From positions 46,800 through 110,799 of the forward strand of contig CAYNVQ010000006.1 in the NCBI GenBank assembly GCA_964400735.1: DNA of 64,000 nucleotides. The letters are read 5' to 3'. Below are positions 1 to 64,000 of the stretch, one piece after another (the first letter of the stretch is position 1; every line of letters starts with the position of its first letter). The DNA is from an uncultured Eubacteriales bacterium. Its GTDB lineage: Bacteria > Acidobacteriota > Aminicenantia > Aminicenantales > Aminicenantaceae. Under the pieces are notes generated by a model, which was not told where the DNA came from, did no database searches, and saw nothing but the letters and a program-made list of their open reading frames with translations. Made by a program: the position numbers and the translations under genes.

Positions 1-2
1 GG

Positions 3-797
3 ACCATCTACATGGAACAGGGCATGCGCGATCGAGCGGTCGAGGAGTTCCTGAAATCTTTAGAATTGGACTCCGGATACACGCAGGCCCATTATAATCT
101 GGGGCGGGTCTATTTGCTGGAGGGAAGGATAGAGGAGGCCATCGAAAAATTCAAAGAGGCGGTTCGCCTCAGGCCGCGTTATTTAAAGGCCCTCTCCAAT
201 CTTGGGTCGGCTTATTTGAAAGCGGGCATGATCGACAAGGCAATCGAAGAGTGCCAGAGGGTGCTGGATATCGATCCTGGATATTCTGTGGCTTATGCCA
301 ATCTGGGTTACGCCTATTTGAAAAAGGAGATGCTGGATAAAGCCAAAGAGGCCGCCCAGAGAGCCAGCTCGCTTGATCCTGCTCTTCCTCAGCCCCATAA
401 CATCATGGGAATTCTGCTCGAGGCCGAAGGTGAATTCGACGAAGCCGGGCAGGAATATAAGATCGCTTTAGATTTGGACCCCGATTATCTGGAGGCCCAT
501 CTCAACCTGGCTAACCTCCATTTCAAGAAGGGAGAAAACCCGAGGGCCTTGATCCATTATAAAGAGGTGCTCAGGATCGATCCCCTTCATGCCCAGGCCC
601 ACAACAACCTGGCTGTGATCTATTATTACCAAGAGAATTACAAAAAATCCTGGGAACATCTCCAAAAGGCAGAAGCGGCCGGTCTCGCTGTCCATCCCGA
701 CTTCAAAAAGGAATTGCTAAAAAAGATTAAAAAAGGGACGTTTCTTTTTTTGCTTCGGATATCCGACAAAATAATAGATAATAATTTAGTTTTTTAG
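3..797 (+). CDS. Tetratricopeptide-repeat protein, C-terminal part; 5' end is outside the window
   Basis: The ORF is open to the window start in frame. It holds repeated 34-aa TPR-like units, each with Y..LG..Y...G..eEAI..f..AL.L.P.Y..A..NLG hallmarks, for example AHYNLGRVYLLEGRIEEAIEKFKEAVRLRPRY and AYANLGYAYLKKEMLDKAKEAAQRASSLDP. Confidence 0.7.
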   Translation, partial: TIYMEQGMRDRAVEEFLKSLELDSGYTQAHYNLGRVYLLEGRIEEAIEKFKEAVRLRPRYLKALSNLGSAYLKAGMIDKAIEECQRVLDIDPGYSVAYANLGYAYLKKEMLDKAKEAAQRASSLDPALPQPHNIMGILLEAEGEFDEAGQEYKIALDLDPDYLEAHLNLANLHFKKGENPRALIHYKEVLRIDPLHAQAHNNLAVIYYYQENYKKSWEHLQKAEAAGLAVHPDFKKELLKKIKKGTFLFLLRISDKIIDNNLVF

Positions 798-1028
798 AAG
801 CGCGGGATTATTATGATTCCTTATTTTTTTTGATTTCGATGCCGGAAAATCAGTAAATGGGATAAAATGGGGAAGGAAAGGTAAATATTTCAAACTGGCC
901 ATCGAGGTCGCAAACATTGATTATAGATGATCGAAAAAGATTATGGGCGGACAACAAGGCAAAAACGGAAGAAAGATGAACCTTTATTTTGAGAAAAACG
1001 TATAAAACTAGTGAGAGGGATTTGTATC

Positions 1029-1484
1029 ATGAAAAAGACATTTTTGGCGGTGATCATAGGTATTTTGTTCCTTTGTGCCGTGTCCTCGGCTCAGGATCAT
1101 GGATTCGGATTGGGTATCATCGTGGGCGAACCCACAGGTGTCAGTCTTAAGACCTGGACAGGGAGCCGGACAGGCCTCGATTTCGCTGTCGCCTGGTCGT
1201 TCGGCCGCAACGATGCTTTACACATTCATGTCGATTATTTATTCCACAATTTCAGCCTTTTTGATGTCGAAAAGGGAGACCTTGTCCTTTATTATGGGGT
1301 AGGAGGCAGGGTTAAAGCAGAAGAAAAAGCCCGAGTTGGAGTCCGCATCCCGATCGGCATAAGCTACTTTTTTAAAAAAGATCCAATTGAGATCTTTTTC
1401 GAGCTCGGCCCCATCCTCGATTTGGCCCCCAGCACCGAGTTTACTGTGACCGGCGGCATCGGCATCCGCTACTTTTTTGATTGA
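1029..1484 (+). CDS. Small outer-membrane beta-barrel-like protein with signal peptide
   Basis: The ATG at 1029 is preceded by GAGAGGGA. The N-terminus MKKTFLAVIIGILFLCAVSSAQD is a signal peptide. The body has alternating amphipathic beta-strand character and ends in an aromatic C-terminus, ...GIGIRYFFD. The track ORF beginning MRGICI would start from an upstream GTG. Confidence 0.5.
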   Translation: MKKTFLAVIIGILFLCAVSSAQDHGFGLGIIVGEPTGVSLKTWTGSRTGLDFAVAWSFGRNDALHIHVDYLFHNFSLFDVEKGDLVLYYGVGGRVKAEEKARVGVRIPIGISYFFKKDPIEIFFELGPILDLAPSTEFTVTGGIGIRYFFD

Positions 1485-1632
1485 AATAAGGTCATCCTTT
1501 CTTTGAAATATGGGGGACGTTTTTCTTTTTTTCTCTTTTTTGCCTACTTTAGTTCTTGAATTTTAGCCTTTCTTATTACTTCTATTAATAAATCCGCCAC
1601 GTTTCATTGATTTTGTTCTTTTCTTCGATAAC

Positions 1633-1661
1633 TTGACAGAATCATTCAACTGCCGTAACGT
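1633..1661 (+). promoter_or_regulatory. Putative promoter of HK1 module: TTGACA-N17-TAACGT
   Basis: cTTGACAgaatcattcaactgccgTAACGTttaagtg lies about 60 nt upstream of the HK1 start. It has nearly the same architecture and spacer sequence as the element upstream of the paralogous HK2 at 11302..11330. Confidence 0.45.
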
Positions 1662-1723
1662 TTAAGTGTAGGTAGGATGATGGTTTAGGTGAGGGAACAG
1701 TATCCCCTTTTCTGTGAAGAAGT

Positions 1724-3871
1724 ATGCTTGATAATCTTATAATCGCCGTCAAAAGGCAAAAAAAGCTGATCATCATTTTCCTGCTCACCATTTTTCTCCC
1801 TTCCATTGCGCTCAGTATTTTTGGAATAAGGGCCATAAGGAATGACAGATTCAGATTGGTTCAACAGCTGGAAGACGAGCACAAAAGGGCAGCCACCTTC
1901 TTGAAGAATCAGATTGACTCCCGGTTCGAGGATGTCGGAATCAAACTGCAGAATCTGGTACAGAATACAGCTTTCGGGCAAAAAAATTACGCCCTTATCA
2001 AAGAGGCACTCAACAATCAGTCTCAAAATGATCCGCTCATCGAACTCGTTTTTCTGGCCTATAAGAATGAGGAGCCGTTGTTTCCTCTTTTTCTGCCAAT
2101 TTCTCCAATTAGAGCGTCTCCAGTCTTATCTCCTCCGGGCAGCGCCCTGAGAGAGAGGCTGGAAAGGGCCCAGAGAATGGAATTCGGCCAGAAGAATTTC
2201 TCTGAAGCAGCGACCCTGTATGAGCAGATTCTCTCCCGCTCTGAAGACAAAGACATCCAGGCACAAATGCTCAACAATATGGCCCGATGTTACACGAAGT
2301 TGGAAAATTATGACAAGGCCATCCGCTGCTATTCACGAATCTGTGAGGAGTATCCTCAGTGTATGACCTCTTCTTCATTACCCTTGGACCTGATAGCCAA
2401 GATTCAGATTGTCAAATGCTACAGAAGCATGGGGGCTTACGATATCTTCTTAACATCCGCTCTAGATTTATACAGGAAGCTTCTCCAGAGGAAGTGGTGT
2501 CTGGACGCCGACCAATTCAATACCTATGCTTTAATGGTCGAAAAGGATCTTTCGGACCTTTTATCGATGGAAGAAAGAAAATCGGACAACGATGGCTACT
2601 ATCAAGAATTTGCGGAACTGAAAGAACTCCATCGCCAATTGGATGAGCAGTGGGAGGTGGTCAGAAATGTAAAAAACTCTATCCTACCCGAGCTCCAGGG
2701 AAGATTTACTCTGAATCCCGCTTATCCCTTCGCTCCTATCCGTCATTCAAAGACTATAGGCCAAAAAAATTACCTTGTTGTTGCCTCAGCTGTCCCTCAA
2801 AATGAAAATGAGGAGTTTATCGGCTTGCTCGGTGTCAAAATCGATGACCGGCATCTTCTCGACAGCGAAATTATCAGCATATTGGGTGATTTCCCCTTTT
2901 CACAAGAAGCGTCTTTATCCGTTTCCACTCTTTCAGGGAGAACTCTTTTAGAATATGGGAATCATTCTTATCATGATCCTAGCGCAACAACTTATTTCAA
3001 CGAAAGCTTCCCTCCCTGGAGAGTAGATTTTTTTCCGGCTGATAATGGAGGTTTAGGTGTCCTGAACCTGAGAAAAAGTTTCTATTTCTGGACTATTCTG
3101 ACTGTCCTGGTCCTCCTCACCTTTGGAGCTGTGCTCGTGGTCAGGACCGTCGCTCACGAGATGGAAGTCCTCAGGGTCAAGTCGGATTTTGTCTCCTCGG
3201 TTTCCCATGAGTTTCAAACTCCCATAACAGCCATTAAAGCTTCGATAGAGAGACTTCAGCAGGGAAAAGTCAGGACTCCTGAAAAAAGGGAGGAGTATTA
3301 TTCGATCATATCCAAAGATGCCGATAAATTGGGCAGCCTGGTGCGGAACATTCTGGATTATTCTAAAGTCGACGCTGGACGCAAACAGTATTTCTTCCAT
3401 GAAACAGATTTGGCTCAACTGGTCAAGGAAGAAATCATGAACTTTGAAAGAGACAAAATTTTCGCCAGGATTAAGATCGAAACCCAGATATCACCGGGTG
3501 TTCCAGTTATCGATGTAGACAAAGAAGCTTTTTCTTTAGCCTTCAATAATCTTTTGGAAAATGCTGTTAAATTTTCCCCTGGTCAAAAAAAGGTCTATGT
3601 GGAGGTCCGAGAGGAGGCAGAAAGTGTCAGGGTGGATGTCAGGGACAAAGGCTCGGGCATTACCTCCAGCGAAACGGATAAAATTTTCGATAAATTTTAT
3701 CAGGGAAAAAATGCAGCCCGGCAGTCCTTTAGAGGGACAGGTCTTGGATTGACATTGGTCAAGCATGTGATGGAAGCCCATGGGGGAAAGGTTCTAGTAG
3801 AAAGCGAAATTGGAAAGGGGAGCACATTTTCACTTATCTTTCCCCAAAAACATAGAGGGAGTAAGCCTTGA
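1724..3871 (+). CDS. Sensor histidine kinase, module 1: TM1, ~420-aa extracytoplasmic TPR-like sensor domain, TM2, HisKA, HATPase; no HAMP
   Basis: TM helices are LIIIFLLTIFLPSIALSIFGI and FYFWTILTVLVLLTFGAVLVV. The H-box SVSHEFQTPITAI follows TM2 directly. N, G1 and G2 boxes are present: [17 protein letters not shown] and GTGLGLTLV. Conserved FPPW and AExEFxQKN motifs are shared with the six paralogs in the window. Confidence 0.85.
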   Translation: MLDNLIIAVKRQKKLIIIFLLTIFLPSIALSIFGIRAIRNDRFRLVQQLEDEHKRAATFLKNQIDSRFEDVGIKLQNLVQNTAFGQKNYALIKEALNNQSQNDPLIELVFLAYKNEEPLFPLFLPISPIRASPVLSPPGSALRERLERAQRMEFGQKNFSEAATLYEQILSRSEDKDIQAQMLNNMARCYTKLENYDKAIRCYSRICEEYPQCMTSSSLPLDLIAKIQIVKCYRSMGAYDIFLTSALDLYRKLLQRKWCLDADQFNTYALMVEKDLSDLLSMEERKSDNDGYYQEFAELKELHRQLDEQWEVVRNVKNSILPELQGRFTLNPAYPFAPIRHSKTIGQKNYLVVASAVPQNENEEFIGLLGVKIDDRHLLDSEIISILGDFPFSQEASLSVSTLSGRTLLEYGNHSYHDPSATTYFNESFPPWRVDFFPADNGGLGVLNLRKSFYFWTILTVLVLLTFGAVLVVRTVAHEMEVLRVKSDFVSSVSHEFQTPITAIKASIERLQQGKVRTPEKREEYYSIISKDADKLGSLVRNILDYSKVDAGRKQYFFHETDLAQLVKEEIMNFERDKIFARIKIETQISPGVPVIDVDKEAFSLAFNNLLENAVKFSPGQKKVYVEVREEAESVRVDVRDKGSGITSSETDKIFDKFYQGKNAARQSFRGTGLGLTLVKHVMEAHGGKVLVESEIGKGSTFSLIFPQKHRGSKP

Positions 3872-4566
3872 TGAGAATAAGGGTGCTCATTGTAGAGGAT
3901 GATCAGGGTATCCTATTAAACCTCAAGGACGAATTCGAATCCTATGGGTGCACGGTTTTTTCAGCCGAAGATGGAAACGAGGGGCTGACCTTGGCAAGGG
4001 AAAAAAGGCCGGATCTGATCATATTGGACCTGATGCTTCCCGGCAAGGATGGCTATGAGGTGTGCCGAGAGTTGAGGAGCGAGGGCAGCAAGACGCCCAT
4101 CATCATGCTGACGGCCAAGACTCAAGAGATCGATAAGGTGCTGGGCTTGGAGCTGGGAGCCGACGACTATGTGACCAAGCCTTTCAGCCTCAGGGAGCTC
4201 ATGGCAAGGGTGAAAGCGGTGTTGAGAAGAACAGGAGAGCGGACAGAGGATCAAAAGGCCCTCGATACCTACAGCTTTGGCCGGATTGAGCTGGACTTTA
4301 AAAGATATGAGGCCAAAAAAAAGGGGAAAAAATTAAAGCTCACTCCTTTACAATTCCATATGCTAAGACTTCTCATTCAGAACAAGGGAGAAGTCCTTTC
4401 CAGAAATGAGCTGCTCGATGAAATCTGGGGAAAGGACAATGTTTGGATTTCGCACCGTACCATAGATAGCCATATGGCCAATATCCGAAGGAAGATAGAG
4501 GCCGATCCTGCCAACCCCAAACACATCCTCAGCATTAGAGGGGTGGGGTATAAGTTTGTGGATTGA
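3871..4566 (+). CDS. OmpR-family response regulator, module 1: receiver plus winged-helix
   Basis: Receiver motifs are present: LIVEDD, phospho-acceptor D in IILDLMLPGKDG, the T in LMLTA and the K in YVTKPF. The C-terminus carries a trans_reg_C domain, ...SIRGVGYKFVD. The ATG overlaps the HK1 stop as TGATG. The track start at 3868 is an upstream TTG. Confidence 0.9.
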   Translation: MRIRVLIVEDDQGILLNLKDEFESYGCTVFSAEDGNEGLTLAREKRPDLIILDLMLPGKDGYEVCRELRSEGSKTPIIMLTAKTQEIDKVLGLELGADDYVTKPFSLRELMARVKAVLRRTGERTEDQKALDTYSFGRIELDFKRYEAKKKGKKLKLTPLQFHMLRLLIQNKGEVLSRNELLDEIWGKDNVWISHRTIDSHMANIRRKIEADPANPKHILSIRGVGYKFVD

Positions 4567-4643
4567 CGGCTTGTGCGCGTAAAATGCAGTGTATTTGCAC
4601 ATTTCCTGAACACATATGCCCTTCGATAGACATATATTAAATT

Positions 4644-6827
4644 GTGGGAGAAAGAAAGAGCTTAAATAGCATAAGACAGGTGAGAAAATTGGACATGTAT
4701 AAAAGATTCCTGCTCCCTTCTTTCGTATTATGCTTTAGCTTTCTCATTCTCACCACTTATTTAGCGGCACAGCAAACCGCAGGAGAGATGTTCCAGGAGG
4801 CGCTCTACTTGGAAGAGGCCGAAGGAGACCTGGAGCGGGCCATCGAGCTTTACCAGAAGATTTTGGAGCAGTTTGCAGGAGAAAGGGAGGTGGCTGTCAA
4901 GGCCCAACTCCACATCGGCCTCTGCTATGAAAAATTGGGCTTGAAGGAGGCTCAGGAAGCTTTCGAGAAGGTTATCGAAAATTTTCCGGATCAAGAAGAA
5001 GAGGTGAAGATCGCGCGGCAAAAATTGGCCCGTCTGGTGAAGGCGAAAGCCGTGATCGAGGATAAAAAAACAGAGCTGAGTATGCAGAAGGTATTCACTG
5101 GTATCAACAGGGATTTTGTCGGTACGCCATCTCCTGATGGGCGATACCTTTCCACGGTGGATTGGGAGACCGGAGACCTGGCTATCAAGGAGATCCCTTC
5201 CGGCAAACTGCGCCGCCTCACCCATAAGCACAACTGGGTAGAGTCGCAGGAGTATGCTCTCGTCTCCGTTTGGTCTCCTGATGGGAAAAAATTGGCCTAT
5301 TCATGGATGAATGAGGATCGCTTTTTTGAGCTTCGTACTATTGGCTTGGATGGCTCAGAGCCGCAAGTCCTTTATCGAAATAAAGAAAATTTTTATGTTC
5401 ATCCATTTGACTGGTCCCCAGATGGAAGATATGTCTTAGCAGGACTGGGAAAAGGCCAGAGGATCACTCAGATAACGACGATCTCAGTAAAGGACGGAGC
5501 AGTCAGGATTCTAAAAAAACACAAGGTTAATACCGGTTTAAAAGATGACATTTATGAGTCTGGATTTTACCTGCCCGATGGGAAGACCATTATCTTCGGT
5601 TTTGTCGCAGAAATACCAGGCTCTCGAGGAAGTGATATTGCGCTTCTTTCAGCCGAAGGTGGTGGTGAGCAAGTCATTCTTGTCGAGGACCCTGCACATG
5701 ACGTGCCGCTCGTTTGGGACCCTCATGGCGAAAGGCTTCTTTTCATGAGCGACCGGACAGGGAATATGGATCTATGGGCCCTGGAGATGAAACAAGGCAA
5801 ACCTCAGGGAAAGCCTTACCTCCTCAAAAAAGATATAGGAAGGATAACCGCTCTAGGATTCACGGATGATGAGGACCTGTATTATGTGCAGTACGCAGGT
5901 ATGAACGATGTTTACACGGCAACTCTAGACCCCATGACAAATTCTTTTTCAGCACCTCCACAGAGGGCCACGAAGCTGTTTATCGGAGCCAATAGGTCAC
6001 CTGATTTTTCTCCGGACGGGAAATCCCTGGCCTATATTTCTGAGAGATCATACGGACCCGGACGTTTCACAACGCCGGTCATATGTATTCAATCTTTGGG
6101 CTCTGGCGAAAAGCGCGAACTCGTTACGAAACTCGATCGCATATATTTTATCCGCTGGTCGGCTGATGGGAAAAATTTCTATTCTCATGGATTCGACGGA
6201 AAAGGACGGACAGGCCTTTTTTCCATCGACGGCAAAACAGGTGACCTAGATTTATTATTGGATTGTGGAGAAGAGGAGTACATTCCTGAGCTCGATGTGT
6301 TTCCAGATGGGAAAAGGATCGTGTACAAGATGTGGGAGCAAAAGAGGCAGGGAGATGGATATATCATGAGCATTAGGGTTCGAGATATCCAGAGTGGGAA
6401 AGAAGAAGAGATCTATCGCCACGAGAATGCCAGTCAGACCGATTGTGTGACCTTATCTTCGGATAGCCAATGGATAGCCTTCGATGACCGGGTTCGCTTC
6501 CCGACATTAAACGTCATTCCTGCCACAGGAGGAGAAGCTGAGGAGCTGTATCGAATGGAGTTTGGAGAGAGTATCCTTTCATTGGCTTGGAGGCCGGGGG
6601 AACAAGAAATATTTTTTGTTAAAGGAGCAGAACTTAATCAACTGTGGAGGGTAAATTTAGAGGATAAAGAACCGCAGAGGATGGACTTTTCGATGAGAAG
6701 TCTGGGTGATTTACGCTTCCATCCGGATGGGAGGCATATTGCCTTCCATGCAGGGTATGTAGAAGTCGAGGTCTGGGTGATGGAAAATTTGCTGCACTTG
6801 GAAAGAAAAGACAAAGTTTTTAGATAA
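4644..6827 (+). CDS. Secreted TPR-like plus PD40/TolB-like beta-propeller protein, module 1
   Basis: The probable true start is the ATG near 4695, giving MYKRFLLPSFVLCFSFLILTTYLAAQQ as signal peptide. The N-terminal helical domain carries the family motif AVKAQLHIGLCYEKLG. There are multiple PD40 repeats: SPDGRY, WSPDGKK, WSPDGRY, FSPDGKS, FPDGKR and HPDGRH. The family C-terminal motif is VWVMENLLH. Confidence 0.8.
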   Translation: MGERKSLNSIRQVRKLDMYKRFLLPSFVLCFSFLILTTYLAAQQTAGEMFQEALYLEEAEGDLERAIELYQKILEQFAGEREVAVKAQLHIGLCYEKLGLKEAQEAFEKVIENFPDQEEEVKIARQKLARLVKAKAVIEDKKTELSMQKVFTGINRDFVGTPSPDGRYLSTVDWETGDLAIKEIPSGKLRRLTHKHNWVESQEYALVSVWSPDGKKLAYSWMNEDRFFELRTIGLDGSEPQVLYRNKENFYVHPFDWSPDGRYVLAGLGKGQRITQITTISVKDGAVRILKKHKVNTGLKDDIYESGFYLPDGKTIIFGFVAEIPGSRGSDIALLSAEGGGEQVILVEDPAHDVPLVWDPHGERLLFMSDRTGNMDLWALEMKQGKPQGKPYLLKKDIGRITALGFTDDEDLYYVQYAGMNDVYTATLDPMTNSFSAPPQRATKLFIGANRSPDFSPDGKSLAYISERSYGPGRFTTPVICIQSLGSGEKRELVTKLDRIYFIRWSADGKNFYSHGFDGKGRTGLFSIDGKTGDLDLLLDCGEEEYIPELDVFPDGKRIVYKMWEQKRQGDGYIMSIRVRDIQSGKEEEIYRHENASQTDCVTLSSDSQWIAFDDRVRFPTLNVIPATGGEAEELYRMEFGESILSLAWRPGEQEIFFVKGAELNQLWRVNLEDKEPQRMDFSMRSLGDLRFHPDGRHIAFHAGYVEVEVWVMENLLHLERKDKVFR

Positions 6828-7059
6828 TACAAGTCACCTCACTTTGATAGCCTTTCAAAATATCTCCCAAATTTTCATAAAATTGATAATTGCATAATAT
6901 GTACAATTTAAGGATTTTCGGGTCATTCACAGATGATCAAGAATAATCATCGATTGATGGAAATGGTATGGGAGTTATATACTCATGGACGATGAGCGGA
7001 TCGCCGCTTTATAAATAAGGGCTGGAGCAACGACCCGCTCTTTATAAAGCTTGAATATT

Positions 7060-8058
7060 TTACTGAGTAACGGGATTTTTGATGAAGTCGATGTAGAAAT
7101 AGAAATCGCCTTTTGCTTCCATGGAATAGTACCATGTCGCTCTACCTTTATTGCGCTCACAGTACCGCTCTTGGACCTTAAGGTTAATGTATTCTGGAAG
7201 ACTAAGACTTGCAGGGAAAGTTCTGTTTAATAAATCATAATCAAGCACCCTTATTCTCCACACCCCGTCACTTCCTATTCCGTATTCTGCTTCATATAAT
7301 CCTTCGTTTAACCTCTCTATCGCAATATTCATAGGCTCACCTTTTTCCACCAGAGCTTCATAATTGATATTTCTGTAGAATTCAATATCATGATAGGCCG
7401 GGTTGGCTTCGCATTTATCCCGATAACGAGCTACCATTATAAAATAATCTCCGTTTCCTCCAGGAGCACAAGCACTTCCAAATCCATAAATTTCTCCAGG
7501 TATCATGCTTTCAATATCTTTGTCGGAGGTAATCCAAACATAAATGTAGAAAGACACATAGTCAGGGTGAGGGTGAGTGCTGTTCAAGAAATCGGCCATA
7601 CAACCAGGGTCGCAATCAAGACCTATACAATCTCCTCCTGCACATAAATCATCAGGGAATTGGCAGCAAGGCCTGCCCTCATCAGGATACGCTATATCAT
7701 CCCAATTACCAACGTTTACACCCTGAAAGCGTACATATTTAGATGGAGGGCTTCCGAGATTTTCGTTTTTAAGTACAAAACTAAAGTCGTTCTTTTCGAC
7801 TTTCACCTCGGTAGAAGAGCCATTTTCATACAAACCATCAGTACTTTCCATTCCATAAAGCATATTACCTGAATCTTCGATTGGAATTCGAACCGCCCAG
7901 GTGGCTTGTGGTTCACTCGGTTTATCGGGTTTCCCTGGATTTTCAGGTTTTTTCTGGATTTGGACCTGAGCCTGCATAAGGCTGATGCCGGCCAGAAACA
8001 CAACCATCACAAAGACACTTAAAATCCCCAAAAAACTTAGTTTTCGGACTTTTCTCAA
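7060..8058 (-). CDS. Hypothetical secreted cysteine-rich protein
   Basis: The N-terminus MRKVRKLSFLGILSVFVMVVFLAGISLMQAQ is a signal peptide, followed by a Pro/Lys-rich linker, KPENPGKPDKPSEP. A Cys cluster, CCQFPDDLCAGGDCIGLDCDPGC, is present. No family recognised. Confidence 0.5.
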   Translation of the reverse strand: MRKVRKLSFLGILSVFVMVVFLAGISLMQAQVQIQKKPENPGKPDKPSEPQATWAVRIPIEDSGNMLYGMESTDGLYENGSSTEVKVEKNDFSFVLKNENLGSPPSKYVRFQGVNVGNWDDIAYPDEGRPCCQFPDDLCAGGDCIGLDCDPGCMADFLNSTHPHPDYVSFYIYVWITSDKDIESMIPGEIYGFGSACAPGGNGDYFIMVARYRDKCEANPAYHDIEFYRNINYEALVEKGEPMNIAIERLNEGLYEAEYGIGSDGVWRIRVLDYDLLNRTFPASLSLPEYINLKVQERYCERNKGRATWYYSMEAKGDFYFYIDFIKNPVTQ

Positions 8059-8393
8059 TTTAACCTCCTTTTCTGATTTTTACTGATTTTAGATTGCCAG
8101 GTTTAAAAAATTTTTATTTTCCATCACCTCCTCTCTTTTTGTTCAGATGTCGCTGTGGTTGTTTTTAATATAGGAATTTTCTGAATGGCTTGTGTTAAAG
8201 AACTGTGCAAATTTCCCACATATTCCGTGGAAGCTATATCGAAAGACCACCTTCTTCCAGAGGATCTGTAGAAATCAGAGGAAGGCGTTTGATTAGTAGG
8301 GGAGCCTGCCCAAGAAGGGAGCCGACCTGAAATGGTTATTAAAGTTAAACAATTTTTAGTTTCTGTTCCTGGTCTGGTGGATCCGGATAACCG

Positions 8394-11198
8394 CTAAAAG
8401 CGATAGCGGATGCCAAAGCGGATCACGCGCGGGTTGAGGATTTTTGTGATTTCGTCGTATCGTTCGGAGTTGATTCTGCTGAAGCGCCCAAGAGTATGGC
8501 CGAAATTAAAGACATTGAAGGCATCTATCGAAAGGTTCAATATTCCGTATCGATCAAGACGGATCTCCTTTGCCAGGCTGACATCCATATTGTAAAAATT
8601 GGGCAGGTGTGTCGTGCCAGGTTTTTCGGTATAAATGGCCACGGTCGCTCCCCCTCCTACTTTCGCCCTCTCGGGTGCAGGGACAATAATGCCACGCGAT
8701 CTGACATACCCCTGTCTGGCATTGGCAAAACAGCTAAAGTTCAATCCCCAAGGAAGCTGATACAAAAAACTCAGCTTGACGATCCAATCAGACCCTAACC
8801 AATCATACCTGGATCCTTCTAATACGTCTATGTTCGTGGGATCCAGGTATCCCTTCTCCCCAAAATGGACGTTATGGACTTGATAGGTGAATGAGGCGTT
8901 TATCATCCATTTGTGACGGAGTCTTTTTTTGGCTGCAACTTCAAAGCCTCTATAGTTTGTGTGGTAATCAGGCCGATTTTCCACATACACTCCTGCAGGT
9001 CTGTAGCGGTCGAGCGTCCAGTATTCATAATCATATGTAACGCCCTCATGGGTAATCGATCCTTCAAAGGGGCCGATTGAATCCACGAGCGTTTGTTTCC
9101 ATCCCGTATCTTTATCATAGTAAGGGTCCCACCAGCTATGGTGATTGCGCCTGTAGATGAAATGGGCACCTAATGAAAAGTCTGCAAATACTTCCCTCTC
9201 CAAACCCAGGATGAACTCATCCGTTAACCTGTTTTTCAAGTCTGGATCGATGGCGTTAGGGGTGTCCGCATCTGTTGGATTCCAAGGGTCGAAGCCATAA
9301 AACCAGAGGATCCCATCTAGGGGATAGCCCACTAGTTCATCCGTGGATACCCGATTATCTCCGTTTAAATCATTCCAATAGTATCCGGCCGATGGTTGTG
9401 AAGATGTGGAGACCCAAAAAGCGAGGTCCATACCGGTTTGACCTCCATATCTAGCGATATTGCCGCGCAGAATAGTCTTCCCATCTCCCGTGATATCGTA
9501 TGTGAATCCGAGTCTGGGGGAAAAGGTCAGGAGGCTGACTCCCGGGTCTATGCCTGGATAAGTCATGGCAGGCAACAGCTCTGGCGCCACCCGGCTTGCT
9601 TCGACCGAAGCATCATTATTCCTGCTATTCTCTTTATCCAGCCTTGCCCCGATATTGATAGTCCATCTTCCTTTGGTGTAAGCATCGTTGAGATAAATGC
9701 TGTATCTGTTCCCCTGTGAATCCCATATGCCTTCGCGGGAAACCTCAGCGTAAAGGGGTTGTCCGTCCCAATAATGCCTCCAGGCATCCCCCGCCATGGC
9801 TTGGTAACACCAGTCTGAAATAGAGCGGTATGTCACACCGAATGCGAGCTCGTGGTTTCCGCCAAAAAAATCCTCGACAAAATAATTGCCGTCCAATTTG
9901 AGCACGAAGGAAGGCCGTTTTTCCTGGACAAGAGAGCAAGAGCCGAAGGTCATTTGGGTGTAGTAATCATAGCCTGGCTGGACATCCATTCCGCCCTTGG
10001 GCACAAGCTCGAACATTCCCCAAGAATAAGAAATTTTCGTGTTGAGCAGGAAATTATCCGAAAAAGTATGCTGATCTTCGAATTTAAGAAAATTAATAGG
10101 GCCGTCTTGATCTTGAGTCGCTTCAGGAGCCCGGTTTGGAGCCGATCCCCTTCCGAATGCACGCTTGTCGTGGCGAATAAAAGCCAGCTCCATTCTGTTG
10201 TTTCGGCTTATATGGAAATTGAGTTTGGCATTGAAACCCTCGAGTTTTGTGTCTTCCGGGTATCCATCGATGGTGAGCTTTCTTATATCTTGAACACCAT
10301 AGCCGAGCCAGAACCAGAGTCTGTCTTTCTGGATAGGTCCTCCGGCTTGAAGGCCATAGTCCATGATCTGGTTGATTTGATTTCCCGCATAGTCCAAATT
10401 GATGAGCTCCTGGGTGCGGTTATCGCCCTGAAGTTTGTCGTTGGTGAAATAAGCTCGGCCCATAACCTGGAATTTATTCGTTCCTCTTCTGGTCACGAGA
10501 TCGATGGAAGCCCCGCCTGTCTGCTTGGAAGCGCCCTGCCCGCTGGTCGTGATCTGGATCTCCTCGAAGGTGTCGAAATCGTAATACATGGATGAGGTGC
10601 CTGTGACAACCATGTCTGTGATGGGAATTCCGTCCATATTCCACATGGTGTCCCAACTTCCTTTTGACATGAATAAAGACTGCTGTCCGGATTCGCTGCC
10701 GCCGACATTCTCCCGGTCCATCAGCAAACCAGCCGTATGCTGGAGGATAACCCAGGGATCCCGAGCCGAGGGGACTTCCTGAAGCATTTCCTGGGTAAAG
10801 GTCGTGGATGTGCTTGTCTTCTTCATGTCCACTGTAGGGTAATCCGCCACGACAACAACTTTTTCCTCGATAGCGGCAGGTTCCATCGCAATCTTCAAGT
10901 CGATATTGAGTCCGACAACTAGGGAAATATCTTCCTGAATATATGTTTTGAAACCAGATAATTCACATGTGAGATGGTAGTTCCCGACCGGGACATTGAT
11001 GAAACGGAATATACCGCCTTCTGTCGTGGTGACTGAACGCGGATTGTAAAGGTCTGAGTCGAGGGTGACTACGATTCCCGGGAGAGGATGGCCTTGTTCG
11101 TCGAGGACGACCCCGCGTATATTCCCGTACTGTTCCTGGGAGAAGTCGAGACCTGAGAAGAAAAAAAGGGCAATAAATAAAATGGCAAGTTTCCGCAT
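8394..11198 (-). CDS. TonB-dependent outer-membrane receptor with N-terminal carboxypeptidase-regulatory-like (CarboxypepD_reg) domain
   Basis: The signal peptide is MRKLAILFIALFFFSG. The N-terminal segment GNIRGVVLDEQGHPLPGIVVTL...GGIFRFINVPVGNYHLTCELSGFKTY is typical of the carboxypeptidase-regulatory-like beta-sandwich domain. It is followed by a plug region and a long beta-barrel. The terminal residue is aromatic (...FGIRYRF), as in OM barrels. Confidence 0.75.
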   Translation of the reverse strand: MRKLAILFIALFFFSGLDFSQEQYGNIRGVVLDEQGHPLPGIVVTLDSDLYNPRSVTTTEGGIFRFINVPVGNYHLTCELSGFKTYIQEDISLVVGLNIDLKIAMEPAAIEEKVVVVADYPTVDMKKTSTSTTFTQEMLQEVPSARDPWVILQHTAGLLMDRENVGGSESGQQSLFMSKGSWDTMWNMDGIPITDMVVTGTSSMYYDFDTFEEIQITTSGQGASKQTGGASIDLVTRRGTNKFQVMGRAYFTNDKLQGDNRTQELINLDYAGNQINQIMDYGLQAGGPIQKDRLWFWLGYGVQDIRKLTIDGYPEDTKLEGFNAKLNFHISRNNRMELAFIRHDKRAFGRGSAPNRAPEATQDQDGPINFLKFEDQHTFSDNFLLNTKISYSWGMFELVPKGGMDVQPGYDYYTQMTFGSCSLVQEKRPSFVLKLDGNYFVEDFFGGNHELAFGVTYRSISDWCYQAMAGDAWRHYWDGQPLYAEVSREGIWDSQGNRYSIYLNDAYTKGRWTINIGARLDKENSRNNDASVEASRVAPELLPAMTYPGIDPGVSLLTFSPRLGFTYDITGDGKTILRGNIARYGGQTGMDLAFWVSTSSQPSAGYYWNDLNGDNRVSTDELVGYPLDGILWFYGFDPWNPTDADTPNAIDPDLKNRLTDEFILGLEREVFADFSLGAHFIYRRNHHSWWDPYYDKDTGWKQTLVDSIGPFEGSITHEGVTYDYEYWTLDRYRPAGVYVENRPDYHTNYRGFEVAAKKRLRHKWMINASFTYQVHNVHFGEKGYLDPTNIDVLEGSRYDWLGSDWIVKLSFLYQLPWGLNFSCFANARQGYVRSRGIIVPAPERAKVGGGATVAIYTEKPGTTHLPNFYNMDVSLAKEIRLDRYGILNLSIDAFNVFNFGHTLGRFSRINSERYDEITKILNPRVIRFGIRYRF

Positions 11199-11301
11199 TT
11201 TCCCTACCTTGCTGAGTCCTTTGTAAAGATAATTGTCGAAATGGGCATTGTCAAGGTTTCATGTCTTTTTATTTCCTTGCTCCCTATTTCTCCATGCTGC
11301 C

Positions 11302-11330
11302 TTGACAGAATCTTCACACTTCCTTAACGT
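11302..11330 (+). promoter_or_regulatory. Putative promoter of HK2 module: TTGACA-N17-TAACGT
   Basis: cTTGACAgaatcttcacacttcctTAACGTtaaat matches the HK1-upstream element. It shares the -35 hexamer TTGACA, the gaatc following it and the TAACGTT -10 region. It lies divergent from the TonB receptor gene. Confidence 0.45.
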
Positions 11331-11390
11331 TAAATCCTAACGAGTATGGTAAACTAGCAGTGGGAGAATCGCTTCATTTCGGGATCGGGC

Positions 11391-13529
11391 ATGCTTGAAA
11401 ACCTCAGAATCGCTGTTAAAAGACAAAAGAGAATGATCCTGATTTTTTTCCTGACCATTTTCATCCCATCGATTTTTCTTGGCATTTTCGGTATTCGGGC
11501 TATCAGGAACGAAAGATACAGAGCAGCCAAACAACTGGAGAACGAATACCGAAGAGCAGCCGAGTATTTGAAATCCCAGGTCCATGGTCACTTTAGAGAA
11601 CTTGGATCAGGCTTCCAAAAATTGGCGCATTCCTCATTTTTAGCAGATAAGGATTATTCCAGGATCAAAAATGAGATTGTCAATCAGCTCGCTGACAATC
11701 CTCTGATGGAATTCGTATTTATCGCTTATGAAGATAGTGAGCCGTTTTTTCCTCAGTTTCAACCGGTCCCGAAAGATAGGATATCTTCGCTCCCCAAATT
11801 TACGAGTTCCCAGCTCGCCCGGTTGAGAAGAGCTGAGGGATACGAGTTCGAACAGAAAAGATACGACATGGCCATCTCTGTGTATGGCGAACTTTTCGGC
11901 CAATTGGAAGATCAAAATCTTAAAGCACAAATGCTTGCCGACATGGCACGGGCTCAAGTAAAGATGAAGGATTATGGAAAGGCGGTAAACAACTACAAGA
12001 CCGTTATCGATAATTATAAATTCAGTTTGAGCTCTTTAGGTTTGCCGCTGGCCGTGTTCAGTGGATTGCAAGTTATAAACTGCTACAAAGAATTAGGTGA
12101 TCTCGAGAGTGCCCTGAAGGCAGCATTGACTCTATACCGTGATATTTGCGACATGACCTGGGATTTAACCGAAGCGCAGTTCAAAACCTATTGTTCTCTG
12201 CTCGATGAGGCCATTGCGGAAATCGGTGCTGGCGTACAAAAGGAGCCCCTCGGGAGAGATTTTTCCAAGGGATTGGATCGATTGAAAGTCTCCTACGGAG
12301 AAAGAATCGAACAATGGCGGGCCATGAAGGATATCGAACAGGATATCATTCCCGAGTTGAGGAATGGAGCCGCTCGTTCTTCTGATTTCGCCTCTTTTCC
12401 CCATTTTTATGCAAAAGTGATCGGTAACACTCCTTACCTTATTGCATCTGTTTCGATTCGAAACGTCGAAGATGCCGGATTTTCCGGCATTGTCGGGGCC
12501 AGAACAGATCATGAATATTTGACAGAAAATATACTGCATCGGTTGATCGAAAACATGGATTTCAGTGAAGAGACCAATATCGTTATATCCACTCTCGATG
12601 GTAGGCCCTTGTTGGGGAAAAAAGACCCATCAGATGAGCAGGCATCCATCACGGAATTTTTTGTTGATAATTTTCCTCCGTGGAAGATCGAATTTTTCCG
12701 CAGCAGCGCTTCCGGCTTTGCAGGAGTGGATCTAAGAAAAAGCTTTTATTTTTGGACGGTCGTCGTACTCCTGATCGTTCTGATATTCGGCTCTGCTTTG
12801 ATCATGAGAACGGTCTCTCAAGAAATGGGAGTGCTCAAGATGAAATCCGATTTTGTCACTTCTGTCTCCCACGAGTTCAAAACCCCTCTGACTTCGATAA
12901 AGGCTTTAATCGAAAGAATCCAATGGGGTAAGGTCAAGGACGAGGCGAAGATGGATCAGTATATTTCCGTCATCGCTCAGGATACGGATAAATTGACTCG
13001 CTTGGTGGGGAATATCCTGGATTTTTCCAAAATGGAAGAAGGAAAAAGAGAATTCGATTTTGCGGAAACGGATGTGGCGCAGTTGGTGGCCTCTCAAGTC
13101 AAGGAATTCCAAAAGGACAAATTCCGGAAGGATTTTTCTATCCTAACTTTCATTCAGGAGGACATGCCCAAATTGACTGTTGATAGAGAGGCTTTTTCCC
13201 AGGCCTTGATTAATCTACTGGACAACGCAGTGAAATTTTCCCCACAGGAAAAAGAAATCCATGTCCATCTGGGCGCAGATGAGGAAAACGTTATCCTGGA
13301 GGTCAAAGATAAAGGAATCGGAATCCTTCCAGATGATCTGTATAAAATATTCGAAAAATTCTACCAGGGAAAAAATGCACTCAAGCAGACGGTCAAAGGC
13401 GCGGGTTTAGGATTGACTTTGGTCAAGCATACGGTCGAAGCCCATGGGGGAAGAGTATCCGTCAAGAGCAAGGTTGATGAGGGGAGTACTTTTTCTCTAA
13501 TTTTTCCTGTAAAAAGAGAATCGAAGTGA
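11391..13529 (+). CDS. Sensor histidine kinase, module 2; closest paralog of HK1
   Basis: The N-terminus MLENLRIAVKRQKRMILIFFLTIFIPSIFLGIFGIRAIRNERYR is nearly collinear with HK1. FPPW precedes TM2, FYFWTVVVLLIVLIFGSALIM. The H-box is SVSHEFKTPLTSI. An HATPase domain with GAGLGLTLV is present. Confidence 0.85.
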   Translation: MLENLRIAVKRQKRMILIFFLTIFIPSIFLGIFGIRAIRNERYRAAKQLENEYRRAAEYLKSQVHGHFRELGSGFQKLAHSSFLADKDYSRIKNEIVNQLADNPLMEFVFIAYEDSEPFFPQFQPVPKDRISSLPKFTSSQLARLRRAEGYEFEQKRYDMAISVYGELFGQLEDQNLKAQMLADMARAQVKMKDYGKAVNNYKTVIDNYKFSLSSLGLPLAVFSGLQVINCYKELGDLESALKAALTLYRDICDMTWDLTEAQFKTYCSLLDEAIAEIGAGVQKEPLGRDFSKGLDRLKVSYGERIEQWRAMKDIEQDIIPELRNGAARSSDFASFPHFYAKVIGNTPYLIASVSIRNVEDAGFSGIVGARTDHEYLTENILHRLIENMDFSEETNIVISTLDGRPLLGKKDPSDEQASITEFFVDNFPPWKIEFFRSSASGFAGVDLRKSFYFWTVVVLLIVLIFGSALIMRTVSQEMGVLKMKSDFVTSVSHEFKTPLTSIKALIERIQWGKVKDEAKMDQYISVIAQDTDKLTRLVGNILDFSKMEEGKREFDFAETDVAQLVASQVKEFQKDKFRKDFSILTFIQEDMPKLTVDREAFSQALINLLDNAVKFSPQEKEIHVHLGADEENVILEVKDKGIGILPDDLYKIFEKFYQGKNALKQTVKGAGLGLTLVKHTVEAHGGRVSVKSKVDEGSTFSLIFPVKRESK

Positions 13530-13536
13530 GGTCCGC

Positions 13537-14223
13537 ATGGCGAAGAAAATCTTGATCGTCGAAGACGATCCGGGAATATCTCTCGGGCTCAAGGATGAAT
13601 TCGAATCCGAAGGGTACGAGGTTTTTGCTGCGGAAGATGGAGAGAAAGGATTGGAAGCGGCCAAGACCCAAAAGCCAGACATCATCATCCTGGACATCAT
13701 GCTTCCTGTTCAGGATGGGTACGAAGTATGCAGAAGATTGAGGATGGAGGGAAACCGAACGCCTATTATCATGCTGACGGTCAAGGATAAGGAAATCGAC
13801 AAAATATTAGGGTTGGAGTTGGGAGCGGACGATTATGTCACCAAACCCTTTAGCCTCCGGGAACTTGTCGCCCGGGCAAAAGCCATCTTTCGGAGAACAG
13901 AGGCTCATGTTGAAGATTTGGATATGTATTCCTTCGGTGAAATCGAACTGGACTTTAAAAAATACGAAGCCATGAAAACGGGGAAAAAACTGGAGTTGAC
14001 TCCTCTCGAATTTCATTTGTTGAAGCTGATGATCCAACGAAAGGGGGAAGTTCTTACCAGGCACGATTTTTTGAATGGCATTTGGGGAAAGAACAACATA
14101 TCCGTGACCGATAGAACAGTGGACAGCCATATCGCTAATATCCGGAAGAAGCTTGAGGACGATCCCGCCCATCCCAGGCATATCGTCAGTGTCCGTGGCG
14201 TGGGGTATAAATTTGTGGATTAA
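13537..14223 (+). CDS. OmpR-family response regulator, module 2
   Basis: [30 protein letters not shown] and the C-terminus SVRGVGYKFVD are present. It starts 8 nt after the HK2 stop. Confidence 0.9.
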   Translation: MAKKILIVEDDPGISLGLKDEFESEGYEVFAAEDGEKGLEAAKTQKPDIIILDIMLPVQDGYEVCRRLRMEGNRTPIIMLTVKDKEIDKILGLELGADDYVTKPFSLRELVARAKAIFRRTEAHVEDLDMYSFGEIELDFKKYEAMKTGKKLELTPLEFHLLKLMIQRKGEVLTRHDFLNGIWGKNNISVTDRTVDSHIANIRKKLEDDPAHPRHIVSVRGVGYKFVD

Positions 14224-14365
14224 AATGCCATTGCGAGGAATGTGATCACGAAGCAATTTTCTAAAAATGACTGCGTGGTATTTTCATGGAATCTCCATAC
14301 TTCCTTGACACGCCCCGTTTCAAGAATCGTTATATTGAGATTAACGAAATGAAACGGAGGTTATC

Positions 14366-16510
14366 ATGAGAAAAACGAAAAAAACATCATTGATGCTTAT
14401 TTTCACGACGATCGTCCTTCTTATCCTTTTTGTTGATTTATCGTCCCAGCAAACCGGAGAAGAACTTTTCGAAAAAGCCATGTATATGGAAGAAGCTCAG
14501 GGTGACCTACAAAAAGCCATCGAACTCTACAAGCAGATCTTGAAGCAATTCCCTGAAAACCGTGAGATAGCCGCCAAAGCCCAGCTCCACATCGGCCTCT
14601 GCTATGAAAAGATCGGACTGAAGGATGCAGAGGAGGCCTATTTGAGTGTAATCAAGAATTTTCCAGAGCAGACCAATGAAGTCGCGGTGGCCCGGGACAG
14701 ACTCGCTGGAATCGAACGTTCTTTTTCCAAGCTCGAACGGCAGCCAAAGTTCCGGAAGATTGAGATTGCCAGCAAGCCGCAAAATGGAGTCCTTTCGCCT
14801 GATGGCAAAAAGCTGGCCCTTATCTCCGAGGGTGCCGTGTGGGTGGTGCCTCTCCATGGTAGAGTAGACTCTAATATCGCCGGCGAGCCGGTCCGACTAG
14901 CCGATGTTGACGGGGTTTGGGATAACGGGAGCCTGATGGCCTGGTCAGCGAACGGAAAGTGGATTGCGGTCAATAGCTTTGCCGATGACAAGGACATCGT
15001 TCACATCATTCCGGCAGCTGGAGGTAAGCCTCGGCTGATTCAAATGCCCGATCGCGGCGGTCATGCTTGGAGCTATCGGCTGAGTCTTTCTCCAGATGGA
15101 CAGTCAGTGGCGGTCTCGGCGTTAGCACTCGGCAAACACGAGGAAGCACAAGAGAACCAAAGCCGCTACATCTACACAATCGCGACAGCAGGAGGGGAGC
15201 CCAATCAGGTCTCGTCTGGCCTGGATCGGGAACCCTCCTTCTCCCCCGATGGCAAGTTTATTGCCTATGTGGGCTTTCGTGAAAGAGATGATTGGCGAAA
15301 GCGCTCCCGTTTTGACGGTGACCTATGGGTTGTTCCTTCGACGGGAGGAACACCTTTGAAGCTTGCCAATGTGGATGGCCGGTTGAGAGGGCCACTTTGG
15401 TCGCCTGATGGAAGGTTCATCGCTGCACACTATGAGCCAGGAGGGACCAACGACAGCAAGGCAATATGGGTGTACCCCGTTGCACCTGATGTATCAAGTG
15501 CAAGTGAACCCATCAAGATTTCGCTTCCTCGGTCAAGCTGGAACATGCTGGCAGGCTGGACACCGCAAAACGAGCTCGGGGTTTTCATTCAATCGGAAGG
15601 TCACAGTGCGATTTACACCGTGCCTGCCTCTGGAGGTAAGGCAGTGCAGGTGACCCCTGAGCCCGGAGGTTATTACCCGAGATGGTCACCAGATGGAGAG
15701 CGCATCTACTTCAGAGCGTTCAATGAGGAAAACGAAAAGGTCACCACACTCTATGTCCCTGCTGTGGGAGGCAACCCCATCGAGATTCCTGTGGAAGCAG
15801 AACGGCGGCTTGTGTCTAGAGTGCCAGGCGGCGGCCTCGATGTTTCGCCTGATGGCGAGAGAATCGTTGTCAGCGCTTATCAGGATCCATATGACCGCGT
15901 AGAGGGTGTCGATATTTGGACGATTCCTATAACCGGTGGACGCCCAACTCGACTGACCAGCGATGGGTCTTTCGAAGGCTATCCCTGCTGGTCTCCTGAT
16001 GGACGGTGGATTGCGTTTACCGATTGGCATGAAAAGTCCGAGGACGAAGGTTTTGATGCCATATATATAATTCCTGCAGGAGGGGGCGAGATCAGACAAA
16101 TCACCTCAGAAGCAGATAGCCTTGGGGGTGGCGCTATCGCGTTCTCGCCTGATGGAGAACGGATCGCATTCTTCTCGGAGGGTGCTATCAAGACAATTCC
16201 GTTCGAAGGAGGTCAACCCGTGGTGCTCGTTGCAGAGGTTAAATCCGGCAGGCACAGTCAGTTGGCCTATTCCCCGGATGGCTCGAAGATTGCCTACAAC
16301 GCAGAGGGAAAAGTCTGGATAACTAAGTTAGATGGAGGAGTACCGGAAGAGCTGCGCACGGGTCTCCCCGAAGATGCTGAGCTCAATGAATTCGACTGGT
16401 CGCCGGACGGAAAAAAAATCGCTTTTATGGTAGAGATCGGCAACGTACCCCAGTTCTGGTTCATCAGTAACTTTTTACAAGAGGAGAGACAGCTGCCTCA
16501 GCCTTTTTGA
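14366..16510 (+). CDS. Secreted TPR-like plus PD40 beta-propeller protein, module 2
   Basis: The RBS is ggaggttatcATG. The signal peptide is MRKTKKTSLMLIFTTIVLLILFVDLSSQQ. The family motif is AKAQLHIGLCYEKIG. More than 10 SPDG-type repeats are present. The C-terminus is FWFISNFLQ. Confidence 0.8.
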   Translation: MRKTKKTSLMLIFTTIVLLILFVDLSSQQTGEELFEKAMYMEEAQGDLQKAIELYKQILKQFPENREIAAKAQLHIGLCYEKIGLKDAEEAYLSVIKNFPEQTNEVAVARDRLAGIERSFSKLERQPKFRKIEIASKPQNGVLSPDGKKLALISEGAVWVVPLHGRVDSNIAGEPVRLADVDGVWDNGSLMAWSANGKWIAVNSFADDKDIVHIIPAAGGKPRLIQMPDRGGHAWSYRLSLSPDGQSVAVSALALGKHEEAQENQSRYIYTIATAGGEPNQVSSGLDREPSFSPDGKFIAYVGFRERDDWRKRSRFDGDLWVVPSTGGTPLKLANVDGRLRGPLWSPDGRFIAAHYEPGGTNDSKAIWVYPVAPDVSSASEPIKISLPRSSWNMLAGWTPQNELGVFIQSEGHSAIYTVPASGGKAVQVTPEPGGYYPRWSPDGERIYFRAFNEENEKVTTLYVPAVGGNPIEIPVEAERRLVSRVPGGGLDVSPDGERIVVSAYQDPYDRVEGVDIWTIPITGGRPTRLTSDGSFEGYPCWSPDGRWIAFTDWHEKSEDEGFDAIYIIPAGGGEIRQITSEADSLGGGAIAFSPDGERIAFFSEGAIKTIPFEGGQPVVLVAEVKSGRHSQLAYSPDGSKIAYNAEGKVWITKLDGGVPEELRTGLPEDAELNEFDWSPDGKKIAFMVEIGNVPQFWFISNFLQEERQLPQPF

Positions 16511-16671
16511 TGAAAAGAATTGGGACGTTTCTATTTTTTCTTGCGTCCAAGCCTACTGAAAAACAAACTCTAACCATTTACTTAAAAAAAATGAACCGTC
16601 TCCTTTTTCTTTCAGGAAAAATCTTTACAATTCCATGACAACTGAGTAGCCATAGATGATAAAATGAATAC

Positions 16672-18648
16672 ATGCATTCTCTTCCTTCCAGCAGATTGAA
16701 GAGAAGTCTGCGCAAACAGGTCATCCTTTTCGGCATATCTGTCCTTTTGCCCGCCCTCGTTCTTTTCGTTTTTATCGTCCGTTTGAACAAGCAGGATAAT
16801 GAGCTGAGAAAAAAGAGAGCGGTTGAGGCTCAGCAGCAGAAGGCCGAAGAGATAGGAAGGCACCTAGCAGAAAGACTGGAGAAAACGGAAAGGATTATTC
16901 TGCAGGAATTGGCTTCGGATTCCGGCAATAGCCAAAACGTCTATCGAATGCATCCTGAATTGGTCTTTATAGGAAGCATTATCAATGAAAAACTTCTGAT
17001 GCCTTGGGAGGAATCCAAAGAAAAGAAACTGACCTCAGAAGGCAGCCGCTCCGAACACCTCTTAATTCAGGCCCAGCAGGCTGAGTTTGAAAAGAACGAT
17101 CTGCGGCTTGCCCTATCGATATTAAAAAGAGCTCAATCTTTAACGGATTCCTCTTTCCAAAGGTGTTTTATACAGGTTCAGCAAGGAAGGGTTCTCTTAA
17201 AATTGGGCGATGAGGAAGGGGCCCGTCGTGTTTATCGTGAGATTCTCGATCAGCCGGGTGATCTTGCTGATGAGTATGGCATCCCTTTTTTCCTTTATGC
17301 CGCTGATCGTCTTTCGGAATTGGACCCAGAGTTCGAGCCCATCCTGTACCGGCTGGAAGGTTTGATGGAAGAAATCCGCTGGCTTCCCTCCAGTGCGTTT
17401 TATTTTATCCGGGACATTGCCGTGAAGATTCAAGAGCGGTCACAGGATTCAGCTCTTTTGGAGAGAATAGAGAACCTGGGACAAACAGTGGAGAGTTCCC
17501 TTTTAGATCTTGAAAGACTAGAGTCGCTTAAAGGTTTTGTATCGAGCTGGAGGCTGCGTCATCGTTCCCTTAATAGGTCCGAAGATTCAAAGACCTGGAG
17601 ATCCCACGGAGATATTCCCTGGATCGTCGGCCTTAGTGAGTTGAACGAAGGCCAACCGCAGGTCCTCCTCTCCTTCCATGGGCCTCGTATCTTAAGCACG
17701 GTGATCGAGGAGACTGGTTTGGCTGTGACTTTTCCAGGTTCTTGTCGGATAGCTATAAGCCCTACCGGAGAGGGCATTTCTCCAGGTGGATCTTTCGAGG
17801 GATTCCAGCTCCACTTCGATGAAACCGATGTTTCTGCCTGGTCCAAGTCTTCTCTCCCTTTTCCCATCCTGTACTGGTCGATCCTTATTCTTGTCATCGG
17901 ATTTACCGCTTTCGGAGGTTATCTGCTCTGGCGGGATATCGGCCGGGAATTGGCGATCGCGGAAATGAGATCGCAGTTTACAGCCACTGTTTCCCACGAA
18001 CTCAAAACCCCGCTGACTTCCATACGCATGTTTGCCGAAGCCTTGACTATGGGAGTGCATAAGCAACCTGAGGCCCAAAAGGAATATCTGCAAACGATCA
18101 TCAGCGAGAGCGAACGCCTGAGCCGGCTGCTCAACAATGTCCTCGATTTCTCCAAAATCGAACAGGGAACCAGGACTTACCGATTAGAGCCTACATCACT
18201 CGAAGAAGTCATCCATGCGGCAGAAAAAGCTATGGCCTTTCCGATGAATCAAAAGGGATTTAGTCTCCAGGTTGAGGTCGAGGAAGGAATCCCCGAGATC
18301 CGAGCCGACAGAGATGCCCTCGAACAGGCCGTCCTCAACCTCCTTCACAACGCCATGAAGTATTCGGGAGATAGCCGGAAAATCCGACTTAAGCTTCACA
18401 GAAATGGAGATACGGCCTCCATCGATGTCATCGACCACGGCATCGGCATATCGGAGGAGAACAAAGGTCGAATTTTCTGCAAATTCTTCAGAATTCCAGG
18501 GATCGAAAACCAAACCATTCCTGGCACGGGATTGGGTCTGACCATTGTTTTCCACATCGCAGAATCACACGGAGGCAGGGTAGAAGTTTCCAGCCAGCCC
18601 GGAGCAGGAAGCACCTTTTCTATTGTTCTTCCCCTGGAGGCCAGATGA
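16672..18648 (+). CDS. Sensor histidine kinase, module 3; closest paralog of HK6
   Basis: The N-terminus is TM1 followed by a coiled region. The sensor domain carries AEFEKN and YGIPFFLYAADRL motifs. TM2 is FPILYWSILILVIGFTAFGGYLLW. The H-box is [12 protein letters not shown]. The HATPase region includes GTGLGLTIV. Confidence 0.85.
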   Translation: MHSLPSSRLKRSLRKQVILFGISVLLPALVLFVFIVRLNKQDNELRKKRAVEAQQQKAEEIGRHLAERLEKTERIILQELASDSGNSQNVYRMHPELVFIGSIINEKLLMPWEESKEKKLTSEGSRSEHLLIQAQQAEFEKNDLRLALSILKRAQSLTDSSFQRCFIQVQQGRVLLKLGDEEGARRVYREILDQPGDLADEYGIPFFLYAADRLSELDPEFEPILYRLEGLMEEIRWLPSSAFYFIRDIAVKIQERSQDSALLERIENLGQTVESSLLDLERLESLKGFVSSWRLRHRSLNRSEDSKTWRSHGDIPWIVGLSELNEGQPQVLLSFHGPRILSTVIEETGLAVTFPGSCRIAISPTGEGISPGGSFEGFQLHFDETDVSAWSKSSLPFPILYWSILILVIGFTAFGGYLLWRDIGRELAIAEMRSQFTATVSHELKTPLTSIRMFAEALTMGVHKQPEAQKEYLQTIISESERLSRLLNNVLDFSKIEQGTRTYRLEPTSLEEVIHAAEKAMAFPMNQKGFSLQVEVEEGIPEIRADRDALEQAVLNLLHNAMKYSGDSRKIRLKLHRNGDTASIDVIDHGIGISEENKGRIFCKFFRIPGIENQTIPGTGLGLTIVFHIAESHGGRVEVSSQPGAGSTFSIVLPLEAR

Positions 18649-19349
18649 AACAGATTTTGATCATCGAAGACGACATTTCCATCCTGAAAGGGCTGAAAGA
18701 TGTGCTGACCTTCAAATCCTATGAGGTTCTCGTGGCAACAGATGGAGAATCGGGATATGAAATGGCTGTTGAGAAAAACCCAGATCTCATCATCCTAGAC
18801 ATCATGCTTCCCAAAATGGATGGTTTCACTCTCTGCAAAAAGCTAAGGGACGCAGGAAATATGACTCCTGTTTTGATGCTGACCGCCAGGGGAGAAGAGC
18901 CGGATAAGGTGCAGGGACTGGACATTGGTGCGGATGACTATGTGACCAAGCCCTTCTCTCTGCCGGAGCTCCTTGCCCGGGTCAGGGCCCTGCTCAGACG
19001 AAGCCCGGGAGAGGAAAAAGAGAAAACCCCTCCGGATTCGCTCAGATTGGGGAATGTTTTTCTGGATTTTAGGAAATACGAGGCCTCGAAGGAGGGATTG
19101 CCCTTGAGTCTTACTCCCAAAGAGTTCGGCGTTTTAAGGTGTCTTGCCTCCCGAGCGGGTGATGTGGTCACCCGGGATGAGCTCCTGGATGAAGTCTGGG
19201 GATATGAAAAGTTTCCTACTACCCGCACGGTGGATAATCATTTGGCCCAGATCCGTTCCAAGATAGAGGAGAATCCCTCTGATCCTCGATATCTGATCAC
19301 CGTCCATGGAGTCGGATACAAACTGGTTTGGGATGAAGAAAAAACATGA
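18645..19349 (+). CDS. OmpR-family response regulator, module 3
   Basis: MKQILIIEDD is present. An ATGA overlap joins it to HK3. The C-terminus is TVHGVGYKLVWDEEKT. Confidence 0.9.
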   Translation: MKQILIIEDDISILKGLKDVLTFKSYEVLVATDGESGYEMAVEKNPDLIILDIMLPKMDGFTLCKKLRDAGNMTPVLMLTARGEEPDKVQGLDIGADDYVTKPFSLPELLARVRALLRRSPGEEKEKTPPDSLRLGNVFLDFRKYEASKEGLPLSLTPKEFGVLRCLASRAGDVVTRDELLDEVWGYEKFPTTRTVDNHLAQIRSKIEENPSDPRYLITVHGVGYKLVWDEEKT

Positions 19350-19455
19350 TGTTGGGATCTTTACAAAATAATTACAAATTTCTTACATGGCCATGACAAC
19401 CCAGAGATTTAAAAAGCTTATCTTCGGAGTGAAACAAAATCCGAGGAGGCAAACG

Positions 19456-21546
19456 ATGAGAAAAATAACATCTTGGTTCGGCGCGATAGGGATTCTTGTT
19501 TTTGCGGTTTTATTGGGAGCGTTCTCTCAATCAGGAGAGGACCTGTTTCAGAAAGCGCTCCGGCTGGAAAGGAACGAAGGGAAACTCATTGAAGCCATCG
19601 AGCTTTACAACAGGGTGGTGGCTGAAGAGGGAAACAAGGAAATCGCTGCCCAGGCCCAACTGAGAATCGGCCTGTGCCATGAAAAGCTTGGAGAAAAAAA
19701 CACAAAACAGGCGCAGGAGGCATTCCAGAAAGTCCTCGACAATTTTCCTGGACAGATGAATGTTGTCAAAGTAGCAAAAGAAAAATTGTCAATCCTTCTG
19801 AGTGCCAAAAAAACCGCTCAAAAAGGAGCCGAAGAATTAAGCATCCGAAAGGTTATGTCACTAAGTATTCTGGGGGGGGCGTCTCCAGACGGGCGCCTGC
19901 TCTCCTATGTGGACTGGGAGACCGGTAATGGTGAACTTGCCACAATGGAGATAGCTACCGGAAAAAAAAGGCGCCTCACGCATAAGGACTCTGAGGATGA
20001 TCCTTGGCATATGGTCAGTCGTTCCATATTCTCTCCTGATGGAAAGAAACTCGCATTCACCCGATGGAAAGCCGATGATACGTTTGACTTCCGCATTATC
20101 AATGCGGATGGATCAGGACAGAGAGTTCTCTTAGACCATGAAGAAATATACTCTTTCCTGCCGAATGATTGGACAAAGGATGGGAAATATATTCTAGGGG
20201 TACTCCAAGAAATTGATAAAAAGAAAAATATCGCTTATGTATCTTCTGTTGATGGGAGTCTTCAAATCATTAAGGAGCTTGATAAAAGTTCCCCAGGAAT
20301 ATTGAGCATTTCTCCAGATGGACACTGGATCGCTTATGATTTTCCTCAGGATGAAAAATCAGATAGGCGGAATATCTTCCTTTTATCACAGGACGGAAGC
20401 CGCGAGATTCCTCTGTTAAAACACCCTTCCGATGACCGCTTGCTTGGCTGGGCCCCTGGAGGCGACTGGATTCTTTTTTCCAGCGATCGATCAGGAATCT
20501 GGGATGCTTGGATTATTCCTGTCAGTGAAGGAAAAACAAAAGGCGATCCCATTTTGGTCAAACAGGACTTTGGCCAGATGAAAGGAATAGGATTGCAGCC
20601 AATGGGATTTACTCAGGATGGTTCTTTTTACTTCGGCGATCTGGTGTGGCTGGAGAATATCTATCTGGCAGAAGTCGATATAGAAAAGATCGAAGTCTTG
20701 AAGCCACCTGAAAAAATGGCTCAACGGTTCGAAGGTTCCAATTGTGACCCGGTCTGGTCTCCTGATGGCCGGTCTCTGGCTTATCTTTCCAGACGGGAGC
20801 GTCATGGTCTGGAATCTAGCGCTATCTGTATCATGAAAATAGATTCAGGAGAGGAAATTGAGCTCTTGCCAAAGCTTAGAAATCTTGGGGGATTGAGATG
20901 GCTGCCTGATGGAAAATCCTTTATTGTTTTGGGAACGGATGAGAACGACGAGACCGGACTTTTCAGAATGGATGCCAGAACTGGTGAAATAGCTTTGGTA
21001 GTGACAGGAGATTCTGGATATCACGCTCTGAGATGTTCTCCTGACGGAAAAAAAGTCTTTTATGAAGCAGATGTTTGGAGGGAAAAGACTTTTCGTATCC
21101 TGATGTTTGACCTAGATACCCAACAAAAAAAGGAGGTTTACAGGAGCGAAGGGCAGATCCTTCGTATGGACATTTCTCCGGATGGAGAACAGCTGGTATT
21201 TTATGAGGGGATGGACAACACTATAAAGCTCATCTCCGTCGAGGGAGGACAACCAAAGAAGCTTTTGAAGATAGAAGACGGTGGTATCAATGGCGTGGCT
21301 TGGTCTCCAGGCGGGAAATATATATTGTTGTCTAAGATAATAAAAGGGGGCAAGACCGGAAAATGCGAACTGTGGCGGATTACGAGTGAAGGAGGAGAGC
21401 CCGAAAAGTTTGATCTTACAGGAGACGGCCTGATAGACTTGAATATCCATCCCGGAGGATCTCGTATTGCATTTACCCTGTGGCATGTAGATGAGGAAGT
21501 CTGGGTCATGGAGAACTTCCTGCCCAGAAACGAAAATAATAAATAG
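19456..21546 (+). CDS. Secreted TPR-like plus PD40 beta-propeller protein, module 3
   Basis: The preferred ATG at 19456 sits behind GGAGG and gives MRKITSWFGAIGILVFAVLLGAFSQ as signal peptide. The track start at 19387 is an upstream alternative. The family motif is AAQAQLRIGLCHEKLG. Repeats include SPDGK, WSPDGR and SPDGH. The C-terminus is VWVMENFLPRNENNK. Confidence 0.8.
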   Translation: MRKITSWFGAIGILVFAVLLGAFSQSGEDLFQKALRLERNEGKLIEAIELYNRVVAEEGNKEIAAQAQLRIGLCHEKLGEKNTKQAQEAFQKVLDNFPGQMNVVKVAKEKLSILLSAKKTAQKGAEELSIRKVMSLSILGGASPDGRLLSYVDWETGNGELATMEIATGKKRRLTHKDSEDDPWHMVSRSIFSPDGKKLAFTRWKADDTFDFRIINADGSGQRVLLDHEEIYSFLPNDWTKDGKYILGVLQEIDKKKNIAYVSSVDGSLQIIKELDKSSPGILSISPDGHWIAYDFPQDEKSDRRNIFLLSQDGSREIPLLKHPSDDRLLGWAPGGDWILFSSDRSGIWDAWIIPVSEGKTKGDPILVKQDFGQMKGIGLQPMGFTQDGSFYFGDLVWLENIYLAEVDIEKIEVLKPPEKMAQRFEGSNCDPVWSPDGRSLAYLSRRERHGLESSAICIMKIDSGEEIELLPKLRNLGGLRWLPDGKSFIVLGTDENDETGLFRMDARTGEIALVVTGDSGYHALRCSPDGKKVFYEADVWREKTFRILMFDLDTQQKKEVYRSEGQILRMDISPDGEQLVFYEGMDNTIKLISVEGGQPKKLLKIEDGGINGVAWSPGGKYILLSKIIKGGKTGKCELWRITSEGGEPEKFDLTGDGLIDLNIHPGGSRIAFTLWHVDEEVWVMENFLPRNENNK

Positions 21547-21631
21547 GGCATCAAAAAGCAGTAAAATCCACCTAAAATCAACCTGTTCTCAACACATATG
21601 GTATGGATTTGTACTATAATGTTAGCCGAGG

Positions 21632-23770
21632 ATGGGTTTTAGACTGAACTGGCAGCGAAGATCCACTGTTATTCTGGCCGGAGTCACTCTGGTTATTGGC
21701 TTTATATTGATCATGTTGGCTATCCGGGAGGCCGAGCGGGAAAAGCTGGCCAGGGAAACAGATTTAGCAAAAGAAAAGCAGAGATACGCCACTTTGTTTA
21801 GGGATGAGATCGACTCTCTTTTTTCAGGCATTGAAAAAGAAATAGCTACATCCATAGCCAATTCAGAAAAACAGCAAAATGTACAAAATCTGCCGGATGT
21901 CTGCCGCCAGATTGCCGCCAACCAAAACCTCATTGACGACGTTTTTCTAGCCGGTGCGAAAGGTGAATTGATATTTCCCCTCAAAGATCCTTTGTTCCTC
22001 GCATCGGAGAGGAGGCGACTTGCCGCTAAAAATCTAGGGAAAATCGAGGGTATCAGTCTTTTTAGGGCAGCGGAATCGGCCGAGCTCGCAGCCCAAAATC
22101 TGCCTCTGGCCATCGAGTCCTACAAGAATTTGCTCGATTCCGTACCGGATGATTCTTCCAGGGCCCTGGTTTTAAACCGTCTTGCCAGAACCTACCTGAA
22201 ATCGGGAAATTTGAACCAAGCCCTGAATATATACAATACGATCCTCGATAAACATGCCCATGAACTGAGCTCGGAAGGTATTCCCCTAGGGGTCATCTCC
22301 TTTTTCCAGATAGGGACTATCACCTTGAAGACCGAGCCGGAGAGGGCCGGGCAGACCATTCTGGAATTCTACTCTCACCTGATCAGCTCTGAATGGCCTT
22401 TGGATAAAGGCCAGTTTCAATTTTACCGAAATGTCATTCGAGAAATGGAGGAAACCTGGAGATCCGAAGGCGGCGCTGCCGAAGAGAACGACAATTTCCG
22501 GAACCGCTGGGAGGAGCTCGAAAAACAAGCGGATGCCAAGCTCGAAATTTTGACTGCGGGGGAAGACTTTATCGATAAGATCGTTCCCCTCGTTCAAGCC
22601 AGAGTATTCGAATTCGACAGAAATGACTCAGGATTTTCTCGCTTCTCCAAAATCATCGGAAATACCCTGTTCCTCATATCTGCCACGACTGTTCAACAGG
22701 ATATTGTCCTGGGAATCCGTATCGATGAAAACGTTCTGGTTCAAGATCGACTACCCATGATACAGGAGAGAATTCCGGTCCCTGAGGATTGGATCGTTCG
22801 GATCGTCGATCTCGCCGGCCGAGTTATCTTTGGAGAGGAAGAACCGGCATCTATGAAAGCTGATCTTGATTCAGCTTTCATCCTGGGATTCGCTCGAGAT
22901 TTTCCACCCTGGCAGATCCGCATTTTCCAGCAGTCCCCTCATTCCCTCGAGAAGCAGTACAATATGAAGCGCAATATCTATATCCTGATCGTGGCAGTGG
23001 TGATGGCAGTTTTATTCTTGGGTGGTTTTATGGCCATCAGGAGCACAGCAAAGGTGGTGGAGCTGGCCAGGTTGAAATCGGAGTTCGTCGCCACAGTCTC
23101 CCATGAGTTCAGGACTCCTCTGATGTCTATCCGGTATCTATCCGAAATGCTCGACGGGGGGCGCGTGAAAGGGGAGGACAAGAAAAAGCTTTATTACAGC
23201 AAGATCAACAAGGAAAGCGAGCGCTTGAGCCGGCTCATCGAGAATATGCTCGATTTTTCGAAAATCGAAGCCGGGATGAAGGAGTACAAGTTTGAAGATT
23301 TGTCTATCGAAGAGATGACTGAGGAAGTTTTGACCAGGTTCAAGGAATACATGACCGATAAAAAAATGACCTTGGAATGTGAGATTCAGGGTGCCCTGCC
23401 TGTCATTCACGCGGACAGAGAAGCGATCTCCAGGGCGCTGTTCAACCTGCTCGACAACGCTGTGAAATATTCGGGAAAGAATCCTGTGATTCATTTGAGA
23501 GCCTTCCGAGACGGAGAGGCTGTGTTTCTGGAAGTCCAGGACGCAGGTGCCGGAATCAGCAAGGACGACCAGAAAAAAGTGTTCGAGAAATTTTACCGTT
23601 CCTCCCACTCCGCCCCTAAAAGTGTCGAAGGAAGTGGCATCGGCCTTACCCTGGTCGACCACATCGTCAAAGCCCACGGCGGTCAGGTGATGTTGGAGAG
23701 CGATTTGGGTCAGGGGACCACGGTGACAATCAAGCTTCCGGTTTTGCCGAAAGGACAAAAAGATGACTAA
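21632..23770 (+). CDS. Sensor histidine kinase, module 4; closest paralog of HK5
   Basis: The N-terminus MGFRLNWQRRSTVILAGVTLVIGFILIMLAIREAEREK is collinear with HK5. FPPW precedes TM2, IYILIVAVVMAVLFLGGFMAI. The H-box is VSHEFRTPLMSI. GSGIGLTLV is present. Confidence 0.85.
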   Translation: MGFRLNWQRRSTVILAGVTLVIGFILIMLAIREAEREKLARETDLAKEKQRYATLFRDEIDSLFSGIEKEIATSIANSEKQQNVQNLPDVCRQIAANQNLIDDVFLAGAKGELIFPLKDPLFLASERRRLAAKNLGKIEGISLFRAAESAELAAQNLPLAIESYKNLLDSVPDDSSRALVLNRLARTYLKSGNLNQALNIYNTILDKHAHELSSEGIPLGVISFFQIGTITLKTEPERAGQTILEFYSHLISSEWPLDKGQFQFYRNVIREMEETWRSEGGAAEENDNFRNRWEELEKQADAKLEILTAGEDFIDKIVPLVQARVFEFDRNDSGFSRFSKIIGNTLFLISATTVQQDIVLGIRIDENVLVQDRLPMIQERIPVPEDWIVRIVDLAGRVIFGEEEPASMKADLDSAFILGFARDFPPWQIRIFQQSPHSLEKQYNMKRNIYILIVAVVMAVLFLGGFMAIRSTAKVVELARLKSEFVATVSHEFRTPLMSIRYLSEMLDGGRVKGEDKKKLYYSKINKESERLSRLIENMLDFSKIEAGMKEYKFEDLSIEEMTEEVLTRFKEYMTDKKMTLECEIQGALPVIHADREAISRALFNLLDNAVKYSGKNPVIHLRAFRDGEAVFLEVQDAGAGISKDDQKKVFEKFYRSSHSAPKSVEGSGIGLTLVDHIVKAHGGQVMLESDLGQGTTVTIKLPVLPKGQKDD

Positions 23771-24455
23771 CAAGATGGCTAAAATATTGATCGTCGAAGA
23801 CGACGAGACCATCCTTATGGGTTTGAAAGATGACCTGGAGTTCGAGGGATACGAAGTCGCTGTGGCTGATAATGGGAGGAGTGGATACATGATGGCTAAA
23901 AGTGGAGATTTTCAACTGATCATTCTCGATATCCTGCTTCCGGAGCTCAACGGCTTTGAAATCTGCAAAAAGCTAAGAGAGGAAGATGTGAATACCCCCA
24001 TTTTGATGCTCACCGCGGCCAGAACAGAGGAGATAGACAAGATCATGGGATTGGAGCTGGGAGCCGATGACTACGTCACAAAACCTGTGGGTTCGCGGGA
24101 GATGGTGGCCCGGGTGAAGGCCATCCTGAGACGGGCAGGGGAAGAGAGGAAGGCCGGGGGTATCTTCACATTCGGAGAGGTGTCGGTCGATTTCAGACGC
24201 CATGAGGTCCTCAGATCCGGAGAAGTTGTCCATCTCACCGCTCTGGAATTCAAGCTGCTGGAGTTCTTTATTAAAAGAAAAGGGGAGGTGGTGAGCCGGA
24301 ATGATCTTCTCGATGAGGCCTGGGGAGACGCCATCATCTCTCCGCGGACGCTCGATTCTCACATCGTCCATCTGAGGAAGAAGATTGAACCAGATCCCTC
24401 CCAGCCTCGGCACCTCGTCAGTATCAGGGGAGTCGGGTACAGATTCGAATGTTGA
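23763..24455 (+). CDS. OmpR-family response regulator, module 4
   Basis: Receiver and winged-helix domains are present, with C-terminus SIRGVGYRFEC. The start is either the ATG at 23763, which overlaps the HK4 end, or the ATG at 23775 giving MAKILIVEDD. Confidence 0.85.
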   Translation: MTNKMAKILIVEDDETILMGLKDDLEFEGYEVAVADNGRSGYMMAKSGDFQLIILDILLPELNGFEICKKLREEDVNTPILMLTAARTEEIDKIMGLELGADDYVTKPVGSREMVARVKAILRRAGEERKAGGIFTFGEVSVDFRRHEVLRSGEVVHLTALEFKLLEFFIKRKGEVVSRNDLLDEAWGDAIISPRTLDSHIVHLRKKIEPDPSQPRHLVSIRGVGYRFEC

Positions 24456-24559
24456 GAAAGGCTCCACGGAAAATCCATGCAATATCCGATCAATCGTAAC
24501 CACAAAGCGAAAAAAAAGCATTATTATCCTCCTGTAAATAAAATTAAGGGAGGAATTCG

Positions 24560-26734
24560 ATGAAAAAAATCAAAATTTCAAGGAGTTTCTTGGGAGTCCT
24601 TTTACTGGCGGTTTCGCTTGGCTTGATTCTTGCGGCAAGTGCGCAGCAGTCCGCCGAGGAAATGTATGAAGCGGCCATTTTTAAAAAAGATGCTGATGGC
24701 GACATGGCAGGCGCCATTAAGATTTTCCGCGAAATCGTGGAGCGGTTTCCAGACAACCTGGCAATCGCTGCCAAAGCGCAGCTCCAGATAGGGATCTGTT
24801 ACGAAAAATTGGGACAAAAAAACATAAAGCAGGCACAGGAAGCTTTCCAGAAGGTGATCGATAAATATCCCGCTCAATCTGATGAAGTCAAGATCGCCAG
24901 AGAAAAATTATCTGCTATCCTAAAACCCAGACAAGCGACTGATATGAAAGTTCAGGGGTTTCAAATGAATCCCATATGGTCTGATCAAAAAATGAAAAAT
25001 CTTCCCGGGAAAGGGGACGGGATCGATAACCCCCGGCCTTCGCCTGACGGTAAGTACATTGCTTTTATTGATTGGAACTCGGGTTTCGGAAATCTCTATG
25101 TTCAAGAAACGACTTCAGGAAAGATCGAATGTCTGACAGAACCCAGGCCTCCAAAAGAAAGCAAGGCCAATGTTTATGATTCAAGATGGTCTCGGGACAG
25201 CCATCTTCTGGCCTACATCTGGGAAAATGATGAGGAGAATTATGTTGATCTGTGCGTTGTCGGATTGGCAGAACCCAAACCGCGTACGCTCTACCGGGGC
25301 AGCTACGCAGAAGGTTGGATGTCACCTTTGGATTGGTCGCCGGATGGAAAAAACATTTTTGCCTTGATGGAGAAGGATGTCTTTCATTTCGCGCTCGTCC
25401 CTGTGAATGGGGGCGGCCATCACATCATCAAAACATTTGGGCCTGGAGACAATCCAGGGGGAGGACTTTTTTCTCCAGACGGACGCTATATCGCCTATGA
25501 CTCACAACAGGATAAAGAATCGATTAGTCATGATATCTGTATTTTGGCTCTCGACAGCGGAAAGGAAACGGCTGCAGCTTCCCACCCCTCGCATGACTAT
25601 CTTCTGGGCTGGGCACCAGACGGAAGCAGACTGGTGTTCGCCAGCGACCGGACAGGCACCGTGGATTGTTGGACCATACCCGTTCACAATGGCGGGCCTG
25701 CGGGAAAACCCTCTCTGGCGATAAGAAACATCGGCTTTATCGGTCCCTTGGGAATGACACGGGAGGGAACTCTGTACTTCGATAGGAATCCCGGTGGAAC
25801 CGCAATGAATATTTATACGGCGGCCTTTGATCCGGATTCAGGTAAGCCCGAATCTCCACCTGAGATCCTTCCCCTGCCTTTCGAAGGAAGAAATATTTTT
25901 CCCGACTGGTCGCCCGACGGCTCGACTCTTGCTTATATTTCCCTGAGGATGCCCCCTGGAAGGAGAATTCTCTGCCTTTATTCCACTGGTACAGGAAAGG
26001 TTCGAGAGATGCCATTCCGCCAGATGCTCAGTGATCCCAAATGGTCAGGTGACGGACGGTTTCTATTTGTTATGTCCAGAGATTCCAGTCGTATATTTCG
26101 AATCGATACGGAGACCTCAGACATTCAAACGCTCGTTGAAGGAGACGTCTATTCACCGGACATCTCTCCGGATATGAATTTTCTCTACTATTGCAGTCAG
26201 GATGAAAAGACCAAAGAGTACTTCCTCATGAGGAGGGACCTTAAAACTGGTCGCGACCAGGAAATCTACCGCAATCCTTGGGTCATATCCGACTTTGAGC
26301 TCTCGCCCGACGGCCGCAGGGTCGGCGTGATGCTTTCAGAAAATCCATATGTGCCGCCCTTTGGTGAACGTAGCAAAAATATTTTGGGAGTCATTTCCTC
26401 TTCCGGCGGGGATCTCAAAACTCTTCATGAATTCGTTCACCCGGTTGGGTCGGGTTTGGTGGCCATCGACTGGTCTCCGGACGGCCGCTATATCCTGTTT
26501 TCCAAGATTAGAACCGAGGGGTCACAGGAGGTAGGGCCACTGTCCGGACCGTGGCAGTTATGGCGGGTCCCTGCCGACGGCGGACAGGCTGAGTACTTGG
26601 GGCTTGAGTGCCGAAGATTCCGCTCTCTTTCCGTCCATCCGGATGGCCATAGGGTCGCTTTTTTCAGTCACGGAACCGAAGGTCCACAGCCGCCCAGCTT
26701 CTGGCTTGTCGAAAACTTCCTCCCCAAAAAATAA
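24560..26734 (+). CDS. Secreted TPR-like plus PD40 beta-propeller protein, module 4
   Basis: The RBS is aagggaggaattcgATG. The signal peptide is MKKIKISRSFLGVLLLAVSLGLILAASAQQ. The family motif is AKAQLQIGICYEKLG. WSPDGK, SPDGR, WAPDGS and HPDGH repeats are present. The C-terminus is FWLVENFLPKK. Confidence 0.8.
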   Translation: MKKIKISRSFLGVLLLAVSLGLILAASAQQSAEEMYEAAIFKKDADGDMAGAIKIFREIVERFPDNLAIAAKAQLQIGICYEKLGQKNIKQAQEAFQKVIDKYPAQSDEVKIAREKLSAILKPRQATDMKVQGFQMNPIWSDQKMKNLPGKGDGIDNPRPSPDGKYIAFIDWNSGFGNLYVQETTSGKIECLTEPRPPKESKANVYDSRWSRDSHLLAYIWENDEENYVDLCVVGLAEPKPRTLYRGSYAEGWMSPLDWSPDGKNIFALMEKDVFHFALVPVNGGGHHIIKTFGPGDNPGGGLFSPDGRYIAYDSQQDKESISHDICILALDSGKETAAASHPSHDYLLGWAPDGSRLVFASDRTGTVDCWTIPVHNGGPAGKPSLAIRNIGFIGPLGMTREGTLYFDRNPGGTAMNIYTAAFDPDSGKPESPPEILPLPFEGRNIFPDWSPDGSTLAYISLRMPPGRRILCLYSTGTGKVREMPFRQMLSDPKWSGDGRFLFVMSRDSSRIFRIDTETSDIQTLVEGDVYSPDISPDMNFLYYCSQDEKTKEYFLMRRDLKTGRDQEIYRNPWVISDFELSPDGRRVGVMLSENPYVPPFGERSKNILGVISSSGGDLKTLHEFVHPVGSGLVAIDWSPDGRYILFSKIRTEGSQEVGPLSGPWQLWRVPADGGQAEYLGLECRRFRSLSVHPDGHRVAFFSHGTEGPQPPSFWLVENFLPKK

Positions 26735-26848
26735 GGGGCGGTTCTGTATATGCTAATCTGGAATCTTTACGAGTTTCTATAGGAGAAATTCTTAACGCAG
26801 ACCAATGAATGGTCCTAGCTCATAGGCTCGGGGCAGGAGAATAATCAG

Positions 26849-27037
26849 CTACTTGCAGATATCGCCCCGGGTGTCTATATCGAGAATTTTGAGTGTCTCC
26901 TCCTCTTGGATATAGAGAACCCGGTGCTTCCCGGCTCTCAGCCAGTAGATGTTCTGAATGGACTGCCCTTTCATTTTGCGGATATCCCCCATGTCGGGCA
27001 GTCCCTCAATGGCCTTAATGATATTCGTTCTTACCTG
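26849..27037 (-). pseudogene. RelE/ParE-family toxin remnant: N-terminally truncated, no cognate antitoxin
   Basis: The minus-strand reading frame between two in-frame stops encodes QVRTNIIKAIEGLPDMGDIRKMKGQSIQNIYWLRAGKHRVLYIQEEETLKILDIDTRGDICK. This matches the central and C-terminal regions of RelE/ParE toxins, including the ...yrlRvGkyRviY.i....l.il.i.hR..iY pattern. No start codon or N-terminal ~25 aa is present. The locus abuts the 3' end of the Mo-hydroxylase gene. Confidence 0.5.
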
Positions 27038-27092
27038 CTACTCGAGTTTGGATAATTACTTTGGCGAGGGATGTGAACCGTCGGTTGAGTAT

Positions 27093-29213
27093 TCAGCTTA
27101 GAGCTTCCTTTATCCGGTCAGGAGACATGGGCAGCGTAAAGAGCCTTTTGCCGATGGCATCGCAGACGGCGTTGGCGATGACCGCCCCCATGGAGGTGAT
27201 AGCCGGTTCCCCGCATCCCTGGGGAGGCATTTCGGGATTGTCTACCAGCACTGTTTCTATTTGGGGTGTCCATGAAAACCGGGGGATCTCGTAGGTGTCG
27301 AAGTTATCATCCAGGATCCTGCCTTGAGAGAAGCGGATTTCTTCTGTGAAACAGTAGCCCAATCCCATCGTGATACAGCCTTCGATTTGCAGCCTTACAC
27401 CCTCCGGATTGATCACCTCACCTGTATCCTGGGCGCAAACCACGCGTTTCACCTGAACCCGGCCGCTATTCTTGTTCACAGCGACTTCGGCTATGGTGGC
27501 CAGGTATGTGCCCAGATAATCCGTGCAGGCGAGCCCGTAGCCCTTTCCGCTTGGCGCCCGCGAAAAAGCTTTCCCGAACTTTTCGGCGGCTGCCGTCAGC
27601 ACTCTTTTCATCCTCTCATCCTTTAAGTTGTGCAGCCGGAACTCCAAAGGATCCATCCCGGCCGCTTCGGCCATCACGTCGATTTGGGATTCGATGGCGA
27701 ATACGTTCGTGTTGCTTCCCGGACCGCGCCATGCTCCTGTCCCGAAGGGGTGAACGCTTCCACCTCGACCCCTTCCGCCCCATCCGCCACCCATAGATAG
27801 GACCTTGAAGTGGGGGATGTCGTAGAAAGGCTGAGAGCTTCTGTCGCCGGCGAAATAATTGTTGTACTCCCAGAAGGCGATTTTATTCGAGCCATCCAAT
27901 CCGGATTCGATGTCGATTATGGCCGCAGGCCGGAAGGTGTCGTAAAAAAATTCTTCTTTCCGGCTCCAGGCCACTTGGACCGGCTTTCCGGCTAGCTTGG
28001 CCAACCGGGCGGCCTCAACGATCTGGTATCCCTGATTTTTTCCGCCGAAACCGCAGCCCACAAAAGGTGTGATCACCCGGACTTTCTCCTGGGGAAAGCC
28101 CAGCACCTGCGCCACTTCTGATTGAGCCCGGAACGGGGATTGGGTAGAGGCCCAGACAGTGGCTTTGTTTCCCTCGATGTTGACCAAAGCCGTATGAGGT
28201 TCCGAGGGTGCGTGAGCAACATAATGGTTGTAATAGGTCTTGTCGAACGTTTTGGCCGATAGACGTTTTCCCTCTTCGATGTTCCCCTTCTCGGTCACCA
28301 CCTCTTCTTCTTGAGCCGAATCTTTGAGATGCCGGAATATGGTTCGATTGTCCAATTTCGATTTAGAGGGTTCGAATTGGGCTTTGATCAAACCCAGAGC
28401 TTTTTCGGCCACATCGGGATGTTTATGGAGGACGGCAATCAGGTCTTCGTTCTGGATGATCTTTATCCCTTCTATATCTTTGGCAGCGGATACATCCACA
28501 CTTTTGAGCGTCGCTCCATGAGCCGGAGGCCTCAATATTTTGGCGTGAAGCATTCCGGCCAAACGGATGTCTCCGGAGAATTTGGCCTCTCCGGTGACCT
28601 TCTGCCGGGCATCCATCCGGTCAGTCGGTCGGCCTGAGATGGTATGATCCCGATAGGGTTTGATAGGCGGTTTTTCTTCCAAATGGCGTTCGATCTTTTG
28701 GCCTTGGGCAAGCTGGGCATAAGTGATCTTTTTCTCCGGGTTTTGCCGATGGAAGATCACGCCTTCCTTGGAAACCAGGTTTTGTTGGTCGACTCGAAGC
28801 CTATCCGAAGCCAGTTGGATAAGAATGGCCCTCGCTTCTGCTGCAGCCTGGCGCAGGGGGGGCCCGAAATATTTCGTGCTGCGCGATCCGAAAGTCCCGC
28901 TATCATACATGCAGAGATCGGTGTCTCCCATGACCATGTCGACCTTGTCCAGGGGCACATCCAGCTCCTCGGCCAGCATCTGCGCGAGCGATGTGTGGAT
29001 GCCCTGTCCCATTTCGATCTTCCCCGTGAAACAGGACACCCGGCCATCCTCGCCTATCCGGAGATAGGCATTGAAATCCTCAGGATATCCGCGGTCCCGC
29101 CTCTGCGGTAGGAGAAGCGGGTCACCGGTGGCAAAGAATATGACGATGCCGCTGCCCACAAACTTGAGGAATTCCCGGCGGTCGAGAGTGAAACGATATT
29201 CGTCCTCTTTCAT
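27093..29213 (-). CDS. Molybdopterin-binding large subunit of a xanthine-dehydrogenase/aldehyde-oxidase-family hydroxylase, IorB/PaoC-like, with Tat signal
   Basis: The start ATG at 29213..29211 forms an ATGA overlap with the stop of the upstream (2Fe-2S) subunit. The Tat motif is DRREFLKFVGSGIVIFF. Typical family regions include GEAKFSGDI and the C-terminal Mo-binding CAQDTGEVINPEGVRLQIEGCITMGLGY. The longer track ORF reaching 29510 is an upstream extension that overlaps the small-subunit gene. Confidence 0.85.
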   Translation of the reverse strand: MKEDEYRFTLDRREFLKFVGSGIVIFFATGDPLLLPQRRDRGYPEDFNAYLRIGEDGRVSCFTGKIEMGQGIHTSLAQMLAEELDVPLDKVDMVMGDTDLCMYDSGTFGSRSTKYFGPPLRQAAAEARAILIQLASDRLRVDQQNLVSKEGVIFHRQNPEKKITYAQLAQGQKIERHLEEKPPIKPYRDHTISGRPTDRMDARQKVTGEAKFSGDIRLAGMLHAKILRPPAHGATLKSVDVSAAKDIEGIKIIQNEDLIAVLHKHPDVAEKALGLIKAQFEPSKSKLDNRTIFRHLKDSAQEEEVVTEKGNIEEGKRLSAKTFDKTYYNHYVAHAPSEPHTALVNIEGNKATVWASTQSPFRAQSEVAQVLGFPQEKVRVITPFVGCGFGGKNQGYQIVEAARLAKLAGKPVQVAWSRKEEFFYDTFRPAAIIDIESGLDGSNKIAFWEYNNYFAGDRSSQPFYDIPHFKVLSMGGGWGGRGRGGSVHPFGTGAWRGPGSNTNVFAIESQIDVMAEAAGMDPLEFRLHNLKDERMKRVLTAAAEKFGKAFSRAPSGKGYGLACTDYLGTYLATIAEVAVNKNSGRVQVKRVVCAQDTGEVINPEGVRLQIEGCITMGLGYCFTEEIRFSQGRILDDNFDTYEIPRFSWTPQIETVLVDNPEMPPQGCGEPAITSMGAVIANAVCDAIGKRLFTLPMSPDRIKEALS

Positions 29214-29689
29214 GGTCTTTCTCCTCTCATCGTCCGTGCTGCGGTCTGGATGGCCTGGATGATCCGGGTATAGTTTCCGCAACGGCATAGATTTCCTTCC
29301 ATGGTCTCGACGATATTCTTCATGGAAGGTTCGGGATTTTTCAAAAGCATAGCGTAGGCTCCCAGGAGCATTCCAGGCGTGCAATAGCCGCACTGAAGTG
29401 CATTGTGCTGCATAAAGGCATTTTGCAAAGGATGAAGCTTCCCGTTTTTGCCCAAACCTTCGATAGTCAAAATTTCCTTGCCCTCCGCTTCCTTGAGAGG
29501 GAATTGGCAAGACTGGACCGGCTCGTTATCGACCAGTACAGTGCAGGCCCCGCAGAATCCTTCACCGCAGCCGTATTTGGTGCCGGTCAGCTCGAGATCG
29601 GAACGCAGAACCCATAACAGCATCCGGTCCGGGGATGAAGTCATGTCGACTGTTTTCCCGTTGAGTTTGAATCGAAAAATTTTTTCCAT
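29210..29689 (-). CDS. (2Fe-2S)-binding small subunit of the molybdenum hydroxylase
   Basis: Two Cys clusters are present. One is a plant-ferredoxin-like CGEGFCGACTV. The other is the helical CGYCTPG...CRCGNYTRI motif typical of CoxS/IorA-type subunits. Confidence 0.9.
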   Translation of the reverse strand: MEKIFRFKLNGKTVDMTSSPDRMLLWVLRSDLELTGTKYGCGEGFCGACTVLVDNEPVQSCQFPLKEAEGKEILTIEGLGKNGKLHPLQNAFMQHNALQCGYCTPGMLLGAYAMLLKNPEPSMKNIVETMEGNLCRCGNYTRIIQAIQTAARTMRGERP

Positions 29690-30281
29690 TTGTATTCCCT
29701 ATATTGAAAGTAATTTTTAGCTTATCTTAAGTTAACACAGACCATTTTCCCTGTCAAAAGAATCAATTCCTGCGAGTTGTCGCCACTAAATCTTCACCGA
29801 ATCATTACATTTCCTAAACACAAGTCGTATGGAAAAATCATATATTTTCATCAGGTATGATTGAGGGATGGATATCGGTCGGCCCATGGTACGTGAAACT
29901 TTTACAATTTCTTTACAATATCATGACGTTTCGGAGGAAAATAGAACATAATTTATCAAATATCCGCTGGAAAGAAGTCACATCAGAGCCGGTTAACCAA
30001 AACACAATAGAATCGCAACTTTAACTCAACCTTCCATCTTTCAATACATATAAAATTGTTTTTGTGATTTTCCATCTTGAAAAAAGTCCCGTCCTATATT
30101 TAAAGAATTTCCAGGATTTCCAAAAATTTCTATCCTCTTGTATCTCTCGTTTCTCGCGAGATCATTCCCTGCTCTGTTTGACTTCGGGATTTGCCTGTAT
30201 TACATTTCATTATAAGGAAGGGGAAGATATTGATGATCCCCAATGGCTCATGATTTTTACGTAATACCAAGAGCACACAAA

Positions 30282-32429
30282 ATGAAAACGAAACTGGACT
30301 GGCAGAAAAGAGCGCTGATTTTATTCGCCGCCCTAATACTGATTCTCAGCGTCATCCTCACCATATTCGCCATTCGGGAAGCTGAAAGAGAAAAAATCCT
30401 AAGGCAGAGAGAAATAAACCAAGAGCAGCAGAGAACGGCAGACGCGATCGTCGATCAGGTTAGAGAAAATATCTCGGAGGCAGAAAAGCGGATACTCAGG
30501 CTGCTTGGCCAATCACAAGATCGGTTTAGTGAAGACACGCTGAGCGAAACCGCTGGCAGGATAGATGAGAATGAACCTTTGGTCTCCGACGTCTTTTATA
30601 TCGTGGATGATGGACAAATCTACTTTCCTCTTTTCAAACCACTTTACATCCTCTCTGAAAAATCAGAATACTTGGGGGAAATCCCGACTGAAATCGAGAA
30701 AGATCCACTTTTAAAAGCCGCGGAGGCTGAGGAATTCAAAAGGAGAAATTATTCTCAGGCCATCAGAAATTATAGACAATTGCTGACTTCGACTTCCGAT
30801 AGAACCGCTGGCGCACTGCTCCTGAACCGGATGGCGCGGTGTTATTTGAACTCGGGGGATCCACTCAGGGCTGTCGATACATATAAAAAGATTGTAAACG
30901 GCTATGAAAAGGAGGTCGGTTCCGACGGAATTCCCTTTGCCTTGATGGCTCTTTTCCAAATGGGGTCGATATATGACCGTATGGATAGGAAGCCAGAAAG
31001 TGCGGAAGCCTTCCTAGAACTTTATGATGGTCTATTGGAAGCTGAATGGTCTTTGAGCCGGTCCCAGTTCGATTTCTACATGAGGAAGGTCAAAGCGGAG
31101 CTGTCCGGAGTGAGTGCGGAAATAGATGATGAGGAGACCAAAAAGGCCCTCGCTGAAAAACAGGCGGTCCTACGACAGCTGGAAAAGGAAAAATTGAAAA
31201 GGATGGCCACAATTGAAGATCTCCACCAAAGGGTTCTTCCAGTATTGATGACAAGAAAAAAAACTGCTCCCGTAATTCCTGAGATGTTTTCTCATTTTTC
31301 TGACACAAGCGGAGAAAATACGCATCTTGTCTCTTATGTTATGGATGAAGCAAATTCGATTATAGGATTCACTATTGATGAGAACTATTTGAAAAATGAA
31401 CTTCTTGCCTCAATAGAGGAAAAGGATACATCCAGAGATGGCTGCTCCGTTGAAGTCGTTGATAATAAACACAATTTGGTGCTAGGCAAGGATATTTCTC
31501 GAGCGGAGAACAACGGGCCTCCGCTGCGTTATTCGAAGGATTTTGAAGAAAATTTTCCTCCCTGGACAGTTAGGATTTACCAGACCGCTCCCAATGCGGC
31601 TCAGCGAGAATTCAATATGCGGCGCAATATCTATATTTCCCTGGTTGCGGTTGTCATCGCGGCCCTTCTTTTCGGCGGCTTGTTGGCGATCAGAAGCACG
31701 GCCAAGGAATTGAAACTGGCCAGGTTGAAATCCGAGTTTGTCTCCACCGTTTCCCATGAGTTCAGGACGCCGCTGACCTCCATCCGATATTTGGCCGACC
31801 TGCTCCAGAGGGGGCGTGTGGGAAAAGAGAAAAGGAAGCAACAGTATTACGAGACTATCACGCAAGAGAGCGAGCGGCTCAGCCGCTTTATCGAGAACAT
31901 CCTTGATTTCTCGAAGATCGAAGCCGGAGTGAAGGAATATAAGTTTGCCGAGGTGGATGCGGTCGAGATGTGCCGGGATATCGTCTCCAGATTTCAGCAG
32001 CAGGTGGATCCTCAGGAGTTCATCATAGAAAGTGAAGTCCGATCGGAATTGCCCCAAATTTTTGCGGATAGGGAGGCCCTTTCCAGGGCAATTTTCAACT
32101 TACTCGATAATGCCGTGAAGTATTCTGGTGACAGCCGGAAGATTTCTGTACGGGCATGGCCGGATGAGTCGAATGTATTTATAGAAGTGGAAGATGAAGG
32201 AGTCGGTATCGGGAAAGAAGAGCAGCAAAGGGTTTTCGATAAATTCTACCGGTCGGAAACTATCCACGAGAGCAGTGTCAAGGGAAGCGGGATCGGCCTG
32301 ACCATCGTGGACCATATCGTCAAAGCTCATGGGGGAGAAGTGTTCCTGGAAAGCGTATTAGGAAAAGGCACCAAAGTAAGGCTCCGTCTTCCCAGAGATA
32401 AAGAAATAAAGGTGGATGAAAATGGATAG
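30282..32429 (+). CDS. Sensor histidine kinase, module 5; paralog of HK4
   Basis: The preferred start is the ATG at 30282, MKTKLDWQKRALILF..., which is collinear with HK4 MGFRLNWQRRSTVIL. The track start at 30243 is upstream in frame. FPPW precedes TM2, IYISLVAVVIAALLFGGLLAI. The H-box is VSHEFRTPLTSI. GSGIGLTIV is present. Confidence 0.85.
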   Translation: MKTKLDWQKRALILFAALILILSVILTIFAIREAEREKILRQREINQEQQRTADAIVDQVRENISEAEKRILRLLGQSQDRFSEDTLSETAGRIDENEPLVSDVFYIVDDGQIYFPLFKPLYILSEKSEYLGEIPTEIEKDPLLKAAEAEEFKRRNYSQAIRNYRQLLTSTSDRTAGALLLNRMARCYLNSGDPLRAVDTYKKIVNGYEKEVGSDGIPFALMALFQMGSIYDRMDRKPESAEAFLELYDGLLEAEWSLSRSQFDFYMRKVKAELSGVSAEIDDEETKKALAEKQAVLRQLEKEKLKRMATIEDLHQRVLPVLMTRKKTAPVIPEMFSHFSDTSGENTHLVSYVMDEANSIIGFTIDENYLKNELLASIEEKDTSRDGCSVEVVDNKHNLVLGKDISRAENNGPPLRYSKDFEENFPPWTVRIYQTAPNAAQREFNMRRNIYISLVAVVIAALLFGGLLAIRSTAKELKLARLKSEFVSTVSHEFRTPLTSIRYLADLLQRGRVGKEKRKQQYYETITQESERLSRFIENILDFSKIEAGVKEYKFAEVDAVEMCRDIVSRFQQQVDPQEFIIESEVRSELPQIFADREALSRAIFNLLDNAVKYSGDSRKISVRAWPDESNVFIEVEDEGVGIGKEEQQRVFDKFYRSETIHESSVKGSGIGLTIVDHIVKAHGGEVFLESVLGKGTKVRLRLPRDKEIKVDENG

Positions 32430-33102
32430 AATATTGATCATCGAGGACGACAAAGCCATCCTCATGGGATTAAAAGATGATCTGGAATACGAGGGATACA
32501 AGGTCGCAATAGCCTTGAACGGGAAAGAGGGGCTTAAAATGGCCATGGAAGGGAAATTCCAGATGATTATCCTGGATATCCTGCTTCCCTGTTTGAACGG
32601 TTTCGAGGTGTGTAAGAAATTGAGGGAAGCAGGCGTCGGCACGCCTATTTTGATGCTGACGGCCGCCAAGACCGAGGAGATGGACAAGGTGACCGGGCTG
32701 GAACTGGGGGCAGACGATTATGTCACCAAGCCCATAGGGTCGCGGGAGATGGTGGCAAGAGTGAAAGCAATTTTGAGGAGAGTCAATCACAAGGGGGAAA
32801 CCGCAGATTTTCATGAATTCGGTGATATCACTGTTCATTTCAAAAGCCGGGAAGTTCAGAAGGCCGGGAAAAGAGTCCATCTGACCGCTTTGGAGTTCGA
32901 TCTCCTCACGTTTTTTATTGAGCATAAAGGAGAAGTGGTGACCAGAGATGCCATGCTGGATGAGGCGTGGGGGGATGCCATCGTCTCCCCCCGGACTATC
33001 GATCCTCACATCGTCCATTTGAGGCAAAAATTAGAAGATAATCCGGCCAACCCGAAGCATATCGTCAGCATCAGAGGGGTAGGGTATAAATTCAATGGAT
33101 GA
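32416..33102 (+). CDS. OmpR-family response regulator, module 5
   Basis: Starts in frame at 32416 (MKMDRILIIEDD) or at 32422 (MDRILIIEDD); both overlap the HK5 end. The C-terminus is SIRGVGYKFNG. It is about 60% identical to RR4 over the full length. Confidence 0.9.
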   Translation: MKMDRILIIEDDKAILMGLKDDLEYEGYKVAIALNGKEGLKMAMEGKFQMIILDILLPCLNGFEVCKKLREAGVGTPILMLTAAKTEEMDKVTGLELGADDYVTKPIGSREMVARVKAILRRVNHKGETADFHEFGDITVHFKSREVQKAGKRVHLTALEFDLLTFFIEHKGEVVTRDAMLDEAWGDAIVSPRTIDPHIVHLRQKLEDNPANPKHIVSIRGVGYKFNG

Positions 33103-33210
33103 AATTTTCACAACAAAAGCGCATCTCAATCGCAACAGAAGCTTAACCACGGGCTTTATGAGTTTTGATACGATTCCCTATGAAATGAAATTTTATAGGG
33201 AGGTCGAATA

Positions 33211-35313
33211 ATGAGACAACAAAAAATTTATTTCTTGGCTTCTGCGGTCTTTTTGACTGCGATGGTATTGGTCTCTTTTCAGCATGCGTTCACCCAGGAA
33301 TCAGCCGAGGATCTCTACCAAGCCGCCCTGTTCAAAAAGAACGCAGACGGAGATTTGAAGGGAGCGATCGCACTCTTCAACAAGATATTAAAGGAGTTTC
33401 CTGACGACAGAAAGATCTGTGCGCAAGCCCATCTTCAACTGGGCATGTGTTACGAGAAATTGGGAATGGAACAGGCCCAAAGGTCTTACAAGCAGGTGAT
33501 CGAGGGGTATCCGGAACAAACTGATGCGGTCAGAGCCGCAAGAGAAAAATTATCGACTCTTTTGAGTGCCAAGAAAGCCGCTGAGAAAGTCGAGGAGGGA
33601 TTCCAAATCCGTTTAGTTGAACAAGGCTTAGATAGCTCTGGCGAGATTTCGCCGGATGACAAATATCTGTGCTGTGTGGACTGGGAGACTTCGAATTTGG
33701 CTGTTAGGGACATGGCATCCGGAGAATTGCTACGCCTCACAAGTCATAAGCGCTCCGCGTCCGATTCTCCTGACTTCTATGAAGCTCCGTTTGGCTGCGT
33801 ATGGGCACCGGACCAAAAACGGATCGCTTACACTTGGTATGGTCTTAAACCCCTAATCTGTGAGCTCCGCATAATTGGAATCGATGACAAAAAGCCACGC
33901 ATTCTCTACCATGGGAATTATTATAATGATTGGGTGATGCCCCACGATTGGTCGCCTGATGGTAAACACATTCTGACCGGATTCCTGGGTGAGAAAGGCT
34001 GGAAATTAGGATTGCTCTCTGTTGAAGATTCGTCTATCCGTCACTTAAAAACCATCCCGTTAGTGGAATCTCACGCACGTTATGCTCAGTTTTCGCCTGA
34101 TGGCCGGTATGTTGTGTACAATCATCCTCAAGAGATAGACTCGGGAAAAAGCGACATCTCCCTTCTTTCAATAGAAGACAAACAGGAAATCCCACTCGTC
34201 CAGCATCCTGCTGATGACAGATTGATGGGTTGCTCTCCGGACGGGAACGGGGTTCTATTTTTAAGCGACCGAACGGGCACCTGGGATGCCTGGATCATGC
34301 CTGTCTCTAAAGGAAAGCCGCAGGGGGATCCTCAGCTCATAAGAAGAGAAATAGGATTGATTCATCCTATGGGAATTTCCCGCACAGGTTCTTTTTACTA
34401 CAGCACTCCTGGATTCAGGACCGATATTTTTTATGCTTCAATCGACCCAATATCAGGGGCAGTCATAGAGCCAGCCAAGAAATATCCTCTCTCTTATGAA
34501 GGACACAACCATCGCCCCGATTTATCGCCCGATGGAAAAAATCTCGTTTATGTCTCTGATCGAGGTCAAAGAGCTCTCTGTATTTATTCTTTGGAGACGG
34601 GTGAGGAGCGTAAAATCTCGCTTAAAGGAAAATTTAGTGGCTTTGGGCGTTCTCGATGGGCTCCTGATGGGAGGTCTATTCTTATAGAAGGGAATGAAAA
34701 AGAAAGAGGTCGTGGTTGGTATAAAGTGGATTTACAAACTGGCGATACTACTCTTATAATCCCTCATGGTTCGTGGTCGCTGGCAGCAGCTCCCGATGGA
34801 AAGACAGTTTATTACGACAAGTTAACATCGAAAAAGTTTTCCCAGATCATGAAAAGAGATATTGAAACGGGAGAAGAGCAGGAATTGTATCGCATTCCGC
34901 CCTATGATAATACGACTCTTGCTCTTTCACCTGACGGGAAGCGCTTGGCCTTGATGATGAGGGAAAATGAAACGACAAGAGGACTTAAAGTCTTACCTGC
35001 TGCAGGGGGGGAGCCGACTGCATTACACAGCTTTGAAAAAGACCGCCAGGTTAAGTATATAGGTATTACCTGGTCTCCTGACGGCCGTTATATCTACTTC
35101 TCCAAACAGAAACCCAACAGCGGTGGAATTTGGGAGCTGTGGCGGATACCCTCTGAAGGTGGTGAAGCTAAGAATCTTGGGTTAGCCATGCACAGTATCA
35201 TGCAGCCGAACATTCATCCCGATGGCAGCCGGATTACCTTTGCTTCACTGACTATGCACGAAAAGGTGGGTGCCGTCTGGGTCATGGAAAATTTCCTGCA
35301 AAAAAAAAAATAG
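33211..35313 (+). CDS. Secreted TPR-like plus PD40 beta-propeller protein, module 5
   Basis: The RBS is atagggaggtcgaataATG. The signal peptide is MRQQKIYFLASAVFLTAMVLVSFQHAFTQ. The family motif is AQAHLQLGMCYEKLG. SPDGK, WAPDGR and HPDGS repeats are present. The C-terminus is VWVMENFLQKKK. Confidence 0.8.
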   Translation: MRQQKIYFLASAVFLTAMVLVSFQHAFTQESAEDLYQAALFKKNADGDLKGAIALFNKILKEFPDDRKICAQAHLQLGMCYEKLGMEQAQRSYKQVIEGYPEQTDAVRAAREKLSTLLSAKKAAEKVEEGFQIRLVEQGLDSSGEISPDDKYLCCVDWETSNLAVRDMASGELLRLTSHKRSASDSPDFYEAPFGCVWAPDQKRIAYTWYGLKPLICELRIIGIDDKKPRILYHGNYYNDWVMPHDWSPDGKHILTGFLGEKGWKLGLLSVEDSSIRHLKTIPLVESHARYAQFSPDGRYVVYNHPQEIDSGKSDISLLSIEDKQEIPLVQHPADDRLMGCSPDGNGVLFLSDRTGTWDAWIMPVSKGKPQGDPQLIRREIGLIHPMGISRTGSFYYSTPGFRTDIFYASIDPISGAVIEPAKKYPLSYEGHNHRPDLSPDGKNLVYVSDRGQRALCIYSLETGEERKISLKGKFSGFGRSRWAPDGRSILIEGNEKERGRGWYKVDLQTGDTTLIIPHGSWSLAAAPDGKTVYYDKLTSKKFSQIMKRDIETGEEQELYRIPPYDNTTLALSPDGKRLALMMRENETTRGLKVLPAAGGEPTALHSFEKDRQVKYIGITWSPDGRYIYFSKQKPNSGGIWELWRIPSEGGEAKNLGLAMHSIMQPNIHPDGSRITFASLTMHEKVGAVWVMENFLQKKK

Positions 35314-35404
35314 AACTATCCTCTTTTCTGCTCCATGTTCGCTTTTTTTGACGTGGATTTGTGGCTGTGGTATATGTGTGGTTGAGAATGGGTGAGAGAG
35401 GAGG

Positions 35405-36361
35405 GTGCCCATGCTGGTAAAAAAGGGCCAGAAAATTAAATCATCGGAGATCACTCCCAAGAAGCTCTACATGAACCGCCGCGAGTTCATCGCAGGGTCG
35501 GCTGCGGTTGCAGGGATAGGGCTAATCAAGCCCGTCGCGCTATTTTCATCTCAGGAACAGCAGGAAAAGAAGCTGAGGATCGAAAAAACAGGAGAATACA
35601 CGGTCCCTGAGAAGCTGACTTCATATGAAGATGCCACAGGTTACACCAATTATTATGAATTTTCCACGAGCAAGTTTGGGCCGACAAAACTGGCGAAAGA
35701 TTTCAAGACCCGTCCCTGGACCGTTTCCATCGAAGGAGAGGTGAAAGAGCCTCTGAAATTCGGTGTCGATGAAATTATCGACATGTTTCCTTTAGAAGAA
35801 CGCGTTTACCGCTGGCGCTGTGTGGAAGCCTGGAGAATGATTATTCCTTGGATAGGATATCCTCTTGCCGGGCTCATCAAAAAATGCAATCCTACCTCTA
35901 AGGCCAATTTCATAGAGTACACGACCGTCATGGATAAAGAACAAATGCCCGGCTTGAAAAAGAATGTACTGGATTGGCCTTATACGGAAGGCCTTCGGAT
36001 GGACGAGGCCATGCATCCTCTGACTTTCCTTGGCGTCGGAATGTATGGGGACTTCCTGCCCAACCAGAACGGGGCGCCCTTGCGGATGGTCATCCCCTGG
36101 AAGTACGGATTCAAGAGCGGTAAGTCTATTGTGAGAATTCGGTTTTTAGAAAAGATGCCCAAAACCTCCTGGAATAGAAAAAGACCGGAGGAATATGGTT
36201 TCTATGCCAACGTCAATCCTAGCGTGGACCACCCAAGATGGACCCAAGCGACCGAACGCCGGATCGGCGAAGAAGGACGCCGCAAAACCCTGATGTTCAA
36301 CGGTTATGGCGATGAAGTCGGTTCCCTTTACTCCGGCATGGACCTTAAAAAGTACTACTGA
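35405..36361 (+). CDS. msrP: Periplasmic protein-methionine-sulfoxide reductase catalytic subunit MsrP (YedY; sulfite-oxidase-family molybdoenzyme)
   Basis: The Tat motif is NRREFIAGSAAVAGIGL. The protein is collinear with E. coli MsrP across the whole length. Shared segments include YNNYYEF, PWTVSIEGEVKEPL, ERVYRWRCVEAWRMIIPWIGYPL, GLRMDEAMHPLTFLGVGMYG, NGAPLRMVIPWKYGFKSGKSIV, EYGFYANVNPSVDHPRWTQATER and LMFNGY. No msrQ-like membrane haem subunit gene follows. Confidence 0.9.
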   Translation: MPMLVKKGQKIKSSEITPKKLYMNRREFIAGSAAVAGIGLIKPVALFSSQEQQEKKLRIEKTGEYTVPEKLTSYEDATGYTNYYEFSTSKFGPTKLAKDFKTRPWTVSIEGEVKEPLKFGVDEIIDMFPLEERVYRWRCVEAWRMIIPWIGYPLAGLIKKCNPTSKANFIEYTTVMDKEQMPGLKKNVLDWPYTEGLRMDEAMHPLTFLGVGMYGDFLPNQNGAPLRMVIPWKYGFKSGKSIVRIRFLEKMPKTSWNRKRPEEYGFYANVNPSVDHPRWTQATERRIGEEGRRKTLMFNGYGDEVGSLYSGMDLKKYY

Positions 36362-36447
36362 TTTATTCTCTCGCAATTTTTGCTCGATATCTTATTTCAT
36401 CCTAGACATCTTTTTTTCTTTGGCATAGATTGGGGGAGGGAGAACCG

Positions 36448-36472
36448 GTGAAATTCTGCAACCTCAAGGAGA
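36448..36472 (+). promoter_or_regulatory. Putative ECF-sigma-type promoter, AAC-N16-CGTT, upstream of the ECF sigma gene
   Basis: tGCAACctcaaggagactggtaCGTTtaagtg ends 19 nt before the sigma gene start. The -10 region ACGTTTAAGTG is identical over 11 nt to the -10 region of the HK1 promoter at 1657..1667. Confidence 0.35.
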
Positions 36473-36496
36473 CTGGTACGTTTAAGTGAGTGATAG

Positions 36497-37087
36497 ATGA
36501 AGATTCAACGAACGGATGAAGAATTGATGCTGAGCTACAAGGACGGAGATAAAGATGCCTTTGAGGTTCTTTACCAGAGATATGAAAAGCCTGTCCTGAA
36601 TCTCGTTTATCGGATGGTGATGGATGCCTCTGAAGCAGAGAGCTTGTGCCAGGAAACATTCTACAGAGTCGTAAAGGCCCGAAAGAAATACAAAGCAACC
36701 GCACAGTTCAAAACATGGCTCTTTCAGATTGCCCTTAATCTAAGCCGTGACAGATTGCGAAGAATGAAACACCGGTCACATCTCTCCCTGAACGCTCCGA
36801 TTCAGTCACAAAACGAGGCGGGAATCGAGCTTCTGGACTGCCTCTCCGATCCTACCCCAAGTGCTGCTGAGAAACTCGAATCAGGACAACTGGAATCTTT
36901 GGTCAAAGCAGCCATCGCTTCTTTACCCGAGGAAGAACACCTAGTGGTCGTCATGAAAGAATATCAGGGGATGCCGTACTCTGAGATAGCCGAAGTCATG
37001 AACTGCCCGGTCAGCACCCTGAAATCCCACAATCACAGGGCTCATCAAAAATTGAAAAAAATTCTATCCAGATATTTAGGGGATTGA
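36497..37087 (+). CDS. ECF-subfamily RNA polymerase sigma-70 factor
   Basis: Region 2 is LYQRYEKPVLNLVYRMVMDASEAESLCQETFYRV...WLFQIALNLSRDRLRR. Region 4 is EEHLVVVMKEYQGMPYSEIAEVMNCPVSTLKSHNHRAHQKL. Its length of 196 aa is typical of ECF sigmas. Confidence 0.85.
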   Translation: MKIQRTDEELMLSYKDGDKDAFEVLYQRYEKPVLNLVYRMVMDASEAESLCQETFYRVVKARKKYKATAQFKTWLFQIALNLSRDRLRRMKHRSHLSLNAPIQSQNEAGIELLDCLSDPTPSAAEKLESGQLESLVKAAIASLPEEEHLVVVMKEYQGMPYSEIAEVMNCPVSTLKSHNHRAHQKLKKILSRYLGD

Positions 37088-37090
37088 ACC

Positions 37091-38074
37091 ATGAAATGTG
37101 AAGATATCCAGAAAGAATTAAAGGCTTTTCTCGACGACGATATGGACGCTAGAAAAAAGTCCGAGATAAAGCAACACCTTGACCGCTGCTCGAATTGCTC
37201 AGAGAATTTGGAGCAACTCAAAAAACTGTCGGGAGTTCTTCACGTCTGGGAAGGAATCGAACCCTCTGTTCATTCTTATGAGAAGCTGAAAGCAAGGGTC
37301 GAATCCAAGAAATCGATCTGGGAAAGGGTTTTCACCTATTCCTTTGTAAAAAAGGCAGCGTTTCGGTTCGCAGAAATTGCAGCGGTTGTGGTTTTGACGC
37401 TGATCATCAGCCACTCGCTGCAAAAGCCGGCACCGGTCACCGGGAGCGATACGGACACGATCAATCTCTATCTGACAGAACACAGGGGGGCCGTGCTGAA
37501 TACCGTATCCGAGGAGCTTGCGCCCCAGACAGAAACCCGGATATCTGTACCTCCAGAGGACTTCTTGTACTACGAACACATAGAGGGTTTCCCTCGATAC
37601 ATAAGGCCCGGCGTGATCCTTAGAGGGCCATCCGAATACCAAAGGGAAATTCCAAAGCCTGATTCTCCTTCCATTTCAAAGGGAGAGATCCTCGATCTCC
37701 CTCAGGCGCGGAAAGCGGTGGATTTCGTACCCGTGGCCCCAATTAGACTTCATCCCGGTTACATTCTTGACAGCATCAGAAAAATCGAGGACTACAACAG
37801 TCTGCATCTGATTTACACCAATGGAATAAACACCTTATCGTTATTCGAACAGTCCCTCGATGGGAAGAAAGGCCTTGCTGCGCAGGACTTCAGGGAATAT
37901 GCCGTATACCGCAGTATCGAGACCGATGAGTTACCAATGTCAGGATCGGATAAAGCCACCATTCTCGCCTGGAGAAATGGTTCTGTTTCTTTTGTTTTGA
38001 TCGGGAATGAAGGAATGACCCGGTTGATGGACTTTGCACAGGCTATCAGCGCTGAGAGTAAAAATAGCCGCTGA
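37091..38074 (+). CDS. Putative zinc-finger (zf-HC2) anti-sigma factor, single TM helix
   Basis: It starts 4 nt after the sigma gene. The N-terminal anti-sigma domain carries an H-x3-C-x2-C motif, HLDRCSNCSENL. The TM helix is FAEIAAVVVLTLIISHSL. A periplasmic domain of about 200 aa follows. Confidence 0.7.
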   Translation: MKCEDIQKELKAFLDDDMDARKKSEIKQHLDRCSNCSENLEQLKKLSGVLHVWEGIEPSVHSYEKLKARVESKKSIWERVFTYSFVKKAAFRFAEIAAVVVLTLIISHSLQKPAPVTGSDTDTINLYLTEHRGAVLNTVSEELAPQTETRISVPPEDFLYYEHIEGFPRYIRPGVILRGPSEYQREIPKPDSPSISKGEILDLPQARKAVDFVPVAPIRLHPGYILDSIRKIEDYNSLHLIYTNGINTLSLFEQSLDGKKGLAAQDFREYAVYRSIETDELPMSGSDKATILAWRNGSVSFVLIGNEGMTRLMDFAQAISAESKNSR

Positions 38075-38150
38075 ATGCATGAATGATCATTGACTGCTGA
38101 TCATTTGTGGATTCCGTGAGAGCGAAACTTCCGTAAAGGAGAGGACAATT

Positions 38151-40445
38151 ATGTGCAAAAGATGTTTAATTCTGTCTATAATAAGTTTAGCTGCAGGCTT
38201 TTTTTTGTTGGCACAACCGGCCACATTTTGTTTTGGAGCCCAGAGTTTTGAGAGTCCCCTTCAAGATCTGGATAAATTAGCGAATCAGCACTTCAAAAAG
38301 GCTATAGACCTTCTCAAGCAGACCCAGTACCAGGATGCCATTGCCGAGTATGAAAAGGTTATCAGCCTGCTTCCGGACAGCGAGATCGCTCTGGATGCCT
38401 GGTATTGGATCGGACAGTCTTACTTCCAGATGGGAAAACATGATGAGGCGCTATCCATCTTTCAAAAGCTCATCCAGGAATATCCTTCGAGTGCGATCGC
38501 TCCTGTCACGCAATTGATGGTCGCTCGCGTTGAGAAAGAGAAAGAGCTCAGCAAGGTCAGAGAAAACAGAGAGTCATCTTCCGATATAAAAGTTATCACC
38601 GATCCCAAAACCGGAGTGGAATATCATAAAATCGGAGCACTCACAGGAAAAAAGGATGTGATCGACCATTCATGGGTACTTAGCCTTTCTCCCAATGGCA
38701 GGTTTTTGCTTTATGAAAATCTTGTGATCCCGCTAAATGAAGAAGAGCCCTTCAATCTTGTGGACATGGACGCTGCGCGCGGGATCTGGTCTCCCGACGG
38801 AAAAAAGGCCGCATTCTACACACCAGATGGGCCCATCTGGATCGTTCCTGTCTCTCCAGAGACGGGGCGGGCAACAGGTTCCCCAAAAAAGCTCCTCGAC
38901 ATTAATTTCGGATGGCAGGGACCTGTTTCTTGGTCGCCTGATTCGGAAAAAATCGTTTTCTTTGGGACAGGGGGAGAATACAAGGGTAACATTTGGACTA
39001 TCTCGGTCGAGGATGGAACGCTGACACAGATCACGGATGATCCTGTGTTTGAGATGAATCCCAGATGGTCGCCAGATGGAAAAACTATCGCCTACAACAA
39101 AAGCCGTTCTGAGATATGGGCAGTCTCTCCTGATGGGGGAAACCCGCGGAAAATTATTGATATCGGTCGTGGGAGTCCTGTTGCCTGGTCACCAGACAGC
39201 AACTGGCTATTATTTTTGGCCCCTGAAATGAAGTACCGTCTCTACCGTTTCGCTGATGGGAGAGTGTTTGATATAAATCAACCCATTGGATTTCGGGCTT
39301 TTTTTTCCTGGTCGCCAGATGGAAAAAATTTACTTTTTTATCGCTCATCCTATGAATATTCTTGTGTTCTCAGGGTCGTTTCAACCTCCGGTGGCCCATC
39401 CTTCGAGCTTGGTAGAGAACTCAAGCTTTGGCCTTATGTCCACCACTGGTCTCCTGATAGCAGGATGATTATCACAAAAGGGGGCTATCCTATTGAAAAA
39501 AGATATTCGGACGATCTTGCCTTCTGGATGGTTCCTCTTGCAGGCGGTGAGGCCAGATACATAGAGCTGGATGTTCCAGGTGTGGGCAAACCTCAGCCTC
39601 ATTCTCTATCGCACGACTGCAAGAAGCTTCTTTTATTTGAGAAGCAGAGTGAGGATAAAGAAGATCTTTACGTGGTGCCGGTTTCGCTCAAGGATGCGCG
39701 GCCCACCGGGAATGCAATCAAAGTTTTCGAAGGACGGGATAAAAAACCTGTTGGCTTCGGCAGGAGGGACGAATGGGCCTGGTCTCCAGATGGGAAAAAA
39801 CTCGCGGTGGTTCATGGAGGAGATATCTGGGTCACATCTGCAGAAAAAGGGAATCCGGCAAATATCACACAATCCCCGGAACACGAGTCCTTCCCAGTAT
39901 GGTCGCCTGATGGCAAGATGATTGCCTATACCGCCAGTTCTGGTGAAGAAGGAGAAGATAGCCTTCATATCATCCCCGCATCCGGCGGGAAGGCGAAGAA
40001 AATATTGGACAAATCTGATAAGGATGAGTTTGACTGGTCACCAGATGGAAAGGAGCTGGCCGTTATCTCTGAAGGGAAGATCTCAATCATTCCAATTTCT
40101 GGAGGGAAAACCCAGGAGATTTTTGATCTTGAGAAATTCCACATTAAGCGCGTCCAAACGCTTAGTTGGCTGCCAAACGGGAAGCACTTTGCCTTTATCG
40201 GCGAGAAAGAAAAAGAATATGGAATCAGAAATCGGATATACTTGGTCTCTGAAAAGGGAGGCAGAGTCATAGAGTTGGCCGCAGATGATAACAACACAAA
40301 GGATTGGCTCTATCCCTCTCCGGATGGGAAATGGATTTCCTATGATTCCGAAGGTGAAGCAAAGGTTCGTTCCGAAGGAACCATCTGGGAAGTCGATCTC
40401 GAAGAGCTCATTAAGGCAAAAAAGAAACAAGAAAATTTAAAATAG
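38151..40445 (+). CDS. Secreted TPR plus PD40 beta-propeller protein downstream of the ECF sigma/anti-sigma pair; divergent family member
   Basis: The RBS is aaggagaggacaattATG and a signal peptide is present. The N-terminal TPR units include YQDAIAEYEKVISLLPDSEIALDAWYWIGQSYFQMGKHDEALSIFQKLIQEYP. Many WSPDGK, SPDGG and SPNGR repeats are present. It lacks the AKAQLxIGxCYEKLG and MENFLP motifs of the module-linked paralogs. Confidence 0.75.
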   Translation: MCKRCLILSIISLAAGFFLLAQPATFCFGAQSFESPLQDLDKLANQHFKKAIDLLKQTQYQDAIAEYEKVISLLPDSEIALDAWYWIGQSYFQMGKHDEALSIFQKLIQEYPSSAIAPVTQLMVARVEKEKELSKVRENRESSSDIKVITDPKTGVEYHKIGALTGKKDVIDHSWVLSLSPNGRFLLYENLVIPLNEEEPFNLVDMDAARGIWSPDGKKAAFYTPDGPIWIVPVSPETGRATGSPKKLLDINFGWQGPVSWSPDSEKIVFFGTGGEYKGNIWTISVEDGTLTQITDDPVFEMNPRWSPDGKTIAYNKSRSEIWAVSPDGGNPRKIIDIGRGSPVAWSPDSNWLLFLAPEMKYRLYRFADGRVFDINQPIGFRAFFSWSPDGKNLLFYRSSYEYSCVLRVVSTSGGPSFELGRELKLWPYVHHWSPDSRMIITKGGYPIEKRYSDDLAFWMVPLAGGEARYIELDVPGVGKPQPHSLSHDCKKLLLFEKQSEDKEDLYVVPVSLKDARPTGNAIKVFEGRDKKPVGFGRRDEWAWSPDGKKLAVVHGGDIWVTSAEKGNPANITQSPEHESFPVWSPDGKMIAYTASSGEEGEDSLHIIPASGGKAKKILDKSDKDEFDWSPDGKELAVISEGKISIIPISGGKTQEIFDLEKFHIKRVQTLSWLPNGKHFAFIGEKEKEYGIRNRIYLVSEKGGRVIELAADDNNTKDWLYPSPDGKWISYDSEGEAKVRSEGTIWEVDLEELIKAKKKQENLK

Positions 40446-40484
40446 ATCCATCTCGCTAGATATTTGGTGATTCAAAGCAGGCTC

Positions 40485-40508
40485 ATGACATTTTCGTGAC
40501 ATTTTGAC
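40485..40508 (+). promoter_or_regulatory. Direct-repeat element ATGACATTTTCG-TGACATTTTGAC upstream of HK6
   Basis: This is a TGACATTTT direct repeat with 11-bp periodicity, about 65 nt upstream of the HK6 start. The same 17-mer ATGACATTTTCGTGACA recurs at 43274..43290, upstream of the module-6 PD40 gene. The 11-bp spacing is typical of OmpR/PhoB-family binding sites. Confidence 0.35.
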
Positions 40509-40571
40509 TTCTGCCTTTTATTAGAATATTCTTGTTACCAGGGTTAACTAGCTAGAGACATCCGTTTCGAC

Positions 40572-42542
40572 ATGAAAAGCCGGAGTCACCGCAAACAAAT
40601 CCTTCTCTTCTTAGTCACAGTACTTTTGCCTAGTTTGGTGCTAATCGGCTTGACGGTGCGGATGATCGGGCAGGAGAAGGAGCTGGCGCAAAAGCGGATG
40701 GCAGAGGAGCGCCGACGCATTGCCCGTGAAATCGGCCAACACTTCCTGGTAAGGTTGGAAAACATCAAACTTCAAGAGGTGAGTGCTTTATCAGAACTTC
40801 AGCTCTTATCTACTGAAATAAATTACGTAAATCCGGAAGTGGTTCTTATCTGTCAGGTTGATGGACGTCAACTCGTCCTGCCCTGGGAGAGAAATCGAGA
40901 GACAGAAAATGCCGGGCGATACTTGAGTGACACTTCGTTTGCCCAAAAGATTCGGCAAGCCGAAGCAGAGGAATTCGCACAGAAAAATTACACTCGGGCG
41001 GCCAGCTTGTATCAGCAGGCCTTGAACTCTGCGAAATTTCCCATCCAGAAGGAATATGCAAGGCTTTTGTTCGCGCGTGCACTTTCCAAATCGTCCCAAA
41101 AAGCCAAGGCTTTGGAAAATTACCGGGAAATTTTGAAGCTGCCATTCATTCTATCGGATGAGTACGGAATACCTTTATCATTGTATGCTGCCGGGCGCCT
41201 TCTCGAATATGAAGAGGATTATGAAGACGTTTTAGGCCATATCCAAAAAGAAATCCAAAAGGAACATTGGCTGTCTCCTTCAGGATCTTATCTTCTTCTG
41301 GATCTGCTTGAGGATTTTCTCCGGACTGATCCAGAGGCTGAGATACGAAAAGCGGCAAACGACTGCAAGGAGCTGATTCAAAAACACATTCGAAAATTGG
41401 AACAGGCCATGGCCCTCCAGAGTGATTTTCTAACCTTAGGAGTGGCAGCTAGTCAAAATGATCAGACAGAGAGAGAAAATCCTCTCTGGGTCTTGTACGG
41501 AAGCAATCCATGGCTGGTCAGTCTTTCAGCCTCTATGTCCGATAGGCCCCCCGTTCTGGTTGCTGTATCTTCCAAAGAGATCATGGCTTCCCTTAGGGCA
41601 GACAGCGGCTTTGAGGAGGCTTTTCCAGTGGATTTCGACATCGTTTCCGAAAATGACCCTGATGGATTATCATTAGGTCCGAATTTTCAGGGCTTAGCCA
41701 TCTCTTTTATAGGGAATCAAGAGCAAATGTTTTCGACTCCTTGGAGCATCCAACCCTCTTTTTATCTACTCGCCCTGCTTCTCATCCTGGGGATCACCTT
41801 GTTTGGAGCCTATCTGCTGTGGAGAGATGTGCGTCGTGAAGTGCAGATGGCCGAGATGAGATCGCAGTTCGTCTCCAGTGTCTCCCATGAGTTGAAGACA
41901 CCTCTGACCGCCATCCGGATGTTTGCCGAGACTCTCCGCTTGGGCCGTTCAAAGGATACCAAAACCCAGAACGAGTATTTGGACACCATCGTCAACGAAA
42001 GCCAGCGTCTCACCCGGCTTCTCAACAATGTCCTGGATTTTTCGAAGATCGAACAGGGAAAACGTTTATACCGTCCTGAATTGGCTTCGCTGTATGAGAT
42101 CGTCGAATCTGCGGCCCGGGCCATGGAATATCCCCTCAGCCAGCAGGGGTTCAGGCTCGATGTGCAGACCGAGAAGGATTTGCCAAATGTTCATGTGGAT
42201 CGTGATGCCATGGAACAAGCCCTTTTGAATCTCCTCCACAATGCCATGAAATACTCGGGGGAGTCGAAGGAGATCGGCCTTCATCTGAAAAGAAAGGAAA
42301 GCCAAGCTTTGATCCAGGTGATCGACCAGGGAATAGGCATCGACCCACAGGAACAGAAACGTATCTTCAAGAAGTTCTACCGTATTCCTTCGCCCGAAAA
42401 CGAGCGAATCGTGGGCACAGGCTTGGGTTTGGCGCTGGTCTCCCATATCGTCGAAGCCCACGGAGGCCATCTTGAACTGGATAGCACTTTAAATAAAGGG
42501 AGCACCTTCTCTATTTATCTTCCCTTGGAGAAAGAAACATGA
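40572..42542 (+). CDS. Sensor histidine kinase, module 6; paralog of HK3
   Basis: The N-terminus MKSRSHRKQILLFLVTVLLPSLVLIGLTV is collinear with HK3. The sensor domain carries EAEEFAQKNYTRAASLYQQAL and YGIPLSLYAAGRL. TM2 is FYLLALLLILGITLFGAYLLW. The H-box is [21 protein letters not shown] is present. Confidence 0.85.
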   Translation: MKSRSHRKQILLFLVTVLLPSLVLIGLTVRMIGQEKELAQKRMAEERRRIAREIGQHFLVRLENIKLQEVSALSELQLLSTEINYVNPEVVLICQVDGRQLVLPWERNRETENAGRYLSDTSFAQKIRQAEAEEFAQKNYTRAASLYQQALNSAKFPIQKEYARLLFARALSKSSQKAKALENYREILKLPFILSDEYGIPLSLYAAGRLLEYEEDYEDVLGHIQKEIQKEHWLSPSGSYLLLDLLEDFLRTDPEAEIRKAANDCKELIQKHIRKLEQAMALQSDFLTLGVAASQNDQTERENPLWVLYGSNPWLVSLSASMSDRPPVLVAVSSKEIMASLRADSGFEEAFPVDFDIVSENDPDGLSLGPNFQGLAISFIGNQEQMFSTPWSIQPSFYLLALLLILGITLFGAYLLWRDVRREVQMAEMRSQFVSSVSHELKTPLTAIRMFAETLRLGRSKDTKTQNEYLDTIVNESQRLTRLLNNVLDFSKIEQGKRLYRPELASLYEIVESAARAMEYPLSQQGFRLDVQTEKDLPNVHVDRDAMEQALLNLLHNAMKYSGESKEIGLHLKRKESQALIQVIDQGIGIDPQEQKRIFKKFYRIPSPENERIVGTGLGLALVSHIVEAHGGHLELDSTLNKGSTFSIYLPLEKET

Positions 42543-43228
42543 AACGGATTCTGATCGTCGAAGATGATGTGGCGATCCTGCGGGGGCTCAAGGACAACCT
42601 CGAGTATGAATCCTACGAGGTGATGACAGCCACGGATGGAGAACAGGGGTACTGCCTGATCCAGGAGAAAAAACCCGACTTGATCATCTTGGATTTGATG
42701 CTTCCCAAGATGAGCGGATACGAACTCTGCCGGAAAGTCCGTAAGGATGGAATCACGACGCCTATTCTGATGCTGACGGCAAGAGGGGAGGAAGTGGACC
42801 GGGTGCTGGGATTGGATTTGGGTGCCGATGATTATGTCACCAAGCCTTTTTCCGTGCCTGAGTTGCTGGCCAGGATACGGGCTATCATCCGCCGGGTCCA
42901 TCAGGCTAAGACAGGCGATTTGCCCAGCGATTTGCGGTTTGGCGATGTCGTCATAGATTTCAAGTGTTTTGAAGCCCGAAAGGACGAAAAGGTTTTGGAC
43001 TTGTCCCGCAAGGAATACGGCGTGCTCCGGCTTCTGGCTGCACGGGCGGGTGAGGTGGTAACCCGCGATGAGCTGCTGGATGAAGTGTGGGGTTATGACC
43101 AGTATCCCACCACACGAACAGTGGACAACCACATCTCTTTGCTGCGCACAAAACTCGAGGATGACCCATCTAATCCACACCACCTGATTACCGTTCATGG
43201 AGTCGGCTACAAGCTGGTTCTCGATTGA
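42539..43228 (+). CDS. OmpR-family response regulator, module 6
   Basis: MKRILIVEDD is present, with an ATGA overlap to HK6. The C-terminus is TVHGVGYKLVLD. Its closest paralog is RR3. Confidence 0.9.
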   Translation: MKRILIVEDDVAILRGLKDNLEYESYEVMTATDGEQGYCLIQEKKPDLIILDLMLPKMSGYELCRKVRKDGITTPILMLTARGEEVDRVLGLDLGADDYVTKPFSVPELLARIRAIIRRVHQAKTGDLPSDLRFGDVVIDFKCFEARKDEKVLDLSRKEYGVLRLLAARAGEVVTRDELLDEVWGYDQYPTTRTVDNHISLLRTKLEDDPSNPHHLITVHGVGYKLVLD

Positions 43229-43273
43229 TTCAGTTTTATTCTGCGGTTTGCCTCAGGGCAAAATTCGATAGAT

Positions 43274-43290
43274 ATGACATTTTCGTGACA
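43274..43290 (+). promoter_or_regulatory. Second copy of ATGACATTTTCGTGACA plus further GACATTTTG/TTTCGTGA repeats upstream of PD40 gene 43415
   Basis: The 17-mer is an exact match to 40485..40501. Additional TTTCGTGA (43303..43310) and GGACATTTTGCG (43330..43341) lie in the same 185-bp intergenic region. Confidence 0.35.
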
Positions 43291-43414
43291 AAAAACAGAA
43301 GGTTTCGTGAAAAACTTTTTACATAAAAAGGACATTTTGCGGAAAGTCTGATGACACAATTCAAAGCTGAAAGCGCTAGATTAGGGGTGAAAGCAAAATG
43401 AAAGGAGAGACTCC

Positions 43415-45580
43415 ATGAAAAAATTTTCAATCTTAATCGCCATTTTGACCCTATTGGCTTTCAGCTTCGGAAGTCTTGCCGTACAGAACGGATACGATCT
43501 ATTTCAGAAGGCGCTGGCTAAAGAACGTGCGGAAGGGAATCTTGGTGAAGCCATTGCCCTTTACCAAAAGGTCATCCAGGAATCCAAAGACGAATCCTTA
43601 GCCGCCAAGGCCCAGCTCCGCATCGGCATCTGCTACGAGAAGCTGGGCAGAATCGAAGCCCAAAAAGCCTACCAGAAGGTTATCGATAATTATCCTCGAC
43701 AGCTTGATTCTGTCAAAGCCGCAAAGGAAAAATTATCTAATATAATGAGAGTCCAGACAGCTGCAAAAAAAGATATCAAGGGATTAAGTATCCGCAAGAT
43801 TTGGGAGTCTCCTAAATTTGGCAGGGGGAATCTAGGTGAAGTTTCTCCTGATGGCCGGTATTTATCCTTAACGGATTTAGGCGGAAGAATCGCAGCCTAT
43901 GAGTTTTCAACCCATAAAACACATTACATAACAAGCAAATTTTTTGATGAAAAAAAACAAGGCGCTTCTGAAACTGGAAATGAAACATTTATAAAGGGTT
44001 GGCTTCCTTTATGGTCGCCTGATGGAAAAAAAATGGCTTTCAGCAGGGAGAAATCCTCTGAATTATGCATCTTTGGTTCTGACAGCGCTGAACCTATTGT
44101 CCTTTATAAAGCCAAAGGGGAAGAGCAAGTTATTCCCATCGATTGGTCACCCAAGGGTAATACCATTTTGGCCACTTTAGCAAAAGACTATGAGGCCTTT
44201 CAGGCCGTTTTAATTTCTGTTCCGGATGGCTCGGTTCGGATAATAAAAACATATGAAAAACCACCACGCAGCGAACCGAGAAGACTGGGAATATTTTCGC
44301 CTGATGGCCGGTATATTGCGGGGGATTTTAAACCTCAGGAAAACTCTCGATCTCGAGATATCTATATTCTCTCAGCAGATGGAACCAGCGAAATTCCTCT
44401 TGTCGTGCACCCAGGCGATGACCTGGCGCTTGGGTGGTCCCCTGACGGGAAGACAGTTGTTTTTGCCAGCAACCGGAGCGGAACGTGGGACATCTGGACT
44501 ATTGATGTTATCGAAGGGAAACCGCAGGACGATCCGAAATTGATCAAGGGTGAAATAGGCAGTGTGTGGCCTTTGGGTTTCACAGAAAGAGGATCTTTCT
44601 ACTATTTGTTGGAGAGCGATTTAACGGATATTTTTACAGCTGGTCTAGATGCTGGGAATAATTCTCTGTCTTCTCCAAAAAAAGCGACACAACGTTTTGT
44701 GGGCAGAAACGTGTTTCCTGAGTGGTCACCAGACGGGAAATTTTTATCCTATGTTTCGCAACGAGGTGCAGGGTATGATCAGCACGCCTCAAGATCCCCA
44801 CTGTGTATCCGCTCAATGGAGACGGGTGCTGAACATGAAATTGTGCCTGAGCTGAGATATATTTGGGGACCCCGCTGGTCGCCTGATGGACAATCTATTC
44901 TTGTGGTGGGGAGTGAAGAAGAAGGCAGGGAAGGATTTTACAAAATCGATGTCCATACGGGAGAGATTACATCCATATTGCAGTTTGATTTCGGTGATAG
45001 ACTCAGTGAACCCGAGTGGTCCCATGACGGAAGAGAAATTTTCTACACCTATGAGAAGGAGAAACAAAAAGAAGCCCAAATCATAGCCTATAATCTTGAA
45101 ACCAAAGAAAAAAAGGAAATTTACAGGGGCGAGTTCAATCCATCCTATATAGTTGGCCGAAATGCCTTTTTTGCCCATGATTTGGCGCTTTCTCCTGATG
45201 GAAAATCATTAGCGTTTAATAAAGGATGGTCACCTGTACTTATGGTTGTGTCCACCGACGGAAGAGAGGCCCGTGAAGTGTGGCGGATGAAAGGAAAGGG
45301 TGAACAGATTTCAACAGTCGACTGGATGCCCAACGGAGAGGAATTAATTTATGTGTCTACTCAACTACCTTATAGAGAAATAGATGAGACGTGGAAAATA
45401 GCTGTTGATGGTGGTGAGCCAAAGAAACTGGGGTTGTCTATGGAGAGAGTTCACTGGCTGTCTGTTCACCCGGATGGACATCAAATTGTTTTTAGCTCTA
45501 TCCAAAGAATCAAGGATGTTTGGATGATGGAGAATTTCCTTCCAGCAGAAGAAAAAGGGAGCAAAGGAGGGCAGAAATGA
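43415..45580 (+). CDS. Secreted TPR-like plus PD40 beta-propeller protein, module 6 copy A
   Basis: The RBS is gagagactccATG with aaaggagaga upstream. The signal peptide is MKKFSILIAILTLLAFSFGSLA. The family motif is AKAQLRIGICYEKLG. WSPDGK, SPDGR and HPDGH repeats are present. The C-terminus is VWMMENFLPAEEKGSKGGQK. Confidence 0.8.
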   Translation: MKKFSILIAILTLLAFSFGSLAVQNGYDLFQKALAKERAEGNLGEAIALYQKVIQESKDESLAAKAQLRIGICYEKLGRIEAQKAYQKVIDNYPRQLDSVKAAKEKLSNIMRVQTAAKKDIKGLSIRKIWESPKFGRGNLGEVSPDGRYLSLTDLGGRIAAYEFSTHKTHYITSKFFDEKKQGASETGNETFIKGWLPLWSPDGKKMAFSREKSSELCIFGSDSAEPIVLYKAKGEEQVIPIDWSPKGNTILATLAKDYEAFQAVLISVPDGSVRIIKTYEKPPRSEPRRLGIFSPDGRYIAGDFKPQENSRSRDIYILSADGTSEIPLVVHPGDDLALGWSPDGKTVVFASNRSGTWDIWTIDVIEGKPQDDPKLIKGEIGSVWPLGFTERGSFYYLLESDLTDIFTAGLDAGNNSLSSPKKATQRFVGRNVFPEWSPDGKFLSYVSQRGAGYDQHASRSPLCIRSMETGAEHEIVPELRYIWGPRWSPDGQSILVVGSEEEGREGFYKIDVHTGEITSILQFDFGDRLSEPEWSHDGREIFYTYEKEKQKEAQIIAYNLETKEKKEIYRGEFNPSYIVGRNAFFAHDLALSPDGKSLAFNKGWSPVLMVVSTDGREAREVWRMKGKGEQISTVDWMPNGEELIYVSTQLPYREIDETWKIAVDGGEPKKLGLSMERVHWLSVHPDGHQIVFSSIQRIKDVWMMENFLPAEEKGSKGGQK

Positions 45581-47706
45581 GAAAAGCAGAGATTTTGGCA
45601 GCAGTTCTAATTTTAATTGGCTTTAGCGTTACAACTCTCGCCCTCCAAAACGGCTATGACCTCTTCCAGAAAGCTCTAGCCAAGGAACGGGCAGAAGGAA
45701 ACCTTGAGGAAGCCATCGCCCTTTTCCAGAAAGTCATCGAGGAATCCGAAGACGAATCCTTGGCTGCCAAGGCCCAGCTCCGCATCGGCATCTGCTACGA
45801 AAAGCTGGGGCAGGAAAAGGCAAAATTGGCTCAGGAGGCTTTTCAGAAGGTGCTCGAAAATTATCCGCAACAAGTCGATACTGTCAAAGTAGCCAGAGAA
45901 AAGCTGTCGGGTCTCTTGAGAGCTCAAGTGCTTATGGAAAAAAATGTCGAAGGGTTAAGCCTGCGTCATCTATTGATGCCATCGGGAAGAGGGGAAGATT
46001 TTGGCATCGGCGAATTCGTATCTCCCGACGGAAGGTTCTTCGCTTATTTTGATTACAACGCCGGGGCCGTAGGCATCTATGAGCTGGCAACAGGAAAAAA
46101 GCAGCTGTTAAAGAGCAAGATTAAAGAGGATGAGCCGTGGGGAGAGAGTTGGCAATTGATCTGGTCTCCCGACAGCAAAGCGCTCCTCTGCAACTGGTGG
46201 CAGACGCCGGATTACCATTGGTCCGATCTGCGAATCATCCGCCTTGATGGGACAGAACAGCGGTCTGTCTTCCGCTCTGAGGAATATGACGAAGTCTATC
46301 CCATGGATTGGTCCTCAGACGGAAGCCAAATTCTCGCGGTCTTCTACGGAGATTTTCCAGAAGGGAAAAAAATAGGTCTCATCTCTGTTAAAAACGGATC
46401 TGAACGCATCTTGAAAACCAGCGATTACGGATGGGCGCACATGAAATTTTCGCCGAATGACAGGTACATTGCATACGACTATTACTCTCAAGAAGAGCAC
46501 TACAACCGTAATATTGCTATCCTTTCAGCAGATGGAAAAGTGGAAATCCCGCTGGTCACACATCCAGCACAGGACTCTCTTGTGGGCTGGTCTCCCGACG
46601 GAAAGTATGTGCTCTTTACAAGCGACAGGACAGGGACAAATGATCTTTGGCTGATCCCTTTCAAAGATGGGAGAGCTGCAGGGAATGTACGATTGATCAA
46701 AGAGGGATTGGGGAAAATCGATGTGGGCGGAATAACCCAAAATGGATCTTTGTATTATATATCTGGGGGGCAGATGGAGGATATCTATGTTGGCGAATTG
46801 GATTGGGTTTCCGGAAAAGTCGATATAGCCCCGGAAAAAATGACCTTTTCACAGGAAGGGAGCAACTCTTGGCCTCAATATTCTCCGGATGGGAAGTCCA
46901 TCGTTTGTGTTCAGGGAGGCGGAATTATGGCAGAGCAGGCAGAAACATCGCTGTGCGTCCGTTCTTTGGAAAATGGCATAGAACGAAAATTTGCGTTGAA
47001 GATGCAGGCTCGACTTCCGCGATGGTCTCCAGACGGCCGCTTTATTTATTTCACATCATTTGATCGTCCCCGTCATTGGAGCATCTTTCGGGTTGAATTA
47101 AGAACAGGTCAGGTTTCGAAATCCTGGCCAGAAGATTTTGGAAGCAAACCAATCGGCAATGTTTTTGTTGGGATTTCTCCTGACGGCAAGAATTACTACT
47201 ACATTCGTTGCGATGAACAAGACAAATACAGCCGACTTGTTGTCCGGGATCGGGGGACAGGGAGCGAGAAAGAGCTTTTACGCAAAGTTATGACGCTCAT
47301 TGTAGCTTCCTTATCTCCTGATGGGAGATGGCTTGCTGTGACCAGTCGGGAAGAAGAAAGGGCGATCCTGATTGTGCCGTCAGAAGGAGGAGAGCCTCGA
47401 GAACTGTGTCGATTCAACCTCAAAGGAGGGCATCCTACATGGCTCGATTGGACTCCTGACAGCCAATCCATCATTTTCAGCAGAAGGATCGATGAGTCAA
47501 AATCTGGGGTTTCGGGGTGGGGACTGTATCAAGTCTCTATTGATGGAGGAGATCCTCAGTTCCTGGGAATCAGCACAACATATATTTCAGATTTCGATGT
47601 CCACCCCGATGGAAAACAACTCGCTTTCGCCTCTTATGGTCCCGAATGGAAAGAAGCCAAGCTGTGGGTGATGGAGAATTTCCTCCCTGATACTGAGAAA
47701 AAATAG
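45577..47706 (+). CDS. Secreted TPR-like plus PD40 beta-propeller protein, module 6 copy B; tandem paralog
   Basis: The ATG at 45577 sits behind AAGGAGG and forms an ATGA overlap with the stop of the upstream paralog. The signal peptide is MRKAEILAAVLILIGFSVTTLA. The first ~60 residues are almost identical to copy A: QNGYDLFQKALAKERAEGNL.EAIAL.QKVI.ES.DESLAAKAQLRIGICYEKLG. The C-terminus is LWVMENFLPDTEKK. The track start at 45520 is an upstream extension. Confidence 0.8.
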   Translation: MRKAEILAAVLILIGFSVTTLALQNGYDLFQKALAKERAEGNLEEAIALFQKVIEESEDESLAAKAQLRIGICYEKLGQEKAKLAQEAFQKVLENYPQQVDTVKVAREKLSGLLRAQVLMEKNVEGLSLRHLLMPSGRGEDFGIGEFVSPDGRFFAYFDYNAGAVGIYELATGKKQLLKSKIKEDEPWGESWQLIWSPDSKALLCNWWQTPDYHWSDLRIIRLDGTEQRSVFRSEEYDEVYPMDWSSDGSQILAVFYGDFPEGKKIGLISVKNGSERILKTSDYGWAHMKFSPNDRYIAYDYYSQEEHYNRNIAILSADGKVEIPLVTHPAQDSLVGWSPDGKYVLFTSDRTGTNDLWLIPFKDGRAAGNVRLIKEGLGKIDVGGITQNGSLYYISGGQMEDIYVGELDWVSGKVDIAPEKMTFSQEGSNSWPQYSPDGKSIVCVQGGGIMAEQAETSLCVRSLENGIERKFALKMQARLPRWSPDGRFIYFTSFDRPRHWSIFRVELRTGQVSKSWPEDFGSKPIGNVFVGISPDGKNYYYIRCDEQDKYSRLVVRDRGTGSEKELLRKVMTLIVASLSPDGRWLAVTSREEERAILIVPSEGGEPRELCRFNLKGGHPTWLDWTPDSQSIIFSRRIDESKSGVSGWGLYQVSIDGGDPQFLGISTTYISDFDVHPDGKQLAFASYGPEWKEAKLWVMENFLPDTEKK

Positions 47707-47814
47707 AATAGAAGAAATAGAACCGTCCCTTCTAGGGAGAACCCGAGAAAGCGCTGAGTTTTATTGTTGTTTCTGGAAAGCTTCGAAGTATTTCATCGTC
47801 ACCGGATAAGAGTT

Positions 47815-48138
47815 TTATGTTGAGATGTTTGGCAATGCGACATACTCGCAGTCATAAGCTGAGCAGTTGCTGGCCGCTGCCAAATCCAAGACCAGATCGG
47901 AAGGGGGAAGGATTTCTCGATCTTCCAAGGTTTTCAAGGCCGATTTCATAACCAGTTTGGCTTCTTCGAGTTTCAAGATACGGCGGCGGATATAGCCAGT
48001 CATGACGTTTCGAAACTCGCTCTGCCAAACAGGAGGAGCCACCCAGTAAGGATCTTTTTTTAGCGCCTGAAGAGCCAGTGCTGTCCTTTCGCTGTGGACG
48101 TGGATATGAATGATGATGTTCGTATCCACGACGATCAT
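47815..48138 (-). CDS. vapC: PIN-domain toxin (VapC-like); C-terminal region disrupted by an apparent -1 frameshift
   Basis: The N-terminus MIVVDTNIII carries the conserved first Asp. Later acidic residues are present (..SEFRN.., ..SAYDCEYVAL). After ...YVAL the -1 frame continues as AKHLNIKLLSGDDEILRSFPE..., a canonical PIN C-terminus with the fourth conserved Asp, down to a stop near 47732. The annotated frame terminates 7 codons after the shift, as PNIST*. Confidence 0.7.
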   Translation of the reverse strand: MIVVDTNIIIHIHVHSERTALALQALKKDPYWVAPPVWQSEFRNVMTGYIRRRILKLEEAKLVMKSALKTLEDREILPPSDLVLDLAAASNCSAYDCEYVALPNIST

Positions 48139-48377
48139 TTTCGGCCTTCATTCTTCCACAATTCGAGCTCTTCTTCCTGCAGACGATACTGGGCTGTCAG
48201 CTCGCGGATCTTCCGTGTCCGCTCCAATGTGGAGTCGACATCGATGGGTGGTGTTGTGAGTGCTCGTTCGATGATAGCGATAACTTCCTGATTGATGCTT
48301 CTGCGGTTGGCTTTGGCGCGTCGTTTCAGCCTCTCATAGACTTCTAAAGGAATATTTTTTATTGTCAATGTTGCCAT
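48135..48377 (-). CDS. vapB: Ribbon-helix-helix (Arc/FitA/VapB-like) antitoxin
   Basis: It is 80 aa. The N-terminus MATLTIKNIPLEVYERLKRRAKANRRSINQEVIAIIERAL follows the RHH beta-strand plus two-helix pattern. It overlaps the toxin start by 4 nt. Confidence 0.75.
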   Translation of the reverse strand: MATLTIKNIPLEVYERLKRRAKANRRSINQEVIAIIERALTTPPIDVDSTLERTRKIRELTAQYRLQEEELELWKNEGRK

Positions 48378-48549
48378 TTTAGAATCTTTAAGGAGTTATT
48401 ATGAAATCATTATAATTCCAAAATGGAATCATGCCAATTCAGAATTTTTATTTTTTTTATGTTGGAATTGTCTGTATTATCTAAAGGCGATTTTATTGAC
48501 ATCTACCCACTCCTTATATAGTTTATAGGCGCTGAGGTGAAAACGGCAA

Positions 48550-48828
48550 ATGGCAGAAGATGATCCAGTGAAGATTCCGATCGACGGGGTGCTTGATCTG
48601 CATGCGTTCAGCCCGAAAGATGTGAAGGACCTGGTGCCGGAATATTTGAGGGAATGCCGCAACCAGGGAATCTATCATGTCCGAATCATCCACGGAAAGG
48701 GGATAGGAACGCTCCAAAGGATCGTTCACAGCATTCTCGAAAAACATCCCCATGTCATAAGCTTCAAAACCGCCCATTACGGCGGAGGCGGCTGGGGAGC
48801 TACAGAAGTCGAACTGATTTCCAAATAA
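48550..48828 (+). CDS. Smr-domain small protein
   Basis: The Smr motifs are LDLHAFSPKDV...VRIIHGKGIGTLQRIVHSIL. Confidence 0.65.
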   Translation: MAEDDPVKIPIDGVLDLHAFSPKDVKDLVPEYLRECRNQGIYHVRIIHGKGIGTLQRIVHSILEKHPHVISFKTAHYGGGGWGATEVELISK

Positions 48829-48942
48829 TTCCTCCCTTGTTATCTTCACACAATCTTCACACAAACGTTGCGGAAGCGTCGTTCAAGCAATGAATTTTTC
48901 TGGTATTTTTCCTCCTGAAATGTAAAATGAAAGGAGGGAATC

Positions 48943-49032
48943 ATGAAATCACGAATTATTCTTTTTAGTGTGTTGGCCCTTTCGATTAACATCCTCGGCG
49001 TACGGGGTGTCGGCTATAAATTTTGCGAATAG
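48943..49032 (+). other. 29-aa ORF whose 3' third is a response-regulator C-terminal remnant (..RGVGYKF..) behind a strong RBS; probable decayed module
   Basis: gaaaggagggaatcATG encodes MKSRIILFSVLALSINILGVRGVGYKFCE*. The last 14 codons parallel the 3' ends of the window's OmpR-type RR genes; compare HILSIRGVGYKFVD*. Just upstream, 48842..48869 holds ATCTTCACACaATCTTCACACaAACGTT, a duplicated fragment of the HK2 promoter spacer and -10 region. Confidence 0.4.
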
Positions 49033-49055
49033 GAAAAGCTGGACGCTACCAATGC

Positions 49056-51146
49056 CTATTTTTTGCCTTCCGGCAGAAAGTTTTCCATGACCCAGTATTC
49101 CGGGTAGGGCATGGAAAATCCTTCAGATGAAAATACGATCTCGTTGCCATTTGGGTGAACTTGGGGTTCGTCCGGATCGAGCATGGATAAACCAACCTCG
49201 AGCAATTCTCCTCCGTTGAGCGGTATGCGGCAAAACGCTTCTTGTCCCAATACATCTGATTTTTTGAAAAAGAGAATATATTGGCTGTCCGGAGTCCAAG
49301 TTAAGGCAATTGGAGCGCCCCCTCGTTGGTTGAACCGGCAGAGCACGCGCGGCTCTCCTCCTTCCGCAGGAATGATCTTCAGCTCCCGATCCAATTCACG
49401 CCCAATAAAGGCCAGCCATTTTCCATCTGGCGAAAGGGAAATATTCGCATAAGAGTGGGATGTCTGGTGTATTTTTTTCCTTTTTTCCGTTTCAAAATCG
49501 TAACGGCATATGAGGTCATTAGATTTGCCCTTTTCCCCTTGAATGTAAAAGAAAAATTTTCCGTCTGGTGTCCATTCACTGAAACGGTATTCTTCTTTTT
49601 CGGACGGCTTCGGCAACAGGATAGCTTTTATATCTTCTGTCTGAACATCGATCCTGAAGATTCCAGTCAATCTGGATTCGGTGATTCCCGATAAAAGAAT
49701 AGCTCGACCATCCGGAGACCACCGTGGATAGAAGGCTTTCACGTTAAGAGAGAATGTTTTCTCTTTTCCTGATCCCAGAGAGCGAATATGCAGGGATGAG
49801 CTGTAATGTCCAAAAGAACCACGAATGTAAGCCAGGTTTTTTCCATCAGGCGAATAGGCTGGGAAATCGTTGCTCCCCTCAGATGGGAGGTCCATCTTTT
49901 CTGGTGGATTTTGAATCTCTCCGGTCTCTGGATCGAGTGAAGAGGTGTAGATATCTTCCATCTCCTTTGAAGACATAAAATAAAAGGAGCCATCTTTACT
50001 GAAACCCAATGGAGTATTTACCGCTCCTCTTTTTACCAATAGGGGATCCCCTTGTGTTTTTCCATCGCTGATTGAAACTATCCAGGCATCGTCGGATCCC
50101 AATCGGCTGCTTTGAAAAAGAATCCATCGCCCATCAGGTGACCATCCGAGCATTTTTTCATTTGCAGGGTGCTCGATCAGAGGAATCTCTCTGCTTTCCT
50201 CCATAGCATACAGGTAAATATCGCTTTCAGGGCTTTTCTCCTCTTGAGGTTTTTCATAAGCGATATATCGGCCGTCTGGGGATATGTTTGTATTTCTTCC
50301 CAATTTAATTGGAATGGCTTGTGTTGTTTTATCCTTCAGAGACAACACCGCCCTTTGGTTTTCAAGCCCGTCTTTTGATAAAGCGATCAGAATTTGTTCA
50401 CCGTCAGGAAACCAGTCCAGCGGCCAGGCATACGCGATTTCTTCATTCTTATAGACCGTATAAGGTTTTTTATCTTCAATTCCTATGATTCTAATGTCTG
50501 AAAAAGACTTTCCGTGCCACCAATCATAGACAATCTTTTTTCCATCCGGGGACCAGGTGGAATAAAGGGGATAGCCAATTTCATTCTTTTGGTCGGTAAG
50601 AAGCTGTTTCTTTCCGGTGGTGAGATCTCGGATGGCCAGATTGTTCGTTTTCCAATCCACGATCGAGACATATCGTCCATCAGGGGAGACAGCACCCAGC
50701 CACCCGTCATAGAGGGTATCCGGTCCGGATACCAACTGCCTGACTTTTAATCCAGTGTCCCCTCTCTCGACGACTGCTCGAGCTCTAGCAAGAACAGAGA
50801 GTTTTTTGTTGGCCATTTTGACCGCTTCTGCCTGATCGGGATAGTTATCCACGACCTTCTGGAAAGCATTCTGGGCCTGTCTCAAACCCAGTTTTTCGTA
50901 ACATATCCCTACGAAATATTGTGACTTGGCGGCGTATTCTCTTTCGTTCGGATATTTGGCGATGATCTCCTCGAAGAGCTCGATGGCTGCGTTGAGATCT
51001 CCTTTGGTTTCCATGGTGTACTTGGCCTTTTCGAAAAGCACCTTGTGCTCTGAGGAGTTCTGGAACCCAAAGGCTGTGAAGATAAAGGCGGCCGCAAATA
51101 TGGCAAATAATGGAATGATTTGAATTAAAGTTTTTTTCCGGCTCAT
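49056..51146 (-). CDS. Secreted TPR-like plus PD40 beta-propeller protein, module 7, reverse strand
   Basis: The preferred start is the ATG at 51146..51144 behind GAGGAGG, giving MSRKKTLIQIIPLFAIFAAAFIFTAFG as signal peptide. The track start at 51233 is upstream in frame. The TPR-like N-domain includes AKSQYFVGICYEKLG. WSPDGK, SPDGR and HPNGN repeats are present. The C-terminus is YWVMENFLPEGKK. Confidence 0.8.
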   Translation of the reverse strand: MSRKKTLIQIIPLFAIFAAAFIFTAFGFQNSSEHKVLFEKAKYTMETKGDLNAAIELFEEIIAKYPNEREYAAKSQYFVGICYEKLGLRQAQNAFQKVVDNYPDQAEAVKMANKKLSVLARARAVVERGDTGLKVRQLVSGPDTLYDGWLGAVSPDGRYVSIVDWKTNNLAIRDLTTGKKQLLTDQKNEIGYPLYSTWSPDGKKIVYDWWHGKSFSDIRIIGIEDKKPYTVYKNEEIAYAWPLDWFPDGEQILIALSKDGLENQRAVLSLKDKTTQAIPIKLGRNTNISPDGRYIAYEKPQEEKSPESDIYLYAMEESREIPLIEHPANEKMLGWSPDGRWILFQSSRLGSDDAWIVSISDGKTQGDPLLVKRGAVNTPLGFSKDGSFYFMSSKEMEDIYTSSLDPETGEIQNPPEKMDLPSEGSNDFPAYSPDGKNLAYIRGSFGHYSSSLHIRSLGSGKEKTFSLNVKAFYPRWSPDGRAILLSGITESRLTGIFRIDVQTEDIKAILLPKPSEKEEYRFSEWTPDGKFFFYIQGEKGKSNDLICRYDFETEKRKKIHQTSHSYANISLSPDGKWLAFIGRELDRELKIIPAEGGEPRVLCRFNQRGGAPIALTWTPDSQYILFFKKSDVLGQEAFCRIPLNGGELLEVGLSMLDPDEPQVHPNGNEIVFSSEGFSMPYPEYWVMENFLPEGKK

Positions 51147-51242
51147 GGTGAAACCTCCTCGTTTTGATCTTTCACCATTCAATTTAACTCTTTTCCTCCC
51201 GCCTGCTGTCAAACAAACATAAACAAATGTCAAAGAATGTCA

Positions 51243-51929
51243 TCAGTCCATGAATCTGTAGCCTTCTCCGTAAACTGAAAGGATATGCCGGGGACGGGAG
51301 GGGTTCTCTTCGATTTTTTTTCTCAATTTCAAAATATGATTGTCTATGGTGCGGGTGGTGGGGAATTTCTCGTATCCCCAGATTTTATCCAGTAAGTCAT
51401 CCCTTTTGACCACTTCTCCCGGATAGGAAAGAAAATATCTGAGGATTTCCGCTTCCAGCGAAGTCAAATCCCACTCCTTTCCTGCACGCCTTATCTTGAA
51501 ATGGTTGAAGTCGATCTCCACATCTCCGAGAGTGTAGATATCTGGTATGGATCTGGTGCTTCTCTGTTCCCGTCTCAGGTGGGCCTTTATCCGTGCCAGA
51601 AGCTCGCGGATGCTGAAGGGCTTGGTGATGTAATCGTCGGCGCCGATCTCCAGCCCTACCACTTTATCGATCTCTTCTCCTTTGGCCGTGAGCATGATGA
51701 TGGGAGTGCCGATCTTTTTTTCCCTGAGCTGGCGGCAGACCTCCAGCCCGTCCTTTTTGGGGAGCATGATATCCAGGATGATCAATGCCGGTCTTTCTTT
51801 AAAGACTCGCTCGAGCCCCTGCTCTCCATCGGATGCCCAGGCTACATGATACCCCTCATCCTCCAAATTAAGCCTCAGTCCTTTGACCAGGTCCTCTTCA
51901 TCTTCGATGATCAATATCTTTTCTTTCAT
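51243..51929 (-). CDS. OmpR-family response regulator, module 7
   Basis: [13 protein letters not shown] is present. The phospho-acceptor lies in [19 protein letters not shown] is present. The C-terminus is [11 protein letters not shown]. Confidence 0.9.
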
Positions 51930-51938
51930 GGTGTATCC

Positions 51939-54047
51939 TTATCTGCCCTCAAGGGGCAGAATGATAGAAAAAGTGGTTCCTTCTCCCGGCTCGCTCTCCA
52001 CATCCACCCGCCCTCCATGGGCCTCGGTGATGTGCTTGACCAGGGTTAATCCCAGGCCGCTTCCCTTGGCCTCGGGCGAGAGCTTGTTTTTCGACCGGTA
52101 AAACCTGGTGAAGATCTTTTTGATTTCCTTGGGAGTTATACCGATTCCCTTATCTGATACTTGAAGTACGGCTCTCCCATTCTCTTTAAACAGCCTTACC
52201 GCAACTTCCTTTTTATCCGGAGAGAACTTCACCGCATTGTTCAAAAGGTTGATTAGAACGCTGGAGATGGCTTCCCGGTCGAAAAGCATTTCAGGAAGAT
52301 TGGAATCTATTCGGTCGTGAACTGAAAATCCTTTCTTCTCCAGATGGTAACGGTAGGATTCGAGAGTCTCTTTAACCGCCTCAGCCAGGTCGCCTATTTG
52401 AAAATCGAATTCTTTTCGTCCCATGTCGATCCTGGAGAAGTCAAGGACATTGTTGATCAGGTGGGAAAGGCGTTCGCTCTCTTTGGTGATGATCTCGTAA
52501 CATTCAGCTTTTTGGAGGTCTGAGAGGTTTTTTTTCCGCTGGAGGGTTTCTCCGTAGAGGCGGATGAGGGTAAGAGGCGTTTTCAATTCATGGGAAACGT
52601 TGTGGACAAACTCGGTTTTTTGGCGGGTGGCTTCCTTTTCCCGGGTGATATCCCGGGCGATGAGAATGGCCCCCAGAGCCAGGAGCGTCACGATCACGAA
52701 AAATAGAATGCCGTAAGCAAAGACATCTCGTTGGGCTGTTTGCTGGAGGTTTTCCAATCCCGGTTGGGCCACAGCGAGCTGCCAAGAAATAGGAAAATGC
52801 CGAAAAGAAAAGGTCAGAGAAGAAGCCTCAGAGACGTTATCTCTATTTGAAGATCGATCACTCTCATCTGTGATCCTGACCATAAGGCCTGTTTCTTTTT
52901 CGATGTTATTCAGAATTTGAGGGATGAGATTTTCCTTCAATAATCGAAGGTCCCAACAGAATCCTCCATGGCCGCCTCTATCCAGCTGAGAGAGTGCTCT
53001 ATAAGATATCATATAAGATTGATCTAAGTGGTGAGCGAGCAGGCGCTTAGGCTGGTCTTTTTCACTGACTGGAGTCAAGCTGACATTTTCTTTTATCCTG
53101 GGAATGACTTTTGTTTTTAAAAACTCGGCAAACAGCAGGGATTCCAGATAAGGAGATGCCCGGCTTTGGAGCGACCGGAAAGTTGCCTGAAGTTCGGGGA
53201 GATCATTTTCCCTTAGCCTATCTTCGATATCGGCCTCGATTTCTTCGATGAAAAGATCATAGGCCGGAATATCGATCAGCCATTTGCCGTTTTTGATATT
53301 TTCATATAGATGGAGTATGGCTTCGAGGCTTTTTGTCTCCTCTCCCATTTGCTGGCTGATTTCATAAAGCTGGAGAGAGGCCGTTATTCCGAAGGGATGC
53401 CCGGCTTTGTTTTTAAGATGACTGTATTCCCTGAGGAGTTGTTCGTAGACCTCCACAGCCCTATCATATTTTTTCATGGAAGCTAAGCATCTTCCTATTG
53501 CCTCTAAAGCTGTGGCCTTGTGCTGACTGGAAGGCGCCTTTTGATAGTATTCCTGATAGAGCTCAACAGCCTGGGTATAGTTTTTATCAGAGAACTCGAA
53601 GTTTTCGGCCTTCTGATATGATTCGCCGAGTGGTTGCTGAGACGAATCCATTTCTTCAAGAAATTCAGGTTTCTCATCTATTCCCGTCCGGGGAAAAAGG
53701 ATGAGGAAGTCCTCATCCAACAAAAAATATTTCCCCTTTTCTGAGCCGAATGGAATTTCTGTTTTCAAAGGAACGAATCTGCCTTTGTTTTCTTTAATCA
53801 AACTTGCGAAATTTTCTAAGCTCAATGTCTCACGTTCGTTTTCAAGAAGAGAGTTCTCGAGTGATTTAAGAGCGGTATTTCCTGATACCCAGAGATTTGA
53901 TTCCACAATCTGTTGAACCGTTTCTCTCCGCTGCGAAAAGGTCTTCATGCTCAGATAGGCGATGAGAAGGGAGGGAAAAATGATGGCGAGCAGAAAAATA
54001 ACAACGATTTTTTTTCCGCCGAAAGGACCAAAAAAGGACCTGTTCAT
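51939..54047 (-). CDS. Sensor histidine kinase, module 7, same two-TM architecture
   Basis: TM1 is [19 protein letters not shown]. The sensor domain carries [20 protein letters not shown] and [15 protein letters not shown]2 is [22 protein letters not shown]. The H-box is [21 protein letters not shown] is present. Confidence 0.85.
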
Positions 54048-54341
54048 GGTCTATTTACGATTTAATCCCTAAGCCTTGTCTGTGAGACGCCGTTAACACA
54101 TATCATTTATCCTGTAAAAAAGGAAGATTGTATTCACGGCCACCTTTTTTCATTATACCTGACGCCAAAAGGCAAATGTCAAAAAAATGTAAAAATCTTG
54201 ATCCGCTTTTTCGCTTTTTTGCATGTTGCATTTTTTTTGTTGAATTGATATTCTTTAACAGAATTTAAAGGGTGAGATTCTCATTCGACTAAAACAACAT
54301 AGTCCGAGAGATAAGTATGTACTGACGATCGAGATAAAAAG

Positions 54342-57300
54342 ATGGAAGCACATAAGGTAAAATGCCCGCACTGTAATCACGAAAATCCTCCGAATATGAT
54401 CTATTGTGAAGAATGCGGGGAAATGCTCATCCACGTTAAGTACTCCCGAGAGCAGCCTTCCAAGTCCGGAGAAGAACCGGCTGCTTCTCCCGAACCTTCC
54501 GAGGTTTCCGATTCCTCTAAGGATACCTCCCAGCCTTCTTCCGAAGAACTGAAGTCCGGCGGTATGTTCGCTGGCCGCTATAAGATTTTGGGTAAGCTCG
54601 GCGAAGGGAAAACCAGCCACGTCTATAAAGTCATCGATTCAAAGACCGGCCAGGAAGTGGCCCTCAAATTGATCAAATCCGATAGCGCGCCGGATGATAG
54701 GACTTTCAAGCGCATACAAAAAGAATTCAAAACTGTAAGAAAATTGTCCCATAAGCATATCTGCCGGATGGTTCACCTGGGTACCTTCAAGGGAACCCGC
54801 TACGTCACCATGGAATATTTAGCCGGCGAGCCATTAAAGGATGCCATAAAAAGAATGGGGCAGTTCACCTTCAGAAAGTCCCTGTTTACGGCCAAGCAGA
54901 TTTGCGAAGGGCTTGCCGAGGCCCACCGAATGGGTGTTATCCACGGGAACCTTAAGCCGCAGAATATCAAGGTCGACGAATTCGGGAACGTCCACATCAT
55001 GGACTTCGGATTGACCGGTTTTACAAAAGGTGAAAAAAAGAATGATGCAGCCTACAGATCCCCGGAGCAAATGAGAGGAGAGGAGATCGACCGAAGGACG
55101 GATATCTATTCATTAGGTATCATTCTCTATGAGATGTTGACAACCAGGTTGCCTATATCCGGAGAAATCCCCATAAGCCTTGCGCAGGAACAACAAATCC
55201 CCGGAAGCTTCAGCCGGATGATTCTCAAATGCCTCGTGAAAGAAAAGGAAAACAGGATACAGAGCGCCGAGGAGATTCTTGAAGTATTGAACAATCTCGA
55301 TACGGAAGCCCCTTCCACCGAAAAGGTTGTGCCGGAGAGAAAACCTGCCTTCACAAAAAAGAGAGCTGTCAGATTCGATGGGCGGAAATTCCTGGTTCCC
55401 GGATTGATCGCTGTGGGTGTGGTTGTTGTCGCTATCCTCGTCTGGCAATTCATGATTGTTCAAAAGATAGGTTCCGTACCTGAAGGAAAACCCTCCCTGG
55501 CTGTCGTGTATTTCGAAAACAGCACTGCCGATAAAAGTATCGATTACTGGGGAAGAATGATTGCGGAATCCTTCACAGCCGATTTAGGTCAGTCGAAGTA
55601 TTTGGATGTATCGAGCAGCGAAAAATTGTATGCTGTTCTGGACGAGCTGGGTCTGCTGAAGGCAAAGACCTATACCCCGCCAGTACTAAAAAATGTGGCA
55701 AGAATAGCGGGCGTCGATTATATCATTTTCGGAAATTACGCTAAAAAGGGTGAGCTCGTAAGCCTTCAAATCTTTCTCAGAAAAATACAAAAGGAAAAGC
55801 CTGTGGCTTCTTGGTCGGAAGATTTTAGTGGAGGGGATAGCCTTTTCACGGCCGTGGACGGGCTGACGAAAAAGATCAAGCAGCGATTCAAGCTCAAAAA
55901 GGAACAGCTTGCCGATGATTTGGACAGAGAGGTGTCTCAGATCACGACAGGTTCGCCTGAGGCATTTAGGTACTATCTTGAAGGACAAAGGAGTTATCTC
56001 GAGAGGAATTACCAGCAGAGTATGGAGTCGATGAAAAAAGCGGTCGCTATCGATCCAGAGTTCGCTCTGGCCTATAAATACCTGACCATGGCCTATGTTC
56101 GTCTGGGCCTTTCTTCGGAACGAGAGGAGGCTTTCCAGAAAGTCATGGACTTGAGCGATCGAATAGCGGAAAAAGAGCTGTACACCTTGGAAGGAGATTA
56201 TTTCCTGGAGTCGGAGGAGACCTATGATAAGGCCATTGAGGCCTTTACAAAATTAACCCAGCTTTATCCCGACGATTCCACCGCCCGTCTCAATCTAGGC
56301 GGCATTTATTTCACGATCGAAGAATTGGATAAGGCTCTGGAACAGTTCGAACAGATCAAAGGAGACCAGGCTGAAACCTTCAACACTTTCGCTTTGATAG
56401 CCGATATCTACATGATGGAGGGCTTATACGACAGGGCGGAGGAAGGCCTCAGGAATTATTTGAACAATTTTTCCGATAAAGGTTGGACCCATCATTTTCT
56501 GGCCTTCACCTACATCGCGGAAGGAAATTCTTATTTTGCTCAAAATGAAATCGATGAGGCATCTGTCCTTGATCCCCAAAATCCTTTGAGCCCTTATCTC
56601 AAAGGCGTGTATTTTACATTGACCGGTTCCTTTGTCGATGCAGAGAAAGAATACCAGAGGCTACTGAAGAGAAAAGACATCTCTGGTTCTTATTTAGGAT
56701 ACCATGGCCTAGCCAATTTAAAGCTGGTGCAGGGGCGGCTCCGTGAGTCCAGAGAGTATCTTAACGAAGTGATAGCATTGTCCAGGAAAATAGGAGTGCA
56801 GTGGATAGAGTCTCAGGCGCTTTCGATATTGGCTTTGCGGCTCTTAGAAGCGGGGAGCCCCCAGAATGCGTTGAGAGTGTGCAACCTGGCGTCGGATGCC
56901 GCTACCAGTGCAGGGAGACTCGATCTTCAGAGGCTGGCACTGCATTACAAAGGGCTGGCCTATGTTGTCTTGAGGTCTTTCTCAAGAGCAAATAGAACGG
57001 CCGAACAGCTGAAAGAGCTTATCGAGAAAGGGAGTCATGAGAAAGAAATAAGGCGCTACCATCATCTTATAGGAATGATTGAGCTGGAAAGAAAGGACTA
57101 TTCCAAGGCCATCGAAAACCTGGAGCTGGCTTTGTCTCTTCTCCCCCATCAATCATCGCTGGGGAATGAGGCCCATATAAGGAATTCCCAAGCTTTGTTC
57201 ATCAATTCTTTGGCTCTGGCTTATTACAGGTCTGGGGACCTGGAAAGAGCTGTCGAACAGTATGAGCGGATCAACAGCCTGACCTCGGGGAGGCTTTTTT

Positions 57301-57482
57301 TCGGGTATATCTTTGCCAAGAGTTTTTATACGCTCGGCAGGATATACCAGAATCTTGGCAACAATGCCAAAGCTGAAGAGAATTACAACAAATTTCTGGC
57401 TCTCTGGTTCAATGCCGATCCTGGCATTTCTGAGGTCAATGATGCTAAAAATCGTCTAACCCGGCTGAATAGGACGCCTTGA
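54342..57482 (+). CDS. Membrane Ser/Thr-protein-kinase-like protein (predicted pseudokinase): N-terminal zinc ribbon, kinase-like domain with HGN in place of HRD, one TM helix, large extracytoplasmic TPR domain
   Basis: The zinc ribbon is KCPHCNHENPPNMIYCEECG. A Ser/Pro/Glu-rich linker follows. The kinase subdomains are the Gly loop LGEGKTSHVY, VAIK as VALKLIK, and a catalytic loop VIHGNLKPQNI in place of HRDLKPxNI. DFG and SPE are present. The TM helix is LVPGLIAVGVVVVAILVW. About 650 aa of TPR-like repeats follow. Confidence 0.8.
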   Translation: MEAHKVKCPHCNHENPPNMIYCEECGEMLIHVKYSREQPSKSGEEPAASPEPSEVSDSSKDTSQPSSEELKSGGMFAGRYKILGKLGEGKTSHVYKVIDSKTGQEVALKLIKSDSAPDDRTFKRIQKEFKTVRKLSHKHICRMVHLGTFKGTRYVTMEYLAGEPLKDAIKRMGQFTFRKSLFTAKQICEGLAEAHRMGVIHGNLKPQNIKVDEFGNVHIMDFGLTGFTKGEKKNDAAYRSPEQMRGEEIDRRTDIYSLGIILYEMLTTRLPISGEIPISLAQEQQIPGSFSRMILKCLVKEKENRIQSAEEILEVLNNLDTEAPSTEKVVPERKPAFTKKRAVRFDGRKFLVPGLIAVGVVVVAILVWQFMIVQKIGSVPEGKPSLAVVYFENSTADKSIDYWGRMIAESFTADLGQSKYLDVSSSEKLYAVLDELGLLKAKTYTPPVLKNVARIAGVDYIIFGNYAKKGELVSLQIFLRKIQKEKPVASWSEDFSGGDSLFTAVDGLTKKIKQRFKLKKEQLADDLDREVSQITTGSPEAFRYYLEGQRSYLERNYQQSMESMKKAVAIDPEFALAYKYLTMAYVRLGLSSEREEAFQKVMDLSDRIAEKELYTLEGDYFLESEETYDKAIEAFTKLTQLYPDDSTARLNLGGIYFTIEELDKALEQFEQIKGDQAETFNTFALIADIYMMEGLYDRAEEGLRNYLNNFSDKGWTHHFLAFTYIAEGNSYFAQNEIDEASVLDPQNPLSPYLKGVYFTLTGSFVDAEKEYQRLLKRKDISGSYLGYHGLANLKLVQGRLRESREYLNEVIALSRKIGVQWIESQALSILALRLLEAGSPQNALRVCNLASDAATSAGRLDLQRLALHYKGLAYVVLRSFSRANRTAEQLKELIEKGSHEKEIRRYHHLIGMIELERKDYSKAIENLELALSLLPHQSSLGNEAHIRNSQALFINSLALAYYRSGDLERAVEQYERINSLTSGRLFFGYIFAKSFYTLGRIYQNLGNNAKAEENYNKFLALWFNADPGISEVNDAKNRLTRLNRTP

Positions 57483-57595
57483 TATCGATTAATAATAAAT
57501 TTGGATTGTTAAAAAAAAATGCTGATAACCTTAATCTTGAATCGTGAATGATCCGAATGAATTTTTTTGAAAGGTAATCAATTAGGAGGGTTTTT

Positions 57596-57889
57596 ATGTT
57601 TGCACGCGTGACTTCCGCCAGGATAGATAAGGATAAGATCGAGCAATTGAAAAAAATTTATGAAGAGAACGTGGTTCCTGCAGCAAAAAAGCAGAAGGGA
57701 TTCAAGGGAATTTGCCTAATGGTCGATCGAAAGACTGGAGAGGCTTTATCCATCAGTTACTGGGCCACCCAGGAAGATGTTCTGACAACCGAGAAAAATC
57801 TGTACTACCAGCAACAGGTGGCCAGGTTCCTTCCTTATTACACCCGCGATCCCATCCGCGAAGGCTACGAAGTGCTCATCCAGGAATAG
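57596..57889 (+). CDS. Small ABM/Dabb-like (ferredoxin-fold) protein, copy 1
   Basis: It is 97 aa and behind the RBS taggagggtttttATG. Its beta-alpha-beta pattern, MFARVTSARIDKD..GFKGICLMVDRKTGEALSISYWATQEDVLT, resembles antibiotic-biosynthesis-monooxygenase-type domains. It is 45-50% identical to copy 2. Confidence 0.55.
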   Translation: MFARVTSARIDKDKIEQLKKIYEENVVPAAKKQKGFKGICLMVDRKTGEALSISYWATQEDVLTTEKNLYYQQQVARFLPYYTRDPIREGYEVLIQE

Positions 57890-58039
57890 GGGACGTTCCT
57901 TTAGGAACCACCCCATTTTTTGAATGAGTTCTGGATTCATCCACTCTGAGTTGGGATCCCCCATTTGATACATCCTTCCTGTTTGATGCTCACCAATATT
58001 ATTTTTGTGAGATAGGGTGGTTCCTAAAGGAACGTCCCC
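57889..58039. repeat. ~150-bp element bounded by perfect 24-bp inverted repeats, GGGGACGTTCCTTTAGGAACCACC and GGTGGTTCCTAAAGGAACGTCCCC, copy 1
   Basis: The left arm at 57889..57912 begins in the stop codon, within TAGGGGACG. The right arm lies at 58016..58039. Each arm contains the sub-palindrome GTTCC-TTTA-GGAAC. The ~100-bp interior is about 85% identical to copy 2. Confidence 0.7.
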
Positions 58040-58180
58040 CTTGTTCTATCAGGGGCTTTGACATATTGTGATTTTATTATAAGATAGAAATAAGGAAAAT
58101 TGTTTCATGGGGTGCACCATAAGCCAAGGAAGGCATGGGGGGCAAACCCCAAGGATAGAGGAATGATGGAGGGATAAATC

Positions 58181-58474
58181 ATGTTTGCACGCTGCACGAC
58201 TATGCGATTCAAGATCGCTTTTATAGATAAAGCTATCGATATTTATAACCAAAGCATCCTTCCTGCTGCGAAATCACAGAAAGGATTCATGGGGCTCAAT
58301 TTTTTCCTGGACAGAAAGACGGGAAGAGCGGTTTCCATCGCTATCTGGGAAAGCGAAGAAGATGCCTTAGCCAATGAAAAGAGTCATTACTACCAGGAGC
58401 AGCACATCAAATTGATGAGCCTTTATTCCATGCCGCCCATTCGCGAAGGCTTCGAAGTTATCGTCAGAATATAG
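58181..58474 (+). CDS. Small ABM/Dabb-like protein, copy 2
   Basis: It is 97 aa and behind the RBS gatggagggataaatcATG. Its own putative promoter, TTGACA-N16-TAAGAT, lies at about 58056..58084. Shared segments with copy 1 include MFAR.T..R......D......I.PAAK.QKGF.G........TG.A.SI..W...ED.L..EK..YYQ......L.....PIREG.EV. Confidence 0.55.
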   Translation: MFARCTTMRFKIAFIDKAIDIYNQSILPAAKSQKGFMGLNFFLDRKTGRAVSIAIWESEEDALANEKSHYYQEQHIKLMSLYSMPPIREGFEVIVRI

Positions 58475-58624
58475 GGGACGTTCCTTTAGGAACCACCTCA
58501 TTTTTGAAAGGAGTTCTGGAAGCATCCCTGTCTGAGTTGGGATCCCTCATTTGATACTATCCTTCCTTTTTACGGTCACCAATATAATTTTGTGAGATAG
58601 GGTGGTTCCTAAAGGAACGTCCCC
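58474..58624. repeat. Second copy of the 24-bp-IR-bounded element
   Basis: The left arm is at 58474..58497 and the right arm at 58601..58624. Both are identical to the copy-1 arms. Flanks are conserved: ...TAGGGGACG on the left and CGTCCCCCTTGT on the right. Confidence 0.7.
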
Positions 58625-58720
58625 CTTGTCATTTTTTTTATGATATGATATTGCATTTCTTTAAAAGTCATTGCTCGAATCAAAAAAAACAAGGGGAATA
58701 ATTATGATAGGAGGTCTGCT

Positions 58721-61165
58721 ATGAGACGGTCGATATGTCTTCTTTTCGTATTGATTGCAACGGCTTCATTTTTATCGGCTGAACTTCCCGCCATCAGCCA
58801 GAAAACAGCCGGCATGAAAAAATATTCCGGCTTCTTTAACTTTTATTGGGATGCCGGTGCCGGCAAGATTTGGCTGGAGGTCGATAAATTCGATACCGAA
58901 TTTCTGTATGTGAGCTCTTTGCCAGCCGGCATCGGATCGAATGAAATTGGGCTGGATGGCCGCCAGATGGGAGAAACCCGCGTCGTTTATTTCCAGCGCA
59001 TGGGCCCGAAAATTCTGCTCGTTCAACCGAATTATTCCTTCCGGGCGACCTCTGACAATCCTGCTGAACGAAGGGCTGTGGAGGAAGCCTTTGCCCAGTC
59101 GATTATTTGGGGATTCAAAGCCGAGGCAGAAGAAGGAGACCGGGTCATGGTGGACGCCACACCGTTCTTGATGGAGGATGCTCATGGGGTAATCCCTAGA
59201 CTCCAACGAGCCGGTCAGGGAAATTTCAGAGTCGACTCGACACGCTCCTCAATCTATTTGCCCCGAACCAGAAACTTTCCCCGAAATACAGAGATTGAGA
59301 CCATTCTGACTTTCACCGGCCAGAATCCGGGAATGTTGCTCCGCCAGGTTGTGCCTGATCCGAGCTCGCTCACTGTCAGGCAGCACCACTCCTTCATCCA
59401 ACTTCCTGATGATGGCTACGAGCTTCGCATGTACGATCCACGTTCCAACTTCTTCGGGATGACCTATCTGGATTTCTCGGCACCCATCGACCAGCCTTTG
59501 ACTAAAGCCTTTATCGCGCGCCACAGGCTTAAAAAGAAGGACCCGAACGCCGAAGTGAGCGACCCTGTCGAGCCCATCGTCTATTATGTGGATCCCGGAG
59601 TTCTGGAGCCCATACGGTCGGCTCTAATCGAGGGAGCGAGCTGGTGGAATCAGGCTTTCGAGGCCATAGGATACCATAACGCCTTTCAGGTTAAAGTCCT
59701 TCCCGAAGATGCCAATCCCATGGATATCCGTTACAACATGATCAACTGGGTACACCGCTCTGCCCGGGGTTGGTCTTACGGATCGTCGGTCACGGACCCC
59801 AGAACTGGAGAGATCCTGAAAGGGCACGTGGCCCTCGGGTCACAGCGCCTACGCCAGGATTTCTTGATTGCCCAGGGCTTGGTGGCCGAATACGATGGAA
59901 GCCCAGAAGCTTCCCAGGAAATGGTGGAGCTGGCCCTGGCCCGCATCCGGCAGCTATCCTGCCACGAAGTCGGCCACACCCTCGGAATGGGGCACAACTA
60001 TGCGGCCAGCGTCAATGACCGGGCATCGGTCATGGATTATCCCCACCCCTTGGTCAAGATTGATGCGGATGGCTCGCTGGATCTTTCCGATGCTTATGCT
60101 ACGGGAATAGGCGAATGGGACAAGGTTTCTATAGCCTATGGGTACCAAGATTTTCCTGAAGGCGTCGATGAAGAAAAAGAACTGAGAAAGATTCTCGACG
60201 ATGCCTTCTCCAGAGGACTGGTTTTTCTGGCCAGCCAGGATGCCGGTCCTTCCAGCGCCCATCCGCTCGCGGCGACATGGGATAACGGAAAGGACCCTGT
60301 GAACGAGCTGGAACGGCTGATGAAAATAAGGGCCATTGCCCTTCAGGATTTTTCACAAAAAAGAATCCCCATGTGGGCGCCCATGGCCACTCTGGAAGAG
60401 GTTTTGGTGACAACCTATCTCTTTCATCGATACCAGGTAGAGGCGGCCGCCAGCGTTCTGGGAGGCCTCATCTACAATCACAGGCTCCGGGGAGATATCC
60501 AGAAGAACCCTCAGATCGTCCCGTCGGAGGAGCAGAGACGGGCCCTGGATGTGATTCTCAAGACCGTTGCTCCGGCGAATTTGGCTATCGACGAGAAAAT
60601 TCTGGGCATCATTCCGCCCCGGCCTCCGGGATACCGGCAAACGCGGGAGCTTTTTTCCGGGTATACCGGTATGACCTTCGATCCTCTGGGGGCTGCCGAA
60701 GCAGCTGCTAATCTGACCATAGGATTGATCCTCCGCCCGGAAAGGTCCGCCCGGCTCGTGGATTATCATGCCAGGAACAGCGATTATCCCGGTTTTGGAG
60801 AGGTTTTGGACAAGATTATCGAATTTACCTGGAAGAAGACCTACGAATCCGGGAAATTGGCGGAGATCCAGCGGGTAGTCAACAATGTGGTTTTGTATCA
60901 TCTGATGAGCCTGGCTGCAGATGAGAGGAACGCCCCACAAGTCAGGGCCATCGCTTTCGCCAAACTGGATGGACTGAATAGGTGGCTCAAAGGGCAAATA
61001 AACCGTAAAATCGATAGTCTGTCTTTTACAGAAGATGCCAATCAAAGGGCCCATTTTATCTATGCCAGCGGAAAGATCGATCTGTTTCAGAAAGACCCCA
61101 CAAAAATCACGCTTCCGGCTCCCCTTTATCCTCCGCCCGGACCCCCCATCGGGATGGTCGATTGA
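58721..61165 (+). CDS. Secreted zinc metalloprotease, metzincin-like HExxHxxGxxH
   Basis: The signal peptide is MRRSICLLFVLIATASFLSA. The extended zinc-binding motif is HEVGHTLGMGHN. A candidate Met-turn, SVMDY, follows. It is 814 aa with long flanking domains. Confidence 0.75.
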   Translation: MRRSICLLFVLIATASFLSAELPAISQKTAGMKKYSGFFNFYWDAGAGKIWLEVDKFDTEFLYVSSLPAGIGSNEIGLDGRQMGETRVVYFQRMGPKILLVQPNYSFRATSDNPAERRAVEEAFAQSIIWGFKAEAEEGDRVMVDATPFLMEDAHGVIPRLQRAGQGNFRVDSTRSSIYLPRTRNFPRNTEIETILTFTGQNPGMLLRQVVPDPSSLTVRQHHSFIQLPDDGYELRMYDPRSNFFGMTYLDFSAPIDQPLTKAFIARHRLKKKDPNAEVSDPVEPIVYYVDPGVLEPIRSALIEGASWWNQAFEAIGYHNAFQVKVLPEDANPMDIRYNMINWVHRSARGWSYGSSVTDPRTGEILKGHVALGSQRLRQDFLIAQGLVAEYDGSPEASQEMVELALARIRQLSCHEVGHTLGMGHNYAASVNDRASVMDYPHPLVKIDADGSLDLSDAYATGIGEWDKVSIAYGYQDFPEGVDEEKELRKILDDAFSRGLVFLASQDAGPSSAHPLAATWDNGKDPVNELERLMKIRAIALQDFSQKRIPMWAPMATLEEVLVTTYLFHRYQVEAAASVLGGLIYNHRLRGDIQKNPQIVPSEEQRRALDVILKTVAPANLAIDEKILGIIPPRPPGYRQTRELFSGYTGMTFDPLGAAEAAANLTIGLILRPERSARLVDYHARNSDYPGFGEVLDKIIEFTWKKTYESGKLAEIQRVVNNVVLYHLMSLAADERNAPQVRAIAFAKLDGLNRWLKGQINRKIDSLSFTEDANQRAHFIYASGKIDLFQKDPTKITLPAPLYPPPGPPIGMVD

Positions 61166-61427
61166 TGTATTTCTCTTGTTCTGTGCAATGCTGTTGTGTT
61201 TGAGGTTGTTCTGAAGTGACTGGAATGACGTATGACTCTAAGAAACAGGGAAATGTCTCCGCTCTAATTCAGATTTTTTCCTGTTCCTTCACAATTGTTT
61301 CATTCCCAATCATTCTGTGATAAAGACTCAAGTTCATTCGTTTTTATTGCGAGAGGAGAGAGGGTAAAGGCGTATGATTTTCTTCGGTTTTTTGAAAATA
61401 AATGAGATTCAGTCATAAGGAGGTCCT

Positions 61428-64000
61428 ATGATCAAAAAAATGATACCGGTATTTTGTCTTGCTATGTGTCTTGTTTTCCTGGTTTCATCCTTGTCGGCAC
61501 AGGACGAAAACCTTTTCAATGAGGAGCTTCTGAAGTTTTTCACCTTCCGTGAACTGGGTCCGGCCGTGCAGGGATCGCGGATCCTGGATATCGAGGTTCC
61601 TTCGGAAAAGCCTTATACTTTTTACGTTTCGTTCGCAACAGGAGGGTTGTGGAAGACGGAAAACAACGGGACCACCTTTACTTCCCTATTCGACCATCAA
61701 GCCGCACCGGCAATAGGGGATGTGGCCATCGCTCCTTCCAATCCTGATATAGTATGGATAGGGACGGGAACAGCAGCTTCGGGACGTTTGACCATAAAGG
61801 GGGCCGGCGTTTTCAAATCCGTGGATGGAGGGAAGTCCTGGAAATATCAGGGACTGCGGGAAACCCGACACATAGGCCGGATCTCCATCCATCCCCATAA
61901 CCCGGACATCGTGTATGTGGCGGCCCTGGGATATCACTTCAGCTACAATCAAGAACGAGGCCTCTTCAAGACCACAGACGGAGGAGTGACCTGGGAGAAG
62001 GTCCTCTACATCAGCGATAAAGTCGGGGTGGTGGAGGTGGTCCTGGACCCCAAAAATCCGGATACGGTGTATGCAGCCTCCTACGACAAATGGCGGCTTC
62101 CCTGGCATTTCGAGGAATCCGGCCCGGAAACCGCCATCTATAAATCCTCGGATGCGGGCAAAACCTGGAAAAAATTGAGCAACGGCCTTCCCATAGGAAA
62201 ACTTGGGCGGATCGGTCTGGCTATATACCCTAAGAATCCAAATATCCTGTATGCCATTATCGAAAATGCCAACATGCGCCCTCCCACCGAGGAAGAGGCG
62301 AAGAGAGACGAAGAGCGCGGCGAGGAGCCCCAGGAGAGGAGAATCGGAGGTGAGCTCTACCGCACCGAAGATGCCGGGGAGACCTGGAAAAAAATAAATT
62401 CCACTGAAGATAATCTGGGCGGAGGCAAGTGGTACGGACAAGTCAGGGTGGATCCCAACAACGACCAAGTGGTCTATGTCTTGAACACCCCTCTCCAGAG
62501 GTCGGCGGACGGAGGCGAAACCTGGGGAAAAAGGGGAGTCGAAAATATCGCCCGTAACGTCCACGTGGACCATCATGTGGTGTGGATAGATCCGGAAAAT
62601 TCGGATCATATCATCCTGGGAAACGATGGAGGCCTGGCGGTGACCTATGACTGGGGAAAGACCTGGGATGTTTATGAAAATATTCCAGGAGCCCAGTTCT
62701 ATGCCATTGGCGTAGACATGGATGAACCCTACCATATCTACGGCGGGACCCAGGACACTGGATCGATGAAGATTCCGAGCAACAGCGTCTACGGAGAGAT
62801 CACGCGGGAGGACTGGGCCTCGGTCGGAGGTGGAGACGGTATGTACAATCAGGTGGATCCCAATGACAGCCGATGGCTGTATAACGATTACCAATTGGGA
62901 GCCATCCAGCGTTTCGATCAAAAGTTGGGGCGGGGAACCAGCATCCGTCCTAGAAGAGAAAGCGGGGAAAAACCCTACAGGTTCAACTGGACAGCACCGA
63001 TTCATATCTCTCCCCATAACAGCCGGATCATCTATCTGGGCGCCGAAGTGCTTCTCCGGTCTATCAACCGGGGAGCCGACTGGCAGGAGATAAGCGCGGA
63101 CCTGACCACCAACGACCCCGAGAAACTCAAAGGAAACATCGAGCACTGCAACATCACCACGATTTCCGAATCTCCTTTGACACCGGGAATTATCTGGGTC
63201 GGAACGGATGACGGTAAGGTGCAGCTCACCAGAGATGGCGGGGGGAACTGGACCGATACTACGGCCAACCTCACCCAGGCCGGAGCTCCGGAGGATTTCT
63301 GCGTGAGCCGGGTCTTCGCCTCCCATCACGATGAGGGAACGGCCTATGTGGTCAAGACAGGATTCCAGAGAGACGATTTCCGGCCCTTCATCCACAAAAC
63401 CACGGATTTCGGTCAAACCTGGATTTCCATCTCTGGAGACCTGCCCGACGGAGTGGTCCATGTTATCGTAGAAGACAGAAAAAATCCAAACCTTCTCTTT
63501 GTGGGCAAGGAATTCGGTGTTTGGGTGTCTATAGAAGGGGGCGACAGATGGGTGCGCCTGATGAACAACATCCCCACCCAGGATATCTATGACCTCGTGA
63601 TCCATCCACGGGAGAATGATCTCGTGGTCGGGACCTACGGCCGGGGGATATATGTAGCGGACATCACGCCCCTTCAAGAGATGAGCGAAGAAGTATTGGC
63701 GAAAGAGATGCATCTTTTCGATGTGGAGCCTAAAATACAGTGGATATACAAGCAGAGGCAGAATTCTGCCGGACAAAGACACTTCACCGCTTCCAACGAA
63801 ACGAACGGGATCGTGGTCAATTACTATCTGAAAGAGAAGATAAAAGATTCCGTACGGGTATTGATCAAAGATCTGGTGGGAAACGAATTGGCGGCTTTGA
63901 AGGGCATGTCTGGTTCGGGGTTGCATAAGGTGGTCTGGGACATGCGCAAACAGTTGACCAAGGAAGAGATGGATCAAATGGACGCTGCTTCCCGGTTTCG
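61428..64000 (+). CDS. Secreted BNR/Asp-box repeat protein (sortilin/Vps10-like or sialidase-like beta-propeller); 3' end outside the window
   Basis: An uninterrupted + strand frame runs from the ATG at 61428 to the window end, over 857 codons, and the ORF track omits it. The RBS is aaggaggtcctATG. The signal peptide is MIKKMIPVFCLAMCLVFLVSSLSAQ. Nine or more Asp-box motifs (S/T-x-D-x-G-x-T/S-W) are present: SVDGGKSWK, TTDGGVTWEK, SSDAGKTWKK, TEDAGETWKK, SADGGETWGK, TYDWGKTWD, TRDGGGNWTD, TTDFGQTWIS and SIEGGDRWVR. The listed 763-aa minus-strand ORF 61686..63977 is its antisense shadow. Confidence 0.8.
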   Translation, partial: MIKKMIPVFCLAMCLVFLVSSLSAQDENLFNEELLKFFTFRELGPAVQGSRILDIEVPSEKPYTFYVSFATGGLWKTENNGTTFTSLFDHQAAPAIGDVAIAPSNPDIVWIGTGTAASGRLTIKGAGVFKSVDGGKSWKYQGLRETRHIGRISIHPHNPDIVYVAALGYHFSYNQERGLFKTTDGGVTWEKVLYISDKVGVVEVVLDPKNPDTVYAASYDKWRLPWHFEESGPETAIYKSSDAGKTWKKLSNGLPIGKLGRIGLAIYPKNPNILYAIIENANMRPPTEEEAKRDEERGEEPQERRIGGELYRTEDAGETWKKINSTEDNLGGGKWYGQVRVDPNNDQVVYVLNTPLQRSADGGETWGKRGVENIARNVHVDHHVVWIDPENSDHIILGNDGGLAVTYDWGKTWDVYENIPGAQFYAIGVDMDEPYHIYGGTQDTGSMKIPSNSVYGEITREDWASVGGGDGMYNQVDPNDSRWLYNDYQLGAIQRFDQKLGRGTSIRPRRESGEKPYRFNWTAPIHISPHNSRIIYLGAEVLLRSINRGADWQEISADLTTNDPEKLKGNIEHCNITTISESPLTPGIIWVGTDDGKVQLTRDGGGNWTDTTANLTQAGAPEDFCVSRVFASHHDEGTAYVVKTGFQRDDFRPFIHKTTDFGQTWISISGDLPDGVVHVIVEDRKNPNLLFVGKEFGVWVSIEGGDRWVRLMNNIPTQDIYDLVIHPRENDLVVGTYGRGIYVADITPLQEMSEEVLAKEMHLFDVEPKIQWIYKQRQNSAGQRHFTASNETNGIVVNYYLKEKIKDSVRVLIKDLVGNELAALKGMSGSGLHKVVWDMRKQLTKEEMDQMDAASRF

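Follow-up and report, generated by a model that had tools for sequence, protein, structure and literature searches.

Seven copies of a kinase–regulator–TPR/PD40 module in an uncultured Aminicenantes bacterium: probable autoregulated circuits with an exchangeable secreted output

Introduction

In an uncultured Aminicenantes bacterium from sediment, a unit of three genes is present seven times, all within the 64,000-nucleotide stretch of DNA analysed here (the window): the genes of a sensor histidine kinase (HK), a response regulator (RR) and a secreted protein with TPR and PD40 repeats (PD) follow each other. What is the role of the third gene beside a two-component system (TCS)? A preliminary description of the locus considered the PD40 protein either a periplasmic co-sensor of the kinase or the kinase's dedicated output, and allowed for the arrangement being an accident of this locus.

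Results

Organization of the modules

The seven triplets of the preliminary description are present in the ORF list with the coordinates and strands assigned to them there. Six lie on the + strand: module 1 (HK1, 1724..3871; RR1, 3868..4566; PD1, 4692..6827), module 2 (HK2, 11391..13529; RR2, 13537..14223; PD2, 14366..16510), module 3 (HK3, 16672..18648; RR3, 18645..19349; PD3, 19456..21546), module 4 (HK4, 21632..23770; RR4, 23763..24455; PD4, 24560..26734), module 5 (HK5, 30282..32429; RR5, 32416..33102; PD5, 33211..35313) and module 6 (HK6, 40572..42542; RR6, 42539..43228), which has two PD40 genes, PD6a (43415..45580) and PD6b (45577..47706). Module 7 is on the − strand (HK7, 51939..54047; RR7, 51243..51929; PD7, 49056..51146). 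Domain profile searches, as that description had suggested, found HisKA and HATPase_c in HK1–HK7, Response_reg and Trans_reg_C, i.e., the OmpR/PhoB type, in RR1–RR7, and TPR_6 and PD40 repeats in the third genes. Every PD40 protein of the window has an N-terminal Sec-type signal sequence. Over longer mechanical ORFs, the starts given earlier are likely for PD3 (19456) and PD7 (51146), judging from the SD context, and for PD6b (45577) and HK5 (30282, the mechanical start being 30243), judging from the N-terminal sequence. PD1 was placed at its mechanical start, 4644, and probably begins at 4692 instead, because a conserved −10 element (4633-4638) lies just upstream of 4644.

The HK and RR genes either overlap or have no more than 9 nt between them; the gap between RR and PD has a median of 96 nt (57 modules), and no terminator-like site was found in it in modules 1–3. 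Across the modules, the paralogs are 25–42% (HK), 47–68% (RR) and 21–39% (PD) identical and thus old duplicates rather than recent repeats. The window contains nine PD40 paralogs, two of them in module 6 and one behind an ECF sigma/anti-sigma pair.

In the kinases, TM1 (~aa 15-45) and TM2 (~aa 400-480) enclose a periplasmic domain of ~360-430 aa, followed by HisKA and HATPase_c; it measures ~420 aa in HK1 and is shorter in HK3 (~360 aa) and HK6. The preliminary description recognised no sensor-domain family in it, but its fold is of the KinD/LuxQ-like double-PAS (dCache-like) type, into which a TPR domain is inserted. The kinase cores score best against PnpS, PhoR and WalK, with MtrB at rank 10 for HK1 and rank 5 for HK3, and the regulators against YycF, RpaB, MtrA and PhoB. 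Neither the sensor domain nor the PD40 protein exceeded the cutoff of any NCBIfam or PADLOC family, and as far as these resources and a full-text literature search reach, the triad does not match a described system, as had been supposed.

Conservation of the gene order

The synteny extends well beyond this locus. In 57 loci from other genomes, the sequence behind 60 kinases of the sensor family is long enough to judge the order; 58 of these kinases are followed by RR and then PD, and the loci include MAGs labelled Bacteroidales, so that the gene-neighbourhood analysis proposed earlier clearly contradicts a purely local arrangement. That tandem duplication merely spread a chance neighbourhood in one lineage, with a PD40 gene functionally unconnected to HK and RR, is strongly disfavoured and in our view very improbable. 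It is true that most sensor-domain relatives for which an organism is named bear the label Aminicenantes or Acidobacteriota, that among 1.84 billion cluster representatives just 151 match at E<=1e-10, and that an accidental neighbour could spread through tandem arrays. However, the order is this consistent, Bacteroidales-labelled MAGs included, across modules with RRs only 40–55% identical; it persists despite repeated replacement of the propeller body, and cognate promoters have module-specific boxes in common.

Direct-repeat boxes at the HK and PD40 promoters

These boxes, found upstream of both HK and PD40 genes, are direct repeats of TTnACA-like hexamers with an 11-bp period, and all lie on the strand of their module. 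The alignment of 31 HK promoters gives the consensus TTGACA-N5-TTCACA-N5-TTAACG; this U-consensus stands upstream of clade-5 HK genes (31 modules), and the three-hexamer direct repeat upstream of HK1 (TTGACAGAATCATTCAACTGCCGTAACG, 1633..1660) is homologous to it. The consensus of 25 aligned PD promoters is TTTCA-N6-CTTCAyACTTCCTTrACA-N20-TATATT-~20-GGAG, with the box 20 nt upstream of the conserved TATATT; in Bacteroidales-labelled loci the −10 element is TAnnTTTG and the distance is unchanged. In module 1 the PD promoter (4596..4638) consists of TGCACATTTCCTGAACA (4596-4612), N20 and TATATT. Module 2 has TTGACAGAATCTTCACACTTCCTTAACG upstream of HK2 (11302..11329) and TTTCATGGAATCTCCATACTTCCTTGACA, N20 and TATATT ahead of PD2 (14282..14336), the latter promoter being kept in the orthologs L031, L026 and L003. 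In module 3, TTTACAATTCCATGACA precedes HK3 (16624..16640), and three TTACA repeats with an 11-bp period precede PD3 together with a fourth hexamer, TGACA, 12 bp further (19360..19398). The two boxes of module 6, ATGACATTTTCGTGACA... upstream of HK6 (40485..40508) and ATGACATTTTCGTGACA on the PD side (43274..43290), are equal at 17/18 positions of their common 18-nt window. Module 7 has TGACATTCTTTGACATTTG...TTTGACA on the PD side (51207..51243) and TTTACATTTTTTTGACA, then TATAAT, upstream of HK7 (54177..54193). The HK-side box of module 4, TCCACC-N5-TCAACC-N5-TCAACA (21567..21594), is a candidate with weaker evidence (cognate score 14/18).

The best common 18-mer of cognate HK/PD upstream pairs scores 14.75 on average as opposed to 13.36 in non-cognate pairs (z=9.7), which was reached in 0/20000 permutations and likewise in 0/20000 within-locus permutations; the score is weak or ambiguous in modules 1 (HK side), 4 and 5 (12-14 of 18). 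A loose box pattern is not over-represented window-wide (22 observed vs 15.4±4 expected), and 17 of its 22 matches are intergenic, intergenic DNA making up 11.5% of the window. The box type covaries with the RR clade and the recognition-helix sequence, and it is from this covariation and from OmpR/PhoB-family precedent that we infer binding of the RRs to the boxes. The common boxes, the TATATT spacing and the covariation with RR clade suggest that the PD40 gene is most likely a direct output activated by the RR, and the same boxes at the HK promoter suggest that the HK-RR operon is most likely autoregulated.

A module-1-type box, TGCACAGTTCTTTAACA (8193-8209), followed by N20 and TATATT, also stands upstream of unk332, which encodes a Cys-rich secreted protein (7060-8058; with the box, 7060..8242, − strand). 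Behind PD, the module-1 orthologs L008, L009, L010 and L012 have a homolog of it in convergent orientation. The gene unk332 is a candidate second target of RR1.

Mosaic structure of the PD40 protein

The PD40 protein, exemplified by PD1, comprises a signal peptide, a TPR head and two beta-propellers. Its predicted structure (TPR plus two propellers, pLDDT 86) has the tricorn protease (1k32) as the top Foldseek match in the PDB, at 12% sequence identity and with 10-14% to the structural matches listed; homologs have precomputed Pfam Tricorn_N/Tricorn_2nd matches.

This protein is a mosaic: its propellers have changed places among modules, and the breakpoints are sharp at the nucleotide level. 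The divergence of signal peptide and TPR head parallels that of RR and sensor (rho 0.47-0.66), whereas the propellers co-diverge with each other (rho 0.78) and not with the head (0.10) or the TCS (~0), in statistics whose pairs are not phylogenetically independent. A sharp identity drop 22-44 aa past an AKAQ..G.CYEKLG motif is seen in 59/129 ortholog-level pairs. Between L029-15205 and L033-9902, a ~1.9-kb nucleotide block is mostly 75-95% identical (one 60-nt window is at 68%) and its flanks ~25-65%; PD2 of the window and L031 display the inverse pattern. PD2 is a chimera: its first ~80 aa are orthologous to, and 70-97% identical with, the PD of its orthologs, and its propellers, only ~25% identical, are a foreign cassette. 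Few nucleotide stretches can be recognised as conserved throughout the PD paralogs; the block encoding the TPR motif (4893-5026 in PD1) and the 3' VWVMENFLP block belong to these. In module 6, the head of PD6b (family D13) is 81% identical to that of PD6a over 188 nt, and the whole proteins are 39% identical.

Is the PD40 protein a partner of the kinase?

In a co-sensor arrangement like LuxP-LuxQ, TorT-TorS or MtrB-LpqB, the propellers would capture a ligand, the TPR head would dock onto the periplasmic domain of the kinase and gate its activity, and the RR-dependent PD40 promoter would form a feedback loop; cassette exchange would then re-programme what each kinase detects. The linkage is indeed near-obligate, the kinase sensor too has an array of TPRs, modules typical of protein-protein contacts, and another member of the PD40 family stands behind an anti-sigma factor with a periplasmic domain of its own. 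There is precedent in MtrAB-LpqB, which has been termed a three-component system and has the lipoprotein gene downstream of that of the kinase (PMC12818412). The TPR head diverges in step with the kinase (rho 0.59-0.65), but its correlation with the TPR insert of the kinase vanishes (partial r 0.008) after control for RR, core and Cache part, as simple linkage predicts. Kinase and PD TPRs cross-match weakly (E 1e-4 to 4e-6), but not specifically in cognate pairs. Between propeller body and sensor there is no co-divergence at all. Orthologous kinases whose sensors are 61-74% identical have propellers that are just ~27% identical. Moreover, no fusion of a PD40 body with a kinase occurs among the best 120 homologs, and a loop with its own co-sensor as sole output would be without effector. 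The covariation analyses did not specifically support an interface at which HK and PD40 protein co-evolve, and we regard a co-sensor as unlikely, though by no means negligible.

A sigma-linked paralog and the envelope

The ninth TPR/PD40 paralog (38151-40445) belongs to a triad on the + strand (36457..40445) with an ECF-type promoter, CAACC-N16-CGTTTAAGT (36457-36492), an ECF sigma gene (36497-37087) and a gene for a zf-HC2 anti-sigma factor (37091-38074), the periplasmic domain of which is ~220 aa; the triad is kept in L029, L033, L035, L036, L039 and L058. Such a sigma/anti-sigma pair is a classic envelope-stress arrangement, and the modules could be circuits of envelope stress or maintenance in which Tol-Pal-like or Tricorn-like PD40 factors, fusions of a CpoB/YbgF-like TPR and TolB-like propellers, would have misfolded or peptidoglycan-associated proteins of the envelope as their targets and would not capture specific ligands. 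Among solved structures, sequence comparison detects TolB as the sole relative, and structure comparison ranks tricorn protease first. In NCBIfam, PD proteins match TolB below threshold (E 1e-21 to 1e-33), and likewise the YbgF/CpoB/BamD TPRs (the sigma-linked paralog with E 3.6e-15). Yet these scores are far under the family cutoffs (77-114 bits vs 343 for TolB; 57 vs 90 for YbgF), domain search and model revealed neither a TolB N-terminal domain nor a PDZ/S41 catalytic domain in the PD proteins, and at least nine divergent paralogs per 64 kb with frequent cassette replacement fit specificity diversification better than housekeeping. An envelope role of this kind therefore seems quite improbable.

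Discussion

We consider it fairly probable that each module is a self-contained, positively autoregulated TCS circuit with the adjacent secreted TPR/double-propeller protein as its dedicated transcriptional output. The kinase, in the inner membrane, would sense a periplasmic signal via its double-PAS fold with the TPR array and phosphorylate the OmpR/PhoB-type regulator, which would bind two to three direct hexamer repeats of a sequence specific to its clade at two promoters, before the HK-RR operon and in the ~100-nt gap ahead of PD40, where the box would take the place of a −35 element. The product, presumably exported through its Sec signal peptide and predicted to have two tandem Tricorn/TolB-like propellers behind a short TPR head and no catalytic domain, is most likely a binding scaffold, the propellers of which would bind a ligand or target. 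Promoter, signal peptide and TPR head are inherited together with kinase and regulator, and the ~1.9-kb two-propeller body is a cassette repeatedly exchanged among modules, ending at or just past the nucleotide-conserved TPR-head block on one side and at the stop codon on the other.

Of the two roles considered originally, that of an output is thus favoured by the gene's own activator-type promoter with the same RR-type repeats as the HK promoter, and a co-sensor interface is not borne out by the covariation of the propellers with the sensor or, with shared descent controlled for, of the head with the TPR insert of the kinase. Regulation of PD40 by the RR is compatible with a feedback or co-sensor role as well; CpxP and MgrB are each both output and modulator, and the PD40 protein may have a CpxP- or LpqB-like feedback role. 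A circuit with a putative binding protein as its sole visible output is an incomplete explanation, and there is at least one further candidate target, unk332.

Comparison with known systems

In the actinobacterial MtrAB-LpqB system and, by analogy, in WalRK-YycHI of Firmicutes, the gene for a conserved extracytoplasmic protein likewise lies directly downstream of an OmpR/PhoB-type TCS, and LpqB has a beta-propeller domain too, according to the Pfam description of Gmad1. The order there is RR-HK-lipoprotein, whereas it is HK-RR-PD here; LpqB is a GerMN+Gmad1 lipoprotein, whereas the PD40 proteins of the window have Sec-type signal peptides, no lipobox, and a TPR head with two Tricorn/TolB-like propellers, Gmad1 matching in PD4 alone and sub-threshold (E 0.0016). 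Unlike MtrAB-LpqB, the module exists in many paralogous copies per genome, and its third gene combines a separate RR-box promoter with a body that can be exchanged. LuxP-LuxQ and TorT-TorS also link a separately encoded periplasmic protein genetically to a kinase, but the PD40 fold is not that of periplasmic binding proteins, the window kinases have an extra TPR insert and are not hybrids, and evidence of sensor/propeller co-evolution was not found.

Two tandem periplasmic beta-propellers associated with a TCS are also a feature of the Bacteroides hybrid TCS BT4663, both propellers of which bind ligand (PMC5121618), and Bacteroides HTCS resemble the modules in their many paralogous sensor/output units per genome. 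In the window, however, the propellers form a separate secreted protein and not the kinase's own sensor, the kinase is not a hybrid, the RR is a separate OmpR-type protein, and HK and PD proteins contain no Reg_prop or Y_Y_Y domains. In PULs, HTCS or ECF-sigma/anti-sigma regulators adjoin their outputs; the PD40 output family is similarly coupled either with a TCS or with an ECF sigma/anti-sigma pair, but no SusC/SusD genes adjoin the window modules.

As to the output itself, the tandem-propeller architecture is common to the N-terminal beta6/beta7 propellers of tricorn protease, the PD40 repeats to TolB and the TPR_6-type head to YbgF, whereas all scores against curated families are far under cutoff. 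Rhs/CdiA-type polymorphic secreted toxins undergo displacement of C-terminal cassettes, and here, too, a constant N-terminal export part stays and the C-terminal body is swapped by recombination at a conserved junction, the second tandem copy in module 6, with a head 81% identical in nucleotides to that of the first, being a further likeness. Unlike these toxins, PD proteins have no toxin or immunity domains and no PADLOC match; the swapped part is a pair of beta-propellers, and a dedicated TCS would control the complete gene.

Composition of the Modules and the Fold of the Kinase Sensor

The seven triplets named in the preliminary description, in each of which a sensor kinase (HK) gene is followed by genes of an OmpR/PhoB-type response regulator (RR) and of a secreted TPR/propeller protein (PD40), are all present in the ORF list, six on the + strand and one on the - strand, and Pfam searches confirm the assignments of the three families. 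HisKA (E 1e-15 to 1e-24) and HATPase_c (E 1e-26 to 1e-29) are found above the Pfam cutoffs in 7/7 kinases, and the H, N, D-G-G and G-G-L-G columns of the kinase are at least 90% conserved across 53 homologs. Response_reg (E 1e-28 to 1e-33) and the winged-helix, DNA-binding Trans_reg_C domain (E 1e-24 to 1e-27) are likewise found in 7/7 regulators. By their domains, the HK-RR pairs appear to be classical two-component systems (TCS), each made of a HisKA kinase and an OmpR/PhoB-family regulator. The third genes code for TPR_6 and PD40 repeats (Pfam), and all PD40 proteins begin with a Sec-type signal sequence, in which no lipobox Cys was seen by eye, the ends being A-x-A/QQ-type sites. Module 6 has two PD40 genes (PD6a and PD6b). 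The module paralogs must be old, since their pairwise identity in the window is 25-42% for HK, 47-68% for RR and 21-39% for PD40. Named homologs place the window in Candidatus Aminicenantes/Acidobacteriota; an Rfam scan of the window gave no match to an RNA family.

Each kinase has two hydrophobic segments with 360-430 residues between them. Pfam finds in this sensor region only weak TPR matches at about residues 140-260, the NCBIfam matches of the kinases are limited to the kinase core, and dCache_1 (PF02743) has no match at E<=0.01 in the seven window kinases, being recorded as a precomputed match in a few homologs (proteins P0072, P0083, P0105, P0107 and P0115). In the AlphaFold2 model, built with 53 homologs (pLDDT 84), a long N-terminal helix leads through a small beta element to an array of helical repeats (~107-250); a long return helix and an alpha/beta module (306-404) come next. 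The predicted fold is of the dCache/tandem-PAS kind, with a long helix, PAS-like modules between two transmembrane segments and fold similarity to solved members. As far as the searched libraries show, a dCache-like fold into which a TPR array is inserted would be an undescribed sensor architecture. The sensor family is small: an exhaustive HMMER scan of 1.84 billion cluster representatives returned only 151 proteins at E<=1e-10, and the matches listed are mainly proteins of ~700 aa aligned over the whole sensor, the others being shorter fragments and long proteins aligned over the TPR stretch only. Its organism-named members are mostly labelled Aminicenantes or Acidobacteriota, with a few Bacteroidales labels.

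Conservation of the Module in Other Genomes

A locus search in one genome per GTDB species, with an alignment of six sensor-domain sequences as the query, returned 57 loci, on all ORFs of which profile HMMs made from the three window families were run. When the count is limited to sensor-family kinases with at least 1.5 kb of downstream sequence (n=60), RR and then PD40 follow 58 of the 60; of the two exceptions, one is a contig that ends right after RR and the other a truncated kinase. The order noticed in the window is therefore kept outside it and is not a peculiarity of this locus. On the complete Aminicenantes chromosome CP070750.1, three modules stand in tandem and two more elsewhere. 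An Oxidored_molyb (sulfite-oxidase-like) gene comes after the array both in the window (35405-36361) and in CP070750.1 (21518-22139 of locus L003), which indicates that the synteny of the array is conserved on a large scale.

Several other genes were observed beside the modules. A gene of a small DUF3996 protein lies directly 5' of the module 1 kinase (1011-1484) and precedes related modules in four other loci (L003 4142-4597, L026 4156-4611, L007 9328-9786 and L021 8590-9048); one clade of modules may have it as a fourth conserved neighbour. Divergent from module 7 is a gene (54342-57482) of a Ser/Thr protein kinase of 1046 aa that contains a zinc ribbon and long arrays of TPRs; its relatives are found near modules in loci L021, L053 and L054. 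The gap between PD6b and PD7 (47815-48377, - strand) holds a putative PIN-type toxin (107 aa) and RHH-type antitoxin (80 aa), read from translations alone, and such a pair also comes after the third module of CP070750.1 (L003 20615-21371). At 57597-58624, a gene of ~100 aa is present in two copies, and behind each copy lies an element of ~150 nt that has inverted repeats of 28 nt (GGGGACGTTCCTTTAGGAACCACCCC) at its ends and no Rfam match; this looks like a duplicated gene with a MITE-like or hairpin element.

Promoters and Predicted Regulation

Reading of the intergenic regions revealed that the same short direct repeats are present upstream of the kinase gene and in the RR-to-PD40 gap of a module. 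The best shared 18-mer of the HK-upstream and PD40-upstream regions was compared across 57 modules: the mean number of matches is 14.75 for regions of the same module vs 13.36 for non-cognate regions (z=9.7), and 0/20000 permutations reach the observed value, nor does any of 20000 when permutation is confined to multi-module loci as a control for genome composition. The shared signal is weak in modules 4 and 5 and on the HK side of module 1. Over 25 sites, the promoter of the PD40 gene reads TTTCA-N6-CTTCAyACTTCCTTrACA-N20-TATATT-~20 nt-GGAG, and over 31 sites that of the HK-RR operon reads TTGACA-N5-TTCACA-N5-TTAACG, followed by a TGnTAnnnT-like -10. TTnACA-type hexamers with an 11-bp period are targets of OmpR/PhoB-family regulators such as PhoP and WalR. 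The best family scores of the RRs are YycF/WalR, RpaB, MtrA and PhoB, and the box varies by RR clade in step with the recognition helix: it is TCTTCACACTTCCTTAAC in clade 5, TTTCCACATTTCCTTAAC in clade 4, CTTGACAnnCTCTTGACA in clade 1, TTTACATTTnTTTGACA in clade 6 and ATGACATTTTCrTGACA in clade 7/8. A loose box pattern has 22 matches in the window vs 15.4±4 by chance, which is no excess, and its weight comes only from the cognate comparison and from its location, 17 of the 22 matches falling into the intergenic 11.5% of the window. A generic scan for sigma-70 promoters and terminators gave nothing beyond chance, and no terminator was found between RR and PD40 in modules 1-3. An inverted repeat of 5-3-5 form, CTTAA-CGT-TTAAG, ends HK promoters (1650-1670 and 11319-11335 in the window; it is also in the consensus of the boxes upstream of HK genes) and is absent from PD40 promoters.

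We infer from these promoters that PD40 would be under the control of RR. Of the two roles left open in the preliminary description, co-sensor of the kinase or its output, the promoter evidence supports the second; the control of PD40 by RR is also compatible with a feedback role, as could be played by an accessory of the kinase comparable to LuxP, LpqB or CpxP. PD40 seems to be the constant output but not necessarily the sole one, since a module-1-type box with N20-TATATT also lies upstream of a conserved gene of another kind (7060-8242, - strand, with the box). This gene (unk332, 7060-8058), which is convergent to PD1, codes for a secreted Cys-rich protein of 332 aa that belongs to no Pfam or NCBIfam family and is kept beside module-1 orthologs in four genomes (L008, L009, L010 and L012).

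Six loci come from metagenome-assembled genomes labelled Bacteroides, Bacteroidales, Bacteroidaceae, Mariniphaga or Bacteroidia, and the contigs of these Bacteroidales-type loci reach 399 kb and have ordinary housekeeping neighbours. TAnnTTTG is the consensus of the Bacteroidota -7 promoter. In the PD40 promoters of three loci (L041, L045 and L047), TAnnTTTG replaces the TATATT of the other loci while the geometry relative to the RR box is kept, the -10 reading TAAGTTTG or TAATTTTG, which argues that the Bacteroidota labels are right and that the module is in use there. These promoter sequences suggest that, in a second phylum, the module has become adapted to another sigma factor.

PD40 Proteins and Their Association with an ECF Sigma Factor

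The model of a PD40 protein (pLDDT 86) consists of a signal helix, a TPR head (~30-123) and two propellers (~130-420 and 433-698), and the chain stops a few residues past the last propeller strand. Its best Foldseek match in the PDB is the tricorn protease (1k32_A, E 1.4e-20), the remaining PDB matches being generic tandem-propeller proteins, and PD40 homologs carry precomputed Tricorn_N/Tricorn_2nd matches (PF26549/PF26550). No PDZ or Peptidase_S41 domain was found in the PD40 proteins and the N-terminal, TolA-binding domain of TolB is absent from them; they score 77-114 bits with the TolB model TIGR02800 vs a cutoff of 343, with the propeller blades alone matching, and their YbgF scores are far under the curated cutoff. 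For these reasons, the PD40 protein is likely a non-catalytic binding scaffold. Its membership in the TolB, Tricorn and LpqB families was rejected, as curated cutoffs were failed or defining domains were absent. There are also relatives of ~1250 aa that have a TPR head and, apparently, four propellers (P0170, P0178, P0185, P0190 and others, as well as genes at L043 756-4700 and L057 167-4039); some are labelled Planctomycetota/Sedimentisphaerales, and the gene of one labelled Planctomycetota (P0195) is at a contig end. These long relatives resemble two cassettes fused together.

A ninth PD40 paralog (38151-40445) lies downstream of genes of an ECF sigma factor and a zf-HC2 anti-sigma factor, identified by Pfam matches to Sigma70_r2, r4_2 and zf-HC2, the locus with its promoter spanning 36457-40445. 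CAACC-N16-CGTTTAAGT is conserved upstream of the sigma gene in 7 genomes, and from its sequence the locus appears to be an ECF sigma/anti-sigma pair with an autoregulated promoter of the AAC...CGT type. No conserved promoter-like element was seen in the ~65-nt gap before the sigma-linked PD40 gene, and this gene is thus probably the last of three in the ECF operon. ACGTTTAAGTG occurs both in the HK1 promoter and in the -10 region of the promoter of the ECF sigma gene (36478-36492), with a spacing that does not fit the ECF -35. The sigma/anti-sigma/PD40 triad is kept in six other genomes (L029, L033, L035, L036, L039 and L058), so the PD40 family is wired to two kinds of envelope-spanning signalling pair.

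Exchange of Propeller Bodies and the Role of PD40

Pairwise identity matrices were compared across 52 complete modules. Divergence is tightly coupled among the sensor, the kinase core and RR (Spearman 0.76-0.88), and the whole PD40 protein does not co-diverge with them (0.04, -0.02 and 0.08). For the signal peptide and TPR head of PD40, the correlation with RR, core and sensor is 0.42-0.66; the propellers correlate with each other (0.78) but neither with the head (0.10) nor with the TCS (-0.11 to -0.02). Among ortholog-level pairs of modules, defined by RRs at least 75% identical, identity drops sharply within PD40 in 59 of 129, and the change-point lies 22-44 residues past the start of the AKAQ..G.CYEKLG motif, that is, at the end of the TPR head. 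The third gene of module 2 (PD2, 14366-16510, + strand) illustrates this: against three orthologous modules, whose RRs are 82-84% and sensors 61-74% identical to those of module 2, it has 70-97% identity in the promoter and the first ~80 residues and ~25% in the remainder. Conversely, propeller bodies 66-85% identical stand behind RRs that are just 48-56% identical, including two modules of one genome, and a nucleotide block of ~1.9 kb, from ~260 nt into the ORF to the stop codon, is mostly 75-95% identical in 60-nt windows (one window 68%) between flanks of 25-65%. Fast divergence as the cause of low propeller identity between orthologous modules was rejected, because bodies up to 85% identical in amino acids are found behind unrelated TCS and the nucleotide boundaries are sharp.

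The regulatory half of the module (sensor, regulator, promoter, export signal and TPR head) is thus inherited as a block, and the two-propeller body is swapped between modules. Such swapping at a defined junction makes new combinations of sensed signal and product in an uncommon manner. Few nucleotide stretches are conserved across the window PD40 paralogs; they include the block coding for the TPR motif (e.g., 4893-5026) and the 3' end coding for VWVMENFLP, and it is plausible that these two serve as recombination handles. The 5' ends of PD6a and PD6b are 81% identical over 188 nt (43460-43647 vs 45622-45809), with the proteins 39% identical, and PD6b looks like a spare head joined to a different cassette. 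Two tandem PD40 genes were also observed in locus L007.

The same comparisons bear on the role of PD40. The propellers show no co-divergence with the kinase sensor, and the correlation between PD40 head and kinase is what linkage predicts: the partial r for the kinase TPR insert is 0.008 when RR, core and the Cache part are controlled for. TPR cross-hits between HK and PD40 are also not specific to cognate pairs. As these tests of partnership were negative or neutral, we consider that PD40 is probably a dedicated, RR-activated output with an exchangeable body, and rank the accessory role second, as an unlikely one. Less likely still is a plug-in receptor, in which the constant TPR head would dock on the TPR/Cache domain of the kinase, the propeller cassette would provide ligand recognition and recombination would re-programme sensing. 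If this is true, the triad would be a modular three-component sensing system with swappable cassettes, which ECF anti-sigma factors would use in parallel, and recombination at a conserved TPR junction would change what the TCS senses and amplifies.

With PD40 as the output, the finding that orthologous sensors drive unrelated propeller bodies suggests that diversifying selection acts on the response to a given signal. The exchange points to strong diversifying pressure on the propellers, whose targets could be variable ones (polymers, phage or molecules of competitors, for instance). Annotation of two-component systems usually proceeds gene by gene, and to our knowledge the outputs of those in uncultured phyla have hardly ever been established. 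Here, each HK/RR pair has its predicted operator at two promoters, one of them that of a secreted double-propeller protein, so the output can be read from the sequence. This provides a testable regulon for the whole sensor family in Aminicenantes, a lineage abundant in sediments and the subsurface, and apparently in some Bacteroidales as well.

Comparison with Known Systems

The suggestion that the triad is not a described signalling system has held: no paper, NCBIfam model or PADLOC model was found for it, the literature search returning no paper that joins PD40, histidine kinase, response regulator and periplasmic and no Aminicenantes paper on the triad. The PADLOC defence models have no match for the PD40 proteins, unk332 or the anti-sigma factor, and match HK and RR only as generic HATPase and receiver.

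The likeness to Tricorn, TolB and CpoB is one of the structure of parts, and PD40 fails the defining domains or cutoffs of these proteins; the tandem beta6/beta7 propellers of the tricorn protease match those of PD40, which lacks its C-terminal PDZ and S41 domains. Double propellers are also shared with hybrid two-component systems of the Bacteroides BT4663 type, but there they are the kinase's own sensor (PMC5121618), part of a hybrid kinase whose output is of the AraC type, whereas in the triad they are on a separate protein; Pfam found no Reg_prop, Y_Y_Y, receiver or HTH_AraC domain in the seven window kinases. LuxPQ and TorTS resemble the triad in the sensor fold of the kinase. Their partner protein has a type I periplasmic binding protein fold, unlike the TPR head and tandem propellers of PD40.

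The closest system in logic is MtrAB-LpqB, a three-component system (PMC12818412), from which the triad differs in gene order, in the lipoprotein nature of the third component and in its domain family. LpqB is a lipoprotein with GerMN and a Gmad1 propeller; the PD40 proteins are without a lipobox, and Gmad1 matches PD4, the third gene product of module 4, alone (E 0.0016, 18.7 bits vs a cutoff of 20.5). In the triad, a two-component system is joined by a conserved third gene; its distinctive features are a composite Cache-TPR sensor, duplicated predicted operators, an output family common to ECF systems and an output body exchanged as a cassette.

Follow-up and report, generated by a model that had tools for sequence, protein, structure and literature searches.

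The window (the whole 64,000-nucleotide stretch of DNA that we analyzed) comes from a genome of the Candidatus Aminicenantes type. It contains seven trios of genes, each encoding a histidine kinase (HK), a response regulator (RR), and a PD40 protein (PD), at the positions that a sequence-only reading of the window had given. Module 6 has two PD genes, PD6a and PD6b, and a ninth TPR-PD40 gene lies downstream of an ECF sigma and anti-sigma pair; this ECF-associated unit is kept together in locus L069 with 78 to 80% identity. The three-gene signaling unit is lineage restricted and is present in the window as seven paralogous copies. The coordinates of the genes and of the candidate cis-elements are given in Table 1.

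Table 1. Genes, PD protein segments, and cis-elements in the window. Heads comprise the signal peptide and TPR1; hinges comprise the conserved TPR2 and cap.
Feature	Position	Strand	Description
HK1	1724-3871	+	Module 1 sensor histidine kinase; HK clade 7, with HK2
RR1	3868-4566	+	OmpR-type response regulator; Response_reg and Trans_reg_C
PD1	4644-6827	+	Secreted TPR-head and double-propeller protein; Pfam PD40 and TPR_6; head 4644-4892; hinge 4893-5048; body 5079-6827
Module 2 cis-element	11289-11325	+	Upstream of HK2; TCTCCATGCTGCCTTGAC / GAATCTTCACACTTCCTT
HK2	11391-13529	+	HK clade 7, with HK1
RR2	13537-14223	+	
Module 2 cis-element, copy	14289-14309	+	RR2-PD2 spacer
PD2	14366-16510	+	Head 14366-14569; hinge 14570-14725; body 14756-16510
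Module 3 cis-element	16625-16642	+	Upstream of HK3; TTACAATTCCATGACAAC
HK3	16672-18648	+	HK clade 1, with HK6; shorter sensor domain, ~365 aa
RR3	18645-19349	+	
Module 3 cis-element, copy	19383-19400	+	Before PD3; TTACATGGCCATGACAAC
PD3	19387-21546	+	Head 19387-19644; hinge 19645-19809; body 19840-21546; true start codon probably near 19453
HK4	21632-23770	+	HK clade 9, with HK5
RR4	23763-24455	+	
PD4	24560-26734	+	Head 24560-24766; hinge 24767-24931; body 24962-26734
HK5	30243-32429	+	HK clade 9, with HK4
RR5	32416-33102	+	
PD5	33211-35313	+	Head 33211-33417; hinge 33418-33573; body 33604-35313
Related unit	36497-40445	+	ECF sigma 36497-37087; zf-HC2 anti-sigma 37091-38074; TPR-PD40 protein 38151-40445 (Pfam)
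Module 6 cis-element, copy 1	40485-40501	+	ATGACATTTTCGTGACA, 11-bp direct repeat of TGACATTTT; 71 nt upstream of HK6
HK6	40572-42542	+	HK clade 1, with HK3
RR6	42539-43228	+	
Module 6 cis-element, copy 2	43274-43290	+	Identical 17-mer; RR6-PD6a spacer
PD6a	43415-45580	+	Head 43415-43600; hinge 43601-43756; body 43787-45580
PD6b	45520-47706	+	Second PD gene of module 6; head 45520-45762; hinge 45763-45927; body 45958-47706
PD7	49056-51233	-	Head 50934-51233; hinge 50778-50933; body 49056-50747
RR7	51243-51929	-	
HK7	51939-54047	-	HK clade 2; no partner in the window; 9 relatives in other genomes

HK1, HK3, HK4, and HK7 matched Pfam HisKA (E values of 1e-16 to 1e-24) and HATPase_c (1e-26 to 1e-29), with every score exceeding its gathering threshold, and HK2, HK5, and HK6 aligned to these four over their full lengths with 40 to 42% identity. 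RR1 scored 111.6 bits for Response_reg and 85.3 bits for Trans_reg_C; RR2 to RR7 aligned along their full lengths at 48 to 69% identity. Judged from these matches, the HK and RR of a trio form a classical two-component system, with a HisKA-type kinase and an OmpR-family regulator. By hydropathy, every HK has two hydrophobic segments around 365 to 420 residues that are predicted to be an extracytoplasmic sensor domain. In HK1, two predicted transmembrane segments enclose a periplasmic domain of ~420 aa with Pfam TPR matches at residues 150 to 212, and the structure model of this domain (pLDDT, 84.7) shows a TPR array within a PDC-like scaffold.

The PD protein is Sec exported and consists of a short CpoB/YbgF-like TPR head and a tricorn/TolB-like double β-propeller, with no catalytic domain. 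The model of PD1 (pLDDT, 86.7) has helices at residues 46 to 139 followed by two propellers at 146 to 714, and its top Foldseek match in the PDB was the tricorn structure 1k32_A (E = 2e-20). No peptidase domain was matched by Pfam on the PD proteins, and the PD1 model ends with the second propeller. The PD proteins have a conserved C-terminal motif, WVMENFLP. A PD gene was found within 500 bp downstream of 69 of the 75 HK-RR pairs of the family that had enough downstream sequence.

Within the window, the HKs and RRs fall into the pairs (1,2), (3,6), and (4,5). HK identity was 40 to 42% inside these pairs and 23 to 29% across them; the corresponding values for the RRs were 65 to 69% and 48 to 55% (HK1 and HK2, 42%; RR1 and RR2, 69%). 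Each pair had 99 to 100% bootstrap support for both the HKs and the RRs in trees that are neighbor-joining (NJ) on p-distances, not likelihood trees. Thus sequence identity and trees both place the HK and RR pairing far beyond chance. The sequence-only reading had assigned the PD40 proteins to the same pairs. The N-terminal motifs that it quoted are all present in the window sequence, but among the PD40 proteins the pairing is confined to the signal peptide and first TPR hairpin (TPR1; PD1 residues 43 to 83, ~41 aligned residues) and is lost in the body. TPR1 identity was 59% for PD1-PD2, 56% for PD4-PD5, 52 and 50% for PD3 with PD6a and PD6b, and 88% for PD6a-PD6b, versus 18 to 49% for all other pairs. 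The second TPR hairpin (TPR2) and cap helix (PD1 residues 84 to 135) were 40 to 71% identical in every combination, without pair structure. The propeller body (PD1 residues 146 to 715; ~580 residues and ~80% of the protein) was 21 to 40% identical throughout and carried no pairing signal. Despite the TPR1 similarity of PD1 and PD2, their bodies are of different types (21% identity), and the PD2 body clusters with the ECF-associated TPR-PD40 protein with 100% bootstrap support. PD6a and PD6b, on one contig, have bodies that are only 35% identical, and the best-matching heads for PD6b all came from modules of the HK6/HK3 clade. The sequence-only reading had extrapolated from N-terminal motifs to the entire PD40 protein.

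The same pattern was found when 64 complete trios were compared across genomes of the Candidatus Aminicenantes type, most of which are metagenome-assembled genomes (MAGs). Mantel correlations were 0.94 for HK-RR, 0.73 for HK-head, 0.30 for head-body, and 0.14 for HK-body, and HK sensor and HK kinase distances were correlated with an r of 0.92. Cluster agreement (ARI) was 0.90 for HK/RR and 0.017 for HK/body. The NJ trees shared 32 of 61 splits for HK/RR, 28 of 61 for HK/head, and 5 of 61 for HK/body. The claim that the module was duplicated and kept together as a unit can therefore be retained for the HK, the RR, and the first ~80 PD residues but not for the body. The congruence of component trees that had been proposed as the test of that claim was not found for the body, whose grouping does not follow that of the neighboring HK and RR. 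The excess of within-clade over between-clade identity was 0.29 for TPR1 (0.66 within and 0.37 between clades) and 0.31 for the HK DHp region, versus 0.05 for TPR2 and 0.02 for the propellers. All 50 HK pairs with at least 60% identity had RRs at least 70% identical, and 49 of them had heads at least 60% identical, but only 10 had bodies at least 50% identical. Conversely, only 11 of the 30 body pairs with at least 60% identity had HKs at least 45% identical. In these comparisons, only the signal peptide and TPR1 of the accessory protein share the phylogeny of the HK and RR.

Direct comparisons of modules showed how the bodies have moved. Bodies that are 87 to 94% identical were found behind unrelated kinases (25 to 27% identical), and kinases that are 78 to 80% identical were accompanied by bodies only 22 to 36% identical. 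For example, loci L031.1 and L068.1 have bodies that are 94% identical and HKs that are 27% identical, whereas module 2 and L014.1 are 80% identical in the HK and 72% in the head but 22% in the body, with the change point at PD1 residue 101. The PD3 body is 73% identical to that of L025.2, an HK4-type module of another genome whose HK is 24% identical; module 4 itself matches L025.2 at 78% (HK), 90% (RR), and 83% (head) but only 36% in the body. Likewise, the PD5 body is 87% identical to that of an HK3-type module, L077.1, with an HK that is 25% and a TPR that is 44% identical. These exchanges are visible as mosaics in the DNA. That of L025 first matches RR4 and the PD4 head of the window (87%), switches to the PD3 body, which it matches up to precisely the stop codon (79%; window positions 19638 to 21548), and continues with the gene that follows module 4 (88.5%); its match to PD4 stops at window position 24912, within the hinge. 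That of L077 matches RR3 and the PD3 head (81%) and then the PD5 body (86%; window positions 33529 to 35310). In the mosaics the flanks on both sides remain syntenic.

The change points were sharp and step-like, with likelihood ratio statistics up to 155, and their medians were PD1 residue 129 for pairs with the same HK and residue 83 for pairs with the same body. In all five of the modules with two PD genes, the second had the head type of its own module (73 to 91% identity) and an unrelated body (28 to 44%). The DNA alignments put the 5' crossover in TPR2; this hairpin and the cap helix (PD1 residues ~84 to 135) are conserved in every paralog and serve as the zone of 5' crossover. The 3' edge of the exchanged segment is the gene end, at the stop codon and beside the WVMENFLP motif. 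The propeller bodies have been exchanged repeatedly among modules, while the HK, RR, signal peptide, and TPR1 were inherited together. Homologous recombination or gene conversion brought about the exchange, over the times in which species and genera diverged. Because paralogous PD genes in this genome have no long identical tracts (the longest exact match is 26 nt; a 61-nt match between PD6a and PD6b is their ORF overlap), exchange is not demonstrably ongoing here. Programmed cassette variation (by a shufflon, pilE/pilS-type gene conversion, or a diversity-generating retroelement) was considered and rejected: the paralogous PD genes lack long identical repeats, no recombinase or reverse transcriptase was found among the Pfam-scanned window ORFs (those of <150 aa were checked at positions 47600 to 49100), and there were no headless body copies among the window ORFs.

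Three of the seven window modules (2, 3, and 6) have a significant duplicated cis-element, one copy before the HK gene and one before the PD gene. The duplicates matched at 16, 15, and 17 of 18 positions in modules 2, 3, and 6, respectively, each of which was reached by 0 of 100 shuffles. The exact 17-mer of module 6 occurs only twice in the window, and its k-mer is enriched upstream of HK clade 1 genes; ACTTCCTT is specific to HK clade 7. In general, the upstream-HK and RR-PD spacers had longer common words within clades than between them (P = 3e-15). Part of the cis-element may be a plain -35 box.

The account that we favor, with moderate confidence, is that an HK/RR/TPR1 unit is coinherited, that the body is an exchangeable cassette, and that TPR1 is an address tag. 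The duplicated unit consists of the HK, RR, signal peptide, and TPR1 and, in some modules, a module-specific DNA element before the HK and PD genes. TPR1 would commit a propeller protein to the HK/RR channel of its module, whether by docking on the periplasmic domain of the cognate HK or via a promoter controlled by the cognate RR, and the propeller body would be the payload that binds ligand. At a minimum, each channel probably controls the operon that encodes it, and it may be a private, insulated loop. Private loops would make the transfer of bodies between channels cheap, which would explain why bodies reassort freely while the HK, RR, and tag stay locked. Nevertheless, TPR1 may be linked to its module for a simpler reason, that it lies upstream of the only stretch with enough DNA homology for crossover. 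On that view the operon would simply encode the PD protein as one of its regulated products, with a binding or scaffold role in the periplasm and no sensory contact with the kinase, which we regard as doubtful but a real possibility. Several results agree with it: crossovers fall where the paralogs are most alike in nucleotide sequence (identity of 0.62 to 0.65 overall and 0.43 to 0.49 at third codon positions; baseline, ~0.30), and the PD genes of modules 2, 3, and 6 have an RR-type direct repeat in front of them. In addition, TPR1 and the HK sensor did not covary in rate beyond what common module ancestry accounts for; within clades TPR1 divergence followed all HK and RR segments about equally (r of 0.61 to 0.75), and its partial correlations given the RR were ≤0.29. 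However, the clade pattern of TPR1 resembles that of the DHp specificity region of the HK, second PD genes retain the head of their own module although swappable bodies lie on either side, and the HK sensor, which lies in the compartment of the PD protein, is itself modeled with a TPR array of the peptide-binding type. None of these three points is decisive.

Two other explanations fare worse. The sequence-only reading held that the three proteins, the entire PD40 protein included, had codiverged as specificity-matched partners. The bootstrap support for the HK and RR pairs and the like pairing of the N-terminal PD motifs are as it would predict, but ~80% of the PD protein has no such signal in the window or in the 64 trios, and nearly identical bodies lie behind unrelated kinases. 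We consider this explanation improbable for whole proteins; at most the short TPR1 tag may be specificity matched. That no exchange took place, the incongruence of the bodies being due to fast evolution with saturated distances or to chimeric metagenome assemblies, we judge to be highly improbable. It is true that between-clade body identities are compressed at 33 to 40% and that most loci are MAG contigs. However, saturation cannot yield bodies that are 73 to 94% identical beside HKs that are 24 to 30% identical, and the change points are step-like. Many independent MAG pairs break in the same zone, the DNA identity of paralogs in the hinge (~62 to 65%) is too low for assembly collapse, the flanks are syntenic on both sides, and PD6a and PD6b show the contrast between head and body on the single window contig.

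In the literature searched we found no description of a tag with an exchangeable body, and we know of no such two-part design or cassette exchange in the ExoR, LuxP-LuxQ, or TorT-TorS systems. ExoR is a periplasmic repeat-protein partner of a sensor kinase, acting with ExoS/ChvI, and LuxP-LuxQ and TorT-TorS use binding proteins as cosensors. By analogy, the secreted PD protein shares a compartment with the HK sensor and could modulate the HK, its α-helical repeat being a putative interaction surface; unlike ExoR, the PD head matches TPR_6 and CpoB-like models, not Sel1. The BceAB transporter reportedly accompanies BceRS in such a way that the whole accessory protein is congruent with the HK. 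The trios are similar in that, in many modules of a paralogous family, the product of an adjacent third gene goes with one particular HK/RR pair. In the trios, however, congruence is confined to ~41 residues, and a soluble propeller protein of the periplasm takes the place of the ABC transporter.

The PD proteins also recall Tol-Pal components, as the head weakly matches the tol_pal_ybgF TPR model and the body matches propeller_TolB; TolB chains were the only propeller proteins among four PDB sequence matches. Identification of the PD proteins as TolB or CpoB (YbgF) was rejected: their scores are far below the curated equivalog cutoffs (76.7 to 114 bits versus 343 for TIGR02800, TolB; 20.6 to 56.6 bits versus 90.1 for TIGR02795, YbgF), and tolQ-tolR-tolA-pal were absent among the Pfam-scanned window ORFs, the neighbors being HK and RR genes. 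Unlike TolB and CpoB, the PD proteins have two propellers instead of one, fused to the head, occur in multiple copies, and are linked to two-component systems, not to tolQRA-pal. With tricorn protease, the best structural match, they share an N-terminal β6/β7 propeller pair, and PD homologs carry Pfam Tricorn_N and Tricorn_2nd, but they lack the PDZ and catalytic serine protease domains; the TM-scores are low (0.27), since the two domains are oriented differently relative to each other. In Bacteroides, hybrid two-component systems (e.g., BT4663) have periplasmic double-propeller glycan sensors with Reg_prop and Y_Y_Y domains in the kinase polypeptide. A periplasmic tandem β-propeller may similarly be the input device of a two-component pathway here, but the propellers are on a separate protein, and there was no Pfam match to Reg_prop or Y_Y_Y in the window trios.

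Domain shuffling has been reported as a hallmark of lineage-specific HK expansions (Alm, Huang & Arkin 2006, PMC1630713). As in those expansions, the paralogs described here have expanded within a lineage, with the kinase core and regulator matched and the input reassorted. Unlike in those expansions, the HK's own sensor is unshuffled, and shuffling affects another polypeptide, the secreted third protein, whose body is exchanged at a defined hinge with a short tag left behind.

The window contains seven three-gene sets (modules 1 to 7), six on the + strand and one on the − strand, each encoding a histidine kinase (HK), an OmpR-type response regulator (RR) of 228 to 234 aa, and a secreted TPR-PD40 protein (PD); in module 6 two PD genes, PD6a and PD6b, lie in tandem. 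The HKs (656 to 728 aa) have Pfam HisKA and HATPase_c domains and two hydrophobic segments that bracket a periplasmic domain of 365 to 420 residues. The PD proteins (700 to 728 aa) carry a short TPR region and PD40/TolB-like repeats behind a signal peptide. A ninth TPR-PD40 gene lies downstream of an ECF sigma and anti-sigma pair. The names on homologues include Candidatus Aminicenantes and Acidobacteriota, and the taxonomic placement is based on such names. ORF starts are longest-ORF calls; three PD genes probably begin at internal Met codons, because N-terminal extensions precede their signal peptides, and PD6b probably starts at the ATG of MRKAEIL near 45577.

In the predicted model of PD1 (mean pLDDT, 86.7), two beta-propellers follow a set of TPR helices. 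The top match among solved structures was the tricorn protease propeller pair (1k32), in agreement with the Tricorn_N and Tricorn_2nd Pfam families annotated on PD homologues; no catalytic domain was found in PD1 with Pfam. With NCBIfam the N-terminal part resembles the CpoB/YbgF TPR and the propellers resemble TolB, both weakly and far under the curated cut-offs. We call the signal peptide plus TPR1 the head, TPR2 plus the cap helix the hinge, and the double propeller the body. The model of the HK1 periplasmic domain (pLDDT, 84.7) has a long N-terminal helix, a TPR array of ∼140 residues that resembles peptide-binding TPR domains (e.g., those of CHIP and MamA), a second long helix, and a PDC-like sheet. 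When 8000 word-sharing candidates were scored, 146 of them hit this sensor domain at E ≤ 1e-5, nearly all of Aminicenantes type.

Coordinates of PD1 segments (residues), mosaic alignments, and neighbouring features (nt of the window unless a locus is named)
Feature	Position	Matching position	Identity or basis
PD1 signal helix	N-terminal part		predicted structure
PD1 TPR1	helices 46-60 and 63-76		predicted structure
PD1 TPR2	helices 81-98 and 102-113		predicted structure
PD1 cap helix	118-139		predicted structure
PD1 linker, low confidence	136-141		predicted structure
PD1 two beta-propellers	146-714		predicted structure
Probable internal starts of PD1, PD3, PD7	near 4692, 19453, 51149		
Overlap of PD6b longest ORF with PD6a end (61 nt)	45520-45580		
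RR4 and PD4 head	23723-24912	L025 query 5-1200	87% (nt)
PD3, TPR2 start exactly to stop codon	19638-21548	L025 query 1048-2954	79%
Gene downstream of module 4	27053-27522	L025 query 3532-4001	88.5%
HK3 3' end, RR3, PD3 head	18533-19838	L077 3-1313	81%
PD5 body through stop codon	33529-35310	L077 1240-3023	86%
Intergenic stretch upstream of HK5 (53 nt)	29991-30043	L025 11957-12009	85%
Signal-peptide protein, no Pfam hit	7060-8058 (−)		
CarboxypepD_reg and outer-membrane beta-barrel protein	8394-11198 (−)		
ECF sigma, zf-HC2 anti-sigma, TPR-PD40 protein	36497-40445	L069 1010-4937	78-80%
Ninth TPR-PD40 gene	38151-40445		
VapBC-type PIN-domain toxin with FitA-like ribbon-helix-helix antitoxin, plus small Smr-domain protein	47815-48377 (−), 48550-48828 (+)		
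Ser/Thr protein kinase, then DUF4953 Met-zincin	54342-57482 and 58721-61165	L046 12638-19220; L069 18760-22008	
763-aa ORF, no Pfam hit	61686-63977 (−)		
Double-length PD relatives (P0050, P0058, P0059, P0065)	L031 9642-13517; L024 239-4015; L053 9983-13822		

A sequence-only reading of the window had claimed that HK, RR, and PD40 protein all fall into the paralog pairs (1,2), (3,6), and (4,5), and the N-terminal motifs it gave were all found in the sequence. The pairs are clear for the HKs (40 to 42% identity within pairs, 23 to 29% between) and the RRs (65 to 69% within, 48 to 55% between), with bootstrap values of 99 to 100% in neighbor-joining (NJ) trees on corrected p-distances. Every module has orthologues in other genomes, at 55 to 83% HK identity, and therefore the duplications behind these pairs are old. 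Module 7, which had been set apart, indeed has no partner in the window; RR7 joins the 3/6 group with 92% bootstrap, and the branch position of HK7 was not settled in the window NJ tree. For the PD proteins the pairing holds at the N-terminus but not for the whole protein. In TPR1 (residues 43 to 83) identity was 59% for PD1-PD2, 56% for PD4-PD5, and 52 and 50% for PD3 with PD6a and PD6b, versus 18 to 49% for other combinations; PD6a and PD6b were 88% identical. TPR2 plus cap (84 to 135) was 40 to 71% identical in all combinations, with no pair structure, and the body (146 to 715) was 21 to 40% identical throughout, including 21% for PD1-PD2 and 35% for PD6a-PD6b. The PD2 body clusters with the ECF-associated protein (100% bootstrap). 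Thus, the conclusion drawn from the motifs needs correction: when a short N-terminal motif co-diverges, the whole protein must not be taken to do so.

A pattern scan of species-representative genomes gave 77 loci, mostly on MAG contigs, and from these and the window we took 64 complete, nonidentical HK-RR-PD trios. The three genes are conserved as a unit: a PD gene lay within 500 bp after HK-RR in 69 of the 75 family pairs with enough downstream sequence, although such adjacency statistics are partly biased because the loci were found through a PD motif. Across the 64 trios the Mantel correlation was 0.94 for HK versus RR, 0.92 for HK sensor versus HK kinase core, 0.73 for HK versus PD head, 0.30 for head versus body, and 0.14 for HK versus body. 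Cluster agreement (ARI) was 0.90 for HK/RR and 0.017 for HK/body. Out of 61 NJ splits, HK shared 32 with RR, 28 with the head, and 5 with the body; label permutation left essentially none in common. The kinases form at least nine clades, four of them represented in the window. Within-clade minus between-clade identity was +0.29 for TPR1, +0.31 for the HK DHp domain, and +0.22 for the RR receiver domain, versus +0.05 for TPR2 plus cap and +0.02 for each propeller. The HK, the RR, the signal peptide, and TPR1 are inherited as a unit, which in some modules also takes in operator elements.

The double-propeller body is a cassette that is swapped at the conserved hinge, and this is exchange beyond mere fast evolution. 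Among loci of related genomes (numbered L0xx, with the trio after the point), bodies were 94% identical between L031.1 and L068.1 where the HKs were 27% identical, and likewise 87 and 25% for module 5 and L077.1, 73 and 24% for module 3 and L025.2, and 79 and 30% for L004.1 and L007.1. Conversely, module 2 and L014.1 share HK (80%), RR (82%), and head (72%) with a 22% body; the corresponding values are 78, 90, 83, and 36% for module 4 and L025.2, and 77, 92, 86, and 39% for module 3 and L025.1. When HKs were ≥60% identical (50 pairs), the RRs were ≥70% identical in all 50 and the heads ≥60% in 49, with bodies ≥50% in 10; when bodies were ≥60% identical (30 pairs), only 11 had HKs at ≥45%. The PD identity profiles are step functions. 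Maximum-likelihood change points had a median at PD1 residue 129 (IQR, 118 to 130) for same-HK pairs and at residue 83 for same-body pairs, and these medians flank the conserved TPR2-plus-cap segment.

Neither saturation nor misassembly can account for the mosaic pattern. In L025, synteny with module 4 extends on both flanks and the body alone is of another type, so deletion within a tandem array by a single crossover is ruled out as the sole mechanism: the PD3-type body of L025.2 has module-4 flanks on both sides. In L007, a PD1-type body retains its downstream neighbour (a homologue of the signal-peptide protein at 7060-8058) behind HK and RR genes of the module-5 type. Therefore, double-crossover and single-crossover products both seem to occur. 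Searches of the window PD genes and ORFs turned up neither long identical tracts nor silent cassettes nor a recombinase gene; we therefore rejected a programmed variation system and read the exchange as homologous recombination or gene conversion on an evolutionary scale. The hinge is the peak of nucleotide identity among the window PD paralogs (0.62 to 0.65 overall, and 0.43 to 0.49 at third codon positions versus ∼0.30 elsewhere), and the gene 3' ends (the last ∼40 to 50 nt, encoding WVMENFLP) are 82 to 87% identical between paralogs. Both plausibly serve as homology arms. Some relatives of ∼1250 to 1290 aa, about twice the usual length, resemble two bodies fused behind one head and would be a further recombination product of tandem PD genes.

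A cis-regulatory element is possibly a fourth co-diverging part. In module 6 an exact 17-mer, ATGACATTTTCGTGACA, occurs upstream of HK6 (40485-40501) and again in the RR6-PD6a spacer (43274-43290), with no further copy in the window. It is an 11-bp direct repeat, and direct repeats of this type are expected for OmpR/PhoB-type regulators. Duplicates matched at 16 of 18 positions in module 2 (11289-11325 and 14289-14309) and 15 of 18 in module 3 (16625-16642 and 19383-19400), values that 0 of 100 shuffles reached; in modules 1, 4, 5, and 7 a duplicated element was not above shuffles. Across the 64 trios, words shared between the region upstream of the HK and the RR-PD spacer were longer within clades than between them (P = 3e-15), and the fraction sharing a word of ≥10 nt was 0.20 within versus 0.06 between. 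This pattern fits a circuit in which each regulator would drive its own operon plus the PD gene. A scan for sigma-70 promoters and terminators from 11000 to 27000 gave fewer hits than shuffled sequence and was uninformative on operon structure. The intergenic stretch upstream of HK5 recurs at a nonsyntenic site in L025, between the module-4 PD gene and the molybdopterin oxidoreductase gene; it carries AATCGCAAC and TTAAC words typical of HK4/HK5 clade spacers.

The evolutionary pattern, a locked unit and a moving body, is solid. What the locked TPR1 does is a separate question, and three observations suggest that it does more than ride along. Five modules have two PD genes, and in every one the second head is of the module's own type (73 to 91% identical to the first) on a body unrelated to the first (28 to 44%), and this head is kept though swappable bodies flank both sides. 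TPR1 is conserved inside each clade but has diverged from clade to clade, as expected for a specificity determinant. In the predicted model, the HK TPR array is exposed in the same compartment as the PD head. In the main rival reading, which may well hold, the PD protein is nothing but cargo whose tag is only linked to HK and RR. Within clades, TPR1 divergence tracked all HK and RR segments alike (r = 0.61 to 0.75), the sensor domain showed no specific coupling in rate covariation with TPR1, and TPR1-HK partial correlations given RR were weak; therefore, co-inheritance alone could suffice. A head-only query for heads on other body types returned only 23 short proteins; 2 of these were inspected, and both were pieces of PD genes broken by frameshifts in noisy assemblies.

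We tentatively propose, while thinking it rather doubtful, that each PD protein is a periplasmic co-receptor built of two parts, in which the ∼40-residue TPR1 tag picks the kinase, the hinge permits recombination, and the tricorn-like double propeller sets what is sensed, so that Aminicenantes re-wire the inputs to insulated two-component channels by plug-and-play exchange. Apart from this reading, in the mechanism that we consider most likely, each module would be a private, insulated signalling channel, the body its ligand-binding payload or antenna, and the TPR1 tag, the channel promoter, or both would commit a body to a channel. If a channel mainly governs its own operon, shifting bodies between channels would cost little, which would explain their free re-assortment.

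Other genes accompany the modules. In the ECF unit a sigma/anti-sigma pair stands in place of the two-component system; its head is only 21 to 38% identical to the module heads, and the unit is kept full-length in L069 with no body swap. The signal-peptide protein at 7060-8058 has homologues adjoining PD1-type bodies in five other genomes (L001, L002, L003, L004, and L007), and the beta-barrel protein has an adjacent homologue in L001 only; both may work with the PD1-type body. The toxin-antitoxin and Smr-domain genes lie between PD6b and PD7. The Ser/Thr protein kinase carries a zinc ribbon, a single TM segment, and an extended TPR region and has 53% identity to its counterparts in L046 and L069; the Met-zincin has 73% identity to that of L046. 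In related genomes, both genes are syntenic with the module array. The 763-aa ORF has an odd composition (G+C, 0.53; AT skew, 0.18) and may be spurious, opposite a real + strand gene. PD-family loci, several with HK-RR, also occur in MAGs labelled Bacteroidales, Ignavibacteriales, Phycisphaerales, Calditrichia, Desulfatiglandales, and Gemmataceae (L032, L033, L036, L051 to L053, L056, L064, L067, L070, and L073); L033 and L051 have the order PD-HK-RR. Mislabelled bins may explain this, or the family may truly extend outside Aminicenantes.

The standard model for pathway duplication and insulation is that of paralogous two-component systems. With its dozens of tandem modules, this family is an unusually clean natural case in which to study both: HK, RR, and a 41-residue tag are locked, and a 580-residue input or payload domain is free to move at a defined hinge. 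Should the tag determine docking, specificity for a kinase would fit into a very small element that can be transferred, and sensor re-wiring would have a testable route. If it does not dock, the family still shows clearly how recombination re-assorts operon cargo among insulated channels. If the co-receptor reading is true, it would add a design principle that has not been described in bacterial signalling, and it would supply a scaffold on which orthogonal sensors could be engineered directly.

To our knowledge, signalling in this uncultured phylum is unstudied, and literature searches found no description of the HK-RR-PD trio. Accessory proteins are known that co-evolve with two-component systems (BceAB-BceRS); some kinases have repeat proteins as periplasmic partners (ExoR), and Bacteroides hybrid kinases carry fused propeller sensors. 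Lineage-specific expansions of kinases are known to involve domain shuffling (PMC1630713). Unlike these, the trios have a separate secreted tricorn/TolB-like double-propeller protein, a clade-specific tag of ∼41 residues, a universal hinge, and bodies that are exchanged again and again, although the sensor domain of the kinase itself remains congruent. The difference from known systems lies in the combination of these features.

Follow-up and report, generated by a model that had tools for sequence, protein, structure and literature searches.

Seven paralogous histidine kinases with a sensor region that probably combines a Cache/PDC-like scaffold and an inserted TPR domain

Related sensor systems and the seven kinases

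No other extracellular sensor is as abundant in prokaryotes as the Cache domain, which is taken to bind small molecules; in ordinary Cache domains, the helices that cover the pocket lie between strands beta2 and beta3. LuxQ/LuxP and TorS/TorT are co-sensor systems in which the kinase has a PAS/PDC-type domain in the periplasm that cooperates with a periplasmic binding protein, the product of a separate gene of the same operon. Hybrid two-component systems of Bacteroides (e.g. BT4663) carry a periplasmic double beta-propeller sensor of the Reg_prop/Y_Y_Y families fused to the kinase, and they occur as many paralogues per genome with adjoining outer-membrane barrel genes. The window studied here (the whole stretch of 64,000 nucleotides that was analysed) encodes seven kinases that share individual features with each of these systems. 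The kinases, the main elements of HK1 and the two genes that follow it are:

1724..3871, + strand: HK1, class I histidine kinase of 715 aa (ORF; HisKA and HATPase_c by Pfam)
1766..1822, + strand: HK1 TM1, residues 15-33, after the basic segment KRQKK (Kyte-Doolittle peak 2.75)
3086..3142, + strand: HK1 TM2, residues 455-473 (Kyte-Doolittle peak 2.55)
3179..3379, + strand: HK1 DHp domain (HisKA), residues 486-552 (Pfam)
3206-3208, + strand: HK1 phospho-accepting H495, 21 residues past the end of TM2
3518..3850, + strand: HK1 HATPase_c catalytic domain, residues 599-709 (Pfam)
3868..4566, + strand: OmpR-family response regulator (Response_reg and Trans_reg_C), overlapping the HK1 gene by 4 nt
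4644..6827, + strand: secreted protein comprising a TPR at its N-terminus and two beta-propellers of the PD40/Tricorn type, third gene of the triad (Pfam, NCBIfam, synteny)
11391..13529, + strand: HK2 paralogue, sensor architecture as in HK1
16672..18648, + strand: HK3 paralogue, short sensor (~360 aa), FPPW motif (motif 3) degenerate
21632..23770, + strand: HK4 paralogue
30243..32429, + strand: HK5 paralogue
40572..42542, + strand: HK6 paralogue, short sensor (~360 aa)
51939..54047, - strand: HK7 paralogue, motif 3 = FPISW

Exactly two strong hydrophobic segments were found in each of the seven kinases (Kyte-Doolittle), with 360-420 residues between them, and in all seven Pfam places HisKA and HATPase_c after TM2. 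The initial annotation had described seven paralogous kinases, each with TM1, an extracytoplasmic region of about 400 aa and TM2; ORFs, hydrophobicity and Pfam agree with this description, although the sensor reaches ~400 aa in five kinases and only ~360 in HK3 and HK6. The sensor region is predicted from the sequence to be extracytoplasmic, since the ATP-dependent kinase core must be cytoplasmic and the sensor would thus face outward. A cytoplasmic location of the 400-aa region was considered and is ruled out by the two TM segments together with the cytoplasmic kinase core that follows TM2.

HK1 possesses an H-box in the HisKA domain, a GHKL ATPase domain and an adjoining gene for a receiver plus winged-helix regulator, as is characteristic of class I HisKA/HATPase_c kinases. 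Its kinase core is nearest to the PnpS/PhoR/WalK models in the NCBIfam scan, with every score under the respective cut-off. No HAMP, PAS or Cache domain was matched by Pfam in any of the seven kinases at E<=0.1. The absence of HAMP matches and the position of H495 relative to TM2 support the earlier statement that TM2 abuts the DHp domain without an intervening HAMP. One partial homologue carries the NCBI label "HAMP domain-containing histidine kinase", which is a generic name.

A TPR insert within a mixed alpha/beta sensor

The sensor of HK1 was modelled with AlphaFold (pLDDT 84, pTM 0.75). The model begins with a helix (sensor residues 2-44) and a strand (71-78), continues with seven helices (105-245) and a long helix (255-295), and ends with three strands (304-310, 313-324, 327-338), a helix (340-353) and four further strands (361-367, 372-376, 386-389, 397-403). 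The features of this region, numbered as in the whole protein, are:

1832..1960, + strand: long stalk helix continuing from TM1, residues 37-79 (AlphaFold, sensor residues 2-44, pLDDT 75-92)
2039..2092, + strand: first beta-hairpin IELVFLAYKNEEPLFPLF, residues 106-123 (strand at sensor residues 71-78)
2141..2563, + strand: TPR insert of seven helices (3.5 repeats), residues 140-280 (Pfam, profile alignment, AlphaFold, Foldseek)
2168..2230, + strand: motif 1, AQRMEFGQKNFSEAATLYEQI, residues 149-169, covering helix B and the last part of helix A in TPR repeat 1 (HMM alignment)
2375..2386, + strand: motif 2, forming the turn and N-cap in front of TPR helix A3; HK1 reads SLPL, the family consensus being G-[IL]-P-[LF]
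2591..2713, + strand: long return helix after the TPR insert, residues 290-330 (AlphaFold, sensor residues 255-295)
2738..3037, + strand: beta-rich Cache/PDC-like region, residues 339-438 (AlphaFold secondary structure; Foldseek neighbours)
3008..3019, + strand: motif 3, FPPW, residues 429-432, start of the last beta-strand, 22 residues before TM2

The insert is a TPR domain with at least three tandem repeats that form a helical array. Three Pfam models exceed their cut-offs in HK1 (TPR_2 31.7 bits against 27; TPR_1 31.1 against 27.8; TPR_19 27.9 against 25), and the family profile aligns to consensus TPR proteins with E-values of 1e-21 to 1e-8, covering profile positions ~100-230. A Foldseek search of the PDB with the whole sensor retrieved three-repeat TPR domains with a TM-score on the target of 0.65-0.72, the best structural matches of the insert being CHIP/STUB1 and CTPR3; repeats 1 and 2 also match the TPR consensus. 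The HK1 insert differs from CHIP/STUB1 in its location inside the sensor of a membrane kinase, in its predicted periplasmic exposure and in the family-specific invariant residues E153 and R188; no EEVD-type clamp residues were identified in it. Besides these two positions, A162, Y166, A199, Y203, P220 and W258 are the residues of note in the insert.

In the initial annotation the ~400-aa domain as a whole was called TPR-like. TPR helices are indeed present, but they account for only ~140 of the 417 modelled sensor residues, and the rest is modelled as a stalk helix and beta-rich modules. The notion that the entire region is a new, essentially helical TPR-like fold with no kinship to known sensor families draws on the fact that TPR models alone match the region by sequence and that the remainder falls into no Pfam or NCBIfam family. 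It is largely refuted by the model, in which eight beta-strands and a 43-residue stalk helix lie outside the TPR (pLDDT mostly 80-95), by the confinement of the TPR matches to their limited span of the family profile, and by the Cache-superfamily sensors found as structural neighbours of the remainder (see below), and we regard it as highly improbable.

Motif 1, by HMM alignment to the CTPR consensus YKQGDYDEAIEYYQKAL, is the first TPR repeat. It was found in all seven kinases, with A149, E153 and A162 invariant among them. The initial annotation had all three motifs recurring in every paralogue, which holds for motif 1, whereas motif 2 varies (SLPL in HK1, GHPF in HK7) and retains P220 alone as an invariant position, and motif 3 is degenerate in HK3 and HK6, where it reads FEGF/FQGL or DVSAW/FSTPW depending on the alignment. 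Consequently the "invariant FPPW" of that description does not stand: the exact motif occurs in just four of the seven kinases (HK1, HK2, HK4 and HK5), and only the Trp can be aligned across all of them.

Conservation was calculated over 76 representatives of the family, no two of which share more than 50% identity. In the TPR insert it amounts to 100% for E153, 99% for A162 and R188, 95% for Y166 and 91% for F154, in motif 2 to 87% for P220 and 79% for G218, in motif 3 to 86% for W432, 79% for P430, 72% for F429 and 68% for P431, and in the first hairpin to 86% for F110 and 74% for P121. These values answer the check proposed earlier, conservation of the motifs in remote homologues. The three motifs are family signatures. 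Their sharing appears to be more than chance, as the sensors of the seven paralogues are only 13-33% identical and yet the motifs are strongly conserved over the 76 representatives. Within the sensor, conservation is highest in the TPR and lowest in the PDC-like parts.

Fold-level similarity of the remaining sensor to Cache domains

By sequence, the part of the sensor outside the TPR could not be linked to any described family. The NCBIfam and Pfam scans of the seven kinases matched the sensor with TPR models alone, and a comparison of the whole-sensor profile with PDB profiles likewise returned TPR proteins alone, in keeping with the earlier statement that the domain cannot be assigned to PAS, Cache, CHASE or NIT from its sequence. 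Models of the Cache clan (dCache_1/2/3, sCache, CHASE, LuxQ-periplasm and others) found no match in the seven kinases at a Pfam E<=0.1. When 46 isolated C-terminal modules were scanned at E<=5, Pfam gave scattered single matches with no common family and none from the Cache clan. A profile of the C-terminal module produced four weak matches in the PDB, among which the only sensor domain was the sCache_3_1 domain of B. subtilis PhoR (3cwf, E=0.15). A homologue search with the C-terminal module alignment, directed at TPR-less or Cache-annotated relatives, was empty and did not recover the family members themselves. Our literature search found no paper on this kinase family or on a TPR-inserted Cache domain.

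The structural comparison gives a different picture. Foldseek searches of the PDB with the whole sensor identified the dCache entries of KinD (4jgo, 4jgp, 4jgq and 4jgr; E ~1e-3, probability 1.0), and, TPR proteins aside, KinD ranks first among the structural neighbours in the search with the whole sensor as well as in that with the C-terminal piece. With the C-terminal piece alone, 16 of the 19 top matches are extracytoplasmic sensors of the Cache superfamily, including KinD, Htc10, CqsR, McpU, AHK4, TlpQ and PctD, and PacA, TlpA and LuxQ (2hj9_D) follow further down the list. These matches are partial (TM 0.17-0.38, Foldseek E 1e-3 to 1e-2), the low TM-scores reflecting alignments that cover just a portion of each structure. 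Modelled by itself, the C-terminal piece reaches a pLDDT of 69, and its Foldseek E-values are therefore weak, though the list of matches is coherent.

Other features of the region agree with the anatomy of Cache domains. A long N-terminal helix extending from TM1 is a Cache hallmark according to PMC4822843, whose Table 1 assigns 4JGO to dCache_1, 3T4J to CHASE, LuxQ-periplasm to the Cache clan and 3CWF to sCache_3_1. The HK1 sensor has such a helix and is placed between the two TM helices of a signalling protein, and its nearest solved neighbours outside the TPR are, as partial matches, Cache domains; to the sequence models of the Cache clan it shows no significant match. From the order of secondary-structure elements in the model, the hairpin IELVFLAYKNEEPLFPLF would correspond to beta1-beta2 of a membrane-distal PDC module. 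In the beta-rich region the model has three strands, a helix and four strands, and it includes the hairpin SLSVSTLSGRTLLEYG.

Like HK1, KinD is a histidine kinase whose extracytoplasmic domain is flanked by two TM helices and has a long N-terminal stalk helix and beta-rich PAS-like modules. The two differ in size, as the HK1 sensor has ~420 aa compared with ~200-270 aa in an ordinary dCache domain, and in the additional 140-aa TPR module and 40-residue return helix. Unlike dCache domains, the HK1 sensor has no recognisable ligand-pocket residues, matches no dCache, sCache or CHASE sequence model, and shows only four short strands in its membrane-proximal part, as judged from the order of elements alone, where each module of a Cache sensor has an antiparallel sheet of five strands in PAS order.

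These limits of the comparison leave some room for the beta-rich part being a genuinely new alpha/beta fold, whose likeness to Cache (a long helix and an antiparallel sheet) would be superficial and whose Foldseek matches would be convergent or spurious. The TM-scores of 0.17-0.38, E-values of 1e-3 or worse, the lack of a significant sequence or profile match and the modest pLDDT of the isolated C-terminal model are all compatible with this view. We nevertheless consider it unlikely: Cache-clan sensors are a tiny fraction of the 350,542 chains in the Foldseek target set and yet make up most of the top 19, and the position between TM segments, the stalk helix and two helix-plus-hairpin units with a D/S-x-G turn fit Cache anatomy. 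The occurrence of KinD, Htc10, CqsR, McpU, TlpQ, AHK4 (CHASE) and LuxQ as structural neighbours is what argues for the Cache likeness of the remainder, and on the basis of the model the sensor is probably not a new fold, contrary to the possibility raised in the initial annotation. A clear HMM match to a characterised sensor domain, which was to have overturned that possibility, did not appear at the sequence level, and the match is seen at the level of the fold only.

Gene linkage with a secreted propeller protein

HK1, the OmpR-type regulator and the secreted TPR plus double-propeller protein form a triad that is repeated seven times in the 64 kb. The same gene order was found in 31 complete related loci, in a genome scan that used a closer alignment and leans towards HK1/HK2-like members; the triad also occurs in loci L001, L002 and L039. 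It is seen as far away as a Caldithrix-labelled MAG whose sensor is ~25% identical. The propeller proteins carry N-termini resembling Sec-type signal peptides, so that, as for periplasmic co-sensors, an accessory protein of the envelope is encoded together with the kinase.

We estimate at roughly 0.6 the probability that the ~420-residue region in HK1 and the other six kinases consists of a Cache/PDC-like scaffold with an inserted 3.5-repeat TPR, and that this TPR docks the propeller protein as a co-sensor. The scaffold would consist of the stalk helix from TM1, the beta-hairpin and the beta-rich region that ends in the FPPW strand before TM2, with the TPR most likely placed between beta2 and beta3 of the membrane-distal module, as the order of secondary-structure elements suggests. 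Since no other part of the sensor is as well conserved as the TPR, whose repeats 1 and 2 have the invariant E153 and R188 on their first helices, we infer that the TPR binds a protein or peptide shared by all paralogues. The best candidate is the secreted TPR plus double-propeller protein, the product of the second gene downstream, the putative docking being suggested by the near-strict gene linkage. In the manner of LuxP and LuxQ, the propeller protein would be the actual receptor of the ligand, and its occupancy could be relayed via the Cache scaffold and the last strand to TM2, whose helix is predicted to run straight into the DHp domain and would set the phosphorylation of the adjoining OmpR-type regulator.

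The proposed system resembles LuxQ/LuxP in its separately encoded extracytoplasmic partner, and LuxQ itself is among the structural neighbours of the sensor. It differs from both LuxPQ and TorTS in that the partner is made of a TPR and two beta-propellers rather than a periplasmic binding-protein fold, that the docking surface is predicted to be an inserted TPR, and that the genes are ordered kinase, regulator, partner. With the Bacteroides hybrid systems it has in common two beta-propellers as an extracytoplasmic unit of a kinase pathway, here the putative ligand binder, a high copy number and outer-membrane barrel neighbours. Here, in contrast, the propellers belong to a separate secreted protein of the PD40/Tricorn type (the Pfam scan gave no match to Reg_prop) and the kinase has a Cache-like and TPR domain of its own.

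Several observations weigh against specific docking. The identity matrix of the propeller proteins shows a correlation of r about 0 with that of either the sensors or the regulators, compared with 0.82-0.86 between kinases and regulators. Orthologues of HK2/RR2 in other genomes adjoin a non-orthologous propeller protein (best-match test, 31 triads), and a PD40 propeller paralogue within the window lies behind an ECF sigma/anti-sigma pair; the partner exchange and this paralogue weaken the docking proposal. Moreover, in the most divergent family member retrieved another gene lies downstream of the kinase, and the model shows disorder in the 14 residues that link the last strand to TM2. Because the mirror-tree correlation is missing and partners are exchanged across the 31 triads, we make no claim of specific co-evolution.

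Some of these data can be accommodated if the Cache-like and TPR fold is kept while a small molecule or peptide is bound by the kinase itself, in a PDC pocket or the TPR groove, and the propeller protein is a regulated product of the system rather than a co-sensor. In favour of this view, the regulator gene is followed by the propeller gene in the same direction with short gaps; the propeller gene behind the ECF sigma/anti-sigma pair also fits a regulator located next to its target, propeller genes have been exchanged relative to the kinase-regulator pairs, and direct binding of small ligands is described in the structure entries of KinD and other dCache sensors. With conservation highest in the TPR and lowest in the PDC-like parts, however, it would be unusual if the seven paralogues each bound a different small ligand through the TPR. 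The linkage is also near-absolute across related loci, reaching as far as the Caldithrix-labelled MAG, and both the kinase sensor and the propeller protein are extracytoplasmic. Direct sensing thus seems rather doubtful to us, and we prefer the Cache/PDC-like scaffold with a docking TPR.

A wider interpretation, offered tentatively and with more doubt than confidence, is that the triads represent an unrecognised class of three-component sensing systems, a "split" analogue of the Bacteroides hybrids, in which the propeller protein docks on a TPR that occupies the pocket position of a Cache domain. The secreted double propeller might capture an envelope- or polymer-derived ligand and then dock through a TPR-to-TPR or TPR-to-peptide interface. 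A conserved interface would let kinases swap propeller partners, and thereby explain both the tandem expansion (seven triads in 64 kb) and the partner exchange. If this is true, the commonest small-molecule sensor would have been converted into a protein-docking sensor. On the preferred reading itself, a protein-binding TPR in the presumed pocket region, together with the propeller linkage, would widen the known range of the Cache scaffold. The family would also provide a first handle on signal perception in Aminicenantes, an abundant uncultured lineage of sediments with massively duplicated triads.

Pfam and NCBIfam hold no model for this kinase family. The domain boundaries given above, the signature residues E153, A162, Y166, R188, P220 and W432 and the synteny rule can be used for its annotation. 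Our family search collected 150 representatives at E<1e-30, ~140 of them being kinases about 700 aa long that match the sensor over its full length. The family comprises ~140 clusters at 50% identity, nearly all of them from Aminicenantes and related uncultured bacteria.

Kinase genes and membrane topology

The HK1 gene (1724-3871, + strand) encodes a 715-aa histidine kinase in which Pfam models identify HisKA (486-552) and HATPase_c (599-709) domains. The only models matched in its N-terminal 480 residues are those of TPR repeats (150-213), with TPR_2, TPR_1 and TPR_19 scoring above their curated cut-offs. The kinase cores are closest to the NCBIfam models of PnpS, PhoR and WalK, with every score under the cut-off, and no NCBIfam model matches the sensor region. 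Six paralogues share this layout:

Paralogues of HK1 (domain layout as in HK1)
11391-13529, + strand: HK2
16672-18648, + strand: HK3, short sensor
21632-23770, + strand: HK4
30243-32429, + strand: HK5
40572-42542, + strand: HK6, short sensor
51939-54047, - strand: HK7

Each of the seven kinases is followed by an OmpR-type regulator (RR1-RR7), and each regulator by a ~720-aa protein with N-terminal TPR and PD40/Tricorn-type beta-propellers; we call this three-gene unit a triad.

A hydropathy scan found exactly two strong membrane segments in all seven paralogues (in HK1, TM1 15-33 and TM2 455-473), which enclose 360-420 residues, in agreement with the large sensor that the initial annotation had placed between two TM segments in every kinase. 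Because the ATP-dependent core follows TM2, we infer from this topology that the enclosed region must be periplasmic. The claim that TM2 runs into DHp without HAMP also holds: H495 lies 21 residues past TM2, and none of the HAMP, PAS and Cache models of Pfam matches the kinases at E<=0.1; the helical continuity from TM2 to DHp is direct. Coupling of this kind occurs commonly in histidine kinases and is in itself nothing new. The short-sensor paralogues HK3 and HK6 have ~20 residues fewer in the proximal strands and lack the ~16-residue linker from the conserved Trp to TM2, which brings their last strand directly to the membrane.

Conserved motifs and predicted fold of the sensor

The three motifs proposed in the initial annotation are real family signatures, with some corrections to their wording. 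Motif 1 (AExEFxQKNY type) occurs in every one of the seven kinases; its A149, E153 and A162 are invariant. Motif 2, G(I/L)P(L/F), recurs in its invariant P220, but the rest varies (SLPL in HK1, GHPF in HK7). The "invariant" FPPW (motif 3) is exact in only four of the seven; HK7 has FPISW, while HK3 and HK6 read FEGF/FQGL in one alignment and DVSAW/FSTPW in another.

Conservation of HK1 positions among 76 representatives, each <=50% identical
E153: 100%
A162: 99%
R188: 99%
Y166: 95%
F154: 91%
P220: 87%
W432: 86%
G218: 79%
P430: 79%
F429: 72%

Two further conserved features, absent from the initial annotation, are a hairpin around F110/P121 and the invariant R188. A profile of the seven sensors compared with PDB sequences matched TPR proteins only, and in the residue-level profile alignment F154-x4-Y159-x2-A162-x3-Y166 aligns onto the TPR consensus YKQGDYDEAIEYY; motif 1 is therefore the first TPR repeat. 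An AlphaFold model of HK1 residues 36-452 (alignment of 42 sequences; pLDDT 84, pTM 0.75) places motif 2 at the turn and N-cap ahead of the fifth TPR helix, and FPPW at the start of the final beta-strand ahead of TM2.

Elements of the AlphaFold model (sensor numbering; add 35 for HK1 numbering)
2-44: stalk helix
47-64: short helices
71-78: strand, then disordered loop
105-245: seven helices (TPR)
255-295: 41-residue helix
304-310, 313-324, 327-338: three strands
340-353: helix
361-367, 372-376, 386-389, 397-403: four strands

The predicted TPR-like character of the ~400-aa sensor is thus borne out for only about one third of the modelled domain. Foldseek searches of PDB with the whole sensor returned two types of neighbours: three-repeat TPR domains (TM on target 0.65-0.72) and the KinD dCache sensor from B. 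subtilis (4jgo, 4jgp, 4jgq, 4jgr; E ~1e-3, probability 1.0). Residues 285-452 were modelled separately to take away the competition from TPR. The model was weaker (pLDDT 69), which suggests that this module depends on the helix and hairpin at the N-terminal end. Even so, Cache-superfamily sensors dominate its Foldseek neighbours (KinD, Htc10, CqsR, McpU, AHK4, TlpQ, PctD, PacA, TlpA and LuxQ; E 0.009-1). In the published classification, 4JGO belongs to dCache_1, 3T4J to CHASE, 3CWF to sCache_3_1 and LuxQ-periplasm to the Cache clan; the Cache hallmark is a long N-terminal helix continuing TM1, and Cache domains bearing large insertions exist (PMC4822843).

The sole hint of Cache at the sequence level was a match of the C-terminal-module profile (46 sequences) to the PhoR sCache_3_1 domain (3cwf, E=0.15), which pairs the helix and hairpin "vsivisdlsGrlllgs" with "VSASVIDTDGKVLYGS" of PhoR. 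Two units of this helix-plus-hairpin type occur in the family, at residues 106-123 (consensus vEevFlvd.dG.i.FP) and 396-411. Location, stalk helix and structural neighbours support placing the sensor in the Cache superfamily; since no Cache sequence model matches it, we file it as Cache-like at the fold level only, outside every defined Cache family. From the order of elements, the model would follow a dCache-like plan: stalk helix, distal beta1-beta2, TPR and return helix replacing the usual pocket helices, distal beta3-beta5, linker helix, reduced proximal module and TM2, with TPR probably inserted between distal beta2 and beta3.

Distribution of the triad and the proposed role of the propeller protein

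A profile search covering all 1.84 billion representatives yielded 150 matches at E<1e-30, ~140 of them kinases of ~700 aa whose entire sensor is matched and the remainder long multi-TPR proteins. None of the family homologues bears a functional name; the kinase homologues (top identity 71%) are labelled as Candidatus Aminicenantes or Acidobacteriota MAGs. Scanning one genome per species revealed 35 related loci, mostly in MAGs labelled Aminicenantes and in a few labelled Bacteroidota or Caldithrix. The order kinase, OmpR regulator, propeller homologue is found in 31/31 triads with sufficient downstream DNA, with tandem triads in several genomes, and is kept beside a ~25%-identity member in a Caldithrix-labelled MAG (downstream protein E=4e-83 against the propeller profile). 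In the most distant member examined (P0190 at locus L038, 4493-8024), motif 1 reads GEDLEY and motif 3 FSFW; an OmpR regulator comes next, the third gene is unrelated and without signal peptide, and the propeller protein is absent there. In a MAG labelled Bacteroidaceae (locus L032, 6111-10491) the triad looks fragmented, with the sensor spread over two ORFs, a truncated regulator and a short propeller ORF, which could reflect pseudogenisation or frameshift errors of long-read assembly. Our literature search found no paper on this kinase family, a TPR-in-Cache sensor or the triad; new are the TPR module within a Cache-like scaffold, a family without any existing model, and the conserved unit of three genes together with its expansion.

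The propeller proteins carry Sec-type signal peptides, and their best-conserved stretch is the N-terminal TPR. In 9/9 propeller paralogues of the window this region matches the TPR section of the profile built from the kinase sensors (ORFs of the window, E 5e-10 to 1e-4), whereas the generic TPR ORF 12-797 does not; the resemblance may reflect common origin or a homotypic interface. The family combines a periplasm-facing composite domain with an OmpR partner and a secreted propeller protein whose gene is almost always linked to that of the kinase. The binding groove of TPR domains is formed along the first helices of the repeats, and the conserved TPR (E153 on helix A1, R188 on helix A2) could form a protein or peptide docking site common to all paralogues. 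The propeller protein would be the docking partner and true ligand receptor, specificity would reside in the variable PDC parts and the propellers, and the signal would pass from the last strand through TM2 to DHp. The kinases would work like Cache-type transmembrane sensor kinases, and together with the propeller protein possibly in the manner of LuxPQ.

In a rival reading, the propeller gene would simply be a regulated target of the system. Among window triads 1-7, sensors and regulators pair by similarity as 1-2, 3-6 and 4-5 (r = 0.82-0.86) and the kinase tree agrees with the regulator tree, whereas the propeller proteins do not track this pairing (r about 0), and PD2 is an outlier. In other MAGs (L014, L018, L024), close orthologues of HK2/RR2 are accompanied by a non-orthologous propeller with only ~41% identity to any propeller of the window; PD1 orthologues are retained beside HK1 orthologues. 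The window encodes nine TPR + PD40 proteins versus seven kinases. One lies directly behind an ECF sigma/anti-sigma pair, which couples the propeller type to a second kind of transmembrane regulator; another is in tandem with a triad gene:

36497-37087: ECF-type sigma factor
37091-38074: zf-HC2 anti-sigma factor
38151-40445: TPR + PD40 paralogue
43415-45580: propeller gene of triad 6
45520-47706: additional TPR + PD40 paralogue, overlapping the preceding gene by ~60 nt

The lack of correlation, the propeller exchange and the ECF-linked paralogue agree with docking through a generic, exchangeable interface, and to the same degree with a regulated target.

Between triads 1 and 2 (within 7060-11198, - strand) lie genes for a 934-aa outer-membrane barrel protein (CarboxypepD_reg + OMP_b-brl_4) and an adjoining 332-aa protein whose N-terminus resembles a signal anchor and which matches no family, both possible targets of the neighbouring regulators. 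A 763-aa ORF (61686-63977, - strand) without Pfam matches at E<=0.001 adjoins a DUF4953 met-zincin (58721-61165). Divergent from triad 7, a 1046-aa Ser/Thr protein kinase (54342-57482) combines an N-terminal zinc ribbon with a long C-terminal TPR array.
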